From Lytechinus pictus (taxonomy: Eukaryota): a DNA stretch of 64,000 bases. Location: assembly GCF_037042905.1 (NCBI RefSeq), contig NC_087247.1:19344001-19408000 (forward strand), given 5' to 3'. The notes beneath the pieces are model-generated. The model did not search any database. It was not told the DNA's origin and saw nothing but the letters and a program-made list of their open reading frames with translations. The translations under genes and the position numbers were made by a program. Below, piece after piece: positions 1 through 64,000 of this stretch (its first letter is position 1; each line of letters opens with the position of its first letter).

Positions 1-926
1 ACGTTCCATCACTGGCGTGCAGGCGGGGGGGGGGGGGGGGTCTTAGTTCCACACCCAAGAGGAAATAAAATAAATTATAGGAGACAACGTAATGGACTGA
101 ATGGTAAAAATGAAATGTGTTATTTGCTGAATATAATGGAAAAATCTATCACATAATTAGTATTTTAATTTCAATTGGGTTTTTTTTCCAGCTCGCTTTG
201 CTCGCTGATGACTTTTTACAAATTTTCCCGCGTTACTATTATGTGCCCCCTCAAAATATTTGGTTCATTACGCAACTGGGTTGAGTAAATGTGTTGTGTA
301 AAAGCTATATTCTGTATATACCTGCGATTTGATTAAAACTAGCGGCAATCTGCGAGGTTTAAAATGGCTTTGATATCAGGAAGTTCCGGGGGCTCCGCCC
401 CAGACCCCAACCGCATAGCACTGCCATATATGACTTTGGAAGGGTTGGGCCATGGTCCCAAAATTTATATAACCAAGAACCAAAAAAAAGGATGAAAGAA
501 AAGCAAAGGAAAAGTGTAGGATAAGATTTTATTTACTGAATATTCGTCAAAAATATCTCAAAGTAAGATTCTCATGAAAGGGTGATTTATTTTCTTGCTC
601 GCTTCACTCGCTCGGGACTTATATTAAGCAGGTTTTTAGCACATGCGCCATACTGCAGCGTCCCTTGAGAGAGAAGGGTGAAATATATTATTCTCTGGAT
701 ATCATGTCAAAATCTATCACAAAATTGGATTTTTATAATAAAAATGTCAACATTTTTGCTTTTTTTAAGATAAATAAATATTCTGCCCGATAAGAAATAT
801 CTGGCCCTCTCAAAATTGTTGCCTCAAAACACTATTACGCCTGTTCATATGATGATATGACCGGGACATTTTGGGCTCTTGCCCCTCCCCCCCCCCCCCC
901 GGCCACTTACCCCTGTTACGCCCCAG
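1..926. mobile_element. Composite of non-autonomous CAGTGGCG/CAGGGGCG-type (hAT-like) element pieces replacing the 3' end of GPCR copy 1
   Basis: Terminus-like motifs cactggcgtg (10), ttacgcaactg (~268-278) and ttacgccccag (916-926) abutting GPCR sequence. Poly-G/C runs and gctcgcttcgctcg-type motifs are shared with other elements here. The far end and TSD are not in the window. Confidence 0.6.
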
Positions 927-1895
927 GCTAGAGGATGTCTGCACTTCGTGTCCAAAGACAGGATCGTGGCTTGATCGGGAACAGATAAAGATGCATTTGA
1001 GTGCTTTACGAAACCCTGGATTCCTGGCAGTGTAGATAAAAGGATTGACGCACGAGTTGAAGTAAGCCAGGTTTATGAAGGAACGTTGCACTCCTTGCAC
1101 TGGACTCCCAAGGTAATTCCTGGCAGTGCCGAACCCCATTTTTGCGCAGAAGTAGGCAATCTGAGACGGTGCCCAGCAAATGATGAATACAACTATGACA
1201 ATAAGCATCATTTTAAGAACGCGAGTACGAGCTTTCAGATGAATTGATGGCTTACCAGCGGTGACAGATCCTTCTGTTAAGATCTTGGAGAAATGTTGGG
1301 CCTCTCGGTAAAGTTTCTTGGCTATTAGAATTTGGGTGAGAAAGATAAATACAGTAGGCAAACCAATGCGAAGACAGAGGATGTAAGCAGCATAGGCCAT
1401 GTCGCCTTCGACGGAAAATCCTCTGCGAACGCACCGTCCAGTGAGGTCTTTAACATAGAACACAAAGATGCCCCTGCTTCCTGCGAGCATGAACGTCAAC
1501 CAAACAAGAGCTGTACAAATATACGCTCGCCGCTTTGTGACCATGCGATTGAAAATGACAGGATGGACAACCGCGAAGTAGCGGTCGAAACACATGGCGA
1601 CAAGTTTATAAGAAGATACTGTGATTAGCATCCATTGTAACATAGGAGAAGAGATGAAGATACAATAGAGACGTCCCGCAACACTTGAAGGCATTGTTTG
1701 AGCGCTCGGGCGGGGAATCATCTCGATGGATAACAAGAAATCTACAAGAGCTAGATTGCCCACTAGGATGTCAGTGGAGCATCTGGAGGAAGTTTTCCAG
1801 AACACCACAAGGATGACCAGGAAGTTCCCCAGTATCCCAAGAATCGCATAAACCATCTGTAAGATGACACACCAAGGCCATTCCATTGGTTGCAT
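810..1895 (-). CDS. GPCR copy 1: residual 361-aa 7TM ORF of a class A GPCR (galanin/allatostatin-receptor-like lineage-specific expansion); N-terminus lost, C-tail derived from a transposon
   Basis: Motifs GILGN (TM1), NLALVD (TM2), CFDRYFAVVHP, FIICWAP and NSCVNPFIY. Starts at the internal Met of MQP. Homology to the paralogues ends at 927, and the last ~38 aa are read from inserted repeat DNA. Confidence 0.75.
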   Translation of the reverse strand: MQPMEWPWCVILQMVYAILGILGNFLVILVVFWKTSSRCSTDILVGNLALVDFLLSIEMIPRPSAQTMPSSVAGRLYCIFISSPMLQWMLITVSSYKLVAMCFDRYFAVVHPVIFNRMVTKRRAYICTALVWLTFMLAGSRGIFVFYVKDLTGRCVRRGFSVEGDMAYAAYILCLRIGLPTVFIFLTQILIAKKLYREAQHFSKILTEGSVTAGKPSIHLKARTRVLKMMLIVIVVFIICWAPSQIAYFCAKMGFGTARNYLGSPVQGVQRSFINLAYFNSCVNPFIYTARNPGFRKALKCIFICSRSSHDPVFGHEVQTSSSLGRNRGKWPGGGGEGQEPKMSRSYHHMNRRNSVLRQQF

Positions 1896-3057
1896 TTTTT
1901 CGGAGCGGTCTTCCTCGCAAGTAAAATTTAGTATAATGTCGAAGGAGAGATTATATCGTTGCTTAAAACATTTGAACTTGTGGTGGAGCTGGATTCATTT
2001 GGTCTACCCGTTGATTCTTAACCAGTGATATATGCGAATGCACTTGATCCTGGAGAAGCCGATGTTCCTTCGAGACGAAGCGTCGATTGGTTTGTGGCCA
2101 GGGATTCATCTTTAAAGTATACACCCGAAGAATCAAAAGTATTTTATAATGACTTTATGTGGTCATCATTGTAAAGGGGAAGTATTACTAATCAGATATA
2201 TAACTTCACTTTTCAAAATAGTGATCAGAGTTTGCAGAAATCAGCTCCCAAAAATGATTTATTTTCATGCCATATTTCTGCCTTCCACCGGTCCTCTTGC
2301 GAGCTCCAGCTGAGTGACGTCACACAATGAGCAGTGCAGCTGAGCTGACAGCAGCCCATTGGAGACGATCTTTCCAATCAGCGTTTTTTGCTCTTAGAAC
2401 TGTTTATTCCTCTTAAGATTGGTCTTGTTATATAGATAAAAGTTTGAATTTACTGAACAGTGAAAAAAAGTGCACATTTAACGTATTTTGGTAACCGATA
2501 TTTAGCTTAGAATTTTTTTTTTTCAAGAAATATATGTGAATAAACAAAGCATATTTTCACGTAGAAATCACACTTGCGTCACATTAATATTATAATCAAT
2601 ATAAAGCATAGACATTCTTCTTTTTGACTGAACAAAAATTATGAAATTTCATTAAGTAGCAAAGTCAGGAACCACAAAAAAACACGGCAATATCCATCGC
2701 GAAATGACTGAAATTGCAGTTGAATTGCCGAAGCATTATTAGGCAACAGCGGCGAGCGGACTTTATTTCATATATCTTAAAAATACGTTTTCAATAGGGC
2801 AATGGTCTGTGGCCAAATGCGTTGGCCATTGTTTTGTCATGTGCGAGGACCCTGGTTCGAAACTCGAATTTTTTTTCTGGGTATTTTTTTTTATTTATTC
2901 CCCGTCCCTACCCATCTTTTTTTCTCTTTTTATTTTCTTGTGAAATTCTATTCAGACCTGTGTTTATCAAATCTTGCTTCTTAATTGCTGCTTTTGATTT
3001 TCAAGTTCTTGATTAGATTATTTCTACTCTTATTTGGGATGGGCGGGGTAGAGTTAA

Positions 3058-3388
3058 AAGTCAAGTCCACATCAACTAAAAATTATTTGAATAGAGTAAT
3101 TTCCCTTGTTGTTTTCACTCAAAACAGTCATATACACAAAACAATGATATGCAAATTAGATTTGTCACTCACATCACATTCGTTTCTATTTTTTGTGGCA
3201 TTTTGTTTTTTATTCTTTGCAGATTTGACGATAGGAAACTCTTCATCTGATCACAATAGGTTATATTTACGGAACTGTTAAAATGGTAATTATATAAATT
3301 TGAATCAAAGTTTTTATGAAATTTCCTGCAATATCTTGTTATTTTTCTTTAAATTCAAATGAATTTTTGATTGCGTGGACTTCTCCTT
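3058..3388. mobile_element. Degenerate Kolobok-like MITE nested in the 3.6-kb element
   Basis: ttaa-aagtcaagtccac ... gtggacttctccttta. Same family as 22744-23347. Confidence 0.65.
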
Positions 3389-4371
3389 TACTCTTAATGT
3401 AGGGAATGCATAGCAAAATTTATCCAGAAACAAATTGTCTTAGAATATGCAAATCAGTAATTGGACACATGTTCACTTTTCTTTCATCCAGGCCACTTCC
3501 TCACATCCACCAGGCTTTCAGTCTTATAACAAAAATGATGAACCATCACACAACAGCACACAACATTCACAGTGCTTCACAATAAATATTTCTCTCGGTT
3601 CATACATGCAATAAATATTGTGGAAAACAAATAAAAGGCGTACCCATATTCAAATACCGTTTAAAAGGACAAATATATTATACCTTTCGAGAAAAATCAG
3701 CACGTTAAATATCTGATAACAAAACATAATTATGGGGCACTGCAAGAAACTTATGTTCAATTGCAAATCAAGCGTAAGTCTTAAATTCAAATTTAAGCGT
3801 AATAAGGTCGAGTTGCAATCGCAATTCAACTACATGTTTAATCAAAGGACTTACCCTTGATTTGGGACGTGTGATTGAGTATAAAATTTCTCGCAAAATG
3901 CCCTAGTAACATTAAAATTGTTCTTTCGTTTTAAATTGTGTGTTATTATTTTTGACAAGCTGTATTCCTGTCCAAGTCAAATTTCTTAGTTCTCTCCAAA
4001 ACTGTGCTCAAAATTGTTTCCAAGATTGATAAAGAAAATTTTTTTTGGTATCATTATCAGTCCACAACTTGCAAACCGTAGGTCCTGGAAAGAGTGAAGA
4101 AAAAAATGGCTATATCCAAATCATAGTAAAAGGACATGATGGAATCTCCCAGATTGAGGTAGCAAGCAGAGACAAGAAGTCACCAGAGTCAGCAAGTGTG
4201 CAGATCTGTGTGTAGAAGAGAGAAAAAAAGAAATAGTTTAAATAATCAAATCAAAGTATGAATTTAATTATCGTGATGATTGATGACGTGCGGTGGCATG
4301 TAATTCCCGGTCAACAACAAATGATAGTAGGTTTAGACACCTGAAAAGTTCCACTCAGAACACTGGTGCTC

Positions 4372-4520
4372 TACCTCAAGTGATGTTTGTGTAGGCCCCA
4401 CTCCACTTCACTACCGCTACACTACCGTACATGTACGCCACACCTACCCGGGTAGGTGTGTAGCGTAGTGTAGGCTGTAGCAGTAGTGAAGTGGAGACTA
4501 CACGTACATCACTTGAGGTA
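4372..4520. repeat. ~150-bp imperfect palindrome/hairpin
   Basis: Arms tacctcaagtgatgt/acatcacttgaggta and ctccacttcactac/gtagtgaagtggag, centred on cacctacccgggtaggtg. Confidence 0.8.
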
Positions 4521-5819
4521 CGGTGCTCTCTGAGTCTCTGTGTCATTACAAAGATTGCATCTTCATTGTTGAAGGCATTACGCATACATATATGCAGCAA
4601 CACTCTAATCAGAAAGAAACACCAGACTCTCATTTTGGCCCACCCAAGGGTTCATTACATGCCGCCGCGCACAGAAAATTCAAGCCATAGAAGTCGTGTG
4701 TTGTGGACCCAAGAAGTGAGATCCCAGCACGCGCGACCCACTAGTTAGAAATCCACTGCCAAACGCGGTTCGTGGTGGGAGGTTAGTATACTAATACTAA
4801 CCTCGCAATACGTGTGAGTGATTTTGGCCAGGAATCAGGGTAATCACTGCTGAAAATTTGTCTGGCTTCATGACATCGGCATCATGGTGATATAATTCTG
4901 TGTATAATAAAAACTCAAACATTCCTCTGAAACAGCAGATTTTCAGCCATGGCCCATACCAGTGCTCCTAAATAATTTAACCGCCTGCCTGAGTCCTGAC
5001 CAGTTTTAGAAATCTGAAGAAAAAATCTGCTGGAATTGTGCAAAAACATTATTTCTAAAATAAAGACTTTTTAATTTTAATAGTAGTTATGCCAAAATGC
5101 ATGATTCTAAACTTATATCAGATCTGTATCTGTCATCTGACCTGAATGCATCGTCAGAACAAGTACAGTTTCCAAACATGCTTACCTTGACTTTTGACTG
5201 GATCAAACAGCGTAACCTGCAACATGCATCGGGAGCAAGTGAATGGGACCGTGCAGCTTGGAGTTTTTCAATAGTTAGTAGAGCAACACAACGAAGACTG
5301 TCGAATGGACAAAATCGATCTTTCCAGTTCACAATTCAATTAAAAAAAAACAGGCAAAATAACACAGTTCTGGTTCCCTTATAGTCTGAAGTTGTCGAAA
5401 ACAGAATTCGGATATCACAATACATGAAGAAAACGGTAAATTCGAAGAAAAATAGAGACCAGGAAGGTGAATCAGCTATCAGTGTACTGCTGGCTTGCAC
5501 AGAGAGAGAGCTGAGTGAGTCGATCATGTGACGTCATTATTCTCGACTGTTTTTGATCGCGTGATTGTCTGTCTGGGGTCGGCTGGGGGGCTGAGAAGGG
5601 TCTCTAATAATTTCATTTCTTGCATTTCCACGACATCAATAAGACTGTTCAGTGACATATTTGTGTATAAAAAGACAAGACCTTTCCATTCATATATAAT
5701 TTGTCTATAATCATCACTTTCGTGAATTTTCTTTGGATGTATACTTTAACCAGCACCAAGTAGATAATTTTGGAATATAATTTGAAAGTCATCTTCATAT
5801 TATGATAAAATACGTGCTG

Positions 5820-6092
5820 CTGATGAAATAAAAAAAAAAGATAATTAATATTAAAAAGATAATGTTATTTCTTAGCTCGAATGAAAACCTATAAACAAGA
5901 CACTGATTTCCAATCTCGGTGGATCGTTTCTGTTTGTTGTAATTAATTTCATAACACTTCTTTTGATATGTATTTCAAATACAAATTATATTTTCAACAA
6001 GATATGAATGATATTTAAGACTTACCGATTGGCGATTCACTGAAAGTTGTTGAAGAGCTGATAATAGTCTCCCAAGCTTTCACTTTTATATA
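5820..6092 (-). promoter_or_regulatory. Copy 1 predicted TATA (6084-6092), short non-coding exon 1 and 5'UTR intron (5820-6025)
   Basis: On the minus strand: TATATAAAA, TCAGCT Inr-like motif ~32 nt downstream, G|GTAAGT donor, polypyrimidine tract plus CAG acceptor just upstream of the ATG. Confidence 0.6.
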
Positions 6093-6265
6093 GTCTTTGG
6101 CGTTTACCGCTGTGTCATCCATTACGATCAATCCATTAATCTAGGCCCTGGATAGTATAATGTTCCAATAGTGAATTACACCTTTTCTGGTTTTATATTG
6201 ACTGTGCTTACAATTAAATAAAACAAAAATTGCCTCTCTTTTCAATGTACATGTAACTTCCTGAC

Positions 6266-6560
6266 ATGTTAAAATATATCAAAACGGTGATACCATCACC
6301 TACTCTAAAAGGAAAGAAAATATCAGTTATTTTCAGAATTGAATATCTGTCAAAGAAATCATTCAAATAGAAGTCTTTCGATTATTCATTAAAGTTTCAT
6401 CCAACCTTCAATGTTAAAAAGATATCAAAACGGTGAGAACATGACCAACTCTAAACGGAAAGAAAATATCAGTTATTTCCAGAATTGAATATCTGTCAAA
6501 GAAATCACTGAAATAAAAGTCTTTCGAGTTTTCATTAAAGTTTCTTCCAACCTTCAATGT
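6266..6560. repeat. 145-bp tandem duplication upstream of copy 1 (single in the other units)
   Basis: atgttaaaa..atatcaaaacggtga...ccaaccttca starts at 6266 and again at 6411. Confidence 0.85.
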
Positions 6561-6869
6561 CATATGGAATTTTAATTTCGTGATACATAAGTGACTCTTT
6601 CAACAATATATGCAGGTGACGGTCATTCATTTTTGCTAAAATGTACTCTGAATAGTCGAAAACTTGATACTAAAGCGCTTAAGGTGAATCTTTTCAAGAA
6701 TTTCTGCTTTCAGACAAGCCGTATATGGATTTGAACAGCAAAATCAAATTCAATAAAATCAGCTAAGGTTTGAAAATAGAGACCCTTAGTGCTTTTCAGA
6801 CATCTCATTTGTTTAGCATTCCTTTACATTGTTTACTAGTGTGCTTCAGCTCTCTTAGAACTTTTTTTT

Positions 6870-8428
6870 TTAAATAATAATAATGAAAATATATGCAACT
6901 ATAGTTAGGCGCCATATCCATTTCGTAAGAGGTGATCAAGGCGCACAAGTGAAGGGGGGCAAACGAAATTACAAGTAACAGAAAATCATTGATACAATGA
7001 GTTAAAGAGGTAAGTTTGTAGCTTAATCTTAAATGTTTCGACACTCTTGCTATCTCGGATCTCTCGTGGGAGGGAATTCCATAGTGAGCGCCCTGCATGG
7101 ATGAATGCCCCCCCCCCCCCACTTGGAACTGTAAACATGGTAAGAAGACTAGATGCACTGCATATGGAGCGTATAAGCCTAGATGGTGTGTAGAGCAGAG
7201 TTGTACTGTGGAGCAGGGCCCAGTTAAATGATTTCGAATTTGCCGCGTTCACTCATGGGCAACCAATGTAAAGATTTAAGAACAGGAGTGATGTGGGTAA
7301 ATTTGTTACGAAGGGTCACTATACGAGAAGCAGAATTCTGTAGTTTTTGCAAACGAGTAATTTGGGACTGGGGTAGATTAAATAAAAGTGCATTGCCGAA
7401 ATCAAGACGAGATAAAATCAATGAATGAACAATTTTCTCTGTTGCGTCGAGAGTCAAATATTAATTTTTGCATGTGAACCCTATAGTTTGCGAAACTGAT
7501 ACCGTACAGATTTACAAATGTATTGAATATGAGTAGGGGAAGGCGGGGGTAAGTTGAGCATAGGGGCAAGTTGAGCCACCAACCCCAGGCCAATAATAAA
7601 TGAGTCGGACATTGTGGTGGTGTCATGTATTGATGACCCATTGCATAACCCCTAACCCCACCACATTGTTTTGAACTTTGAAACAAAAAGTACTTTTTGA
7701 GAGGGAAAAATAAAAATTTAAGCCAAAAAAGTAAAAAATTGTGAAATAGATAAGTGCTATTTACACACACGTCTTTAAATATAATAAAGAAATAAGAACA
7801 ACATTGTTAGTCCAGGTATAGATCTTCATTCTTGTCATAGTCTTTTACATGATGGATGCAAAAGAAATAAGTGGATGCGAAATTATCGCATTATGTTTGG
7901 ACTGGGGCTGAGCCAGCCAACATGGGGCAAGTTGAGCCATGGTAGTTATTATGGTAATGTATATAAAAAACAAATTGAGAATTAGCAAGTAAAAAGACTT
8001 TAAATAAAAAATTGATATGCTGGCTCTTCCCCTTTACATTTTGTGCATAGTTTTTATGGCTCAACTTACCCCAGAAGGTGGCTCAACTTACCCCACAGAT
8101 GGGGAAAGTTGAGCCATTTTACATCTCTTTTTTCAAAGATGACAATGACTTTCAGTGTGGGGGTAGAAAGTTATATAGAGGTGAAAAATATTTCAGAAGA
8201 ATTAGATTTAAAGGCAAGGTACTTATTTCTACAAGATTATTAATCATATCAATTCTAACATGCAAAAAGCAAAAAGTGTCACAACTTACCCCGCCTTCCC
8301 CTACCATCGATCATGTTTGAGTCGAGAAACATACCAAGATTGTGTCAGAAACTTCAATAATGTGGTTGGAAAAAGAAATTGATGTAATTTGTACTCTAGA
8401 CAGATGGGTTATTAATGAAATCATATTA
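6870..8428 (-). mobile_element. 5'-truncated L2/CR1-group LINE (RT C-terminal region, 3'UTR, (ATT)n tail), unit A
   Basis: Peptides NLGMFLDS, ATEKIVHSLILSRLDFGNALL, QKLQNSASRIV, HITPVLKSLHWLP and AGRSLWNSLPREIR are typical of L2-clade ORF2 ends. Frameshifted. Confidence 0.88.
7536..8301. mobile_element. Tc1/mariner(pogo)-type MITE, unit A only
   Basis: TA TSD. TIR ggggaaggcgggg(g)taagttg / caacttaccccgccttcccc. Empty site gagtaccatcg at ~17660. Confidence 0.88.
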
Positions 8429-9500
8429 TTTAATGGTTATAACCCCTTCAAAAGTTATCCGCGTCCCCTTGTTACTTTCAACGACTAACTTTTTCACGCA
8501 GGCAATATGACAGTTCTATATCAACTTCAACATCTTTTACAAAGGAAAACTACTGTTTTGACGTTTTATTAACGAGAATTATCAATTGAATCTTGGGATA
8601 CTCATATACCAGTATAACAACCACGAATTACCCTCCGTTTTTAACAATATATTTCGAGTAAATGATTAAAGTAACCATTACTCAGCTATATACAAATCAA
8701 TTTGTATCACTTGCCAAGGACTCATACAGCACAGAACACTTTAATATTCACTGCCCCAAAATATTGGAATTCCCTTCCTCTGAATATAAGAGAGAGTTTA
8801 AGCTTATGTATATACATCTAAACTTTAAGTTAAGAAATCACTATTTGCCTCCTACTCCATGTACTCCCAACAAACCCCCTCGAATATTTGACAAGTATAC
8901 CGTATACAGATCCCATCTACGACCCTTTCCCCCATACTTTTTTTTCTCTCTCGCTTTCTTTTCACTATTATTTTTTCCCCTTTTGTCTCCTTTAACATGT
9001 TTAATATTCTGTTGCATTTTATCCTTTCTTCGTGGAGCCCCACCCCCATACATCTTTGTTCAGTCATTTTTATCATCCATGACCGTGCATTTATCAACCC
9101 CTGAAATCCAATCTCTGCTTACACTCCCTAATCTTCTATAACGTTCCTTTAATTGCGTTCTAATCGAGAAATCAGCGTCACACAAGCCTTGCTTCTTAGC
9201 TGGTCTCTTTTTTTTCATAGCCGTTTTTTTTTTCTCTCTTTTTAAGCATACATACAACTATACTCCTAAAAAGGTTTGATTTGTGTATTTTCTTTTCTAT
9301 AGATTATTTGCATTTTTATTACCAATTTGCAAAAAAATATGCTACTTTGGGGGTTATGATTGATTTGTCTCGATTTATGTAATTGATTTTTATTTGTGTT
9401 CCTCTAATTTGTATGGTGAAAAAATAGATATCATATTTTCAATTTGAAACAAGTATGGTTAGTACATTGAAGATCCAATAATAAAATTCAAACTTCCTTA

Positions 9501-9728
9501 CACTCTGAAAACACTGAATAAAATTTTACCCAATATTGGGTAGACAGGGAACATGCATGTTTGCTGGGTTTTTTGTTTTACCCCATATTGGGCTAAATGC
9601 ATGTTTTAAGGGTAAATTTCAACGCAGCATTGCGTAAAATACAAAAAATTGTATCTTTTCACCCAACCATCACGCATGTTCCCATTTTATCCAATAGTAG
9701 GTACAGTGGGTAAACCCTTTTTAGAGTG
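9501..9728. mobile_element. CACT-terminal (EnSpm/CACTA-like) MITE; orthologous copies at 22635-23473 and 49793-50632
   Basis: ta-cactctgaaaa ... tttttagagtg-ta, with internal inverted ttacccaatattggg motifs. Confidence 0.7.
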
Positions 9729-10943
9729 TATTTAGCAAACTGTTCAACAAATACATGTAGATAAAAAGTTTGTAATATATTGTAAACAAAGTTTAAAAAT
9801 CTATAGCAGTGTTCTTACTGTGAATAACGTTAAGACCTCCTTTAGAACAAGCTTACCAAAGGAACTAAGGGGAAAAATAATAACAATGCGGTATTCAGTT
9901 CAATTCATTTTATTTCATTCACAGTAAATAAGAAACACACAAATGTAGAAGGGCCTATAATAATACCATAATACCATAATACATTGCACTAAACATGACA
10001 CATACAAATTTATCATATTTAGCGTGGATGGAGACAGTTATGGAAGTCTTATACTAAGATTTGTTCTTCCATAGCTGCCCCCTAAAAAAGTTAAACTCAA
10101 TACTCACTGGTATTTATTAACATTTTCGGAATTTCGGAGCCGGGGCGTTCTTATGACCACCCCCCCCCCTCCCTCCATGACCACCGTTTCGCGATGTATG
10201 CTTCTTCGTATTTTAGTAGTAAACTTTTTAATACAAAACTTTAATTTTGTGTTAGATTTTGAAATAAAATTCAGAAAATGTTATCACATTCCACGCTCTT
10301 TTCTTTCCCGGTTTCAACCTTTTCTTGGTCTCGAAACTTTGGGGGTCCATGTCCCTTGCCCCACCCCATCTGTCTGCTTTTGATGACGGGGTGAACTATC
10401 CTGCAAAGTTCAACGGGTTTAGAGGAGAGGGCGCGCCACGGATTATCTGAGAAGATCGTATCATGGACCTGAAGTCGGTCCATGATCGTATTGATTCCTT
10501 TCTGTGACCGGCGTATCAATTTGATAAAGATCAGGGCTTTCCCCAAGATTTTTACAAATAAGTCTTAAAAACATCAAGTTGTTTTTACACATTAAACTAT
10601 TTGCAAAATATATGAGATAAATATTTCATCTACATAATTAGTTTTAGCGTTGACAAAACTTTCTCACTCTCTATAACAGTCCTACATTAACCATTACATA
10701 CATGAACAACAAAACAGATGCAGTGCAAAGTTGCACAATCTTGCTTCATTCTAATATCCAAGAGCTATCACAAAGCCATATTACTTAAGGCAAAGGTAAA
10801 GTTAAACCTACAAAAAGGGCTATATTTCCCAATTGATCAATCGTGATCCTCAATCATTAATTGTTATTAAAATGTTGGCATAATTTTGTAAGCCGTATTA
10901 TACAGGACGCAAAAATGGCATCATCCTACTAAAGATGACTAAG

Positions 10944-12257
10944 TCACACGGTGTTTGTAAGTACACTGCCATCTGCAAAAGCAGATGCTTGGACAGACGG
11001 AAGTACGCTAGAGGATGTCTGCACTTCGTGTTTAAAGACAGGATCGTGGCTTGATCGGGAACAGATAAAGATGCCTTTGAGTGCTTTACGAAACTCTGGA
11101 TTCCTGGCAGTGTAGATGAAAGGGTTGACGCACGAGTTGAAGTAAGCCAGGTTTTGGAAGGAACGTTGCAGTGGACTCCGATGGTAATTCCTGGTAGTGC
11201 TGAACCCCATACTTAGGCAGAAGTAGGCAATCTGAGACGGTGCCCAGCAAATGATGAATACAACTATGACAATAAGCATCATCTTGAGAACGCGAGTACG
11301 AGCTTTAAGATGATTTGATCGCTTACCAGCTGGGACAGATCCTTCTGTTAAGATCTTGGAGAAATGTTGGGCCTCTCGGTAAAGTTTCTTGGCTATTAGA
11401 ATTTGGGTGAGAAGGATAAATACAGTAGGCAAACCAATGCGAAGACAGAGGATGTAAGCAGCATAGGCCATGTCGCCTTCGACGGAAAATCCTCTGCGAA
11501 CGCACCGTCCAGTGAGGTCTTTAACATAGAACACAAAGATGCCCCTGCTTCCTGCGAGCATGAACGTCAACCAAACAAGAGCTGTACAAATATACGCTCG
11601 CCGCTTTGTGACCATGCGATTGAAAATGACAGGATGGACAACCGCGAAGTAGCGGTCGAAACATATGGCGACAAGTTGATAAGAAGATACCGTGATTAGC
11701 ATCCATTGTAACATAGGAGAAGAGATGAAGATACAATAGAGACGTCCCGCAACACTTGAAGGCATTGTTTGAGCGCTCGGGCGGGGAATCATCACGATGG
11801 ATAACAAGAAATCTACAAGAGCTAGATTGCCCACCAGGATGTCAGTGGAGCGTCTGGAGGAATTTTTACAGAACACCACAAGGATGACTAGGAAGTTCCC
11901 CAGTATCCCAAGAATCGCAGAAACCATCTGTAAGATGACCCACCAAGGCCATTCCATTGTTGACCAAGACCATTGAAATAAAGTCTTTGGTTGCATTTCT
12001 TCGGAGCGGTCTTCCTCGTAAGTATAATTTAATAAAAAGTCGGAGGAGAGATCATCGTTGCTTAAAACATTTGAAATTGTGGTGAAGATGAATTCGTTTG
12101 GTCGACCCGTTGATTCTTTGCCAGTGCTATGTGCGAATGGACTTGATCCTGGAGAAGCCGATGTTCCTCCGAGACGAAGCGTTGATTGGTTTGTGGCCAG
12201 GGATTCATCTTTAACCAACACCAGGTAGATAATTGTGGAATAGAATTTGAAATTCAT
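10944..12257 (-). CDS. GPCR copy 2, intact class A 7TM receptor, 437 aa from first ATG
   Basis: Seven TMs with DRY, CWxP, NPxxY, the TM3/ECL2 Cys pair and helix 8 FRKALK. The ORF-track start at 12263 is TTG; the first ATG is at 12257. The TGA stop sits where copy 4 has CGA. Confidence 0.93.
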   Translation of the reverse strand: MNFKFYSTIIYLVLVKDESLATNQSTLRLGGTSASPGSSPFAHSTGKESTGRPNEFIFTTISNVLSNDDLSSDFLLNYTYEEDRSEEMQPKTLFQWSWSTMEWPWWVILQMVSAILGILGNFLVILVVFCKNSSRRSTDILVGNLALVDFLLSIVMIPRPSAQTMPSSVAGRLYCIFISSPMLQWMLITVSSYQLVAICFDRYFAVVHPVIFNRMVTKRRAYICTALVWLTFMLAGSRGIFVFYVKDLTGRCVRRGFSVEGDMAYAAYILCLRIGLPTVFILLTQILIAKKLYREAQHFSKILTEGSVPAGKRSNHLKARTRVLKMMLIVIVVFIICWAPSQIAYFCLSMGFSTTRNYHRSPLQRSFQNLAYFNSCVNPFIYTARNPEFRKALKGIFICSRSSHDPVFKHEVQTSSSVLPSVQASAFADGSVLTNTV

Positions 12258-12282
12258 CTTCAATTTTGTTAAATACGTCCTC

Positions 12283-12550
12283 CTGATGAAATAAAAAAGA
12301 AAAATAATATTAAAAAGATAATTTTATTTCTTAGCTCGAATGAAAATCTTTATAAACAAGACACCGATATCCAATTTCGGGGATCGTTTCTGTTTGTTGT
12401 AATTAATTTCATAACACTTCTTTTGATTTAATTTTCAAAAACGATTAAATTTTCAATAAGATATAAATGATATTTAAGACTTACCGATTGGCGATTGACT
12501 GATAGTTGTTGAAGAGCTGATGTAGTCTCCTAAGCTTTCACTTTTATATA
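12283..12550 (-). promoter_or_regulatory. Copy 2 predicted TATA (12542-12550), exon 1 and 202-bp 5'UTR intron (12283-12484)
   Basis: Same signals: TATATAAAA, TCAGCT, G|GTAAGTC, tttttatttcatcag|G. Confidence 0.65.
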
Positions 12551-13642
12551 GTCTGTGGCGTTTACCGCTGTGTCATCCATTACGATCAATGCATTTTTTC
12601 TAGGCCCTGGATAGTAATGTTCCAATATTGAATTACACTTTTCTGGTCTTATATTGACTGTGCTTACAATCAAATAAAAAAAAAGTGCCTCTCTTTTTAA
12701 TGTACATGTAACTTCCTGACATGTTAAAAAAATATAAAAACGGTGAAACCATAACCTACTCTAAACGGAAAGAAAATATCAGTTATTTCCAGAATTGAAT
12801 ATCTGTCAAAAAAATCACTCAAGTAAAAGTCTTTTGAGATTTCATTAAAGTTTCTTCCAACCTTCACTGTCATATGGAATTTTAATTTCGTGATACACGA
12901 GTGACTCTTTCAAAGAAATATGCAGGTTGCGTTCATTCATTTTTGTTAAATGTACTCTGAATAGTCGAAAACTTGATACTAATGCGCTTAAGGTGAATCT
13001 TTTCAAGAATTTCTGCTTTCAGACAAGCCGTAAATGCCATTATTGCGGCGATGATAGTGTATTTGAATTAAACGATTTAAAAGGTACATAAGTAATGGAT
13101 TTGAACAACAAATCAAATTCAATAAAATCAGTATGCTAAGGTTTGAAAAAAGAGGCCCTAAGTGCTTTTCAGACATCTCATTTTGTTTAGCATCCCTCGA
13201 TATCTTTTTACTAGTGCGCTTCAGCTCTCTTAGAACTTCTTTTTTATTATTATTAATAAAAATAATAATGATATATGGAACTTGTTAGGCGCCATATCCA
13301 TTTCGTAAGAGGTGCTCAAGGCGCACAAGTGAAGGGGGGCAAACGAAATTACAAGTAACAGAAAATCATCGATAAAATGAGTTAAAGAGGTCGGTTTTTA
13401 GCTTAATCTTAAATGTTTCGACACTCTTGCTATCTTGGATCTCTCGTGGGAGGGAATTCCATAGTGAGGGCTCTGCATGGATGAATGCCCCCCCCCCACA
13501 CACACTTTGTTTTACATTTTGGAACTGTAAGAAGACCTGGGCCCTGTCTTACAAAGAGTTACGATTGATCAATCGTTACTCTATGGAATTCATCAGTGTC
13601 ATAATTTTTTTCTACAGGAAATGTGCATAATGTCCTTTGTAA

Positions 13643-15101
13643 AGCCCCAGTCACATATAGACACGGATCCCCACGGATCAACACGGCAATGCCGGCAGGA
13701 TCCGGGGAGGTCCGGGATAGCTTTGCCCCGGATGACTGTAAACACGGCATCAACACGGCAGCTTCACACGGATCTACACGGACCATGCCGGCAGAGCACG
13801 TCGTCAACACGGACCGACACGTCAGCAACACGGACCTACCCGTCAGCTACACGGACCAACACGTCAGCAACACGGACCAACACGTCAGCAACACGGACCA
13901 TCACGTCAGCTACACGGACCAACACGTCAGCAACACGGACCAACACGTCAGCTACAAGGACAACCACGGACCAACGCGTCAGCAACACGGACCATCACGT
14001 CAGCTACACGGACCAACACGTCAGCTACACGGACCAACACGTCAGCTCAAGGACCAACACGGCAGCTATATTGACCAGCACAGCAAATGAAAATCTGTTC
14101 ATAATAATGAGCTGATATTTATTTATTTAATTTTTTATTTATTTATTTATCTAATTATTTATTTTTTTCTCATCCTTGTCGCAACATTATATTATGTTGT
14201 TTTTAAAAAATATATCAAAACTCAAAACTTCCTTAACCAGTAAAAACGCTGTTTTTTTTTATACAACACAGTTTACTGTTTTAAAAGTAGTTGTTAAGTA
14301 CTTTAAATCTTGAACGACAAATTTAATTTCGATTTGATTTGATATCACTTTATTGAAATCACAATAAAGGAAAGAAATTTACAAAGTCAATAGAAAACAT
14401 AATAAAAATTAAGATAGGCCCAGGTCATGACGCATAACTGTCGATGCAGGGCAGTAGTATAACACTTAATGTACAATTTCGATGTAACAGGTACATTACA
14501 TAAATTATATACATATAACATATTTTTTAAAAATGAAATGTGAAATAATAATAACAGACAAAGTTGGGGTAAATATTAGAAGAAAAAAAGAAAAAAAAAA
14601 TATTCATACATGCAATAAGTTTACAAATATTAGGTTGGGGCCAATATCCAAAGCGTAAGAAAATATCCTGAATCATTTAATCATCCATTTAATCATAAAT
14701 AAATTGAGCATGTTTGTGTCAACTGTTTAACAACTACTGAAAAGTTCATAAAGTAAATAGCGTTGTAAAGATTTGATGGGAAAAAAGAACACGGACTGCC
14801 AAGGATACTCCAGGCAGCCACACGGACTTACACGGCAGCTACACGGACCTACACGGCAGCCACACGGACCTACACGGCAGCTACACGGACCATCCCGGAT
14901 GGCTTTGCCAACCCGGCAGTCCACGGATGACGCCGGATGTTTTTGACAGTAAAAAACTGCCGTGTTGGCCTCCCGGACGTTCAAGGACCAACACGGACCA
15001 CCCCGGACCTCCAAGGATGCCCAAGGCGCCAACACGGATCTCTCCCCGGACCACCCCGGATCAGATCCGGGATGGTCCGGGGTCTATATGTGACTGGGGC
15101 T
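13643..15101 (+). mobile_element. PIF/Harbinger-like non-autonomous element, left arm of the palindrome
   Basis: TIR agccccagtcacatatag / ctatatgtgactggggct, inserted at TAA, with subterminal acacgga(c/t)c repeats. Confidence 0.85.
13805..14068 (+). repeat. 21-bp minisatellite (acacggaccaacacgtcagc[a/t])n; mirrored at ~16054-16270
   Basis: About 11-12 tandem units. They produce the TSATRTN repeat ORFs. Confidence 0.92.
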
Positions 15102-15103
15102 TA

Positions 15104-16440
15104 AGCCCCAGTCACATATAGATCCCGGACCATCCCGGATCTGATCCGGGGTGGTCCGGGGAGAGATCCGTGTTGGCGCCTTGGGCATCCTTGAAGGTCC
15201 GGGGTGGTCCGTGTTGGTCCTTGAACGTCCGGGAGGCCAACACGGCAGTTTTTGACTGTCAAAAACATCCGGCGTCATCCGTGGACTGCCGGGTTGGCAA
15301 AGCCATCCGGGATGGTCCGTGTAGGTCCCTGTGGCTGTCGTGTAGGTCCGTGTAGCTGCCGTGTAGGTCCGTGTGGCTGCCTGGAGTATCCTTGGCAGTC
15401 CGTGTTCTTTTTTCCCATCAAATCTTTACAACGCTATTTACTTTATGAACTTTTCAGGAGTTGTTAAACAGTTGACACAAACTTGCTTAATTTATTTATG
15501 ATTAAATGGATGATTTAACGATTCAGGATATTTTCTTACGCTTTGGAGATTGGCCCCAACCTAATATTTGTAAACTTAGTGCATGTATCAATAATTTTTT
15601 TGTTGTTAATATTTACCCCAACTTTGTCTGTTATTACTATTTCACATTTCATTTTCTTAAAATAAATGTTATGTACCTGTTACATCAAAATTGTACATTA
15701 AGTTTTATACCACTGCCCTGCATCGACAGTTATGCGTCATGACCTGGGCCTATCTTAATTTTTATTATGTTTTCTATTGACTTTGTAAATTTCTTTCCTT
15801 TACTGTGATTTCAATAAAGTGATATAAAATCAAATCGAAATTAAATTTGTCGTTCAATATTTAAAGTACTTAACTACTGTTAAAACAGTAAACTGCGTTG
15901 TATAAAAAACAGCGTTTTTACTGGTTAAGGAAGTTTTAAGTTTTGATATCTTTTTTAAAAACAACATAATATAATGTTGCGACAAGGATGAGAAAAAATA
16001 AATAAATATCAGCTCATTATTATGAGCAGATTTTCATTTGCCGTGCTGGTCAATATAGCTGCCGTGTTGGTCCTTGAGCTGACGTGTTGGTCCGTGTAGC
16101 TAACGTGTTGGTCCGTGTAGCTGACGTGTTGGTCCGTGTTGGTGACGTGTAGGTCCGTGTTGCTGACGTGTTGGTCCTTGTAGCTGACGGGTTGGTCCGT
16201 GTTGCTGACGTGTTGATCCGTGTAGCTGACGTGTTGGTCCGTGTTGCTGACGTGTAGGTCCGTGTTGACGACGTGCTCTGCCGGCATGGTCCGTGTAGAT
16301 CCGTGTGAAGATGCCGTGTAGATGCCGTGTTTACAGTCATCAACGTTTAATCCGGGGCAAAACGATCCCGGACCTCCCCGGATCATGCCGGCGTTGCCGT
16401 GTTGATCCGTGAGGATCCGTGTCTATATGTGACTGGGGCA
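15104..16440 (-). mobile_element. Second, inverted copy of the same element, right arm of the palindrome
   Basis: Reverse complement of 13643-15101 with substitutions and indels. Junction ggggc-ttaa-gcccc. Confidence 0.85.
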
Positions 16441-16683
16441 TTAAACAAAAAGAAGCACACTGAATTTTCAAGACAACGATGAATGCATGAATATACATCA
16501 TAGTTAGAAACATGCGTAGTAAACATGCATAGTAGATGTTGACATTGCTGGCCGTCCATAGTTGCGATCGATCGGATCAATCGCAACTCTTTGTATAAGA
16601 CGTGGCCCATTCACTGCATATGGAGCGTAGAAGCCAAGATGGTGTGTAGAGCAGAGTTGTACTGTGGAGCAGAGCCCAGTTAA

Positions 16684-17377
16684 AAGCCCCCTCACGCCTG
16701 ACCGAATGTAGGCGGACGAAGGGTGACGAATGGGAAAAATGCACGCGAATTCAACGAATTCAAATAAAATTTCCGTCAAATCATACGATCAGTAACTATT
16801 GTCAAATGTTATCAACGAACGGTAAGCGAATGATAAATATGACATGCGAAGGATATCGATATTTCGGTTCACCTCTTTGATTAAATTGCAGCCGAAGGCG
16901 AGCGAAAGGTTGGTATAACCCAATAAGACGAACGAACAGTGAGCAATGGTTTGATATGGCGTGCGATTTTAAACGAAGAAGAGGGAATAGATCGGGCGTT
17001 CTTGTACGTTTGTGTCATCGTGTTGCTTCGATAATAAGGGTTCTTTCGAGATCGGTCCACTTTGGCAAAAGCGCGATGGGGGACTATGCGCGACAATAAC
17101 GCACGAACGATAAACGAACGATTACCGCAGACTAAATAAGAGATGCGAATTCAAACAGATGACCAACGATTTTTCAATTCGTCGGAAATTTTTGTTCGAA
17201 ATTTCCGCGCGAATTTGAATAATCGCAGCTGTCAGTTCAGAAGGTGTACGAACCCAAACACGAAGGGTAAATATGATTTACTATCACTTACCATTGAAAA
17301 CGATGAAGAAAAAAAATGCCTTTCGCCAGCCATCGCAAGGCATATTTCTGGCAATTCGGTTAGGTGTGAGGGGGCCT
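16684..17377. mobile_element. ~700-bp PIF/Harbinger-like MITE in the L2 fragment; also at 31938-32638, 43792-44485 and 57004-57704
   Basis: TAA TSD. TIR aagccccctcacgcctgaccgaat / attcggttaggtgtgagggggcct. Empty site cagttaaatgatttcg at 7221. Confidence 0.88.
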
Positions 17378-17791
17378 TAAAGGATTTCGAATTTGCCGCG
17401 TTCACTCATGGGCAACCAATGTAAAGATTTAAGAACAGGAGTGATGTGGGTAAAATTTGCTACGAAGGGTCACTATACGAGCAGCAGAATTCTGTAGTTT
17501 TTGCAAACGAGTAATTTGAGACTGGAGTAGATTAAATAAATGTGCATTGCCGAAATCAAGACGAGATTAAATCAATGAATGAACAATTTTCTCGGTTGCG
17601 TCAAGAGTCAAATATTTGCGTGACTGATACCGTACAGATTTACAAATGTATTGAATACGAGTACCATCGATCTTATTCGAGTCGAGAAACATACCAAGAT
17701 TGTTTTCAGAAACTTCAATAATGTGGTTGGCTATAGAAATTGATGTAATTTGTATTCTAGACAGATGGGTTATTAATGAAATCATATTATA

Positions 17792-19357
17792 CAGTGCGTC
17801 CCACAAAAAACGAAACCGAGATTTATCGATGATTTATCATAACTTAATCACAAATACAATAGCCAAATGACCTACCATTGTAAAGCTTAGTATCTCCTCT
17901 TTCATCTAAAATTACTTAGATTATTTCTCCTTCACGCATGAGTGAGCAAAAAGAATTTGAAGAGGGAATACCAAAAAGTCACTTGGCGGGTTGATCTGGG
18001 TTTCAAAAAGTAAACCACATATTTAAAAAGTTCAATATCTGCTCTTTAATTTGATACCTCAATTACAGAAAATGGTCAAGAAATAACAAAGTTCTGGTTA
18101 TTTGAAATAAGGCTTGAATTTCAACAATAGCCACCTTTCGCAATCCTCACGGACGCTAATATTAGGGTCCCCTAACACAAAAGTTAACGCTGGCAATTGA
18201 TTCCATTGGTCAAATCACCTCTCCAGCCGAAACCATTTCGCATGCGTTGATTATGTACACAGCATGTATACGTCTGAACACGTTTTTTCTTTTGTTTACT
18301 CCTAAACAAACGATATGCCTCAAGCACACAATGTAATGGGCATTATGTTTTACTTTCCCCAGAAATGAGGGATTAGATTCGAATTCCCGGGGGACCACTT
18401 CCATTGATGAGTGGATACCAGGCACGACCATGCGGTTTCGAAAAGCACCCTACACAAGGGAAGCAAGGCTTTTCCAGATTATCAAAATGCATCTCTTAAC
18501 AAGTATTTAGCTTGTGAAACCCTACAAGTATTGAAAACATATCCTCCTTTTCGGTATTTTAAACATCGTTTTTGACAATAACGTTACATAGGCCAATACG
18601 TAACGTACTCTTTCCCTTTTTACGCGTGGTCGCACCTGGTATCCACTCTTCAATGGAAGTGGGCCCCCGGCCTCTCGAGCTCTGGGATGAACCAAATGTG
18701 GCTTTGAAAAGTCGTCCTAAATCGGATATATCGCTGTTACCATAGTAGCAACCATTGCATTGCAGGACAGAGTTTTACGACCATGACGACGGACCCAAAA
18801 GTCTCTTCCAAAATCAACTACCGTCGCAAAAAATTAGCGTTCGCGTTCTCCAACGAAAGGTCGGGAATTTCATAAAATGAAGAGGTTTTACAGGCTATCG
18901 TCCAGACTCACTCAAGACTCCGTTTTGTTGACGATCAGCCATGCATTAAGTCTTTTGTTAACCGTGTGATAGCTTTGTTGGGAAACCTGTGAAAACACGT
19001 TTATTTAATGAAATTATGGAAATACAAGCATCGTTTCGAGGGAACAGAACTTTTTTACTTCTTAACAATTTTCTGTGATTAAGGTATCAAAATTAATGAA
19101 AGAGCAGATATTGAATTTTTTAGGCATGTCATTTTTCTTTTGAAATTCAAATACCCCCCGCCAAATAAGTTTTTGGTATCCTTTTTTTAAATTGTTTTTG
19201 CTCACTCATGCGTAAATGAGGAATATTCTAAGTAATTTCAGATGAAAGAGGAGATTCTAAGCTTTACAATATGGTATGTCATTTGTCTATTGCATTTATG
19301 ATTAAGTTATGATAAATCATCGCTAAATCTCGGTTTCGTTTTTTGTGGGACGCACTG
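17792..19357. mobile_element. Tc1/mariner-type long-TIR MITE with a nested insert; same form at 44900-46521
   Basis: TA TSD. TIR cagtgcgtcccacaaaaaacgaaaccgagattta, extending ~300 bp. Absent in unit A. Confidence 0.9.
18129..18865. mobile_element. TIR element nested in the Tc1-type MITE, itself containing a CCCGGGG-terminal element (18386-18670); counterpart at 45237-46048
   Basis: Inverted ends acctttcg..acgctaat / attagcgt..cgaaaggt. Empty site caacaatttcata at ~33882. Inner TIR cccggggg-ccacttccattga / tcaatggaagtgggcccccgg. Confidence 0.75.
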
Positions 19358-19840
19358 TATAACGGTAACCCTTCAAAAGTTATCCGCGTCCCCTTGTTAC
19401 TTTCAACGACTAACTTTTTCACGCATGCAATATGACAGTTCTATATCAAATTCAACATCTTTTACAAAGGAAAACCACTGTTTTGACTTTTAATTAATGA
19501 GAATTATCAATTGAATCTTGGGATACTCATATACCAGTATAACAACCACGAATTAACCTCCGTTTTAACAATATATTTCAAGTAAATAATTAAAGTAGCC
19601 ATAACTCAACTATGTACAAATCAATTTGTACCACTTGCCAAGGACTCGTATATACAGCACAGAACACTTTCATATTGACTGCCCAAAATATTGGAATTCC
19701 CTTCCTCTGAATATAAGAGAGAGTTAAAGCTAATGTACATTTAAACTTAAAGTTATATAAGAAATCGCTTTTTGCCTCCTACTCCCAACAACCTCCCTGG
19801 AATGTTTGACAATTATACAGATCCCATCTACGACCCTTTC

Positions 19841-22074
19841 CAGTGGCGGATCCAGGGGGCACAGGGGGCGCATGCCCCCCTAAAAACTGTAAAATAAAGA
19901 AAAGGCGCCGCTTAAAAAAATTATACACTGATATAATATTAGCAACAGGAAGGAAAGACTATCCCCAACAAAGCACAATCATATCATCTTCCTTATCTTT
20001 TCTTTTAACTACCCTTTTCCCAACAGCTTCGCCGGTTAAAAATAATCAGCAGTGCGCTGCCTGCATATAACTGGCGCCAATCAAGAATAATCAGCTCCAC
20101 CTAAATCTAAATCGGCAACGGACAAGAAAAATCAGTACCGCTGATCAAGAATAATCAGCTCCGCCTAAATCCAAATCGGCGCCAGTAAAGAACGATCAGC
20201 ACCATCTGGTTATAAATCGGCGCCAGTCAAGATTAATCAGCGCCCCCAGGTTCTAAATCAGCGCCGGTAAAGACAAATCAGCGCTGCCTGAGTTTTAATC
20301 GGCGCCGATCAAGAATAATCAGCTCCACCTAAATCTAAATCGGCGCCGGACAAGAATAATCAGCACCACCTGGTTAAAAATTGGCGCCAGTCAAGAATAA
20401 TCGGCGCCAGTCGATTATGAATTGCCGCTGCCTGAATCTTACGTGACATCGGTAAAAATAATCAGCACTACTTGTTCTAAATCGGCGCCGGTCAAGACAA
20501 ATCGGTGCTGCCTTTGTCTTAACCGGCGCCGATCAAGAATAACCAGCGCCACCTAAATTTAAATCGGCGCCGGTCAAGAATAATCAGCGTCCCCTGGTTC
20601 CAATAAATAGGCGCCGGTAGAATAATGAAGAAGGGCCTATATTGCAAACCAAATCTAGATCGGCGTCGGTCAAGAATGATCAGCGGCACCTGGTTATACA
20701 TGTTATTGTTGAATGGTGGTCATAACAAATAACAAAGCTTATCGCATGCCCTTACAGAGTGGACTGGGGCGGGGCAGTTGCCCACAGATGTCATGAAATC
20801 TTTAATTTGTTATTTAAAAAATCCCAGAATCATACAAAAGTGTAGAGCAAATCCTTTAATTTTGATCTTATTTTCCAATGCTTTAATAAAAAAAGGTCAG
20901 ACGGTTGCTAATACCGGGAGTGTATAATTACGCAACCCGACGTATATTCGTTAGACCTTAAACCACTAAATATCATTTTAAATGTATAAATACAGTTTGT
21001 CAATACCTTTGTTTTAACGTTTAAATGTTTACGCCACAAAATTTGATTTATTTTCATCTTCCATTAAGTTAAATATTATTCATCTGATCACTCAGGAAGA
21101 AGTTAAAAACAAAGATAACGATACCTGTAAAACTGGAGAACTATTTCCAAAGCTCTGTCTTGAAGGATCTCTTTCTGAATTCAGGTCATAAGCATTATAT
21201 CCAGTTTCATCAAAGTAATTAGATAAAAATTACTCATCATTACAAATTGCATTAGATTTAGTGAAAAGCATCACAATATATATATAAATACCAAATTCTG
21301 TATATAGGCCTATACATCATGTACATGAACATTGAATGATAATATATAAAGCTGGATTGGTGATGTATTCCAAATGATTCATGATGTAGTATTATTGTAT
21401 ATATATATAATAAAAAAAACCTTGTATCTCAATTAATATACAAAAGTATTGGCCTCATCGCAATAAAAGGGTTAGTACACGAGATTTTGAAATCGCACAT
21501 AACATGCATAATTTGTGTTACTTTTTGCTTGTTTCTTTCTTTAATAAGTTTTTCAATCTCTCTCTATATATGTTTTAGAAAGATTATATGTTTAAATTGA
21601 TGTATATTTTCTGTTATAATGAGATATGTTTAAGTGGACTTCAGGGAATGGTCGTACGCAGCAAGGGGAAAGGGGGGGGGGGGCAAATTCCCGATCAGCT
21701 GTTGTGAAAACACATTTTTTCCTTAACATTTCATGAAAACTATGAAAAATGTGAGATGTGCACCAAATACTTTTATTACACTTGTAAAAAAATTAATCGC
21801 CCCATTGAGCAGCTCGGTCCGTTTACTCTGTCGTTTTTATTTTCTTTTCAAAAATATGTTCGAGTCTTGCCCCCCCCCCCCCGGAAATATTATCTGCGTG
21901 TGGTCATGCAAAATGGCATGACTGGAAATCCTACATTTTGAAAAGAGCATTTGACATGGTCGACTTTACCCCTTTTTCAACATTTTCTTTTATGGCGCCG
22001 GTGAAGTGCAAAAATATGTGCGCCGCTCGGCAGTACGCCCCCACCCCCTTCGCCAGAAGCTGGATTCGCCTATG
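19841..22074. mobile_element. 2.2-kb CAGTGGCGGATCC-type (hAT-like) non-autonomous element; also 47001-49233
   Basis: Ends cagtggcggatccag / ctggattcgcctatg. ctttc on both flanks (the expected 8-bp TSD is not clean). Empty site gaccctttcc in units A, C and C'. Confidence 0.78.
20030..20697. repeat. Degenerate ~42-bp minisatellite (aatcggcgccggtcaagaataatcagc...); also ~47190-47858
   Basis: About 15 diverged tandem units inside the hAT-like element. Confidence 0.88.
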
Positions 22075-22743
22075 CTTTCCCCAATTTTTTTTTCTCTCTC
22101 GCTTTCTTTTCACTATTATTTTTTCCCCTTTTTGTCTCCTTTAATTATCTGTTGTATTTTATCCTTTCTTCGTGGAGCCCCCACCCTCATACATCTTTGT
22201 TTAGTCTTTTTTATCATCCATGACCAAGCATTTATCATCCCTGAAATCAAATCTCTGCTTACACTCCATCTCCTATAGTGTTCCTTTAATTGCGTTCTGT
22301 TCGAGAAATCAGCGTCATTCAAGCCTCGCTTCTTAGCTGGTCTCTTTTTTCATAGCTGTTTTTTTTTTCTTTTTCATTTTAAGCATACATACAACTATAC
22401 TCCTAAAAAGGTTTGATTTATGTATTTTCTTTTCTTTAGATTATTTGCATTTTTATTACCAATTTGCAAAAAATAAGCTACTTTGGGGGTTATGATTGAT
22501 TTGTCTTGATTTATGTAATTGATTTTTATTTGTGTTCCTCTAATTTGTATGTTGAAAAAATAGATATTATATTTTCAATTTAAACAAGTATGGTTAGTCA
22601 TTGAAGATCCAATAATAAAAATCAAACTTCCTTACACTCTGAAAACACTGAATAAAATTTTACCCAATATTGGGTAGACAGGGAACATGCATGTTTGCTG
22701 TTTTTTTTGTTTTACCCCATATTGGGCTAAATGCATGTTTTAA

Positions 22744-23347
22744 AGGTCAAGTCCACCCCAGAAATTTTTTGATTTGAATCTATAGAGAAAAATAAAACAA
22801 ACATAACGTTTCAAATTTCATCAAAATCGGATGTAAAATAAGAAAGTTATGACATTTTTAAGTTTCGCTTATTTTTCACAAAACAGTTAAATGCACAACT
22901 CAGCGATATGCAAATGAGAGAGTCGATGATGTCCATCACTCACTATTTTTTTTGTTTTTTATTATTTGAATAATACAATATTTCAATTTTTACAGATTTT
23001 AAAATAAGGATCAAGTTAACTTAAACATAAACTGTTAAAATAATGGTTATTCCACATGTTCAGGGACAAATGAAAATTTATTGCACTTGACAAGGAGGAG
23101 AAAATTAGAATATTACATATTTCATATAATAAAATACAAAAGAAATAGTGAGTGGGTGACGTCATCAGTCTGCCAATTTGCATACCGACCAGGATGTGCA
23201 TAGAACTGTTTTGTGAAATTAAGCGAAACTTTAAAATGTCATAACTTTCTTATTTTACATCCGATTTTGATGAAATTTTCAGCGTTTTGCTTGTTGGATT
23301 TTTCTCCTTTTTTTCAAATCAACTTTTTGTTGGGGTGGACTTGTCCT
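22744..23347. mobile_element. 604-bp Kolobok-like MITE nested in the CACT MITE; also 49902-50505
   Basis: TTAA TSD. TIR aggtcaagtccacccca / tggggtggacttgtcct. Empty site gttttaagggtaaa at ~9603. Confidence 0.9.
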
Positions 23348-24660
23348 TTAAGGGTAAATTTCAACGCAGCATTGCGTAAAATACAAAAAAAATTGGTATC
23401 TTTTCACCCAACCATCACACATGTTCCCATTTTATCCAATAGTGGGTATAGTTGGTAAACCCTTTTTAGAGTGTATTTAGCAAACTGTTAAACAAATACA
23501 TGTAGATAAAAAGTTTGTAATATATTGTAAACAAAAATCAAATCTAGCAGTGTTCTTACTGTGAATAACGTTAAGACCTCCTTTAGACCAAGCTTACCAA
23601 AGGAACTAAGGGAAAAATAATAACAATGCAGTATTCAGTTCAATTCATTTTATTTCATTCACAGTAAATAAGAAACAAACAAATGTAGAAGGGCCTATGT
23701 ATTAAGGAAATACCATAATACATTGCACTAAACATGACACATACAAATTTATCATATTTAGCGTGGATGGAGACAGCTATGGAAGTCGTATACTAAGACT
23801 TGTTCTTCCATAGCTGCCCCTAAAAAAGTTAAACTCAATACTTACTGGTATTTATTAACATTTTCGGAATTTCGGAGCCGGGGCGTTCTAATGACCCCCC
23901 CCCCTCCCCCCCCCCCTCCCTCCATGACCACCGTTTCGCGATGTATGATTCTTCGTATTTTAGTAGTAAACTTTTTTATACAAAACTTTAATTTTGTGTT
24001 AGATTTTGAAATAAAATTCAGAAAATGTTATCACATTCCACGCTCTTTTCTTTCCCGGTTTCAACCTTTTCTTGGTCTCGAAACTTTGGGGGTCCATGTC
24101 CCGTGCCCCACCCCATCTGTCTGCTTTGGATGAAGGGTGAACTATCCTACAAAGTTCAACGGGTTTAGAGGAGAGGGCGCGCCACAGATTATCTGAGAAG
24201 ATCATATCATGGACATGTAGTCGGTCCATGATCGTATATTGATTCCTTTCTGTGACTGGCGTATCAATTTGATAAAGATCAGGGCTTTCCCCAAGATTTT
24301 TACAAATAAGTCTTAAAAACATCAAGTTGTTTTTACCCATTAAACTATTTGCAAAATATATGAGATAAATATTTCATCTACATAATTAGTTTTAGCGTTG
24401 ACAAAACTTTCCAAAACAAAACCATTACATACATGAACAACAAAACAGATGCAGTGCAAAGTTGCACAATCTTGCTTCATTCTAATATCCAAGAGCTATC
24501 ACAAAGCCATATTACTTAAGGCAAAGGTAAAGTTTAACCTACAAAAAGGGCTATATTTCCCAATTGATCAATCGTGATCCTCAATCATTAATTGTTATTA
24601 ACATTTTGGCATAGTTTTGTAAGCCGTATTATACAGGACGCAAAAAATGGAATCATCCTA

Positions 24661-25989
24661 CTAAAGGTGACTAAGACACACGGTGTTTGTAAGTACACTG
24701 CCATCTGCAGAAGCAGATGCTTGGACAGACGGAAGTACGCTAGAGGATGTCTGCACTTCGTGTTTAAAGACAGGATCGTGGCTTGATCGGGAACAGATAA
24801 AGATGCCTTTGAGTGCTTTACGAAACCCTGGATTCCTGGCAGTGTAGATGAAAGGATTTACGCACGAGTTGAAGTAAGCCAGGTTTTGGAAGGAACGTTG
24901 CAGTGGACTCCGATGGTAATTCCTGGTAGTGCTGAACCCCATACTTACGCAGAAGTAGGCAATCTGAGACGGTGCCCAGCAAATGATGAATACAACTATG
25001 ACAATAAGCATCATCTTGAGAACGCGAGTACGAGCTTTAAGATGATTTGATCGCTTACCAGCTGTGACCGATCCTTCTGTTAGGATCTTGGAGAAATGTT
25101 GGGCCTCTCGGTAAAGTTTCTTGGCTATTAGAATTTGGGTGAGAAGGATAAATACAGTAGGCAAACCAATGCGAAGACAGAGGATGTAAGCAGCATAGGC
25201 CATGTCGCCTTCGACGGAAAATCCTCTGCGAACGCACCGTCCAGTGAGGTCTTTAACATAGAACACAAAGATGCCCCTGCTTCCTGCGAGCATGAACGTC
25301 AACCAAACAAGAGCTGTACAAATATACGCTCGCCGCTTTGTGACCATGCGATTGAAAATGACAGGATGGACAACCGCGAAGTAGCGGTCGAAACATATGG
25401 CGACAAGTTGATAAGAAGATACTGTGATTAGCATCCATTGTAACATAGGAGAAGAGATGAAGATACAATAGAGACGTCCCGCAACACTTGAAGGCATTGT
25501 TTGAGCGCTCGGGCGGGGAATCATCACGATGGATAACAAGAAATCTACAAGAGCTAGATTACCCACCAGGATGTCAGTGGAGCGTCTGGAGGAATTTTTA
25601 CAGAACACCACAAGGATGACCAGGAAGTTCCCCAGTATCCCAAGAATCGCATAAACCATCTGTAAGATGACCCACCAAGGCCATTCCATTGTTGACCAAG
25701 ACCATTGAAATAAAGTCTTTGGTTGCATTTCTTCGGAGCGGTTTTCCTCGTAAGTAAAATTTAATAAAAAGTCGGAGGAGAGATCATCGTTGCTTAAAAC
25801 ATTTGAACTTGTGGTGAAGATGAATTCGTTTGGTCGACCCGTTGATTCTTTGCCAGTGCTATGTGCGAATGGACTTGATCCTGGAGAGGCCGATGTTCCT
25901 CCGAGACGAAGCGTTGATTTGTTTGTGGCCAGGGATTCATCTTTAACCAACACCAGGTAGATAATTGTGGAATAGAATTTGAAATTCAT
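24661..25989 (-). CDS. GPCR copy 3, intact, 442 aa from first ATG
   Basis: Same motifs. About 9 aa differences from copy 2 plus a 5-aa longer tail. Confidence 0.93.
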   Translation of the reverse strand: MNFKFYSTIIYLVLVKDESLATNKSTLRLGGTSASPGSSPFAHSTGKESTGRPNEFIFTTSSNVLSNDDLSSDFLLNFTYEENRSEEMQPKTLFQWSWSTMEWPWWVILQMVYAILGILGNFLVILVVFCKNSSRRSTDILVGNLALVDFLLSIVMIPRPSAQTMPSSVAGRLYCIFISSPMLQWMLITVSSYQLVAICFDRYFAVVHPVIFNRMVTKRRAYICTALVWLTFMLAGSRGIFVFYVKDLTGRCVRRGFSVEGDMAYAAYILCLRIGLPTVFILLTQILIAKKLYREAQHFSKILTEGSVTAGKRSNHLKARTRVLKMMLIVIVVFIICWAPSQIAYFCVSMGFSTTRNYHRSPLQRSFQNLAYFNSCVNPFIYTARNPGFRKALKGIFICSRSSHDPVFKHEVQTSSSVLPSVQASASADGSVLTNTVCLSHL

Positions 25990-28126
25990 CTTCAATTATG
26001 GTAAAATACGTCCTCCTGATGAAATAAAAAAGAAAAATAATATTAAAAAGATAATTTCATTTCTTAGCTCGAATGAAAATCTTTATAAACAAGACACCGA
26101 TATCCAATTTCGGGGATCGTTTCTGTTTGTTGTAATTAATTTCATAACACTTCTTTCAGGGCCGTAGCCAGAAGCATTTTGTTGGGGGGTGTACCAGCTA
26201 AATTTGCCAACTAAATTTGGCGTGACAGCGCCAACGTGAGTACAGGGGGAGTCTGATGGGGGATGTGCCCCCCCTACAATAATCACATGCTAAAAGATTT
26301 TGAATTATTAGAATTGAATTAGTGGCATTTGGTGAATACTTAAAGGTAAATTATACAAAGATATACAAAGATATTTGCACTTTAAAAATAAACATTTTGG
26401 ATCAAAATAGAAAGGCTAGTGTGCCGTAGTTGCTAACTTGCAGTATAATGATATACCCTATGCATTAATAATATCAAAATCAAAGATTTTTTAATTTTTA
26501 ATTGACATTCTGTGCAAGATGTCTCAACTAAAATTTCAAGAGTGCTACTGCTAACAGTGGCGTACCGTGGGTCACGGCATTGGGGGGGGGGGGGCACCAG
26601 CAAAAATTTAAAGTCATTAAGGGGGCGCGCGAAGCGCGCTCAATTGCCAGGTATAATGACCTGATAGGGACATTTTAAGGACTGTGCCATTAAAAGGATA
26701 TGTATCTTAGTGATCAAATAATGCGAGCGCGAAGCGCGAGCTGAAAATGTTTGATATTCAGTCCTAAAAAGGGACATAATAAGCAAAGTTTTGTAATCAT
26801 GATACGTACCTGTCTTACAAAACAAACAATGCGAGCGCGAAGCTGAAATTTTTTGTATAACTTAACCCTAAAAAGGGACATTTTCAGGACTATCTTTGGG
26901 AATTTATGAAGTGCGTACTTATCTCATCATAGTCATCTAATGCGAGCGCCAAGCGTTTGCTGATTTTGTTAGAATTACACTGGCACATGAAGCACTTTTT
27001 GTGGTCATTGTAATCATGAACATGATACGTATTTCACTAATGAAATATTGCGGGCGAGAAGCGCGAGCTGACAATTTTTGAAATTCAGACCTGAAGAGGG
27101 GCATTCTATGGCTTGTTTGTAGGAATTTACTATTTCACTAAATTAAGTGATGCGAGCGCGAAGCGCGAGCTGAAAATTTGTTATAATTAGATCAGAAAAA
27201 GGGACATTTTAAGGACTGTCTTTAGGAATTCGTGCACTGCAAAAACGCCGGTGTTGATTTAACACCAGCCCGGTATCTATATCGGTCCACACTAATGCGA
27301 ACGTAAGCACAGACTAGAAATGTTTTATTAAGGCCTTAAAAGGGGGCAATCACTTTAAGTATATAGTCATGAAAAAAGCATATGTCACTACATAAAACAA
27401 TGATAACTTGAAGTGCAAGGAGATAGTTTGGTGCATAATCTTTATGGGCTTAAAATACAACAGGACTATATATCTCATTAGTCAGACAATGCGAGCACCA
27501 GGAATGATGCAACCCCAACCTGCCCCCATCCCCACCCTAAGCACCTTCTGACACCATAAATTAAAAAAAAAGTTTAGTAAAAATAACTTAGAACATTTTT
27601 GTGTTTTTTGCCAACTGCAAACTTGTAGACAAGTCTACAAGTTGTAGACTGGTCTTCATGAATTTGCCAACTGCAGAGTTACCAGTTTTTTTAAGTCATG
27701 TGTTCTGTTCTTTTCAGATCTGAAACGGGGCAGTACTTGTACATCACTTTGCTGACTGGTAGAGCGTATAGTGTTCTGCCACTTTAATAGGCCCACTTTA
27801 TAATTTGCCAACTATACTTTGGCTTTGGTTATTCAACTTAAACCTTGGAAATTCATCCCACCCAATATTTATGTAGCTAGTCTTGCCTCTGATTTTACAA
27901 AACTAATGTGTTTGTTAAATCGTCAATAATTGTGGTATAATTTGCAAACTAACAAGCTTGTTCATATTGGGGGAGGACCGGGGGCTTACTTTGTGTGTTA
28001 TTATAGCTCCATCTGTTTTGTACTTAGTATTTTGCTGACTAGTAGGGCTCTAAGCCTGGCTACATGGACTTGGATTTGCCAATTGCATGGTTGTCTTTAC
28101 TCTAAAAGTCTCGTAAAACTCTTCGA

Positions 28127-28409
28127 NNNNNNNNNNNNNNNNNNNNNNNNNNNNNNNNNNNNNNNNNNNNNNNNNNNNNNNNNNNNNNNNNNNNNNNNNN
28201 NNNNNNNNNNNNNNNNNNNNNNNNNNNNNNNNNNNNNNNNNNNNNNNNNNNNNNNNNNNNNNNNNNNNNNNNNNNNNNNNNNNNNNNNNNNNNNNNNNNN
28301 NNNNNNNNNNNNNNNNNNNNNNNNNNNNNNNNNNNNNNNNNNNNNNNNNNNNNNNNNNNNNNNNNNNNNNNNNNNNNNNNNNNNNNNNNNNNNNNNNNNN
28401 NNNNNNNNN
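28127..28409. other. N-run, 283 nt
   Basis: Flanks cttcga / caactggtac. Confidence 0.99.
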
Positions 28410-30171
28410 CAACTGGTACATGATTTTGCCGACTGCCACGAATGTTGGGGGGGTGTCACACCCCCCTATACCCCCCCTCTAGCTACGGCCCTGAGTATAA
28501 TGATATACCCTATGCATTAATAATATCAAAATCAAAGATTTGTTAATTTTTAATTGACCTTAATTCTGTGCAAGATGTCTCAACTAAAATTTCAAGAGTG
28601 CTACTGCTAACAGTGGCGTACCGTGGGTCACGGCATGGGGGGGGGGCACCAGCAAAAATTTAGAGTCATTAAGTGGGCGCGCGAAGCGCGCTCAATTGCC
28701 AGGTATACTGACCTGATAGAGACATTTTAAGGACTGTGCCATTAAACGGATATGTATCTTAGTGATCAAATAATGCGAGCGCGAAGTGCGAGCTGAAAAT
28801 GTTCTATATTCAGTCCTAAAAAGGGACATTATAAGCAAGTTTTGTAATCATGATACGTACCTGTCTTACAAAACAAACAATGCGAGCGCGAAGCGCGAGC
28901 TGAAATTTTTTTGTATAACTTAACCCTAAAAAGGGACATTTTCAGGACTTTCTTTTGGAATTCATGAAGTGCGTACGTATCTCATCATAGTCATTTAATG
29001 CGAGCGCCAAGCGCTTGCTGATTTTGTTAGAATTACACTGGCACATGAAGCACTTTTTGTGGTCATTGTAATCATGAACATGATACGTATTTCACTAATG
29101 AAATATTGCAGGCGAGAAGCGCGAGCCGACAATTTTTGAAATTTAGACCTGAAGAGGGGCATTCTATGGCTTGTTTGTAGGAATTTACTATTTCACTAAT
29201 TAAGTGATGCGAGCGCGAAGCGCGAGCTGAAAATTTGTTATAATTAGATCAGAAAAGGGACATTTTAAGGACTGTCTTTAGGAATTCGTGCACTGCAAAA
29301 ACGCTGGTGTTGATTTAACACCAGCCCGGTATCTATATCGGTCCACACCAATGCGAACGTAAGCACAGACTGGAAATGTTTTAACAAGGCCTTAAAAGGG
29401 GGCAATCACTTTAAGTATATAGTCATGAAAAAAACATATGTCACTACATAAAACAATGATAACTTGAAGTGCGAGGAGATAGTTTGGTGCATAATCTTTA
29501 TGGACTTAAAATACAACAGGACTATATATCTCATTAGTCAGACAATGCGAGCACCAGGAATGATGCAACCCCAACCTGCCCCCATCCCCACCCTAAGCAC
29601 CTTCTGACACCATGAATTAAAAAAAAAAGTTTAGTAAAAATAACTTAGAACATTTTTGTGTTTTTTGCCAACTGCAAACTTGTAGACAAGTCTATAAGTT
29701 GTAGACTTGTCTTCATGAATTTGCCAACTGCAGAGTTACCATTTTTTTAAGTCTTGTGCTCTGTTCTTAGATCTGAAACGGGGCAGTACTTGTACATCAC
29801 TTTGCTGACTGGTAGAGCGTATAAAGTTCTGCTACTTTAATAGGCCCACTTTATAATTTGCCAACTATACTTTGGCTTTGATTATGCAACTTAAACCTTG
29901 GAAATTCATCCCACCCAATATTTATGTACCTAGTCCTGCATCTAATTTTACAAAACTAATGTGTTTGTTAAATCGTCAAAAATTGTGGTATAATTTGCAA
30001 ACTAACAAGCTTGTTCATATTGGGGGAGGACCGGGGGCTTACTTTCTGTGTTATTATAGCTACATCTGTTTTGTACTTATTTTTGCTGACTAGTAGGGCT
30101 CTAAGCCTGGCTACATGGACTTGGATTTGCCAATTGGTTGTCTTTACTCTAAAAGTCGTAACCTTCTTCGA

Positions 30172-30383
30172 NNNNNNNNNNNNNNNNNNNNNNNNNNNNN
30201 NNNNNNNNNNNNNNNNNNNNNNNNNNNNNNNNNNNNNNNNNNNNNNNNNNNNNNNNNNNNNNNNNNNNNNNNNNNNNNNNNNNNNNNNNNNNNNNNNNNN
30301 NNNNNNNNNNNNNNNNNNNNNNNNNNNNNNNNNNNNNNNNNNNNNNNNNNNNNNNNNNNNNNNNNNNNNNNNNNNNNNNNNNN
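30172..30383. other. N-run, 212 nt
   Basis: Same flanks as the first run. Confidence 0.99.
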
Positions 30384-31299
30384 CAACTGGTACATGATTT
30401 TGCCGACTGCCACGAATGTTGGGGGGGTGTCACCCCCCCCCCATACCCCCCCTCTAGCTACGGCCCTGACTTCTTTTGATTTAATTTTCAAAAACGATTA
30501 AATTTTCAATAAGATATAAATTATATTTAAGACTTACCGATTGGCGATTGACTGATAGTTGTTGAAGAGCTGATGTAGTCTCCCAAGCTTTCACTTTTAT
30601 ATAGTCTGTGGTGTTTACCGCTGTGTCATCCATTACGATCAATGCATTATTTCTAGGCCCTGGATAGTAATGTTCCAATATTGAATTACACCTTTTCTAG
30701 TTTTATATTGACTGTGATTACAATTAAATAAAAAATGCCTCTCTTTTTAATGTACATGTAACTTCCTGACATGTTAAAAAGATATAAAAAACGGTGAAAC
30801 CATAACCTACTCTAAACGGAAAGAAAATATCAGTTATTTCCAGAATTGAATATCTGTCAAAGAAATCACTCAAATAAAAGTCTTTTGAGATTTCATTAAA
30901 GTTTCTTCCAACCTTCACTGTCATATCTGGAATTTTAATTTCGTGATACACGAGTGACTCTTTTAACAAAATATGCAGGTGGCGTTCATTCATTTTTGTT
31001 AAATGTACTCTGAATAGTCGAAAACTTGATACTAAAGCGGTTAATGTGGATCTGTTCAAGAATTTCTGCTTTCAGACAAGCCGTAAATGCCATTATTGCG
31101 GCCATGATAGTGTATTTGAATTAAACGATTTAAAAGGTACAGAAGTAATGGATTTGAACAACAAATCAAATTCAATAAAATCAGTATGCTAAGGTTTGAA
31201 AAAAGAGGCCCTAAGTGCTTTTCAGACATCTCATTTTGTTTAGCATCCCTTGATATCTTTTTACTAGTGAGCTTCAGCTCTCTTATAACTTCTTTTTTA

Positions 31300-33550
31300 T
31301 TATTATTAATAAAAATAATAATGATATATGGAACTTGTTAGGCGCCATATCCATTTCGTAAGAGGTGCTCAAGGCGCACAAGTGAAGGGGGGCAAACGAA
31401 ATTACAAGTAACAGAAAATCATCGATAAAATGAGTTAAAGAGGTCGGTTTTTAGCTTAATCTTAAATGTTTCGACACTCTTGCTATCTTGGATCTCTCGT
31501 GGGAGGGAATTCCATAGTGAGGGCCCTGCATGGATGAATGCCCCCCCCCCCCACACACACACACTTTGTTTTACATTTTGGAACTGTAAGAAGACCTGGG
31601 CCCTGTCTTACAAAGAGTTACGATTGATCGTTACTCTATGGAATTCATCAGTGTCATAATTTTTTTCTACAGGAAATGTGCATAATGTCCTTTGTAAACA
31701 AAAATAAGCACACTGAATTTTCAAGACAACGATGAATGCATGAATATACATCATAGTTAGAAACATGCGTAGTAAACATCCATATAGATGTTGACATTGC
31801 TGGCCGTCCATAGTTGCGATCGATCGGATCAATCGCAACTCTTTGTATAAGACGTGGCCCAGATTCACTGCATACGGAGCGTAGAAGCCTAGATGGTGTG
31901 TAGAGCAAAGTTGTACTGTGGAGCAGAGCCCAGTTAAAAGCCCCCTCGCGCCTGACCGAATGTAGGCGGACGAAGGGTGACGAATGGGAAAAATGCACGA
32001 AATGCACGCGAATTCAACGAATTCAAATAAAATTTCCGTCAAATCATGCGATCAGTAACTATTCTCAAATTTTATCAACGGTAAGCGAATGATAAATATT
32101 ACATGCGAAGGATATCGATATTTCGGTTCACCTCTTTGATTAAATTGCAGCCGAAGGCGAGCGAAAGGTTGGTATAACCCAATAAGACGAACGAACAGTG
32201 AGCAATGGTTTGATATGGTGTGCGATTAGAAACGAAGACGAGGGAATAGATCGGACGTTCTTGTACGTTTGTGTCATCGTGTTGCTTCGTTAAGGGTTCT
32301 TTCGAGATCGGTCCACTTTGGCAAAAGCGCGATGAGGGACTATGCGCGACAATAACGCACGAACGATAAACGAACGATTACCGCAGACTAAATAAGAGAT
32401 GCGAATTCAAACAGATGACCAACGATTTTTCAATTCGTCGGAAATTTTTAAACATGTTCGAAATTTCCGCGCGAATTTGAATAATCGCAGCTGTTAGTTC
32501 AGAAGGTGTACGAACCCAAACACGAAGGGTAAATATGATTTACTATCACTTACCATTGAAAACGATGAAGAAAAAAATGCCTTTCGCCAGCCATCGCAAG
32601 GCATATTTTTGGCAATTCGGTTAGGTGTGAGGGGGCCTTAAAGGATTTCGAATTTGCCGCGTTCACTCATGGGCAACCAATGTAAAGATTTAAGAAAAGG
32701 AGTGATGTGGGTAAATTTGCTACGAAGTGTCACTATACGAGCAGCAGAATTTTGTAGTTTTTGCAAACGAGTAATTTGAGACTGGAGTAGATTAAATAAA
32801 TGGGTTACACTTCGTAATTCCGAAGGTTCTTTATTTCGAAGGTTCGTAATTCCGAAACACGCAAATTGCCTATACCTCGATGTTCGTTAATCCGAAAACG
32901 TAAAAGGGTTTGTTAATCCGAACATTTGTGGCGTTATTCCGAAGGTTCGTTATTCCGAAGGTTCGATAATCCGAAAACGAAATAAGGTTCGATGTTCCGA
33001 AGGTTCGTTAATCCGAAAACGAAATAAGGTTCGTTGTTCCGAAGGTTCGTTAATCCGAAAACGAAATAAGGTTAGTTAATCATTTAGTTTTCGGACTAAC
33101 GAACCTTCGGAATTACGAACCTCATTTCTTTTTCGGATTAACGAACCTTCGGAATTACGAACCTCACTTCGTTTTCGGACTAACGAACCTTCGGAATTAA
33201 GAACCTTCGGAAATACGAACCATAACCGAACCTTCGGAATAACGAAGCTTCGGAATTACGAATGTATGCGAAATAAATGTGCATTGCCGAAATCAAGACG
33301 AGACTAAAATTAATCAATGAATGACCAATTTTCTCTGTTGCGTCAAGAGTCAAATATTTGCGTGTGAACCCTAGGTTGCGTAATTGATACCGTACAGATT
33401 TACAAGTGTATTGAATACGAGAACCATCGATCTTGTTTGAGTCGAGAAACATACCAAGATTGTTTTAGAAACTTCAATAATGTGGTTGGCAAAAGAAATG
33501 GATGTAATTTGTATTCTAGACAGATGGGTTATTAATGAAATCATATTATA
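31300..33550 (-). mobile_element. L2-like LINE fragment of unit C with three nested MITEs; counterparts at 43170-44899 (B') and 56365-58658 (C')
   Basis: RT-like peptide CKSVRYQLRNLGFTRKYLTLDATEK. Collinear with the unit A fragment. Confidence 0.8.
32802..33270. mobile_element. Foldback-like element built of inverted ttccgaaggttcg repeat arrays; 57868-58378 in unit C'
   Basis: 8-bp TSD aaataaat. Ends taca(c)ttcgtaattccgaag / cttcggaattacgaatgta. Empty site in units B and B'. Confidence 0.85.
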
Positions 33551-34376
33551 CAGTACGTCCCACAAAAAACGAAACCGAGATTTATCGATGATTTATCATA
33601 ATTTAATCACAAATACAATAGACAAATGACCTACCATTGTAAAGCTTACAATCTCCACTTTCATCTAAAATTACTTAGATTATTTCTCCTTCACGCATGA
33701 GTGAGCAACAAGAATTTGAAGAGGGGATACCAAAATGTCACTTGGCGGGCTGTATCTGGGATTCAAAAAAAAAACCACATATTTAAAAAGTTCAATATCT
33801 GCTCTCTAATTTGATACCTCAATTACAGAGAATGGTCAAGAAATAACAAAGTTCTGGTTATTTGAAAAAAGGCTTGAATTTCAACAATTTCATAAAATGA
33901 AGAGGTTTTACAGGCTATCGTCCAGACTTACTCAAGACTCTGTTTTGTTGACGATCGCCATGCATTAAGTCTTTTGTTAACCGTGCGATAGCTTCGCTGG
34001 GAAACCTGTTAAAACACGTTTATTTAATGAAATTATGGAAATACAAGCATCTTTTCGAGGGAACAGAACTTGTTTACTTCTTGACCATTTTCTGTGATTA
34101 AGGTATCAAAATGAAAGAGCAGATATTGAACTTTTTAGGCATGTGATTTTCTTTTTGAAATTCAGATACCCCCCGCCAAATGAGTTTTTGGTATCCTTTC
34201 TTCAAATTGTTTTTGCTCACTCATGCGAAAATGTGGAATATTCTAAGTAATTTCAGATGAAAGAGGAGATTCTAAACTTTACAATGGTAGGTCATTAAAT
34301 TTTGTCTATTGCATTTATGATTAAGTTATGATAAATCATCGCTAAATCTCGGTTTCGTTTTTTGTGGGACGCACTG
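33551..34376. mobile_element. Tc1/mariner-type long-TIR MITE without the nested insert; also 58659-59478
   Basis: TA TSD. cagt(a/g)cgtcccac ... gtgggacgcactg. Same site as 17792-19357. Confidence 0.9.
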
Positions 34377-35345
34377 TATAACGATAACCCCTTCAAAAGT
34401 TATCCGCGTCCCCTTGTTACTTTCAACGACTATCTTTTTCACGCATGCAATATGACAGTTCTATATCAAATTCAACATCTTTTACAAAGGAAAACCACTG
34501 TTTTGACGTTTTATTGACGAGAATTACCAATTGAATCTTGGGATACTCATATACCAGTATAACAACCACGAATTACCCTCCGTTTTTAACAATATATTTC
34601 GAGTAAATAATTAAAGTAGCCATTACTCAACTATATACAAATCACGTTGTATCACTTGCCAAGGACTCGAACAGCACTTACACAGAACACTTTCATATTG
34701 ACTGCCCAAAATATTGGAATTCCCTTCCTCTGAATATAAGAGAGAGTTAAAGCTAATGTACATTTAAACTTAAAGTTAAGAAATTGCTTTTTGCCTCCTA
34801 CTCCCAACAGCCTCCCTGGAATGTTTGACAATTATACAGATCCCATCTACGACCCTTTCCTCATTTTTTTTTTCTCTCTCGCTTTCTTTTCACTATTATT
34901 TTTTCCCCTTTTTGTCTCCTTTAATTGTCTGTTGTATTTTATCCTTTCTTCAAGGCGCCCCACCCCCATACATCTTTGTACAGTCTTTTTTATCATCCAT
35001 GACCAAGCATTTATCATCCCTGAAATCAAATCTCTGCTTACACTCCATCTCCTATAGTGTTCCTTTAATTGCGTTCTGTTCGAGAAATCAGCGTCATTCT
35101 ATCCTCGCTTCTTAGCTGGTCTCTTTTTTTCATAGCTGTTTTTTTTCTTTTTCATTGTAAGCATACATACAACTATACTCCTAAAAAGGTTTGATTTATG
35201 TATTTTTTTCTATAGATTATTTGCATTTTTATTACCAATTTGCAAAAAATAGGCTACTTTGGGGGTTATGATTGATTTGTCTCGATTTATGTAATTGATT
35301 TTTATTTGTGTTCCTCTAATTTGTATGGTGAAAAAATAAATATTA

Positions 35346-35495
35346 CACTATAAAAAATGAAATGCTAATTTAGCACTTACAGTGCTTGCATATTGACTGC
35401 ACTACGAGTGCTGATTTTTTTAGTTCAAATTTAAACTAGAAAATCAGCACTCGTAGTGCAGTCACATACAAGCACTTTAGAGCACTTTTAGAGTG
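35346..35495. mobile_element. 150-bp palindromic CACT-terminal MITE; also 60448-60597
   Basis: ta-cactataaaa ... ttttagagtg-ta. Internal hairpin gactgcactacgagtgctgatttt / aaaatcagcactcgtagtgcagtc. Confidence 0.7.
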
Positions 35496-35847
35496 TATTT
35501 AGCAAACTGTTAAACAAATATATACATGTAGATAAAAGTTTGTAATATATTGTAAACAAAGTTAAAAAATCTAGCAGTGTTCTTACTGTGAATAACGTTA
35601 AGACCTCCTTTAGGCCAAGCTTACCAAAGGAACTAAGGGGGAAAATAATAACAATGCAGTATTCAGTTCAATTCATTTTATTTCATTCACAGTAAATAAG
35701 AAATACACAAATGTAGAAGGGCCTGTTACAACCGATAATGTCGCAGATTGCGACATTATGCCAAGAGCGTCCGACGCATAATGTCGCAGTCAACGCATAA
35801 TGTCGTAGTTTTTCTAACGCATAACGTCACATGTCACAACGCATAAT

Positions 35848-36368
35848 CCCGGGGGGGGGGGGGTGGGCACGCAGTATATAATGCATAGTGGGTATGTGCC
35901 GCGGAGGGGACCCCCTTTTTAAACTCAAATTTCCGTTCCGAGGCATAGCATTTTTGTCTTATTGAGAAAAAGAACAAAGAAAGCCGCTCTAAAGCATAGC
36001 ATTTTCTTCTTCTCGAGAAAAAAGAAGAAAAAAAATCCGCTCCAGGGCTTCGCATATTTTCCGTTACGCCGTTCTGGTCGCAATTTTGGTGAAAAGCGAC
36101 CGCAGCTCGCTGTCTGACCATCGCCTCTGCGCTAGCGCGCCCGGCAGTCGTGCCGCAGCCCAGCTGCATGCACGTTCCATAGGGATGCATACGCACTCGC
36201 ACGCAGGCGACCGTTCCAAGGACCCCCGTTTTCACAAACATTTGTAGTTCCGAAGGCCGATCCGAGGACCCTCCTTTTTACAATAAGCCCGCTCCAAGGC
36301 CCCCGTTTTTTGTCTCGCCCGCGGCACACCCCCACCACTTTTTTGGTCGAGTCCCCCCCCCCCCCGGG
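35848..36368. mobile_element. CCCGGGGG-terminal MITE nested in the Ginger-like left arm; also 60950-61465
   Basis: cccgggggg..gcac ... gagtcccccccccggg. Absent from the right arm. Confidence 0.75.
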
Positions 36369-37316
36369 CGCATAATGTCGCAGCAAATTGTCAACGAATA
36401 ATGTCACATGTCGCAACGCATAATGTCACAGTGGTATTTTCTTCAGGACTCGAGCTACAGATAAGATATAAAATATGCTTTCACTAAGTATTTTGAGACA
36501 CGAGAAAGAGAATAAGTGATTTGGAAGTCAGGATTACTCTTTGTATGGATATTTATCGGTTTTATTGCCATTTCGTCTACGGTACTGCCTTTTTCCCACT
36601 ATCGCATGGTCTGATATCATTTCATATACCATTAGTTAGTCAACTATCACCATAGTCCAATAACCATTTCGTCTAATTACCATCTCGTCTAATAGCCAGT
36701 TGGTCTAATAGCTGTTTTGTTTATTATCATTTAGTATAATTGTATTTTTTTCAATTGGTCCAATATCCACTTTGTCCAATATCATTACTTCTATTACCTT
36801 TTGGTCTAATAGCCAATTGGTCTAATAACCACTTGGTCTACTCTCATTTCGTCCATGTTCCATTTGGTCTAACTTCAGTTGGTTCACTATCACTTTGTCT
36901 AATCCCATTTCGGCTAACAATCATTTGGTAGATTTGCCATGGGTCCAACCACCAATAGGTCTAATCACCATCTCGTCTAATCATCATTTCGTCCAATAGG
37001 CATATTCATTTCATCTTATAACCATAATGGTCTACTGGCACTAAACCTCTACGGTGACTCTATGTATCATTGCCGATTTGTTGCAGTACTACTCCTGATT
37101 TGTGGTTCAGATCAGCTCGCGAGCGCAAAAAAAACCCTTTACCATCCGCCGACAGGGCATAGGCAGGGAAAAGGAAGGGGAACGAAAGAAAAGGGAAAAG
37201 AAGGGGAAAGAGAGGAGGGAAAATGAGGAAAAATAAGAGGAGACAGAAGAGTGAATAAAATAGGGTGAGGTGAAGACTTTGAAAATTTAAAAAAAAAACT
37301 TTCATGTCTCAAAAGA

Positions 37317-37515
37317 GGCGCGATAGCTCAGTCGGTAAAGCGGGGGTTTCTGATTCCGGTGACCCGTATTCGATTCCCAATTGGTGCGTTAGTGCCCCTT
37401 GGTGAGGCATAATAGTCATTTTCCTACCAGGTCCCTTGGAGAGGACCTTAAGCCGTCGGTCCCCTGGTTGCTTGCTTACAAGCATTCATGCTTTCTTAGC
37501 AACCAGGTAAAAAAA
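37317..37515 (+). mobile_element. tRNA-derived SINE; also 62413-62611
   Basis: A box tagctcagtcgg, B-box-like ttcgattccc, then a CORE-like gtgccccttggtgaggca segment, unique body and A-rich end. Confidence 0.85.
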
Positions 37516-37958
37516 TCACCATGTACTATATAGGCTAAAATTTTCGCTTCGCGCTGGCATCCATATCTACTTCAGAATTTTCATGCATAGTGCTTGAAAA
37601 AGTGCATAAATTTACCCCTTTTCGGACTGGAATATGAAGTATTTTTAGCTCATGCTTCGCTCTCGCTTTATGCTTTTTCAGTTCTGATTTGCTTTGCAAA
37701 GGGTACATCGATAATTATTACTATTACTGTTTTTACTATTACGAAGTTATATTTATGCATGTGTGTAAAATTAGGTATTGAAACTAAGTTTTGGGGCTGG
37801 CCTCACATACAAGCATTGCTTATTTTCGGCAGTCCCTCCGTTTCACTCTAATATACAAAAAATAATAATTTAAGGCAGCTTAATGTCATTAATTGTGTTT
37901 ATCAAATCTATAGGCCTTATTGTGTTTTATAAGATGTTATGTTATGTTATACCGAGGT

Positions 37959-38146
37959 TCTACCTGACTGCTAAGAAAGCACGAATACCTGTGAGCAAGC
38001 AACCAGGGGACCAACGGCTTAAGGTCCTCTCCGAGGGACCTGGTAATGAGGATAAATGCCTTACCAAAGGGCACTAGCGCACCACTTGGGAATCGAACCC
38101 GGGTCAGCGGAATCCGAAACCCATGCTCTACCGACTGAGCTATCGC
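37959..38146 (-). mobile_element. tRNA-derived SINE, same family, opposite orientation; also 63055-63242
   Basis: Reverse complement reads gcgatagctcagtcggtagagc...ccgggttcgattcccaagtggtgcgctagtgccctttggtaaggca. Confidence 0.88.
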
Positions 38147-38553
38147 TTTTTTTTTGTTATATTCTTTATTTTTATGATATGTTTATTATATACAACATTG
38201 TGAAACGGAAAACAGTAAATAAAATGAAATGATTAAAACATGTATTCAAAATGCCTAAATTCTAGGTCTAAATTAACGCAGCTTATTCTATATATTTATA
38301 ACGTGCTTGAATTGTCCAGTTTCAGATCAGAATATAAAAAAAAAACTTCTGCTCGCATTATTAACAATAATGTAGGAAGATACCTAGTTACCCATCCATT
38401 TTACAATTTACAAAACATTAAAAGAGTGTCCAGTTCTTAGATCCAAAATCTATTTTTCGGCTCACGCTGCCGTCAACTGTTTAGTTGTGTAACTCGAGTC
38501 CTGAAGAAAATACCGGTGATTGGACCCATGGCAACGATACCAAATGATTGTTA

Positions 38554-39258
38554 TGCCCGGTTGACACTTGCACGCATTGTGGTGCCCGCATTGCCCCGCA
38601 TTGATGCGTGCCAGTGCGGGACACTTTATGGCACGACTTGGCTATATCAGTTCACGCAATGTCCCGACACGTTCACGACATGTTTGCGCATAGTTCGCGC
38701 ATAGTTCACGCAGTGTTCACGCACTGTCCCGACGTGCTTTCAGCAAATATTCTCGACACCCTATTTCTGTGACGTATCTAGCGCAAATTTAAATATTCAA
38801 CGTTCTGGTGTTGACACCCTCTACGTTCGTTGATTAGAACGACTCACATTGATCACGTGGTCTGTACTCACAATTTTGCGCATGTCATTCGCGAACTATG
38901 CGTGAAGTATGCTTGACCTATGCGCAAAGTATGCGCGACCCTGTCGTGAACTAGTCGCGAACTGCGTGCCACTACCCCGGGGGTGGGGTACCCACTGTTT
39001 TTACGCCACGCACTGGCACGCATTGGCACGACTTGTTTGCGCATAGTTTGCGCACAGTTCACGCACTGCTGCAATGCGGGAAGTGCGTGGCAAAATTTTC
39101 AACATGTTGAAAAATTTTTTTCGCTCTTCACGCATTGCTGCGCATTGCCGCTCATCGTCCCGCCCCTTCCCGCAAGTGTCGACGCATTGGCACGCATGAC
39201 GCAATATCAGTGCGTGAACTATGCGGGAACCGAAAATCGTGAAAGTGTCAACTAGGCA
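38554..39258. mobile_element. 705-bp PIF/Harbinger- or ISL2EU-like MITE, unit C only
   Basis: TIR tgcccggttgacactt / aagtgtcaactaggca. TA duplicated. Empty site gattgttagccgaa at ~63648. Confidence 0.85.
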
Positions 39259-40855
39259 TAGCCGAAATGGGTTTAGACAAAGTGATAGCGAACCAACTGA
39301 AGTTAGACCAAATGGAACATGGACGAAATGAGAGTAGACCAAGTGGTTATTAGACCAATTTGCTATTAGGCCAAAAGGTAATAGACGTAATGATATTGGA
39401 CAAAGTGGATATTGAACCAATTGAAAAAAAATACAATTAGACTAAATGATAATAAACAAAACGGCTATTAGACCAACTGGCTATTAGACGAGATGGTAAT
39501 TAGACGAAATGGTTATTGGACTATGTTGATAGTTGACTAACTAATGGTAGACGAAATTATATCAGACCATGCGATAGTAGGGGAAAAGGCAGTAGACGAA
39601 ATGGCAATGAACCGATAAATATCCATACAAAGAGTAATCCTGATTTCCAAATCACTTAATTCTCTTTCTCGTTTCTCAAAAAAATTAGTGAAAGCATATT
39701 TTATATCTTATCTGTAGCTCGAGTCCTGAAGAAAATACCGCTGGGACATTATGCGTTGCGACTTGTGACGTTATGCGTTAGAAAAACCGCGACATTATGC
39801 GTTGACTGCGACATTATGCGTTGGTGCGATTATCGGTTGTAACAGGGCCTATGTATTAAGTAAATACCATAATACATTGCACTAAACATGACACATACAT
39901 ATTTATCATATTTAGCGTGGATGGAGACAGCTATTGAAGTCTTATACTAAGACTTGTTCTTCCATAGCTGCCCCCTAAAAAAGTTAAACTCAATACTCAC
40001 TGGTATTTATTAACATTTTCGGAATTTCGGAGACGGGGCGTTCTAATGACCCCCCCCCCCCCCTCCATGACCACCGTTTCGCGATGTATGTTTCTTTGTA
40101 ATTTAGTAGTAAACTTTGTAATACAAAACTTTATACAAAAAATTTTGTGTTAGATTTTGAAATAAAATTAAGAAAATGTTATCACTTTCCACGCTCTTTT
40201 CTTTCCCGGTTTCAACCTTCTCTTGGTCTCGAAACTTTGGGGGTCCATGTCCCTTGCCCCACCCCATCTGTCTGCTTTTGATGAAGGGTGAACTATCCTG
40301 CAAAGTTCAACGGGTTTAGAGGAGAGGGCGCGCCACAGATTATCTGAGAAGATCGTATCATGGACCTGTAGTCGGTCCATGATCGTATTGATTCCTTTCT
40401 GTGACCGGCGTATCAATTTAATAAAGATCAGGGCTTTCCCCAAGATTCTTACAAATAAGTCTTCAAAACATCAAGTTGTTTTTGCACATTAAACTATTTG
40501 CAAAATATATGAGATAAATATTTAATCTACATAATTGGTTTTAGCGTTGACAAAACTTTCTCGCTCTCTATAACAGTCCTACATTAACTATTACATAAAT
40601 GAACAACAAAACAGATGCGTATTGTACGTATTTAAGTGCAAAGTTGCACAATTTGCAACTTGCTTCATTCTAATATCCAATAGCTATCACAAAGCCATCC
40701 ATATTAATTAAGGCAAAGGTAAATTAAAACCTTTAAAAAAAAGGCTATATAGTTAAATTTCCTAATTGATCGATCGTATTCCTCAATCAATGTTAATAAA
40801 ATTTTGGCATAATTTTGTAAGCCGTATTATACAGGACGCAACAAATGGCATCATC

Positions 40856-42187
40856 CTACTGAAGATGACTAAGTCGCACGGTGTTTGTAAGTACACTGCC
40901 ATCTGCAAAAGCAGATGCTTGGACAGACGGAAGTACGCTAGAGGATGTCTCCACTTCGTGTCCAAAGACAGGATCATGGCTTGATCGGGAACAGATAAAG
41001 ATGCCTTTGAGTGCTTTACGAAACCTTGGATTCCTGGCAGTGTAGATGAAAGGATTCACGCACGAGTTGAAGTAAGCCAGGTTTTGGAAGAAACGATGCA
41101 GTGGACTCCAAATGTAATTTCTAGCAGTGCCGAACCGCATTTTTGCGCAGAAGTAGGCAATTTGAGACGGTGCCCAGCAAATGATGAATACAACTATGAC
41201 AATAAGCATCATCTTGAGAACGCGAGTACGAGCTTTCAGATGAATTGATGGCTTACAAGCGTTGGCAGATCCTTCTGTTAAGATCTTGGAGAAATGTTGG
41301 GCCTCTCGGTAAAGTTTCTTGGCTATTAGAATTTGGGTGAGAAGGATAAGTACAGTTGGCAAACCAATGCGTAGACAGATGTTGTAAGCAGCAAAGGCCA
41401 TGTCGCCTTCGACTGAAAATTCTCTGCGAACGCACCGTCCAGTGAGGTCTTCAACATAGATCCCAAAGATGGGCCTGCTTCCTGCGAGCATGAACGTCAA
41501 CCAAACAAGAGCTGTACAAATACACGCTCGCCTCTTTGTGACCATGCGATTGAAGGTGAGAGGATGGACAACCGCGAAGTAGCGGTCGAAACATATGGCT
41601 ACAAGTTGATAAGAAGATACCGTGATTAGCATCCAATGTAACGTAGGAGAAAAGATCAAGCGACAATAGAGATGTCCCGCAACACTCGAAGGCATTGTTT
41701 GAGCTTTCGGGTGGGGAATCATCACGATGGATAACAAGAAATCTGCAAGGGCTAGATTGCCCACCAGGATGTCAGTGGAGCGTCTGGAGGATTTCTTCCA
41801 GAACACCACAAGGATGACTAGGAAGTTCCCCAGTATCCCCAGAATCGCAGAAACCATCTGTAAGATGACCCACCAAGGCCATTCCATTGTTGACCAAGAC
41901 CATTGAAATAAAGTCTTTGGTTGCATTTCTTCGGAGCGGTCTTCCTCGTAAGTAAAATTCAATAAAAAGTCGGAGGAGAGATCATCGTTGCTTAAAACAT
42001 TTGAACTTGTGGTGAAGATGAATTCGTTTGGTCGACCCGTTGATTCTTTGCCAGTGCTATGTGCGAATGGACTTGATCCTGGAGAAGCCGATGTTCCTCC
42101 GAGACGAAGCGTTGATTGGTTTGTGGCCAGGGATTCATCTTTAACCAACACCAGGTAGATAATTGTGGAATAGAATTTGAAATTCAT
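40856..42187 (-). CDS. GPCR copy 4, intact, most divergent paralogue, 443 aa from first ATG
   Basis: Same motifs. About 42 aa differences from copy 2 (counted by eye), nearly all in the 7TM core and loops. Confidence 0.93.
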   Translation of the reverse strand: MNFKFYSTIIYLVLVKDESLATNQSTLRLGGTSASPGSSPFAHSTGKESTGRPNEFIFTTSSNVLSNDDLSSDFLLNFTYEEDRSEEMQPKTLFQWSWSTMEWPWWVILQMVSAILGILGNFLVILVVFWKKSSRRSTDILVGNLALADFLLSIVMIPHPKAQTMPSSVAGHLYCRLIFSPTLHWMLITVSSYQLVAICFDRYFAVVHPLTFNRMVTKRRACICTALVWLTFMLAGSRPIFGIYVEDLTGRCVRREFSVEGDMAFAAYNICLRIGLPTVLILLTQILIAKKLYREAQHFSKILTEGSANACKPSIHLKARTRVLKMMLIVIVVFIICWAPSQIAYFCAKMRFGTARNYIWSPLHRFFQNLAYFNSCVNPFIYTARNPRFRKALKGIFICSRSSHDPVFGHEVETSSSVLPSVQASAFADGSVLTNTVRLSHLQ

Positions 42188-42213
42188 CTTCAATTATGGT
42201 AAAATACGTCCTC

Positions 42214-42481
42214 CTGATGAAATAAAAAGGAAAAATAATATTAAAAAGATAATTTTATTTCTTAGCTCAAATGAAAATCTTTATAAACAAGACACCGATA
42301 TCCAATTTCGGGGATCGTTTCTGTTTGTTGTAATTAATTTCATAACACTTCTTTTGATTTAATTTTCAAAAACGATTAAATTTTCAATAAGATATAAATG
42401 ATATTTAAGACTTACCGATTGGCGTTTGACTGATAGTTGTTGAAGAGCTGATGTAGTCTCCCAAGCTTTCACTTTTATATA
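42214..42481 (-). promoter_or_regulatory. Copy 4 predicted TATA (42473-42481), exon 1 and 202-bp 5'UTR intron (42214-42415)
   Basis: Same conserved signals as the other copies. Confidence 0.65.
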
Positions 42482-45400
42482 GTCTGTGGTGTTTACCGCT
42501 GTGTCATCTATTACGATCAATGCATTATTTCTAGGCCCTGGATAGCAATGTTTCAATATTGAATTCCACCTTTTCTAGTTTTATATTGACTGTGCTTACA
42601 ATTAAATGAAAAAATGCCTCTCTTTTTAATGTACAGGTAACTTCCTGACATGTTAAAAAGATTTAAAAAACGGTGAAACCATAACCTACTCTAAACGGAA
42701 AGAAAATATCAGCTATTTCCGGAATTGAATATCTGTCAAAGAAATCACTCAAATAAAAGTCTTTTGAGATTTCATTAAAGTTTCTTCCAACCTTCACTGT
42801 CATATGGAATTTTAATTTCGTGATACATGAGTGACTCTTTCAACAAAATATGCAGCTGGCGTTCATTCATTTTTGTTAAGTGTACTCTGAATAGTCGAAA
42901 ACTTGATACTAAAGCGGTTAATGGGAATCTTTTCAAGAATTTCTGCTCCCAGACAAGCCGTAAATGCCATTATTGCGGCGATGATAGTGTATTTGAATTA
43001 AACGATTTAAAAGGTACGGAAGTAATGGATTTGAACAACAAATCAAATTCAATAAAATCAGTATGCTAAGGTTTGAAAAAAGAGGCCCTAAGTGCTTTTC
43101 AGACATCTCATTTTGTTTAGCATCCCTCGATATTTTTCTACTAGTGTGCTTCAGCTCTCTTAGAACTTCTATGGAACTTGTTAGGCGCCATATCCATTTC
43201 GCAAGAGGTGCTCAAGGCGCACAAGTGAAGGGGGGCAAACGAAATTACAAGTAACAGAAAATCATCGATAAAATGAGTTAAAGAGGTCGGTTTTTGGCTT
43301 AATCTTAAATGTTTCGACACTCTTGCTATCTCGGATCTCTCGTGGGAGGGAATTCCAAAGTGAGGGCCCTGCATGGATGAATGCCCCCCCCCCACACACA
43401 CACACATTTTGTTTTACATTTTGGAACTGTAAGAAGACCTGGGCCCTGTCTTACAAAGAGTTACGATTGATCCAATCAATCGGTACTCTATTGAATTCAT
43501 CAGTGTCATATTTTTTTCTACAGGAAATGTGCATAATGTCCTTTGTAAACAAAAAGAAGCACACTGAATTTTCAAGACAACGATGAATGCATAAATATAC
43601 ATCATAGTTAGAAACATGCGTAGTAAACATGCATAGTATAGATGTTGACATTGCTGTCCGTCCATAGTTGCGATCGATCGGATCAATCGCAACTCTTTGT
43701 ATAAGACGTGGCCCAGATTCACTGCATATGGAGCGTAGAAGCCAAGATGGTGTGTAGAGCAGAGTTGTACTGTGGAGCAGAGCCCAGTTAAAAGCCCCCT
43801 CACGCCTGACCGAATGTAGGCGGACGAAGGGTGACGAATGGGAAAAATGCACGCGAATTCAACGAATTCAAATAAAATTTCCGTCAAATCATACGATCAG
43901 TAACTATTGTCAAATGTTATCAACGAACGGTAAGCTAATGATAAATATGACATGCGAAGGATATCGATATTTCGGTTCACCTCTTTGATTAAATTGCAGC
44001 CGAAGGCGAGCGAAAGGTTGGTATAACCCAATAAGACGAACGAACAGTGAGCAATGGTTTGATATGGTGTGCGATTTTAAACGAAGAAGAGGGAATAGAT
44101 CGGGCGTTCTTGTACGTTTGTGTCATCGTGTTGCTTCGATAATAAGGGTTCTTTCGAGATCGGTCCACTTTGGCAAAAGCGGGATGGGGGACTATGCGCG
44201 ACAATAACGCACGAACGATAAACGAACGATTACCGCATACTAAATAAGAGATGCGAATTCAAACAGATGACCAACGATTTTTCAATTCGTCGGAAATTTT
44301 TGTTCGAAATTTCCGCGCGAATTTGAATAATCGCAGCTGTCAGTTCAGAAGGTGTACGAACCCAAACACGAAGGGTAAATATGATTTACTATCACTTACC
44401 ATTGAAAACGATGAAGAAAAAAATTGCCTTTCGCCAGCCATCGCAAGGCATATTTCTGGCAATTCGGTTAGGTGTGAGGGGACCTTACAGGATTTCGAAT
44501 TTGCCGCGTTCACTCATGGGCAACCAATGTAAAGATTTAAGAACAGGAGTGATGTGGGTAAAATTTGCTACGAAGGGTCACTATACGAGCAGCAGAATTC
44601 TGTAGTTTTTGCAAACGAGTAATTTGAGACTGGAGTAGATTAAATAAATGTGCATTGCCGAAATCAAGACGAGATTAAATCAATGAATGAACAATTTTCT
44701 CGGTTGCGTCAAGAGTCAAATATTTGCGTGACTGATACCGTACAGATTTACAAATGTATTGAATACGAGTACCATCGATCTTATTCGAGTCGAGAAACAT
44801 ACCAAGATTGTTTTCAGAAACTTCAATAATGTGGTTGGCTATAGAAATTGATGTAATTTGTATTCTAGACAGATGGGTTATTAATGAAATCATATTATAC
44901 AGTGCGTCCCACAAAAAACGAAACCGAGATTTATCGATGATTTATCATAACTTAATCACAAATACAATAGCCAAATGACCTACCATTGTAAAGCTTAGTA
45001 TCTCCTCTTTCATCTAAAATTACTTAGATTATTTCTCCTTCACGCATGAGTGAGCAAAAAGAATTTGAAGAGGGGATACCAAAAAGTCACTTGGCGGGTT
45101 GATCTGGGTTTCAAAAAGAAAACCACATATTTGAAAAGTTCAATATCTGCTCTTTAATTTGATACCTCAATTACAGAAAATGGTCAAGAAATAACAAAGT
45201 TCTGGTTATGTGAAATAAGGCTTGAATTTCAACAATAGCCACCTTTCGCAATCCTCACGGACGCTAATATTAGGGTCCCCTAACACAAAAGTTAACGCTG
45301 GCAATTGATTCCATTGGTCAAATCACCTCTCCAGCCGAAACCATTTCGCATGCGTTGATTATGTACACAGCATGTATACGTCTGAACACGTTTTTTCTTT

Positions 45401-48400
45401 TGTTTACTCCTAAACAAACGATATGCCTCAAGCACACAATGTAATGGGCATTATGTTTTACTTTCCCCAGAAATGGGGGATTAGATTCGAATTCCCGGGG
45501 GACCACTTCCATTGATGAGTGGATACCAGGCACGACCATGCGGTTTCGAAAAGCACCCTACACAAGGGAAGCAAGGCTTTTCCAGATTATGAAAATGCAT
45601 CTCTTAACAAGTATTTAGCTTGTGAAACCCTACAAGTATTGAAAACATATCCTCCTTTTCGGTATTTTAAACATCGTTTTTTACAATAACGTTACATAGG
45701 CCAATACGTAACGTACTCTCTCCCTTTTTACGCGTGGTCGCGCCTGGTATCCACTCTTCAATGGAAGTGGGCCCCCCGGCCTCTCGAGCTCTGGGATGAA
45801 CCAAATGTGGCTTTGAAAAGTCGTCCTAAATCGGATATATCGCTGTTACCATAGTAGCAACCAGAATTTTGCACACGAAACGCAGATTGAATGTTTCCGT
45901 TCCAGATGCGAAACGAAAAAAAATCTCATGTCACACAATTTGCATTGCAGGACAGAGTTTTACGACCATGACGACGGACCCAAAAGTCTCTTCCAAAATC
46001 AACTACCGTCGCAAAAAATTAGCGTTCGCGTTCTCCAACGAAAGGTCGGTTTTACAGGCTATCGTCCAGACTCACTCAAGACTCCGTTTTGTTGACGATC
46101 AGCCATGCATTAAGTCTTTTGTTAACCGTGTGATAGCTTTGTTGGGAAACCTGTGAAAACACGTTTATTTAATGAAATTATGGAAATACAAGCATCGTTT
46201 CGAGGGAACAGAACTTTTTTACTTCTTGACCATTTTCTGTGATTAAGGTATCAAAATTAATGAAAGAGCAGATATTGAATTTTTTAGGCATGTCATTTTT
46301 CTTTTGAAATTCAAATACCCCCCGCCAAATAAGTTTTTGGTATCCTTTTTTTAAATTGTTTTTGCTCACTCATGCGTAAATGAGGAATATTCTAAGTAAT
46401 TTCAGATGAAAGAGGAGATTCTAAGCTTTACAATATGGTATGTCATTTGTCTATTGCATTTATGATTAAGTTATGATAAATCATCGCTAAATCTCGGTTT
46501 CGTTTTTTGTGGGACGCACTGTATAACGGTAACCCTTCAAAAGTTATCCGCGTCCCCTTGTTACTTTCAACGACTAACTTTTTCACGCATGCAATATGAC
46601 AGTTCTATATCAAATTCAACATCTTTTACAAAGGAAAACCACTGTTTTGACTTTTAATTAATGAGAATTATCAATTGAATCTTGGGATACTCATATACCA
46701 GTATAACAACCACGAATTAACCTCCGTTTTAACAATATATTTCAAGTAAATAATTAAAGTAGCCATAACTCAACTATGTACAAATCAATTTGTACCACTT
46801 GCCAAGGACTCGTATATACAGCACAGAACACTTTCATATTGACTGCCCAAAATATTGGAATTCCCTTCCTCTGAATATAAGAGAGAGTTAAAGCTAATGT
46901 ACATTTAAACTTAAAGTTAAGAAATCGCTTTTTGCCTCCTACTCCCAACAACCTCCCTGGAATGTTTGACAATTATACAGATCCCATCTACGACCCTTTC
47001 CAGTGGCGGATCCAGGGGGCACAGGGGGCGCATGCCCCCCTAAAAAAAAGTAAAATAAAGAAAAGGCGCCGGTTAAAAAAATTATACACTGATATAATAT
47101 TAGCAACAGGAAGGAAAGACTATCCCCAACAAAGCACAATCATATCATCTTCGTTATCTTTTCTTTTAACTACCCTTTTCCCAACAGCTTCGCCGGTTAA
47201 AAATAATCAGCAGTGCGCTGCCTGCATATAACTGGCGCCAATCAAGAATAATCAGCTCCACCTAAATCTAAATCGGCAACGGACAAGAAAAATCAGTACC
47301 GCTGATCAAGAATAATCAGCTCCGCCTAAATCCAAATCGGCGCCAGTAAAGAACGATCAGCACCATCTGGTTATAAATCGGCGCCTGTCAAGATTAATCA
47401 GCGCCCCCAGGTTCTAAATCAGCGCCGGTAAAGACAAATCAGCGCTGCCTGAGTTTTAATCGGCGCCGATCAAGAATAATCAGCTCCACCTAAATCTAAA
47501 TCGGCGCCGGACAAGAATAATCAGCACCACCTGGTTAAAAATTGGCGCCAGTCAAGAATAATCGGCGCCAGTCGATTATGAATTGCCGCTGCCTGAATCT
47601 TACGTGACATCGGTAAAAATAATCAGCACTACTTGTTCTAAATCGGCGCCGGTCAAGACAAATCGGTGCTGCCTTTGTCTTAACCGGCGCCGATCAAGAA
47701 TAACCAGCGCCACCTAAATTTAAATCGGCGCCGGTCAAGAATAATCAGCGTCCCCTGGTTCCAATAAATAGGCGCCGGTAGAATAATGAAGAAGGGCCTA
47801 TATTGCAAACCAAATCTAGATCGGCGTCGGTCAAGAATGATCAGCGGCACCTGGTTATACATGTTATTGTTGAATGGTGGTCATAACAAATAACAAAGCT
47901 TATCGCATGCCCTTACAGAGTGGACTGGGGCGGGGCAGTTGCCCACAGATGTCATGAAATCTTTAATTTGTTATTTAAAAAATCCCAGAATCATACAAAA
48001 GTGTAGAGCAAATCCTTTAATTTTGATCTTATTTTCCAATGCTTTAATAAAAAAAGGTCAGACGGTTGCTAATACCGGGAGTGTATAATTACGCAACCCG
48101 ACGTATATTCGTTAGACCTTAAACCACTAAATATCATTTTAAATGTATAAATACAGTTTGTCAATACCTTTGTTTTAACGTTTAAATGTTTACGCCACTA
48201 AATTTGATTTATTTTCATCTTCCATTAAGTTAAATATTATTCATCTGATCACTCAGGAAGAAGTTAAAAACAAAGATAACGATACCTGTAAAACTGGAGA
48301 ACTATTTCCAAAGCTCTGTCTTGAAGGATCTCTTTCTGAATTCAGGTCATAAGCATTATATCCAGTTTCATCAAAGTAATTAGATAAAAATTACTCATCA

Positions 48401-51400
48401 TTACAAATTGCATTAGATTTAGTGAAAAGCATCACAATATATATATAAATACCAAATTCTGTATATAGGCCTATACATCATGTACATGAACATTGAATGA
48501 TAATATATAAAGCTGGATTGGTGATGTATTCCAAATGATTCATGATGTAGTATTATTGTATATATATAATAAAAAAAACCTTGTATCTCAATTAATATAC
48601 AAAAGTATTGGCCTCATCGCAATAAAAGGGTTAGTACACGAGATTTTGAAATCGCACATAACATGCATAATTTGTGTTACTTTTTGCTTGTTTCTTTCTT
48701 TAATAAGTTTTTCAATCTCTCTCTATATATGTTTTAGAAAGATTATATGTTTAAATTGATGTATATTTTCTGTTATAATGAGATATGTTTAAGTGGACTT
48801 CAGGGAATGGTCGTACGCAGCAAGGGGAAAGGGGGGGGGGGCAAATTCCCAATCAGCTGTTGTGAAAACACATTTTTTCCTTAACATTTCATGAAAACTA
48901 TGAAAAATGTGAGATGTGCACCAAATACTTTTATTACACTTGTAAAAAAATTAATCGCCCCATTGAGCAGCTCGGTCCGTTTACTCTGTCGTTTTTATTT
49001 TCTTTTCAAAAATATGTTCGAGTCTTGCCCCCCCCCCCCCGGAAATATTATCTGCGTGTGGTCATGCAAAATGGCATGACTGGAAATCTTACATTTTGAA
49101 AAGAGCATTTGACATGGTCGACTTTACCCCTTTTTCAACATTTTCTTTTATGGCGCCGGTGAAGTGCAAAAATATGTGCGCCGCTCGGCAGTACGCCCCC
49201 CCCCCCCTTCGCCAGAAGCTGGATTCGCCTATGCTTTCCCCAATTTTTTTTTCTCTCTCGCTTTCTTTTCACTATTATTTTTTCCCCTTTTTGTCTCCTT
49301 TAATTATCTGTTGTATTTTATCCTTTCTTCGTGGAGCCCCCACCCTCATGCATCTTTGTTTAGTCTTTTTTATCATCCATGACCAAGCATTTATCATCCC
49401 TGAAATCAAATCTCTGCTTACACTCCATCTCCTATAGTGTTCCTTTAATTGCGTTCTGTTCGAGAAATCAGCGTCATTCAAGCCTCGCTTCTTAGCTGGT
49501 CTCTTTTTTCATAGCTGTTTTTTTTTCTTTTTCATTTTAAGCATACATACAACTATACTCCTAAAAAGGTTTGATTTATGTATTTTCTTTTCTTTAGATT
49601 ATTTGCATTTTTATTACCAATTTGCAAAAAATAGGCTACTTTGGGGGTTATGATTGATTTGTCTTGATTTATGTAATTGATTTTTATTTGTGTTCCTCTA
49701 ATTTGTATGTTGAAAAAATAGATATTATATTTTCAATTTAAACAAGTATGGTTAGTCATTGAAGATCCAATAATAAAAATCAAACTTCCTTACACTCTGA
49801 AAACACTGAATAAAATTTTACCCAATATTGGGTAGACAGGGAACATGCATGTTTGCTGTTTTTTTTGTTTTACCCCATATTGGGCTATATGCATGTTTTA
49901 AAGGTCAAGTCCACCCCAGAAAATTTTTGATTTGAATCTATAGAGAAAAATAAAACAAACATAACGTTTCAAATTTCATCAAAATCGGATGTAAAATAAG
50001 AAAGTTATGACATTTTTAAGTTTCGCTTATTTTTCACAAAACAGTTAAATGCACAACTCAGCGATATGCAAATGAGAGAGTCGATGATGTCCATCACTCA
50101 CTATTTTTTTTGTTTTTTATTATTTGAATAATACAATATTTCAATTTTTACAGATTTTAAAATAAGGATCAAGTTAACTTAAACATAAACTGTTAAAATA
50201 ATGGTTATTCCACATGTTCAGGGACAAATGAAAATTTATTTCATTTGACAAGGAGGAGAAAATTAGAATATTACATATTTCATATAATAAAATACAAAAG
50301 AAATAGTGAGTGGGTGACGTCATCAGTCTGCCAATTTGCATACCGACCAGGATGTGCATAGAACTGTTTTGTGAAATTAAGCGAAACTTTAAAATGTCAT
50401 AACTTTCTTATTTTACATCCGATTTTGATGAAATTTTCAGCGTTTTGCTTGTTGGATTTTTCTCCTTTTTTTAAAATCAACTTTTTGTTGGGGTGGACTT
50501 GTCCTTTAAGGGTAAATTTCAACGCAGCATTGCGTAAAATACAAAAAAAAATTGGTATCTTTTCACCCAACCATCACACATGTTCCCATTTTATCCAATA
50601 GTGGGTATAGTTGGTAAACCCTTTTTAGAGTGTATTTAGCAAACTGTTAAACAAATACATGTAGATAAAAAGTTTGTAATATATTGTAAACAAAAATCAA
50701 ATCTAGCAGTGTTCTTACTGTGAATAACGTTAAGACCTCCTTTAGACCAAGCTTACCAAAGGAACTAAGGGGAAAATAATAACAATGCAGTATTCAGTTC
50801 AATTCATTTTATTTCATTCACAGTAAATAAGAAACAAACAAATGTAGAAGGGCCTATGTATTAAGGAAATACCATAATACATTGCACTAAACATGACACA
50901 TACAAATTTATCATATTTAGCGTGGATGGAGACAGCTATGGAAGTCGTATACTAAGACTTGTTCTTCCATAGCTGCCCCTAAAAAAGTTAAACTCAATAC
51001 TTACTGGTATTTATTAACATTTTCGGAATTTCGGAGCCGGGGCGTTCTAATGACCCCCCCCCCCCCCTCCCTCCATGACCACCGTTTCGCGATGTATGAT
51101 TCTTCGTATTTTAGTAGTAAACTTTTTTATACAAAACTTTAATTTTGTGTTAGATTTTGAAATAAAATTCAGAAAATGTTATCACATTCCACGCTCTTTT
51201 CTTTCCCGGTTTCAACCTTTTCTTGGTCTCGAAACTTTGGGGGTCCATGTCCCGTGCCCCACCCCATCTGTCTGCTTTGGATGAAGGGTGAACTATCCTG
51301 CAAAGTTCAACGGGTTTAGAGGAGAGGGCGCGCCACAGATTATCTGAGAAGATCGTATCATGGACCTGTAGTCGATCCATGATCGTATTGATTCCTTTCT

Positions 51401-51983
51401 GTGATCGGCGTATCAATTTGATAAAGATCAGGGCTTTCCCCAAGATTTTTACAAATAAGTCTTAAAAACATCAAGTTGTTTTTACCCATTAAACTATTTG
51501 CAAAATATATGAGATAAATATTTCATCTACATAATTAGTTTTAGCGTTGACAAAACTTTCTCACTCTCTATAACAGTCCTACATTAACCATTACATACAT
51601 GAACAACAAAACAGATGCAGTGCAAAGTTGCACAATCTTGCTTCATTCTAATATCCAAGAGCTATCACAAAGCCATATTACTTAAGGCAAAGGTAAAGTT
51701 TAACCTACAAAAAGGGCTATATTTCCCAATTGATCAATCGTGATCCTCAATCAGTAATTGTTATTAACATTTTGGCATAGTTTTGTAAGCCGTATTATAC
51801 AGGACGCAAAAAATGGAATCATCCTACTAAAGGTGACTAAGACACACGGTGTTTGTAAGTACACTGCCATCTGCAGAAGCAGATACTTGGACAGACGGAA
51901 GTACGCTAGAGGATGTCTCCACTTCGTGTTTAAAGACAGGATCGTGGCTTGATCGGGAACAGATAAAGATGCCTTTGAGTGCT

Positions 51984-53159
51984 TTACGTACGAAACCCTG
52001 GATTCCTGGCAGTGTAGATGAAAGGATTCACGCACGAGTTGAAGTAAGCCAGGTTTTGGAAGGAACGTTGCAGTGGACTCCGATGGTAATTCCTGGTAGT
52101 GCTGAACCCCATACTTACGCAGAAGTAGGCAATCTGAGACGGTGCCCAGCAAATGATGAATACAACTATGACAATAAGCATCATCTTGAGAACGCGAGTA
52201 CGAGCTTTAAGATGATTTGATCGCTTACCAGCTGTGACCGATCCTTCTGTTAGGATCTTGGAGAAATGTTGGGCCTCTCGGTAAAGTTTCTTGGCTATTA
52301 GAATTTGGGTGAGAAGGATAAATACAGTAGGCAAACCAATGCGAAGACAGAGGATGTAAGCAGCATAGGCCATGTCGCCTTCGACGGAAAATCCTCTGCG
52401 AACGCACCGTCCAGTGAGGTCTTTAACATAGAACACAAAGATGCCCCTGCTTCCTGCGAGCATGAACGTCAACCAAACAAGAGCTGTACAAATATACGCT
52501 CGCCGCTTTGTGACCATGCGATTGAAAATGACAGGATGGACAACCGCGAAGTAGCGGTCGAAACATATGGCGACAAGTTGATAAGAAGATACTGTGATTA
52601 GCATCCATTGTAACATAGGAGAAGAGATGAAGATACAATAGAGACGTCCCGCAACACTCGAAGGCATTGTTTGAGCTTTCGGGTGGGGAATCATCACGAT
52701 GGATAACAAGAAATCTGCAAGGGCTAGATTGCCCACCAGGATGTCAGTGGAGCGTCTGGAGGATTTCTTCCAGAACACCACAAGGATGACTAGGAAGTTC
52801 CCCAGTATCCCAAGAATCGCATAAACCATCTGTAAGATGACCCACCAAGGCCATTCCATTGTTGACCAAGACCATTGAAATAAAGTCTTTGGTTGCATTT
52901 CTTCGGAGCGGTCTTCCTCGTAAGTATAATTTAATAAAAAGTCGGAGGAGAGATCATCGTTGCTTAAAACATTTGAAATTGTGGTGAAGATGAATTCGTT
53001 TGGTCGACCCGTTGATTCTTTGCCAGTGCTATGTGCGAATGGACTTGATCCTGGAGAGGCCGATGTTCCTCCGAGACGAAGCGTTGATTTGTTTGTGGCC
53101 AGGGATTCATCTTTAACCAACACCAGGTAGATAATTGTGGAATAGAATTTGAAATTCAT
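51984..53159 (-). CDS. GPCR copy 5, C-terminally truncated (391 aa) by a 4-bp duplication; probable young pseudogene or tailless variant
   Basis: gctttacgTACGaaacc at 51985-51992 vs gctttacgaaacc in copies 1, 3 and 4, giving a stop right after NPGFRT. The ancestral tail and stop (51827) remain out of frame. Confidence 0.85.
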   Translation of the reverse strand: MNFKFYSTIIYLVLVKDESLATNKSTLRLGGTSASPGSSPFAHSTGKESTGRPNEFIFTTISNVLSNDDLSSDFLLNYTYEEDRSEEMQPKTLFQWSWSTMEWPWWVILQMVYAILGILGNFLVILVVFWKKSSRRSTDILVGNLALADFLLSIVMIPHPKAQTMPSSVAGRLYCIFISSPMLQWMLITVSSYQLVAICFDRYFAVVHPVIFNRMVTKRRAYICTALVWLTFMLAGSRGIFVFYVKDLTGRCVRRGFSVEGDMAYAAYILCLRIGLPTVFILLTQILIAKKLYREAQHFSKILTEGSVTAGKRSNHLKARTRVLKMMLIVIVVFIICWAPSQIAYFCVSMGFSTTRNYHRSPLQRSFQNLAYFNSCVNPFIYTARNPGFRT

Positions 53160-53326
53160 CTTCAATCATGGTAAAATACGTCCTCCTGATGAAATAAAAA
53201 AGAAAAATAATATTAAAAAGATAATTTCATTTCTTAGCTCGAATGAAAATCTTTATAAACAAGACACCGATATCCAATTTCGGGGATCGTTTCTGTTTGT
53301 TGTAATTAATTTCATAACACTTCTTT

Positions 53327-55533
53327 CAGGGCCGTAGCCAGAAGCATTTTGTTGGGGGGTGTACCAGCTAAATTTGCCAACTAAATTTGGCGTGACCGCG
53401 CCAACGTGAGCACAGGGGAGTCTGATGGGGGATGTGCCCCCCCCCCCACAATAATCACATGCTAAAAGATTTTGAATTTTTAAAATTGAATTAGTGGCAT
53501 TTGGTGAATACTTTAAGGTAAATTATACAAAGATATTTGCACTTTAAAAATGAACATTTTGGATCAAAATAGAAAGGCTAGTGTGCCGTAGTTGCTAACT
53601 TGCAGTATAATGATATACCCTATGCATTAATAATATCAAAATCAAAGATTTGTTAATTTTTAATTGACCTTAATTCTGTGCAAGATGTCTCAACTAAAAT
53701 TTCAAGAGTGCTACTGCTAACAGTGGCGTACAGTGGGTCACGGCATGGGGGGGGGGCACCAGCAAAAATTTAGAGTCATTAAGTGGGCGCGCGAAGCGCG
53801 CTCAATTGCCAGGTATACTGACCTGATAGAGACATTTTAAGGACTGTGCCATTAAACGGATATGTATCTTAATGATCAAATAATGCGAGCGCGAAGTGCG
53901 AGCTGAAAATGTTCTATATTCAGTCCTAAAAAGGGACATTATAAGCAAGTTTTGTAATCATGATACGTACCTGTCTTACAAAACAAACAATGCGAGCGCG
54001 AAGCGCGAGCTGAAATTTTTTTGTATAACTTAACCCTAAAAAGGGACATTTTCAGGACTTTCTTTTGGAATTCATGAAGTGCGTACGTATCTCATCATAG
54101 TCATTTAATGCAAGCGCCAAGCGCTTGCTGATTTTGTTAGAATTACACTGGCACATGAAGCACTTTTTGTGGTCATTGTAATCATGAACATGATACGTAT
54201 TTCACTAATGAAATATTGCAGGCGAGAAGCGCGAGCCGACAATTTTTGAAATTTAGACCTGAAGAGGGGCATTCTATGGCTTGTTTGTAGGAATTTACTA
54301 TTTCACTAATTAAGTGATGCGAGCGCGAAGCGCGAGCTGAAAATTTGTTATAATTAGATCAGAAAAGGGACATTTTAAGGACTGTCTTTAGGAATTCGTG
54401 CACTGCAAAAACGCTGGTGTTGATTTAACACCAGCCCGGTATCTATATCGGTCCACACCAATGCGAACGTAAGCACAGACTGGAAATGTTTTATTAAGGC
54501 CTTAAAAGGGGGCAATCACTTTAAGTATATAGTCATGAAAAAAACATATGTCACTACATAAAACAATGATAACTTGAAGTGCGAGGAGATAGTTTGGTGC
54601 ATAATCTTTATGGACTTAAAATACAACAGGACTATATATCTCATTAGTCAGACAATGCGAGCACCAGGAATGATGCAACCCCAACCTGCCCCCATCCCCA
54701 CCCTTAGCACCTTCTGACACCATGAATTAAAAAAAAAGTTTAGTAAAAATAACTTAGAACATTTTTGTGTTTTTTGCCAACTGCAAACTTGTAGACAAGT
54801 CTACAAGTTGTAGACTTGTCTTCATGAATTTGCCAACTGCAGAGTTACCAGTTTTTTAAGTCTTGTGCTCTGTTCTTAGATCTGAAACGGGGCAGTACTT
54901 GTACATCACTTTGCTGACTGGTAGAGCGTATAAAGTTCTGCTACTTTAATAGGCCCACTTTATAATTTGCCAACTATACTTTGGCTTTGATTATTCAACT
55001 TAAACCTTGGAAATTCATCCCACCCAATATTTATGTACCTAGTCCTGCATCTAATTTTACAAAACTAATGTGTTTGTTAAATCGTCAATAATTGTGGTAT
55101 AATTTGCAAACTAACAAGCTTGTTCATATTGGGGGAGGACCGGGGGCTTACTTTCTGTGTTATTATAGCTACATCTGTTTTGTACTTATTTTTGCTGACT
55201 AGTAGGGCTCTAAGCCTGGCTACATGGACTTGGATTTGCCAATTGGTTGTCTTTACTCTAAAAGTCGTAACCTTCTTCGANNNNNNNNNNNNNNNNNNNN
55301 NNNNNNNNNNNNNNNNNNNNNNNNNNNNNNNNNNNNNNNNNNNNNNNNNNNNNNNNNNNNNNNNNNNNNNNNNNNNNNNNNNNNNNNNNNNNNNNNNNNN
55401 NNNNNNNNNNNNNNNNNNNNNNNNNNNNNNNNNNNNCAACTGGTACATGATTTTGCCGACTGCCACGAATGTTGGGGGGTGTCACCCCCCCCCCCCCCCA
55501 TACCCCCCCCCCCCCCCTCTAGCTACGGCCCTG
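53327..55533. mobile_element. hAT-like element (single copy) in the copy 5 5'UTR intron
   Basis: Same TSD acttcttt and the same TIRs as 26157-30468. Confidence 0.9.
55281..55436. other. N-run, 156 nt
   Basis: Same flanks as the other two runs. Confidence 0.99.
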
Positions 55534-58500
55534 ACTTCTTTTGATTTAATTTTCAAAAACGATTAAATTTTCAATAAGATATAAATTATATTTAAGACTT
55601 ACCGATTGGCGATTGACTGATAGTTGTTGAAGAGCTGATGTAGTCTCCCAAGCTTTCACTTTTATATAGTCTGTGGTGTTTACCGCTGTGTCATCCATTA
55701 CGATCAATGCATTATTTCTAGGCCCTGGATAGTAATGTTCCAATATTGAATTACACCTTTTCTAGTTTTATATTGACTGTGATTACAATTAAATAAAAAA
55801 TGCATCTCTTTTTAATGTACATGTAACTTCCTGACATGTTAAAAAGATATAAAAAACGGTGAAACCATAACCTACTCTAAACGGAAAGAAAATATAAGTT
55901 ATTTCCAGAATTGAATATCTGTCAAAGAAATCACTCAAATAAAAGTCTTTCGAGATTTCATTAAAGTTTCTTCCAACCTTCACTGTCATATCTGGAATTT
56001 TAATTTCGTGATACACGAGTGACTCTTTTAACAAAATATGCAGGTGGCGTTCATTCATTTTTGTTAAATGTACTCTGAATAGTCGAAAACTTGATACTAA
56101 AGCGGTTAATGTGGATCTTTTCAAGAATTTCTGCTTTCAGACAAGCCGTAAATGCCATTATTGCGGCCATGATAGTGTATTTGAATTAAACGATTTAAAA
56201 GGTACAGAAGTAATGGATTTGAACAACAAATCAAATTCAATAAAATCAGTATGCTAAGGTTTGAAAAAAGAGGCCCTAAGTGCTTTTCAGACATCTCATT
56301 TTGTTTAGCATCCCTTGATATCTTTTTACTAGTGAGCTTCAGCTCTCTTATAACTTCTTTTTTATTATTATTAATAAAAATAATAATGATATATGGAACT
56401 TGTTAGGCGCCATATCCATTTCGTAAGAGGTGCTCAAGGCGCACAAGTGAAGGGGGGCAAACGAAATTACAAGTAACAGAAAATCATCGATAAAATGAGT
56501 TAAAGAGGTCGGTTTTTAGCTTAATCTTAAATGTTTCGACACTCTTGCTATCTTGGATCTCTCGTGGGAGGGAATTCCATAGTGAGGGCCCTGCATGGAT
56601 GAATGCCCCCCCCCCCCCACACACACACACTTTGTTTTACATTTTGGAACTGTAAGAAGACCTGGGCCCTGTCTTACAAAGAGTTACGATTGATCGTTAC
56701 TCTATGGAATTCATCAGTGTCATAATTTTTTTCTACAGGAAATGTGCATAATGTCCTTTGTAAACAAAAATAAGCACACTGAATTTTCAAGACAACGATG
56801 AATGCATGAATATACATCATAGTTAGAAACATGCGTAGTAAACATCCATATAGATGTTGACATTGCTGGCCGTCCATAGTTGCGATCGATCGGATCAATC
56901 GCAACTCTTTGTATAAGACGTGGCCCAGATTCACTGCATACGGAGCGTAGAAGCCTAGATGGTGTGTAGAGCAAAGTTGTACTGTGGAGCAGAGCCCAGT
57001 TAAAAGCCCCCTCGCGCCTGACCGAATGTAGGCGGACGAAGGGTGACGAATGGGAAAAATGCACGAAATGCACGCGAATTCAACGAATTCAAATAAAATT
57101 TCCGTCAAATCATGCGATCAGTAACTATTCTCAAATTTTATCAACGGTAAGCGAATGATAAATATTACATGCGAAGGATATCGATATTTCGGTTCACCTC
57201 TTTGATTAAATTGCAGCCGAAGGCGAGCGAAAGGTTGGTATAACCCAATAAGACGAACGAACAGTGAGCAATGGTTTGATATGGTGTGCGATTAGAAACG
57301 AAGACGAGGGAATAGATCGGACGTTCTTGTACGTTTGTGTCATCGTGTTGCTTCGTTAAGGGTTCTTTCGAGATCGGTCCACTTTGGCAAAAGCGCGATG
57401 AGGGACTATGCGCGACAATAACGCACGAACGATAAACGAACGATTACCGCAGACTAAATAAGAGATGCGAATTCAAACAGATGACCAACGATTTTTCAAT
57501 TCGTCGGAAATTTTTAAACATGTTCGAAATTTCCGCGCGAATTTGAATAATCGCAGCTGTTAGTTCAGAAGGTGTACGAACCCAAACACGAAGGGTAAAT
57601 ATGATTTACTATCACTTACCATTGAAAACGATGAAGAAAAAAATGCCTTTCGCCAGCCATCGCAAGGCATATTTCTGGCAATTCGGTTAGGTGTGAGGGG
57701 GCCTTAAAGGATTTCGAATTTGCCGCGTTCACTCATGGGCAACCAATGTAAAGATTTAAGAAAAGGAGTGATGTGGGTAAATTTGCTACGAAGTGTCACT
57801 ATACGAGCAGCAGAATTCTGTAGTTTTTGCAAACGAGTAATTTGAGACTGGAGTAGATTAAATAAATGGGTTACACTTCGTAATTCCGAAGGTTCTTTAT
57901 TTCGAAGGTTCGTAATTCCGAAACACGCAAATTGCCTATACCTCGATGTTCGTTAATCCGAAAACGTAAAAGGGTTTGTTAATCCGAACATTTGTGGCGT
58001 TATTCCGAAGGTTCGTTATTCCGAAGGTTCGATAATCCGAAAACGAAATAAGGTTCGATGTTCCGAAGGTTCGTTAATCCGAAAACGAAATAAGGTTCGT
58101 TGTTCCGAAGGTTCGTTAATCCGAAAACGAAATAAGGTTCGTTGTTCCAAAGGTTCGTCAGTCCGAAAACGAAATAAGGTTAGTTAATCATTTAGTTTTC
58201 GGACTAACGAACCTTCGGAATTACGAACCTCATTTCTTTTTCGGATTAACGAACCTTCGGAATTACGAACCTCACTTCGTTTTCGGACTAACGAACCTTC
58301 GGAATTAAGAACCTTCGGAAATACGAACCATAACCGAACCTTCGGAATAACGAAGCTTCGGAATTACGAATGTATGCGAAATAAATGTGCATTGCCGAAA
58401 TCAAGACGAGACTAAAATTAATCAATGAATGACCAATTTTCTCTGTTGCGTCAAGAGTCAAATATTTGCGTGCGAACCCTAGGTTGCGTAATTGATACCG

Positions 58501-60825
58501 TACAGATTTACAAGTGTATTGAATACGAGAACCATCGATCTTGTTTGAGTCGAGAAACATACCAAGATTGTTTTAGAAACTTCAATAATGTGGTTGGCAA
58601 TAGAAATGGATGTAATTTGTATTCTAGACAGATGGGTTATTAATGAAATCATATTATACAGTACGTCCCACAAAAAACGAAACCGAGATTTATCGATGAT
58701 TTATCATAATTTAATCACAAATACAATAGACAAATGACCTACCATTGTAAAGCTTACAATCTCCACTTTCATCTAAAATTACTTAGATTATTTCTCCTTC
58801 ACGCATGAGTGAGCAACAAGAATTTGAAGAGGGGATACCAAAAAGTCACTTGGCGGGCTGTATCTGGGATTCAAAAAAAAAACCACATATTTAAAAAGTT
58901 CAATATCTGCTCTCTAATTTGATACCTCAATTACAGAGAATGGTCAAGAAATAACAAAGTTCTGGTTATTTGAAAAAAGGCTTGAATTCCAACAATTTCA
59001 TAAAATGAAGAGGTTTTACAGGCTATCGTCCAGACTTACTCAAGACTCCGTTTTGTTGACGATCGCCATGCATTAAGTCTTTTGTTAACCGTGCGATAGC
59101 TTCGCTGGGAAACCTGTTAAAACACGTTTATTTAATGAAATTATGGAAATACAAGCATCTTTTCGAGGGAACAGAACTTGTTTACTTCTTGACCATTTTC
59201 TGTGATTAAGGTATCAAAATGAAAGAGCAGATATTGAACTTTTTAGGCATGTGATTTTCTTTTTGAAATTCAGATACCCCCCGCCAAATGAGTTTTTGGT
59301 ATCCTTTCTTCAAATTGTTTTTGCTCACTCATGCGAAAATGTGGAATATTCTAAGTAATTTCAGATGAAAGAGGAGATTCTAAACTTTACAATGGTAGGT
59401 CATTTGTCTATTGCATTTATGATTAAGTTATGATAACTCATCGCTAAATCTCGGTTTCGTTTTTTGTGGGACGCACTGTATAACGATAACCCCTTCAAAA
59501 GTTATCCGCGTCCCCTTGTTACTTTCAACGACTATCTTTTTCACGCATGCAATATGACAGTTCTATATCAAATTCAACATCTTTTACAAAGGAAAACCAC
59601 TGTTTTGACGTTTTATTGACGAGAATTACCAATTGAATCTTGGGATACTCATATACCAGTATAACAACCACGAATTACCCTCCGTTTTTAACAATATATT
59701 TCGAGTAAATAATTAAAGTAGCCATTACTCAACTATATACAAATCACGTTGTATCACTTGCCAAGGACTCGAACAGCACTTACACAGAACACTTTCATAT
59801 TGACTGCCCAAAATATTGGAATTCCCTTCCTCTGAATATAAGAGAGAGTTAAAGCTAATGTACATTTAAACTTAAAGTTAAGAAATTGCTTTTTGCCTCC
59901 TACTCCCAACAGCCTCCCTGGAATGTTTGACAATTATACAGATCCCATCTACGACCCTTTCCTCATTTTTTTTTCTCTCTCGCTTTCTTTTCACTATTAT
60001 TTTTTCCCCTTTTTGTCTCCTTTAATTGTCTGTTGTATTTTATCCTTTCTTCAAGGCGCCCCACCCCCATACATCTTTGTACAGTCTTTTTTATCATCCA
60101 TGACCAAGCATTTATCATCCCTGAAATCAAATCTCTGCTTACACTCCATCTCCTATAGTGTTCCTTTAATTGCGTTCTGTTCGAGAAATCAGCGTCATTC
60201 TATCCTCGCTTCTTAGCTGGTCTCTTTTTTTCATAGCTGTTTTTTTTTCTTTTTCATTGTAAGCATACATACAACTATACTCCTAAAAAGGTTTGATTTA
60301 TGTATTTTTTTCTATAGATTATTTGCATTTTTATTACCAATTTGCAAAAAATAGGCTACTTTGGGGGTTATGATTGATTTGTCTCGATTTATGTAATTGA
60401 TTTTTATTTGTGTTCCTCTAATTTGTATGGTGAAAAAATAAATATTACACTATAAAAAATGAAGTGCTAATTTAGCACTTACAGTGCTTGCATATTGACT
60501 GCACTACGAGTGCTGATTTTTTTAGTTCAAATTTAAACTAGAAAATCAGCACTCGTAGTGCAGTCACATACAAGCACTTTAGAGCACTTTTAGAGTGTAT
60601 TTAGCAAACTGTTAAACAAATATATACATGTAGATAAAAGTTTGTAATATATTGTAAACAAAGTTAAAAAATCTAGCAGTGTTCTTACTGTGAATAACGT
60701 TAAGACCTCCTTTAGGCCAAGCTTACCAAAGGAACTAAGGGGGAAAATAATAACAATGCAGTATTCAGTTCAATTCATTTCATTTCATTCACAGTAAATA
60801 AGAAATACACAAATGTAGAAGGGCC

Positions 60826-63800
60826 TGTTACAACCGATAATGTCGCAGATTGCGACATTATGCCAAGAGCGTCCGACGCATAATGTCGCAGTCAACGCAT
60901 AATGTCGTAGTTTTTCTAACGCATAACGTCACATGTCACAACGCATAATCCGGGGGGGGGGTGGGCACTCAGTATATAATGCATAGTGGGTATGTGCCGC
61001 GGAGGGGACCCCCTTTTTAAACTCAAATTTCCGTTCCGAGGCATAGCATTTTTGTCTTATTGAGAAAAAGAACAAAGAAAGCCGCTCTAAAGCATAGCAT
61101 TTTCTTCTTCTCGAGAAAAAAGAAGAAAAAAAATCCGCTCCAGGGCTTCGCATATTTTCCGTTACGCCGTTCTGGTCGCAATTTTGGTGAAAAGCGACCG
61201 CAGCTCGCTGTCTGACCATCGCCTCTGCGCTAGCGCGCCCGGCAGTCGTGCCGCAGCCCAGCTGCATGCACGTTCCATAGGGATGCATACGCACTCGCAC
61301 GCAGGCGACCGTTCCAAGGACCCCCGTTTTCACAAACATTTGTAGTTCCGAAGGCCGATCCGAGGACCCTCCTTTTTACAATAAGCCCGCTCCAAGGCCC
61401 CCGTTTTTTGTCTCGCCCGCGGCACACCCCCACCACTTTTTTGGTCGAGTCCCCCCCCCCCCGGGCGCATAATGTCGCAGCAAATTGTCAACGAATAATG
61501 TCACATGTCGCAACGCATAATGTCACAGTGGTATTTTCTTCAGGACTCGAGCTACAGATAAGATATAAAATATGCTTTCACTAAGTATTTTGAGACACGA
61601 GAAAGAGAATAAGTGATTTGGAAGTCAGGATTACTCTTTGTATGGATATTTATCGGTTTTATTGCCATTTCGTCTACGGTACTGCCTTTTTCCCACTATC
61701 GCATGGTCTGATATCATTTCATATACCATTAGTTAGTCAACTATCACCATAGTCCAATAACCATTTCGTCTAATTACCATCTCGTCTAATAGCCAGTTGG
61801 TCTAATAGCTGTTTTGTTTATTATCCTTTAGTATAATTGTATTTTTTTCAATTGGTCCAATATCCACTTTGTCCAATATCATTACTTCTATTACCTTTTG
61901 GTCTAATAGCCAATTGGTCTAATAACCACTTGGTCTACTCTCATTTCGTCCATGTTCCATTTGGTCTAACTTCAGTTGGTTCACTATCACTTTGTCTAAT
62001 CCCATTTCGGCTAACAATCATTTGGTAGATTTGCCATGGGTCCAACCACCAATAGGTCTAATCACCATCTCGTCTAATCATCATTTCGTCCAATAGGCAT
62101 ATTCATTTCATCTTATAACCATAATGGTCTACTGGCACTAAACCTCTACGGTGACTCTATGTATCATTGCCGATTTGTTGCAGTACTACTCCTGATTTGT
62201 GGTTCAGATCAGCTCGCGAGCGCAAAAAAACCCTTTACCATCCGCCGACAGGGCATAGGCAGGGAAAAGGAAGGGGAACGAAAGAAAAGGGAAAAGAAGG
62301 GGAAAGAGAGGAGGGAAAATGAGGAAAAATAAGAGGAGACAGAAGAGTGAATAAAATAGGGTGAGGTGAAGACTTTGAAAATTAAAAAAAAAAAATTTCA
62401 TGTCTCAAAAGAGGCGCGATAGCTCAGTCGGTAAAGCGGGGGTTTCTGATTCCGGTGACCCGTATTCGATTCCCAATTGGTGCGTTAGTGCCCCTTGGTG
62501 AGGCATAATAGTCATTTTCCTACCAGGTCCCTTGGAGAGGACCTTAAGCCGTCGGTCCCCTGGTTGCTTGCTTACAAGCATTCATGCTTTCTTAGCAACC
62601 AGGTAAAAAAATCACCATGTACTATATAGGCTAAAATTTTCGCTTCGCGCTGGCATCCATATCTACTTCAGAATTTTCATGCATAGTGCTTGAAAAAGTG
62701 CATAAATTTACCCCTTTTCGGACTGGAATATGAAGTATTTTTAGCTCATGCTTCGCTCTCGCTTTATGCTTTTTCAGTTCTGATTTGCTTTGCAAAGGGT
62801 ACATCGATAATTATTACTATTACTGTTTTTACTATTACGAAGTTATATTTATGCATGTGTGTAAAATTAGGTATTGAAACTAAGTTTTGGGGCTGGCCTC
62901 ACATACAAGCATTGCTTATTTTCGGCAGTCCCTCCGTTTCACTCTAATATACAAAAAATAATAATTTAAGGCAGCTTAATGTCATTAATTGTGTTTATCA
63001 AATCTATAGGCCTTATTGTGTTTTATAAGATGTTATGTTATGTTATACCGAGGTTCTACCTGACTGCTAAGAAAGCACGAATACCTGTGAGCAAGCAACC
63101 AGGGGACCAACGGCTTAAGGTCCTCTCCGAGGGACCTGGTAATGAGGATAAATGCCTTACCAAAGGGCACTAGCGCACCACTTGGGAATCGAACCCGGGT
63201 CAGCGGAATCCGAAACCCCTGCTCTACCGACTGAGCTATCGCTTTTTTTTGGTTATATTCTTTATTTTTATGATATGTTTATTATATACAACATTGTGAA
63301 ACGGAAAACAGTAAATAAAATGAAATGATTAAAACATGTATTCAAAATGCCTAAATTCTAGGTCTAAATTAACGCAGCTTATTCTATATATTTATAACGT
63401 GCTTGAATTATCCAGTTTCAGATCAGAATATAAAAAAAAAACTTCTGCTCGCATTATTAACAATAATGTAGGAAGATACCTAGTTACCCATCCATTTTAC
63501 AATTTACAAAACATTAAAAGAGTGTCCAGTTCTTAGATCCAAAATCTATTTTTCGGCTCACGCTGCCGTCAACTGTTTAGTTGTGTAACTCGAGTCCTGA
63601 AGAAAATACCGGTGATTGGACCCATGGCAACGATACCAAATGATTGTTAGCCGAAATGGGTTTAGACAAAGTGATAGCGAACCAACTGAAGTTAGACCAA
63701 ATGGAACATGGACGAAATGAGAGTAGACCAAGTGGTTATTAGACCAATTTGCTATTAGGCCAAAAGGTAATAGACGTAATGATATTGGACAAAGTGGATA

Positions 63801-64000
63801 TTGGACCAATTGAAAAAAAATACAATTAGACTAAATGATAATAAACAAAACGGCTATTAGACCAACTGGCTATTAGACGAGATGGTAATTAGACGAAATG
63901 GTTATTGGACTATGTTGATAGTTGACTAACTAATGGTAGACGAAATTATATCAGACCATGCGATAGTAGGGGAAAAGGCAGTAGACGAAATGGCAATGAA
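60826..64000. mobile_element. Ginger-like element of unit C' (runs off the window end)
   Basis: gggcc-tgttacaaccgataat start. Collinear with 35724 onward. Confidence 0.85.

What the first reader, a model, noticed from the sequence alone, without database searches (positions are those of the whole stretch)
810..64000. Young tandem array of lineage-specific GPCRs in active birth-and-death: best candidate system in the window
Seen: five co-oriented paralogues of roughly 90-98% aa identity, three intact and two damaged by independent lesions, each in a repeated promoter-gene-spacer unit. Known: sea urchins have large lineage-specific expansions of mostly single-coding-exon rhodopsin-type GPCRs that have been proposed to be chemosensory. 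Inference: this is a rapidly turning-over receptor cluster (chemosensory or other ligand recognition) rather than a true galanin/allatostatin receptor orthologue. Collinearity predicts a sixth, copy-4-like gene about 1.2-2.6 kb past the window end.
Basis: partly seen in the sequence, partly recalled or inferred. Interest (0 to 1): 0.7.

Follow-up and report, generated by a model that had tools for sequence, protein, structure and literature searches.

The report
Young sea-urchin orphan GPCR gene array
A Lytechinus pictus chromosome carries seven near-identical, same-strand copies (five in this window) of an urchin-specific orphan rhodopsin-type receptor gene that are being duplicated, patched by gene conversion and knocked out by transposons and a frameshift; this is a clear but ordinary example of the known expansions of such receptors in sea urchins.

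Summary
The window (Lytechinus pictus, C3:19,344,001-19,408,000) has five minus-strand 7tm_1 genes. Copies c2, c3 and c4 are intact. Copy c1 is broken by two transposon insertions, a stop codon and indels. Copy c5 is broken by a 4-bp duplication that removes helix 8 and the C-tail.

The predicted sixth copy exists 1.29-2.62 kb past the window end. It is 99.8% identical to c4 and intact. A seventh copy lies 22 kb further on.

Each unit has a conserved TATA-like motif, a short 5' exon, a ~200-nt intron and one coding exon. All three N runs lie inside one hAT-like element in intron 1 of c3 and c5, not in coding sequence.

This is not a galanin/allatostatin-A receptor orthologue. Similarity to solved receptors is flat across families. 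NCBI names the paralogues after five different peptide receptors. They nest in an echinoid-only clade.

Annotated copy number is 1 in S. purpuratus, 3 in L. variegatus and 7 in L. pictus. At least two types predate the Lytechinus split. Differences concentrate in the extracellular half (omega ~0.9 versus ~0.2), which does not prove positive selection.

The scan flagged similar GPCR arrays elsewhere in this genome.

The parts
1..926 (.). Part of a second insertion (about 1.57 kb) in the C-tail coding region of c1. It runs off the window start.
   Evidence: Homology to the other copies stops after codon ~418 (...TSSS). It resumes at window-equivalent -645 to -1238.
924..2115 (-). c1 pseudogene body (codon 17 to ...TSSS). 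It carries a K47 stop, a 2-bp insertion, a 30-bp deletion and a 9-bp in-frame insertion. A 361-aa ORF with a complete 7TM domain survives at 810-1895.
2116..5743 (-). 3,628-bp non-autonomous TIR transposon in c1 codon 16/17. The target-site duplication is TTAA and the termini are AGTATACAYCC... (piggyBac-like target).
   Evidence: No ORF of 100 aa or more lies inside it.
5744..6093 (-). Displaced 5' end of c1: TATA-like motif (6080-6093), exon 1 donor (exon ends 6026), intron, acceptor (5820-5828), ATG (5790-5792) and the first 16 codons.
10944..12551 (-). c2, intact type-A gene (437 aa). CDS 10944-12257, acceptor ...TTTCATCAG at 12283-12291, intron 12283-12484 (202 nt), GTAAGT donor, 5' exon ending at 12485, TATATAAAAG at 12541-12550.
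   Evidence: Matches P0052.
16442..38557 (.). First copy of the higher-order segmental duplication (spacer, c3, spacer). Its partner is 43546-63652 at 97.6-99.3% identity. The spacers are TE-rich.
   Evidence: The TEs occur elsewhere in the genome at 88-93%, but local copies match at 98-100% over their full length.
24661..30604 (-). c3, intact type-A gene (442 aa). CDS 24661-25989. Intron 1 (26016-30537) is enlarged by the hAT-like insertion. The 5' exon ends at 30538 and the TATA-like motif is at 30591-30604.
   Evidence: Matches P0053.
26157..30468 (.). hAT-like insertion in c3 intron 1 (8-bp target duplication AAAGAAGT, termini CAGGGCCG/CGGCCCTG). It has an internal ~2-kb tandem duplication and holds N runs 28127-28409 and 30172-30383.
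40856..42482 (-). c4, intact type-B gene (443 aa). CDS 40856-42187, intron 42214-42415, 5' exon ending at 42416, TATA-like motif at 42469-42482.
   Evidence: Matches P0056.
43546..63652 (.). Second copy of the higher-order duplication (spacer, c5, spacer). It continues past the window into c6.
51830..55669 (-). c5, type-A gene with a frameshift. ATG at 53157-53159. The ORF stops at 51984 after NPGFR-T. The out-of-frame remainder of the C-tail extends to 51830. Intron 1 (53186-55602) holds the hAT-like insertion. The TATA-like motif is at 55656-55669.
   Evidence: NCBI models it as a 391-aa protein, P0051.
51985..51992 (-). 4-bp tandem duplication CGTA to CGTACGTA. This is the c5 frameshift. 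It removes most of helix 8 (residues 387-398 in the model) and the C-tail.
52659..52770 (-). Gene-conversion tract in c5: nine consecutive type-B (c4/c6) diagnostic sites, CDS positions 390-501, in an otherwise type-A gene. The maximum extent is 52646-52811. It changes residues 130, 132, 148, 159 (2.60) and 161 (2.62).
53327..55533 (.). The same hAT-like insertion in c5 intron 1, with the same target duplication. It holds N run 55281-55436.

Best explanation
What it is. This is a seven-gene tandem array (five genes in the window) of an echinoid-specific orphan class A (rhodopsin-type) GPCR in Lytechinus pictus.

Gene structure. Each unit carries a TATA-like core promoter motif, a very short non-coding 5' exon, a ~200-nt intron and one coding exon. 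The protein has a signal-peptide-like N-terminus, a disordered ~90-aa Ser/Thr-rich ectodomain, seven helices with all class A switches intact, an ECL2 beta-hairpin and helix 8.

History. The subfamily is single-copy in S. purpuratus. It had split into at least two or three types before L. pictus and L. variegatus diverged. In L. pictus it expanded further by unequal crossing-over between the TE-rich, highly similar spacers. This amplified type A (c1, c2, c3/c5) and duplicated a two-gene A+B block of about 25 kb (c3-c4 to c5-c6).

Ongoing processes (shown).
- Short-tract gene conversion moves sequence between types. One case is the 112-166 bp type-B patch in c5. Another is a ~600-nt homogenised stretch running from the promoter into the N-terminal ectodomain.
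- Copies are lost to transposon insertion (c1) and to a frameshift (c5).
- Paralogues differ mainly at extracellular-half and pocket positions: 2.60, 3.32, 4.60, 5.38-5.43, 6.58, 7.35 and 7.39. The intracellular signalling half stays under purifying selection.

Function (inferred). The copies probably bind different ligands and signal through the same G-protein machinery. The ligand is unknown. A chemosensory role, as proposed for sea-urchin surreal-GPCRs, is plausible but untested.
For: Identity and copy number. Pfam 7tm_1 matches are full length. The genome search finds 7 copies on C3, and the next paralogue is only 45% identical. The species is L. pictus by 99-100% matches to its RefSeq proteins.

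Lesions..

Gene structure. The donor GTAAGT, the acceptor and the TATA-like motif are conserved in all 7 L. pictus copies. The same exon, intron and splice signals are conserved in the 3 L. variegatus copies, with small variants in Lv_a (donor GTATGT, motif shorter by one A). An older NCBI model (P0061) uses this splice junction.

Phylogeny. Type B groups with Lv_b and Lv_c at UFboot 96, and c7 groups with Lv_a (weak support). S. purpuratus P0008 is a fragment of P0007, so that species has a single gene.

Divergence. dS is 0.003 for c4-c6, 0.02 for c3-c5, 0.03 for c2-c3, 0.06-0.11 between types, and 0.09-0.11 between L. pictus and L. variegatus orthologues.

Conversion..

Selection.
- Variable TM positions: 24 of 103 in the extracellular half versus 7 of 112 in the intracellular half (Fisher p = 4e-4).
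- Pairwise omega is 0.7-1.3 (extracellular) versus 0.17-0.45 (intracellular) in the comparisons that involve a type-A or type-B copy. The conserved pair c7-Lv_a is lower in both halves, at 0.32 and 0.13.
- Maximum-likelihood omega within Lytechinus is 0.87 (extracellular) versus 0.22 (intracellular).
- Omega against S. purpuratus is 0.26.

Fold. AlphaFold model with TM-core pLDDT mostly 80-93 (about 60-80 across TM6-TM7), seven helices, an ECL2 hairpin and helix 8 at 387-398.

Segmental origin of the spacers..

Family context. At least 95 intronless relatives in this genome, many in local clusters, and an echinoid-only clade. Surreal-GPCR literature: PMC7042368, PMC5442662, PMC10855541.
Against: - There is no expression evidence.
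- An extracellular-half omega near 1 fits relaxed constraint as well as diversifying selection. No site-model test was run.
- The relative-rate excess of types A and B over c7/Lv_a is only marginal (p 0.03-0.3).
- The L. variegatus count rests on annotated proteins and on +/-10 kb of DNA around them. About 49 kb between the L. variegatus copies was not seen.
- The 98-99.6% identical 25-kb blocks could in part be a false duplication made by the assembler.
- The promoter and 5' exon are inferred from conservation and one gene model, not from transcripts.
Confidence: 0.8

Rival explanations
1. Part of the array is an assembly artefact. The second 25-kb block (c5, c6, or c4 plus c5) would be the other haplotype, or a chimeric contig, placed in tandem. 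The true array would have about five genes, and c5 with its frameshift and conversion patch would be an allele of c3.
For: The blocks are 97.6-99.6% identical, which is within the range expected for sea-urchin alleles (my own knowledge). c4 and c6 differ at 2 of 1,326 coding bases. N runs sit at equivalent places in both blocks.
Against: - The spacer element following c2, c4 and c6 occurs three times, each time with a different neighbour. The junction from c4 into a c3-like unit has no counterpart in a five-gene model.
- The N runs have identical flanks inside one transposon, so they look like a masked or unresolved repeat core rather than contig ends.
- No extra copies lie on unplaced scaffolds.
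- An older L. pictus annotation also lists two distinct type-B and two type-A proteins.
Confidence: 0.15
2. The genes are receptors for an endogenous peptide or hormone, not environmental chemoreceptors. The Lytechinus expansion would then follow a co-expanding internal ligand, or simple subfunctionalisation.
For: The subfamily is single-copy and constrained in S. purpuratus (omega 0.26). The c7/Lv_a lineage keeps a constrained pocket (extracellular-half omega 0.32) and the S. purpuratus-like K3.32 plus D4.60 pair. The ECL2 beta-hairpin and Q/H/K at 3.32 resemble peptide receptors rather than amine receptors (the resemblance is from my own knowledge).
Against: There is no orthologue outside echinoids. 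The best non-echinoid identity is 23-29%. The gene lies within a large intronless, tandemly clustered, echinoid-only expansion, which is the pattern described for putative chemoreceptors (PMC7042368). Pocket residues turn over quickly in types A and B.
Confidence: 0.3
3. The type A and B copies are functionally redundant or decaying duplicates. Their pocket differences would be neutral drift under relaxed constraint, not new specificities.
For: Extracellular-half omega is 0.87, not above 1. Two of seven copies are already dead. Both insertions in c1 and the hAT-like element in the introns of c3 and c5 show that insertions are tolerated.
Against: Intracellular-half omega is 0.17-0.45 between types. 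N1.50, D2.50, DRY, CWxP, NPxxY and the TM3-ECL2 cysteines are all intact in c2, c3, c4, c6 and c7. Divergence persists in the TM core while the flanks are homogenised by conversion. That pattern suggests selection against homogenising the pocket.
Confidence: 0.2
4. They are true galanin/allatostatin-A (or QRFP, PrRP or trissin) receptor orthologues, as the database names say.
For: Only the automatic RefSeq names. Galanin receptors are among the top solved-structure hits.
Against: Galanin receptor 1 scores 76 bits. Histamine H4 (77.7), alpha-1B adrenergic (77.6) and PrRP receptor (76.2) score the same. Five different names are given to 88-98% identical paralogues. The clade is echinoid-only.
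Confidence: 0.03

Closest known systems
[quoted passage not shown] 2006, as summarised in PMC7042368, PMC5442662 and PMC10855541)
   Same: Both are echinoid-specific rhodopsin-type receptors with a single coding exon, arranged in tandem clusters. Both have many paralogues (at least 95 relatives in this genome) and no orthologue outside echinoderms.
   Different: Assignment to a surreal group (A-F) could not be tested, because no reference sequences were on hand. This subfamily is single-copy in S. purpuratus and expanded only in Lytechinus. The tube-foot and pedicellaria expression reported for surreal-GPCRs was not tested here.
Tandem arrays of putative olfactory GPCRs in the crown-of-thorns starfish (ApORs; PMC5442662) and in sea cucumbers (PMC7042368)
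   Same: Same-orientation arrays of class A GPCRs. Transmembrane helices are conserved, and the most similar genes are neighbours.
   Different: Those arrays are much older, with lower identity between members. Here the copies are 88-99.8% identical, so individual duplication, conversion and inactivation events can still be read directly.
Vertebrate odorant-receptor and TAAR clusters (birth-and-death multigene families; own knowledge)
   Same: Single-coding-exon class A receptors with a non-coding 5' exon. They evolve by tandem duplication, pseudogenes are frequent, gene conversion occurs, and variability is concentrated at pocket-facing TM3-TM7 positions.
   Different: There is no sequence orthology. 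The ~100-aa disordered N-terminal ectodomain with a signal-peptide-like start is unlike vertebrate odorant receptors. A sensory role is not shown.
Galanin / allatostatin-A receptors (the RefSeq name)
   Same: Class A fold with a peptide-receptor-like ECL2 hairpin. Similarity is about 76 bits.
   Different: It is no closer to these than to amine, PrRP, QRFP or opioid receptors. It is not orthologous.

Membership tests
Class A (rhodopsin-type) GPCR, Pfam PF00001 | Full-length match to the 7tm_1 profile above the gathering score | tested here: met
   All five copies score 126-141 bits against a cutoff of 30.5, covering profile positions 1-260 of 260.
Class A (rhodopsin-type) GPCR, Pfam PF00001 | Seven-helix fold plus helix 8 | tested here: met
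   AlphaFold2 model of c3: helices at 105-130, 137-155, 169-207, 218-241, 259-305, 315-349 and 362-385, with H8 at 387-398. TM-core pLDDT is mostly 80-93, about 60-80 across TM6-TM7.
Class A (rhodopsin-type) GPCR, Pfam PF00001 | Conserved micro-switches: N1.50, D2.50, D/ERY, W4.50, P5.50, CWxP, NPxxY and the TM3-ECL2 cysteine pair | tested here: met
   GN121, D149, DRY201-203, W229, P277, CWAP337-340, NPFIY378-382, C175 and C252 are present in the intact copies. They are invariant or nearly so in the family alignment.
Surreal-GPCRs (echinoid rapidly expanded GPCR lineages) | Echinoderm- or echinoid-restricted clade with many paralogues | tested here: met
   At least 95 relatives in the own genome. 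An echinoid-only clade is separated from non-echinoderm receptors with bootstrap 100. Sampling of outgroups was limited.
Surreal-GPCRs (echinoid rapidly expanded GPCR lineages) | Single coding exon and tandem genomic clustering | tested here: met
   Each CDS is one ORF. The seven copies lie within 90 kb on the same strand.
Surreal-GPCRs (echinoid rapidly expanded GPCR lineages) | Phylogenetic placement within published groups A-F | not testable with these tools
Surreal-GPCRs (echinoid rapidly expanded GPCR lineages) | Expression in tube feet, pedicellariae or other sensory tissue | not tested
No RNA run held the stretch.
Galanin / allatostatin-A receptor | Specific (orthologous) similarity to galanin/AstA receptors above other class A families | tested here: not met
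   GALR1 scores 76 bits, against H4R 77.7, alpha-1B-AR 77.6 and PrRPR 76.2. Paralogues carry five different names. The tree supports this.
Galanin / allatostatin-A receptor | Activation by galanin/AstA-type peptides | not testable with these tools
   This needs a receptor assay.
Birth-and-death multigene family | Lineage-specific gains, pseudogenes in the array, and orthologous types shared between species | tested here: met
   Copy numbers are 1 (S. purpuratus), 3 (L. variegatus) and 7 (L. pictus). c1 and c5 are inactivated. Type B groups with Lv_b and Lv_c at UFboot 96. Gene conversion also acts, so evolution is mixed.

The most novel reading that the evidence does not exclude
Types A and B may be newly specialised receptors. 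Selection would keep their binding-pocket differences in place while gene conversion homogenises the promoter and N-terminus. Short conversion tracts such as the TM1-TM2 patch in c5 would act as cassette exchange that creates new pocket combinations. If so, the array would be a natural set of near-isogenic chimeras. They differ almost only at 2.60, 3.32, 4.60, 5.42 and 7.39, and could be used to deorphanise an echinoderm chemoreceptor family and map its specificity.
Probability: 0.2. Interest if true: 0.5.

Novelty: new member of a known kind. Interest (0 to 1): 0.3.

Why it matters
The phenomenon, lineage-specific tandem expansion of rhodopsin-type GPCRs in sea urchins, has been known since the S. 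purpuratus genome. These genes are already RefSeq models, so this is not a new system.

Its value is practical.
- It shows that the names 'allatostatin-A / galanin / QRFP / trissin / PrRP receptor-like' given to these genes are arbitrary. They should not be read as neuropeptide-receptor orthology, as at least one genome paper does for the urchin 'allatostatin-A receptor-like' name (PMC10855541).
- The array is young enough that each evolutionary step can be read base by base: a two-gene block duplication, conversion tracts, a TTAA-target transposon knockout and a 4-bp frameshift.
- L. pictus is a genetically tractable urchin (my own knowledge). The few pocket differences between otherwise identical paralogues make a convenient starting set for deorphanising an echinoderm orphan receptor family.

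Tried and rejected
The later genome DNA searches used 35486-38557, 19402-22297 and 16442-18754. Only local scripts that compared the whole region with itself included those letters.
- The look-up of sequencing runs: no run held more than 24% of the words of 40600-46600. The DNA runs are small, so they probably hold only the repeats.
- Independent contigs. The look-up of encoding contigs found no independent contig encoding exactly c3, c4/c6 or the truncated c5 protein. The frameshift could therefore not be confirmed independently.
- L041. The Logan contig L041, from a strongylocentrotid relative, is collinear with the S. purpuratus genome through the acceptor site. It is genomic DNA, not a spliced transcript.
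- Synteny. The PARP gene next to the S. purpuratus orthologue was not found within -20 to +104 kb of the L. pictus array.
- Spacer ORFs. Ten ORFs of 111-164 aa gave no Pfam match, so there are no other recognisable genes between the copies.
- c1 as an edge-truncated copy. I first read it that way and rejected this. Both missing ends are present but displaced by insertions.
- c2's early stop as a lesion. Rejected, because two L. variegatus orthologues share it.
- The N runs as contig ends. Rejected as the preferred reading once their flanks proved identical. I did not look up their content.
- Relative-rate tests. Types A and B against c7/Lv_a gave only marginal results.

Full report
**Where and what.** The window is G000:C3:19,344,001-19,408,000 of an 812-Mb assembly. 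The encoded proteins are 99-100% identical to Lytechinus pictus RefSeq models on a contig of the same length, so the species is L. pictus.

Five minus-strand ORFs give full-length Pfam 7tm_1 matches, E 2e-36 to 5e-41:
- c1 810-1895
- c2 10944-12263
- c3 24661-25995
- c4 40856-42193
- c5 51984-53165

Identity to c3 is 97.7% (c2), 89.9% (c4), 98.0% (c5) and 88.4% (c1).

**The whole array.** A six-frame search of the genome finds seven copies, all on this strand of C3. The next paralogue anywhere is only 45% identical. I fetched the flanks.
It differs from c4 at 2 of 1,326 coding bases and is intact.
- c7 lies at 87687-89018 and is open.
- No further copy occurs between -20 kb and +104 kb.

**Lesions.**
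- c5 carries a 4-bp tandem duplication (CGTA to CGTACGTA, 51985-51992). It shifts the frame after NPGFR. In the AlphaFold model helix 8 spans residues 387-398, so c5 loses almost all of helix 8 and the tail.
- c1 is not an edge-truncated copy. Its first 16 codons, acceptor, intron and 5' exon lie at 5744-6093. A 3,628-bp TIR element with a TTAA target duplication (2116-5743) separates them from the rest of the gene.
- c1 also has a K47 stop, a 2-bp insertion, a 30-bp deletion and a 9-bp insertion. A second insertion of about 1.57 kb sits in the C-tail, after which homology resumes before the window start.
- c2's stop, five codons early, is shared with two L. variegatus orthologues and is not a lesion.

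The count of three intact and two independently damaged copies in the window therefore holds.

**Gene structure and the repeat unit.** All seven copies share the following, in order:
- a TATATAAAAG motif;
- about 57 nt downstream, a perfect GTAAGT donor;
- a ~202-nt intron;
- a polypyrimidine tract ending in TTTCATCAG (the acceptor), 25 nt before the ATG.

The three L. variegatus genes conserve the same elements, with small variants in Lv_a (GTATGT donor, motif one A shorter). In S. purpuratus only the acceptor is alignable. An older NCBI model of c7 (P0061) splices an upstream exon onto exactly this acceptor.

The promoter and exon 1 are inferred from conservation and one gene model, not from transcripts.

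The unit common to all types is about 3.3 kb. On top of it, a block of about 25-27 kb (16442-38557) recurs at 43546-63652 at 97.6-99.3% identity, and it continues into c6. The spacers are full of dispersed repeats that occur elsewhere in the genome at 88-93% identity. The local copies, however, are 98-100% identical over their full length, non-repeat parts included. They were therefore copied as part of segmental duplications, not inserted independently.

**The N runs.** All three runs have identical flanks (...CTTCTTCGA | N | CAACTGGTACATGATTTTGCC...). They lie inside one hAT-like element (8-bp target duplication AAAGAAGT, termini CAGGGCCG/CGGCCCTG). That element sits in intron 1 of c3 (26157-30468, with an internal ~2-kb tandem duplication) and of c5 (53327-55533). 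c2, c4, c6 and c7 lack the element.

No coding frame crosses an N run. The nearest ATG is about 2.1 kb away. The true length of intron 1 in c3 and c5 is therefore uncertain. I did not look for the missing letters.

**Not a galanin/allatostatin-A receptor.**
- Against all solved structures, the best hits are flat: H4R 77.7 bits, alpha-1B-AR 77.6, PrRPR 76.2, GALR1 76.0, beta-1-AR 74.9.
- RefSeq calls these 88-98% identical paralogues allatostatin-A-, galanin-2a-, QRFP-, trissin- and PrRP-receptor-like.
- Outside echinoids the best identity is 23-29%.
- I built a maximum-likelihood tree from 21 own-genome paralogues, Diadema and S. purpuratus proteins and the named non-echinoderm hits. All echinoid sequences form one clade, separated with bootstrap 100. 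The array plus its single S. purpuratus orthologue nests within that clade.
- No authentic galanin receptor sequence could be included in the tree, which is a limitation.

The genome holds at least 95 related single-ORF receptors, many in local clusters. This is the pattern described for surreal-GPCRs (PMC7042368, PMC5442662, PMC10855541).

**History.**
- S. purpuratus has one gene: P0008 is a fragment of P0007, with no second copy within +/-10 kb.
- L. variegatus has three consecutive RefSeq models, two of them 7.7 kb apart and one about 70 kb away.
- A nucleotide maximum-likelihood tree gives three clades: A (c1, c2, c3, c5); B (c4, c6 with Lv_b and Lv_c, UFboot 96); and C (c7 with Lv_a, weak support).
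- dS is 0.003 (c4-c6), 0.02 (c3-c5), 0.03 (c2-c3), 0.06-0.11 between types, 0.09-0.11 between L. pictus and L. variegatus orthologues, and about 0.8 to S. purpuratus.

At least two types therefore predate the Lytechinus species split. The amplification of type A and the c3-c4 to c5-c6 block duplication are specific to L. pictus and very recent.

**Gene conversion.**
- c5 is type A except for nine consecutive type-B diagnostic sites at CDS positions 390-501. Of 81 diagnostic sites, only one other is type B. The patch changes residues at the TM1 end, ICL1 and TM2, including 2.60 and 2.62.
- Between c2 and c4, divergence is 0-2.7% from -266 to +330, covering exon 1, the intron and the N-terminal ectodomain. 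It is 5-11% in the TM core and 5-7% further upstream. Synonymous divergence in the N-terminus is also low, at 0.03.
- The near-invariant N-terminus therefore reflects homogenisation, not special constraint.
- c1 is type A in its 5' part. From about CDS position 920 onward it shares the c7-like, probably ancestral, states.

**Selection.**
- I numbered positions from the conserved anchors. The resulting helix boundaries agree with the model.
- 24 of 103 extracellular-half TM positions vary among L. pictus copies, against 7 of 112 intracellular-half positions (p = 4e-4).
- The varying positions include 2.60, 3.32 (Q, H or K), 4.60, 5.38, 5.39, 5.42, 5.43, 6.58, 7.35 and 7.39.
- In comparisons involving a type-A or type-B copy, pairwise omega is 0.7-1.3 in the extracellular half and 0.17-0.45 in the intracellular half. 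The c7-Lv_a pair is lower, at 0.32 and 0.13.
- Maximum-likelihood omega within Lytechinus is 0.87 (extracellular) and 0.22 (intracellular).
- This shows that the signalling half remains constrained, so the copies are or recently were functional. The ligand-facing half evolves almost freely. It does not prove positive selection.
- c7, Lv_a and S. purpuratus share K3.32 plus D4.60. Types A and B have replaced both residues. The c7/Lv_a lineage has a constrained pocket (omega 0.32). The rate asymmetry is only marginal.

**Caveats.**
- The 25-kb duplicate could be a false duplication, which I put at about 15%. Three points argue against it. The c4-to-c3-like junction has no counterpart in a five-gene model. 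No copies lie on unplaced scaffolds. An older L. pictus annotation also has two type-B and two type-A proteins, which differ from the present copies by about 0.5-1.6%.
- The chemosensory role is carried over from the literature.

**Verdict.** This is a real, well-resolved, very young tandem array of a lineage-specific orphan class A GPCR. It evolves by duplication, gene conversion and pseudogenisation. It is a new, already annotated, member of a known kind, with moderate-to-low novelty. The scan has noted comparable GPCR arrays elsewhere in this genome.

Noticed in passing
window 13640-16443: A 2.8-kb palindrome between c2 and the next spacer, formed by two inverted copies at about 89.5% identity (13881-16008 versus 16275-14152). 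Each arm carries a minisatellite that reads as repeated TNTSATR / HVSNTDQ heptads in ORFs 13621-14115 and 16009-16386.
   Followed up: partly
window 28410-28500, 30384-30470, 55437-55530: Immediately to the right of each N run, the hAT-like element has long, length-variable G and C homopolymer tracts (for example GGGGGGGTGTCAC then C8-C15). This region is likely to be hard to sequence, which may explain why the element core is unresolved or masked.
   Followed up: no
L032-L033, window-equivalent 72217-82576: Between c6 and c7, a ~2.9-kb segment is repeated three times in tandem at 99.4-99.7% identity. It also occurs at 19402-22297 and 46566-49456 in the window and is largely a dispersed TE. 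This is another very recent local amplification.
   Followed up: partly
proteins P0001, P0054, P0055, P0058, P0059, P0061 (older L. pictus RefSeq versions): An earlier L. pictus annotation lists cluster proteins that differ by about 0.5-1.6% from the present copies. One is a type-B variant with type-A residues at several sites (P0058). Another is a c1/c7-like fragment with NHFIY in place of NPFIY (P0055). This hints at allelic or copy-content variation between assemblies.
   Followed up: partly
G000 C13:17.757-17.793 Mb, C17:29.32-29.68 Mb, C6:17.404-17.421 Mb, C14:8.378-8.416 Mb, C10:2.704-2.726 Mb: Other tight clusters of related single-ORF class A GPCRs, 30-40% identical to this array. Several hits contain stop codons. 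L012 and L013 (C14:21.26 Mb and 26.92 Mb) are nearly identical although 5.6 Mb apart, and L013 has two stops.
   Followed up: no
PMC10855541 (Paracentrotus lividus genome paper): The paper discusses a sea-urchin 'allatostatin-A receptor-like' gene as if it belonged to the insect AstA / vertebrate galanin receptor system. The present analysis suggests that, for genes like these, the name is an automatic best-hit label.
   Followed up: partly
L040:1-459 (S. purpuratus locus): The single S. purpuratus orthologue lies about 9.5 kb from a PARP-family gene (WGR/PARP_reg/PARP domains). No PARP match was found within -20 to +104 kb of the L. pictus array, so local synteny could not be shown.
   Followed up: partly
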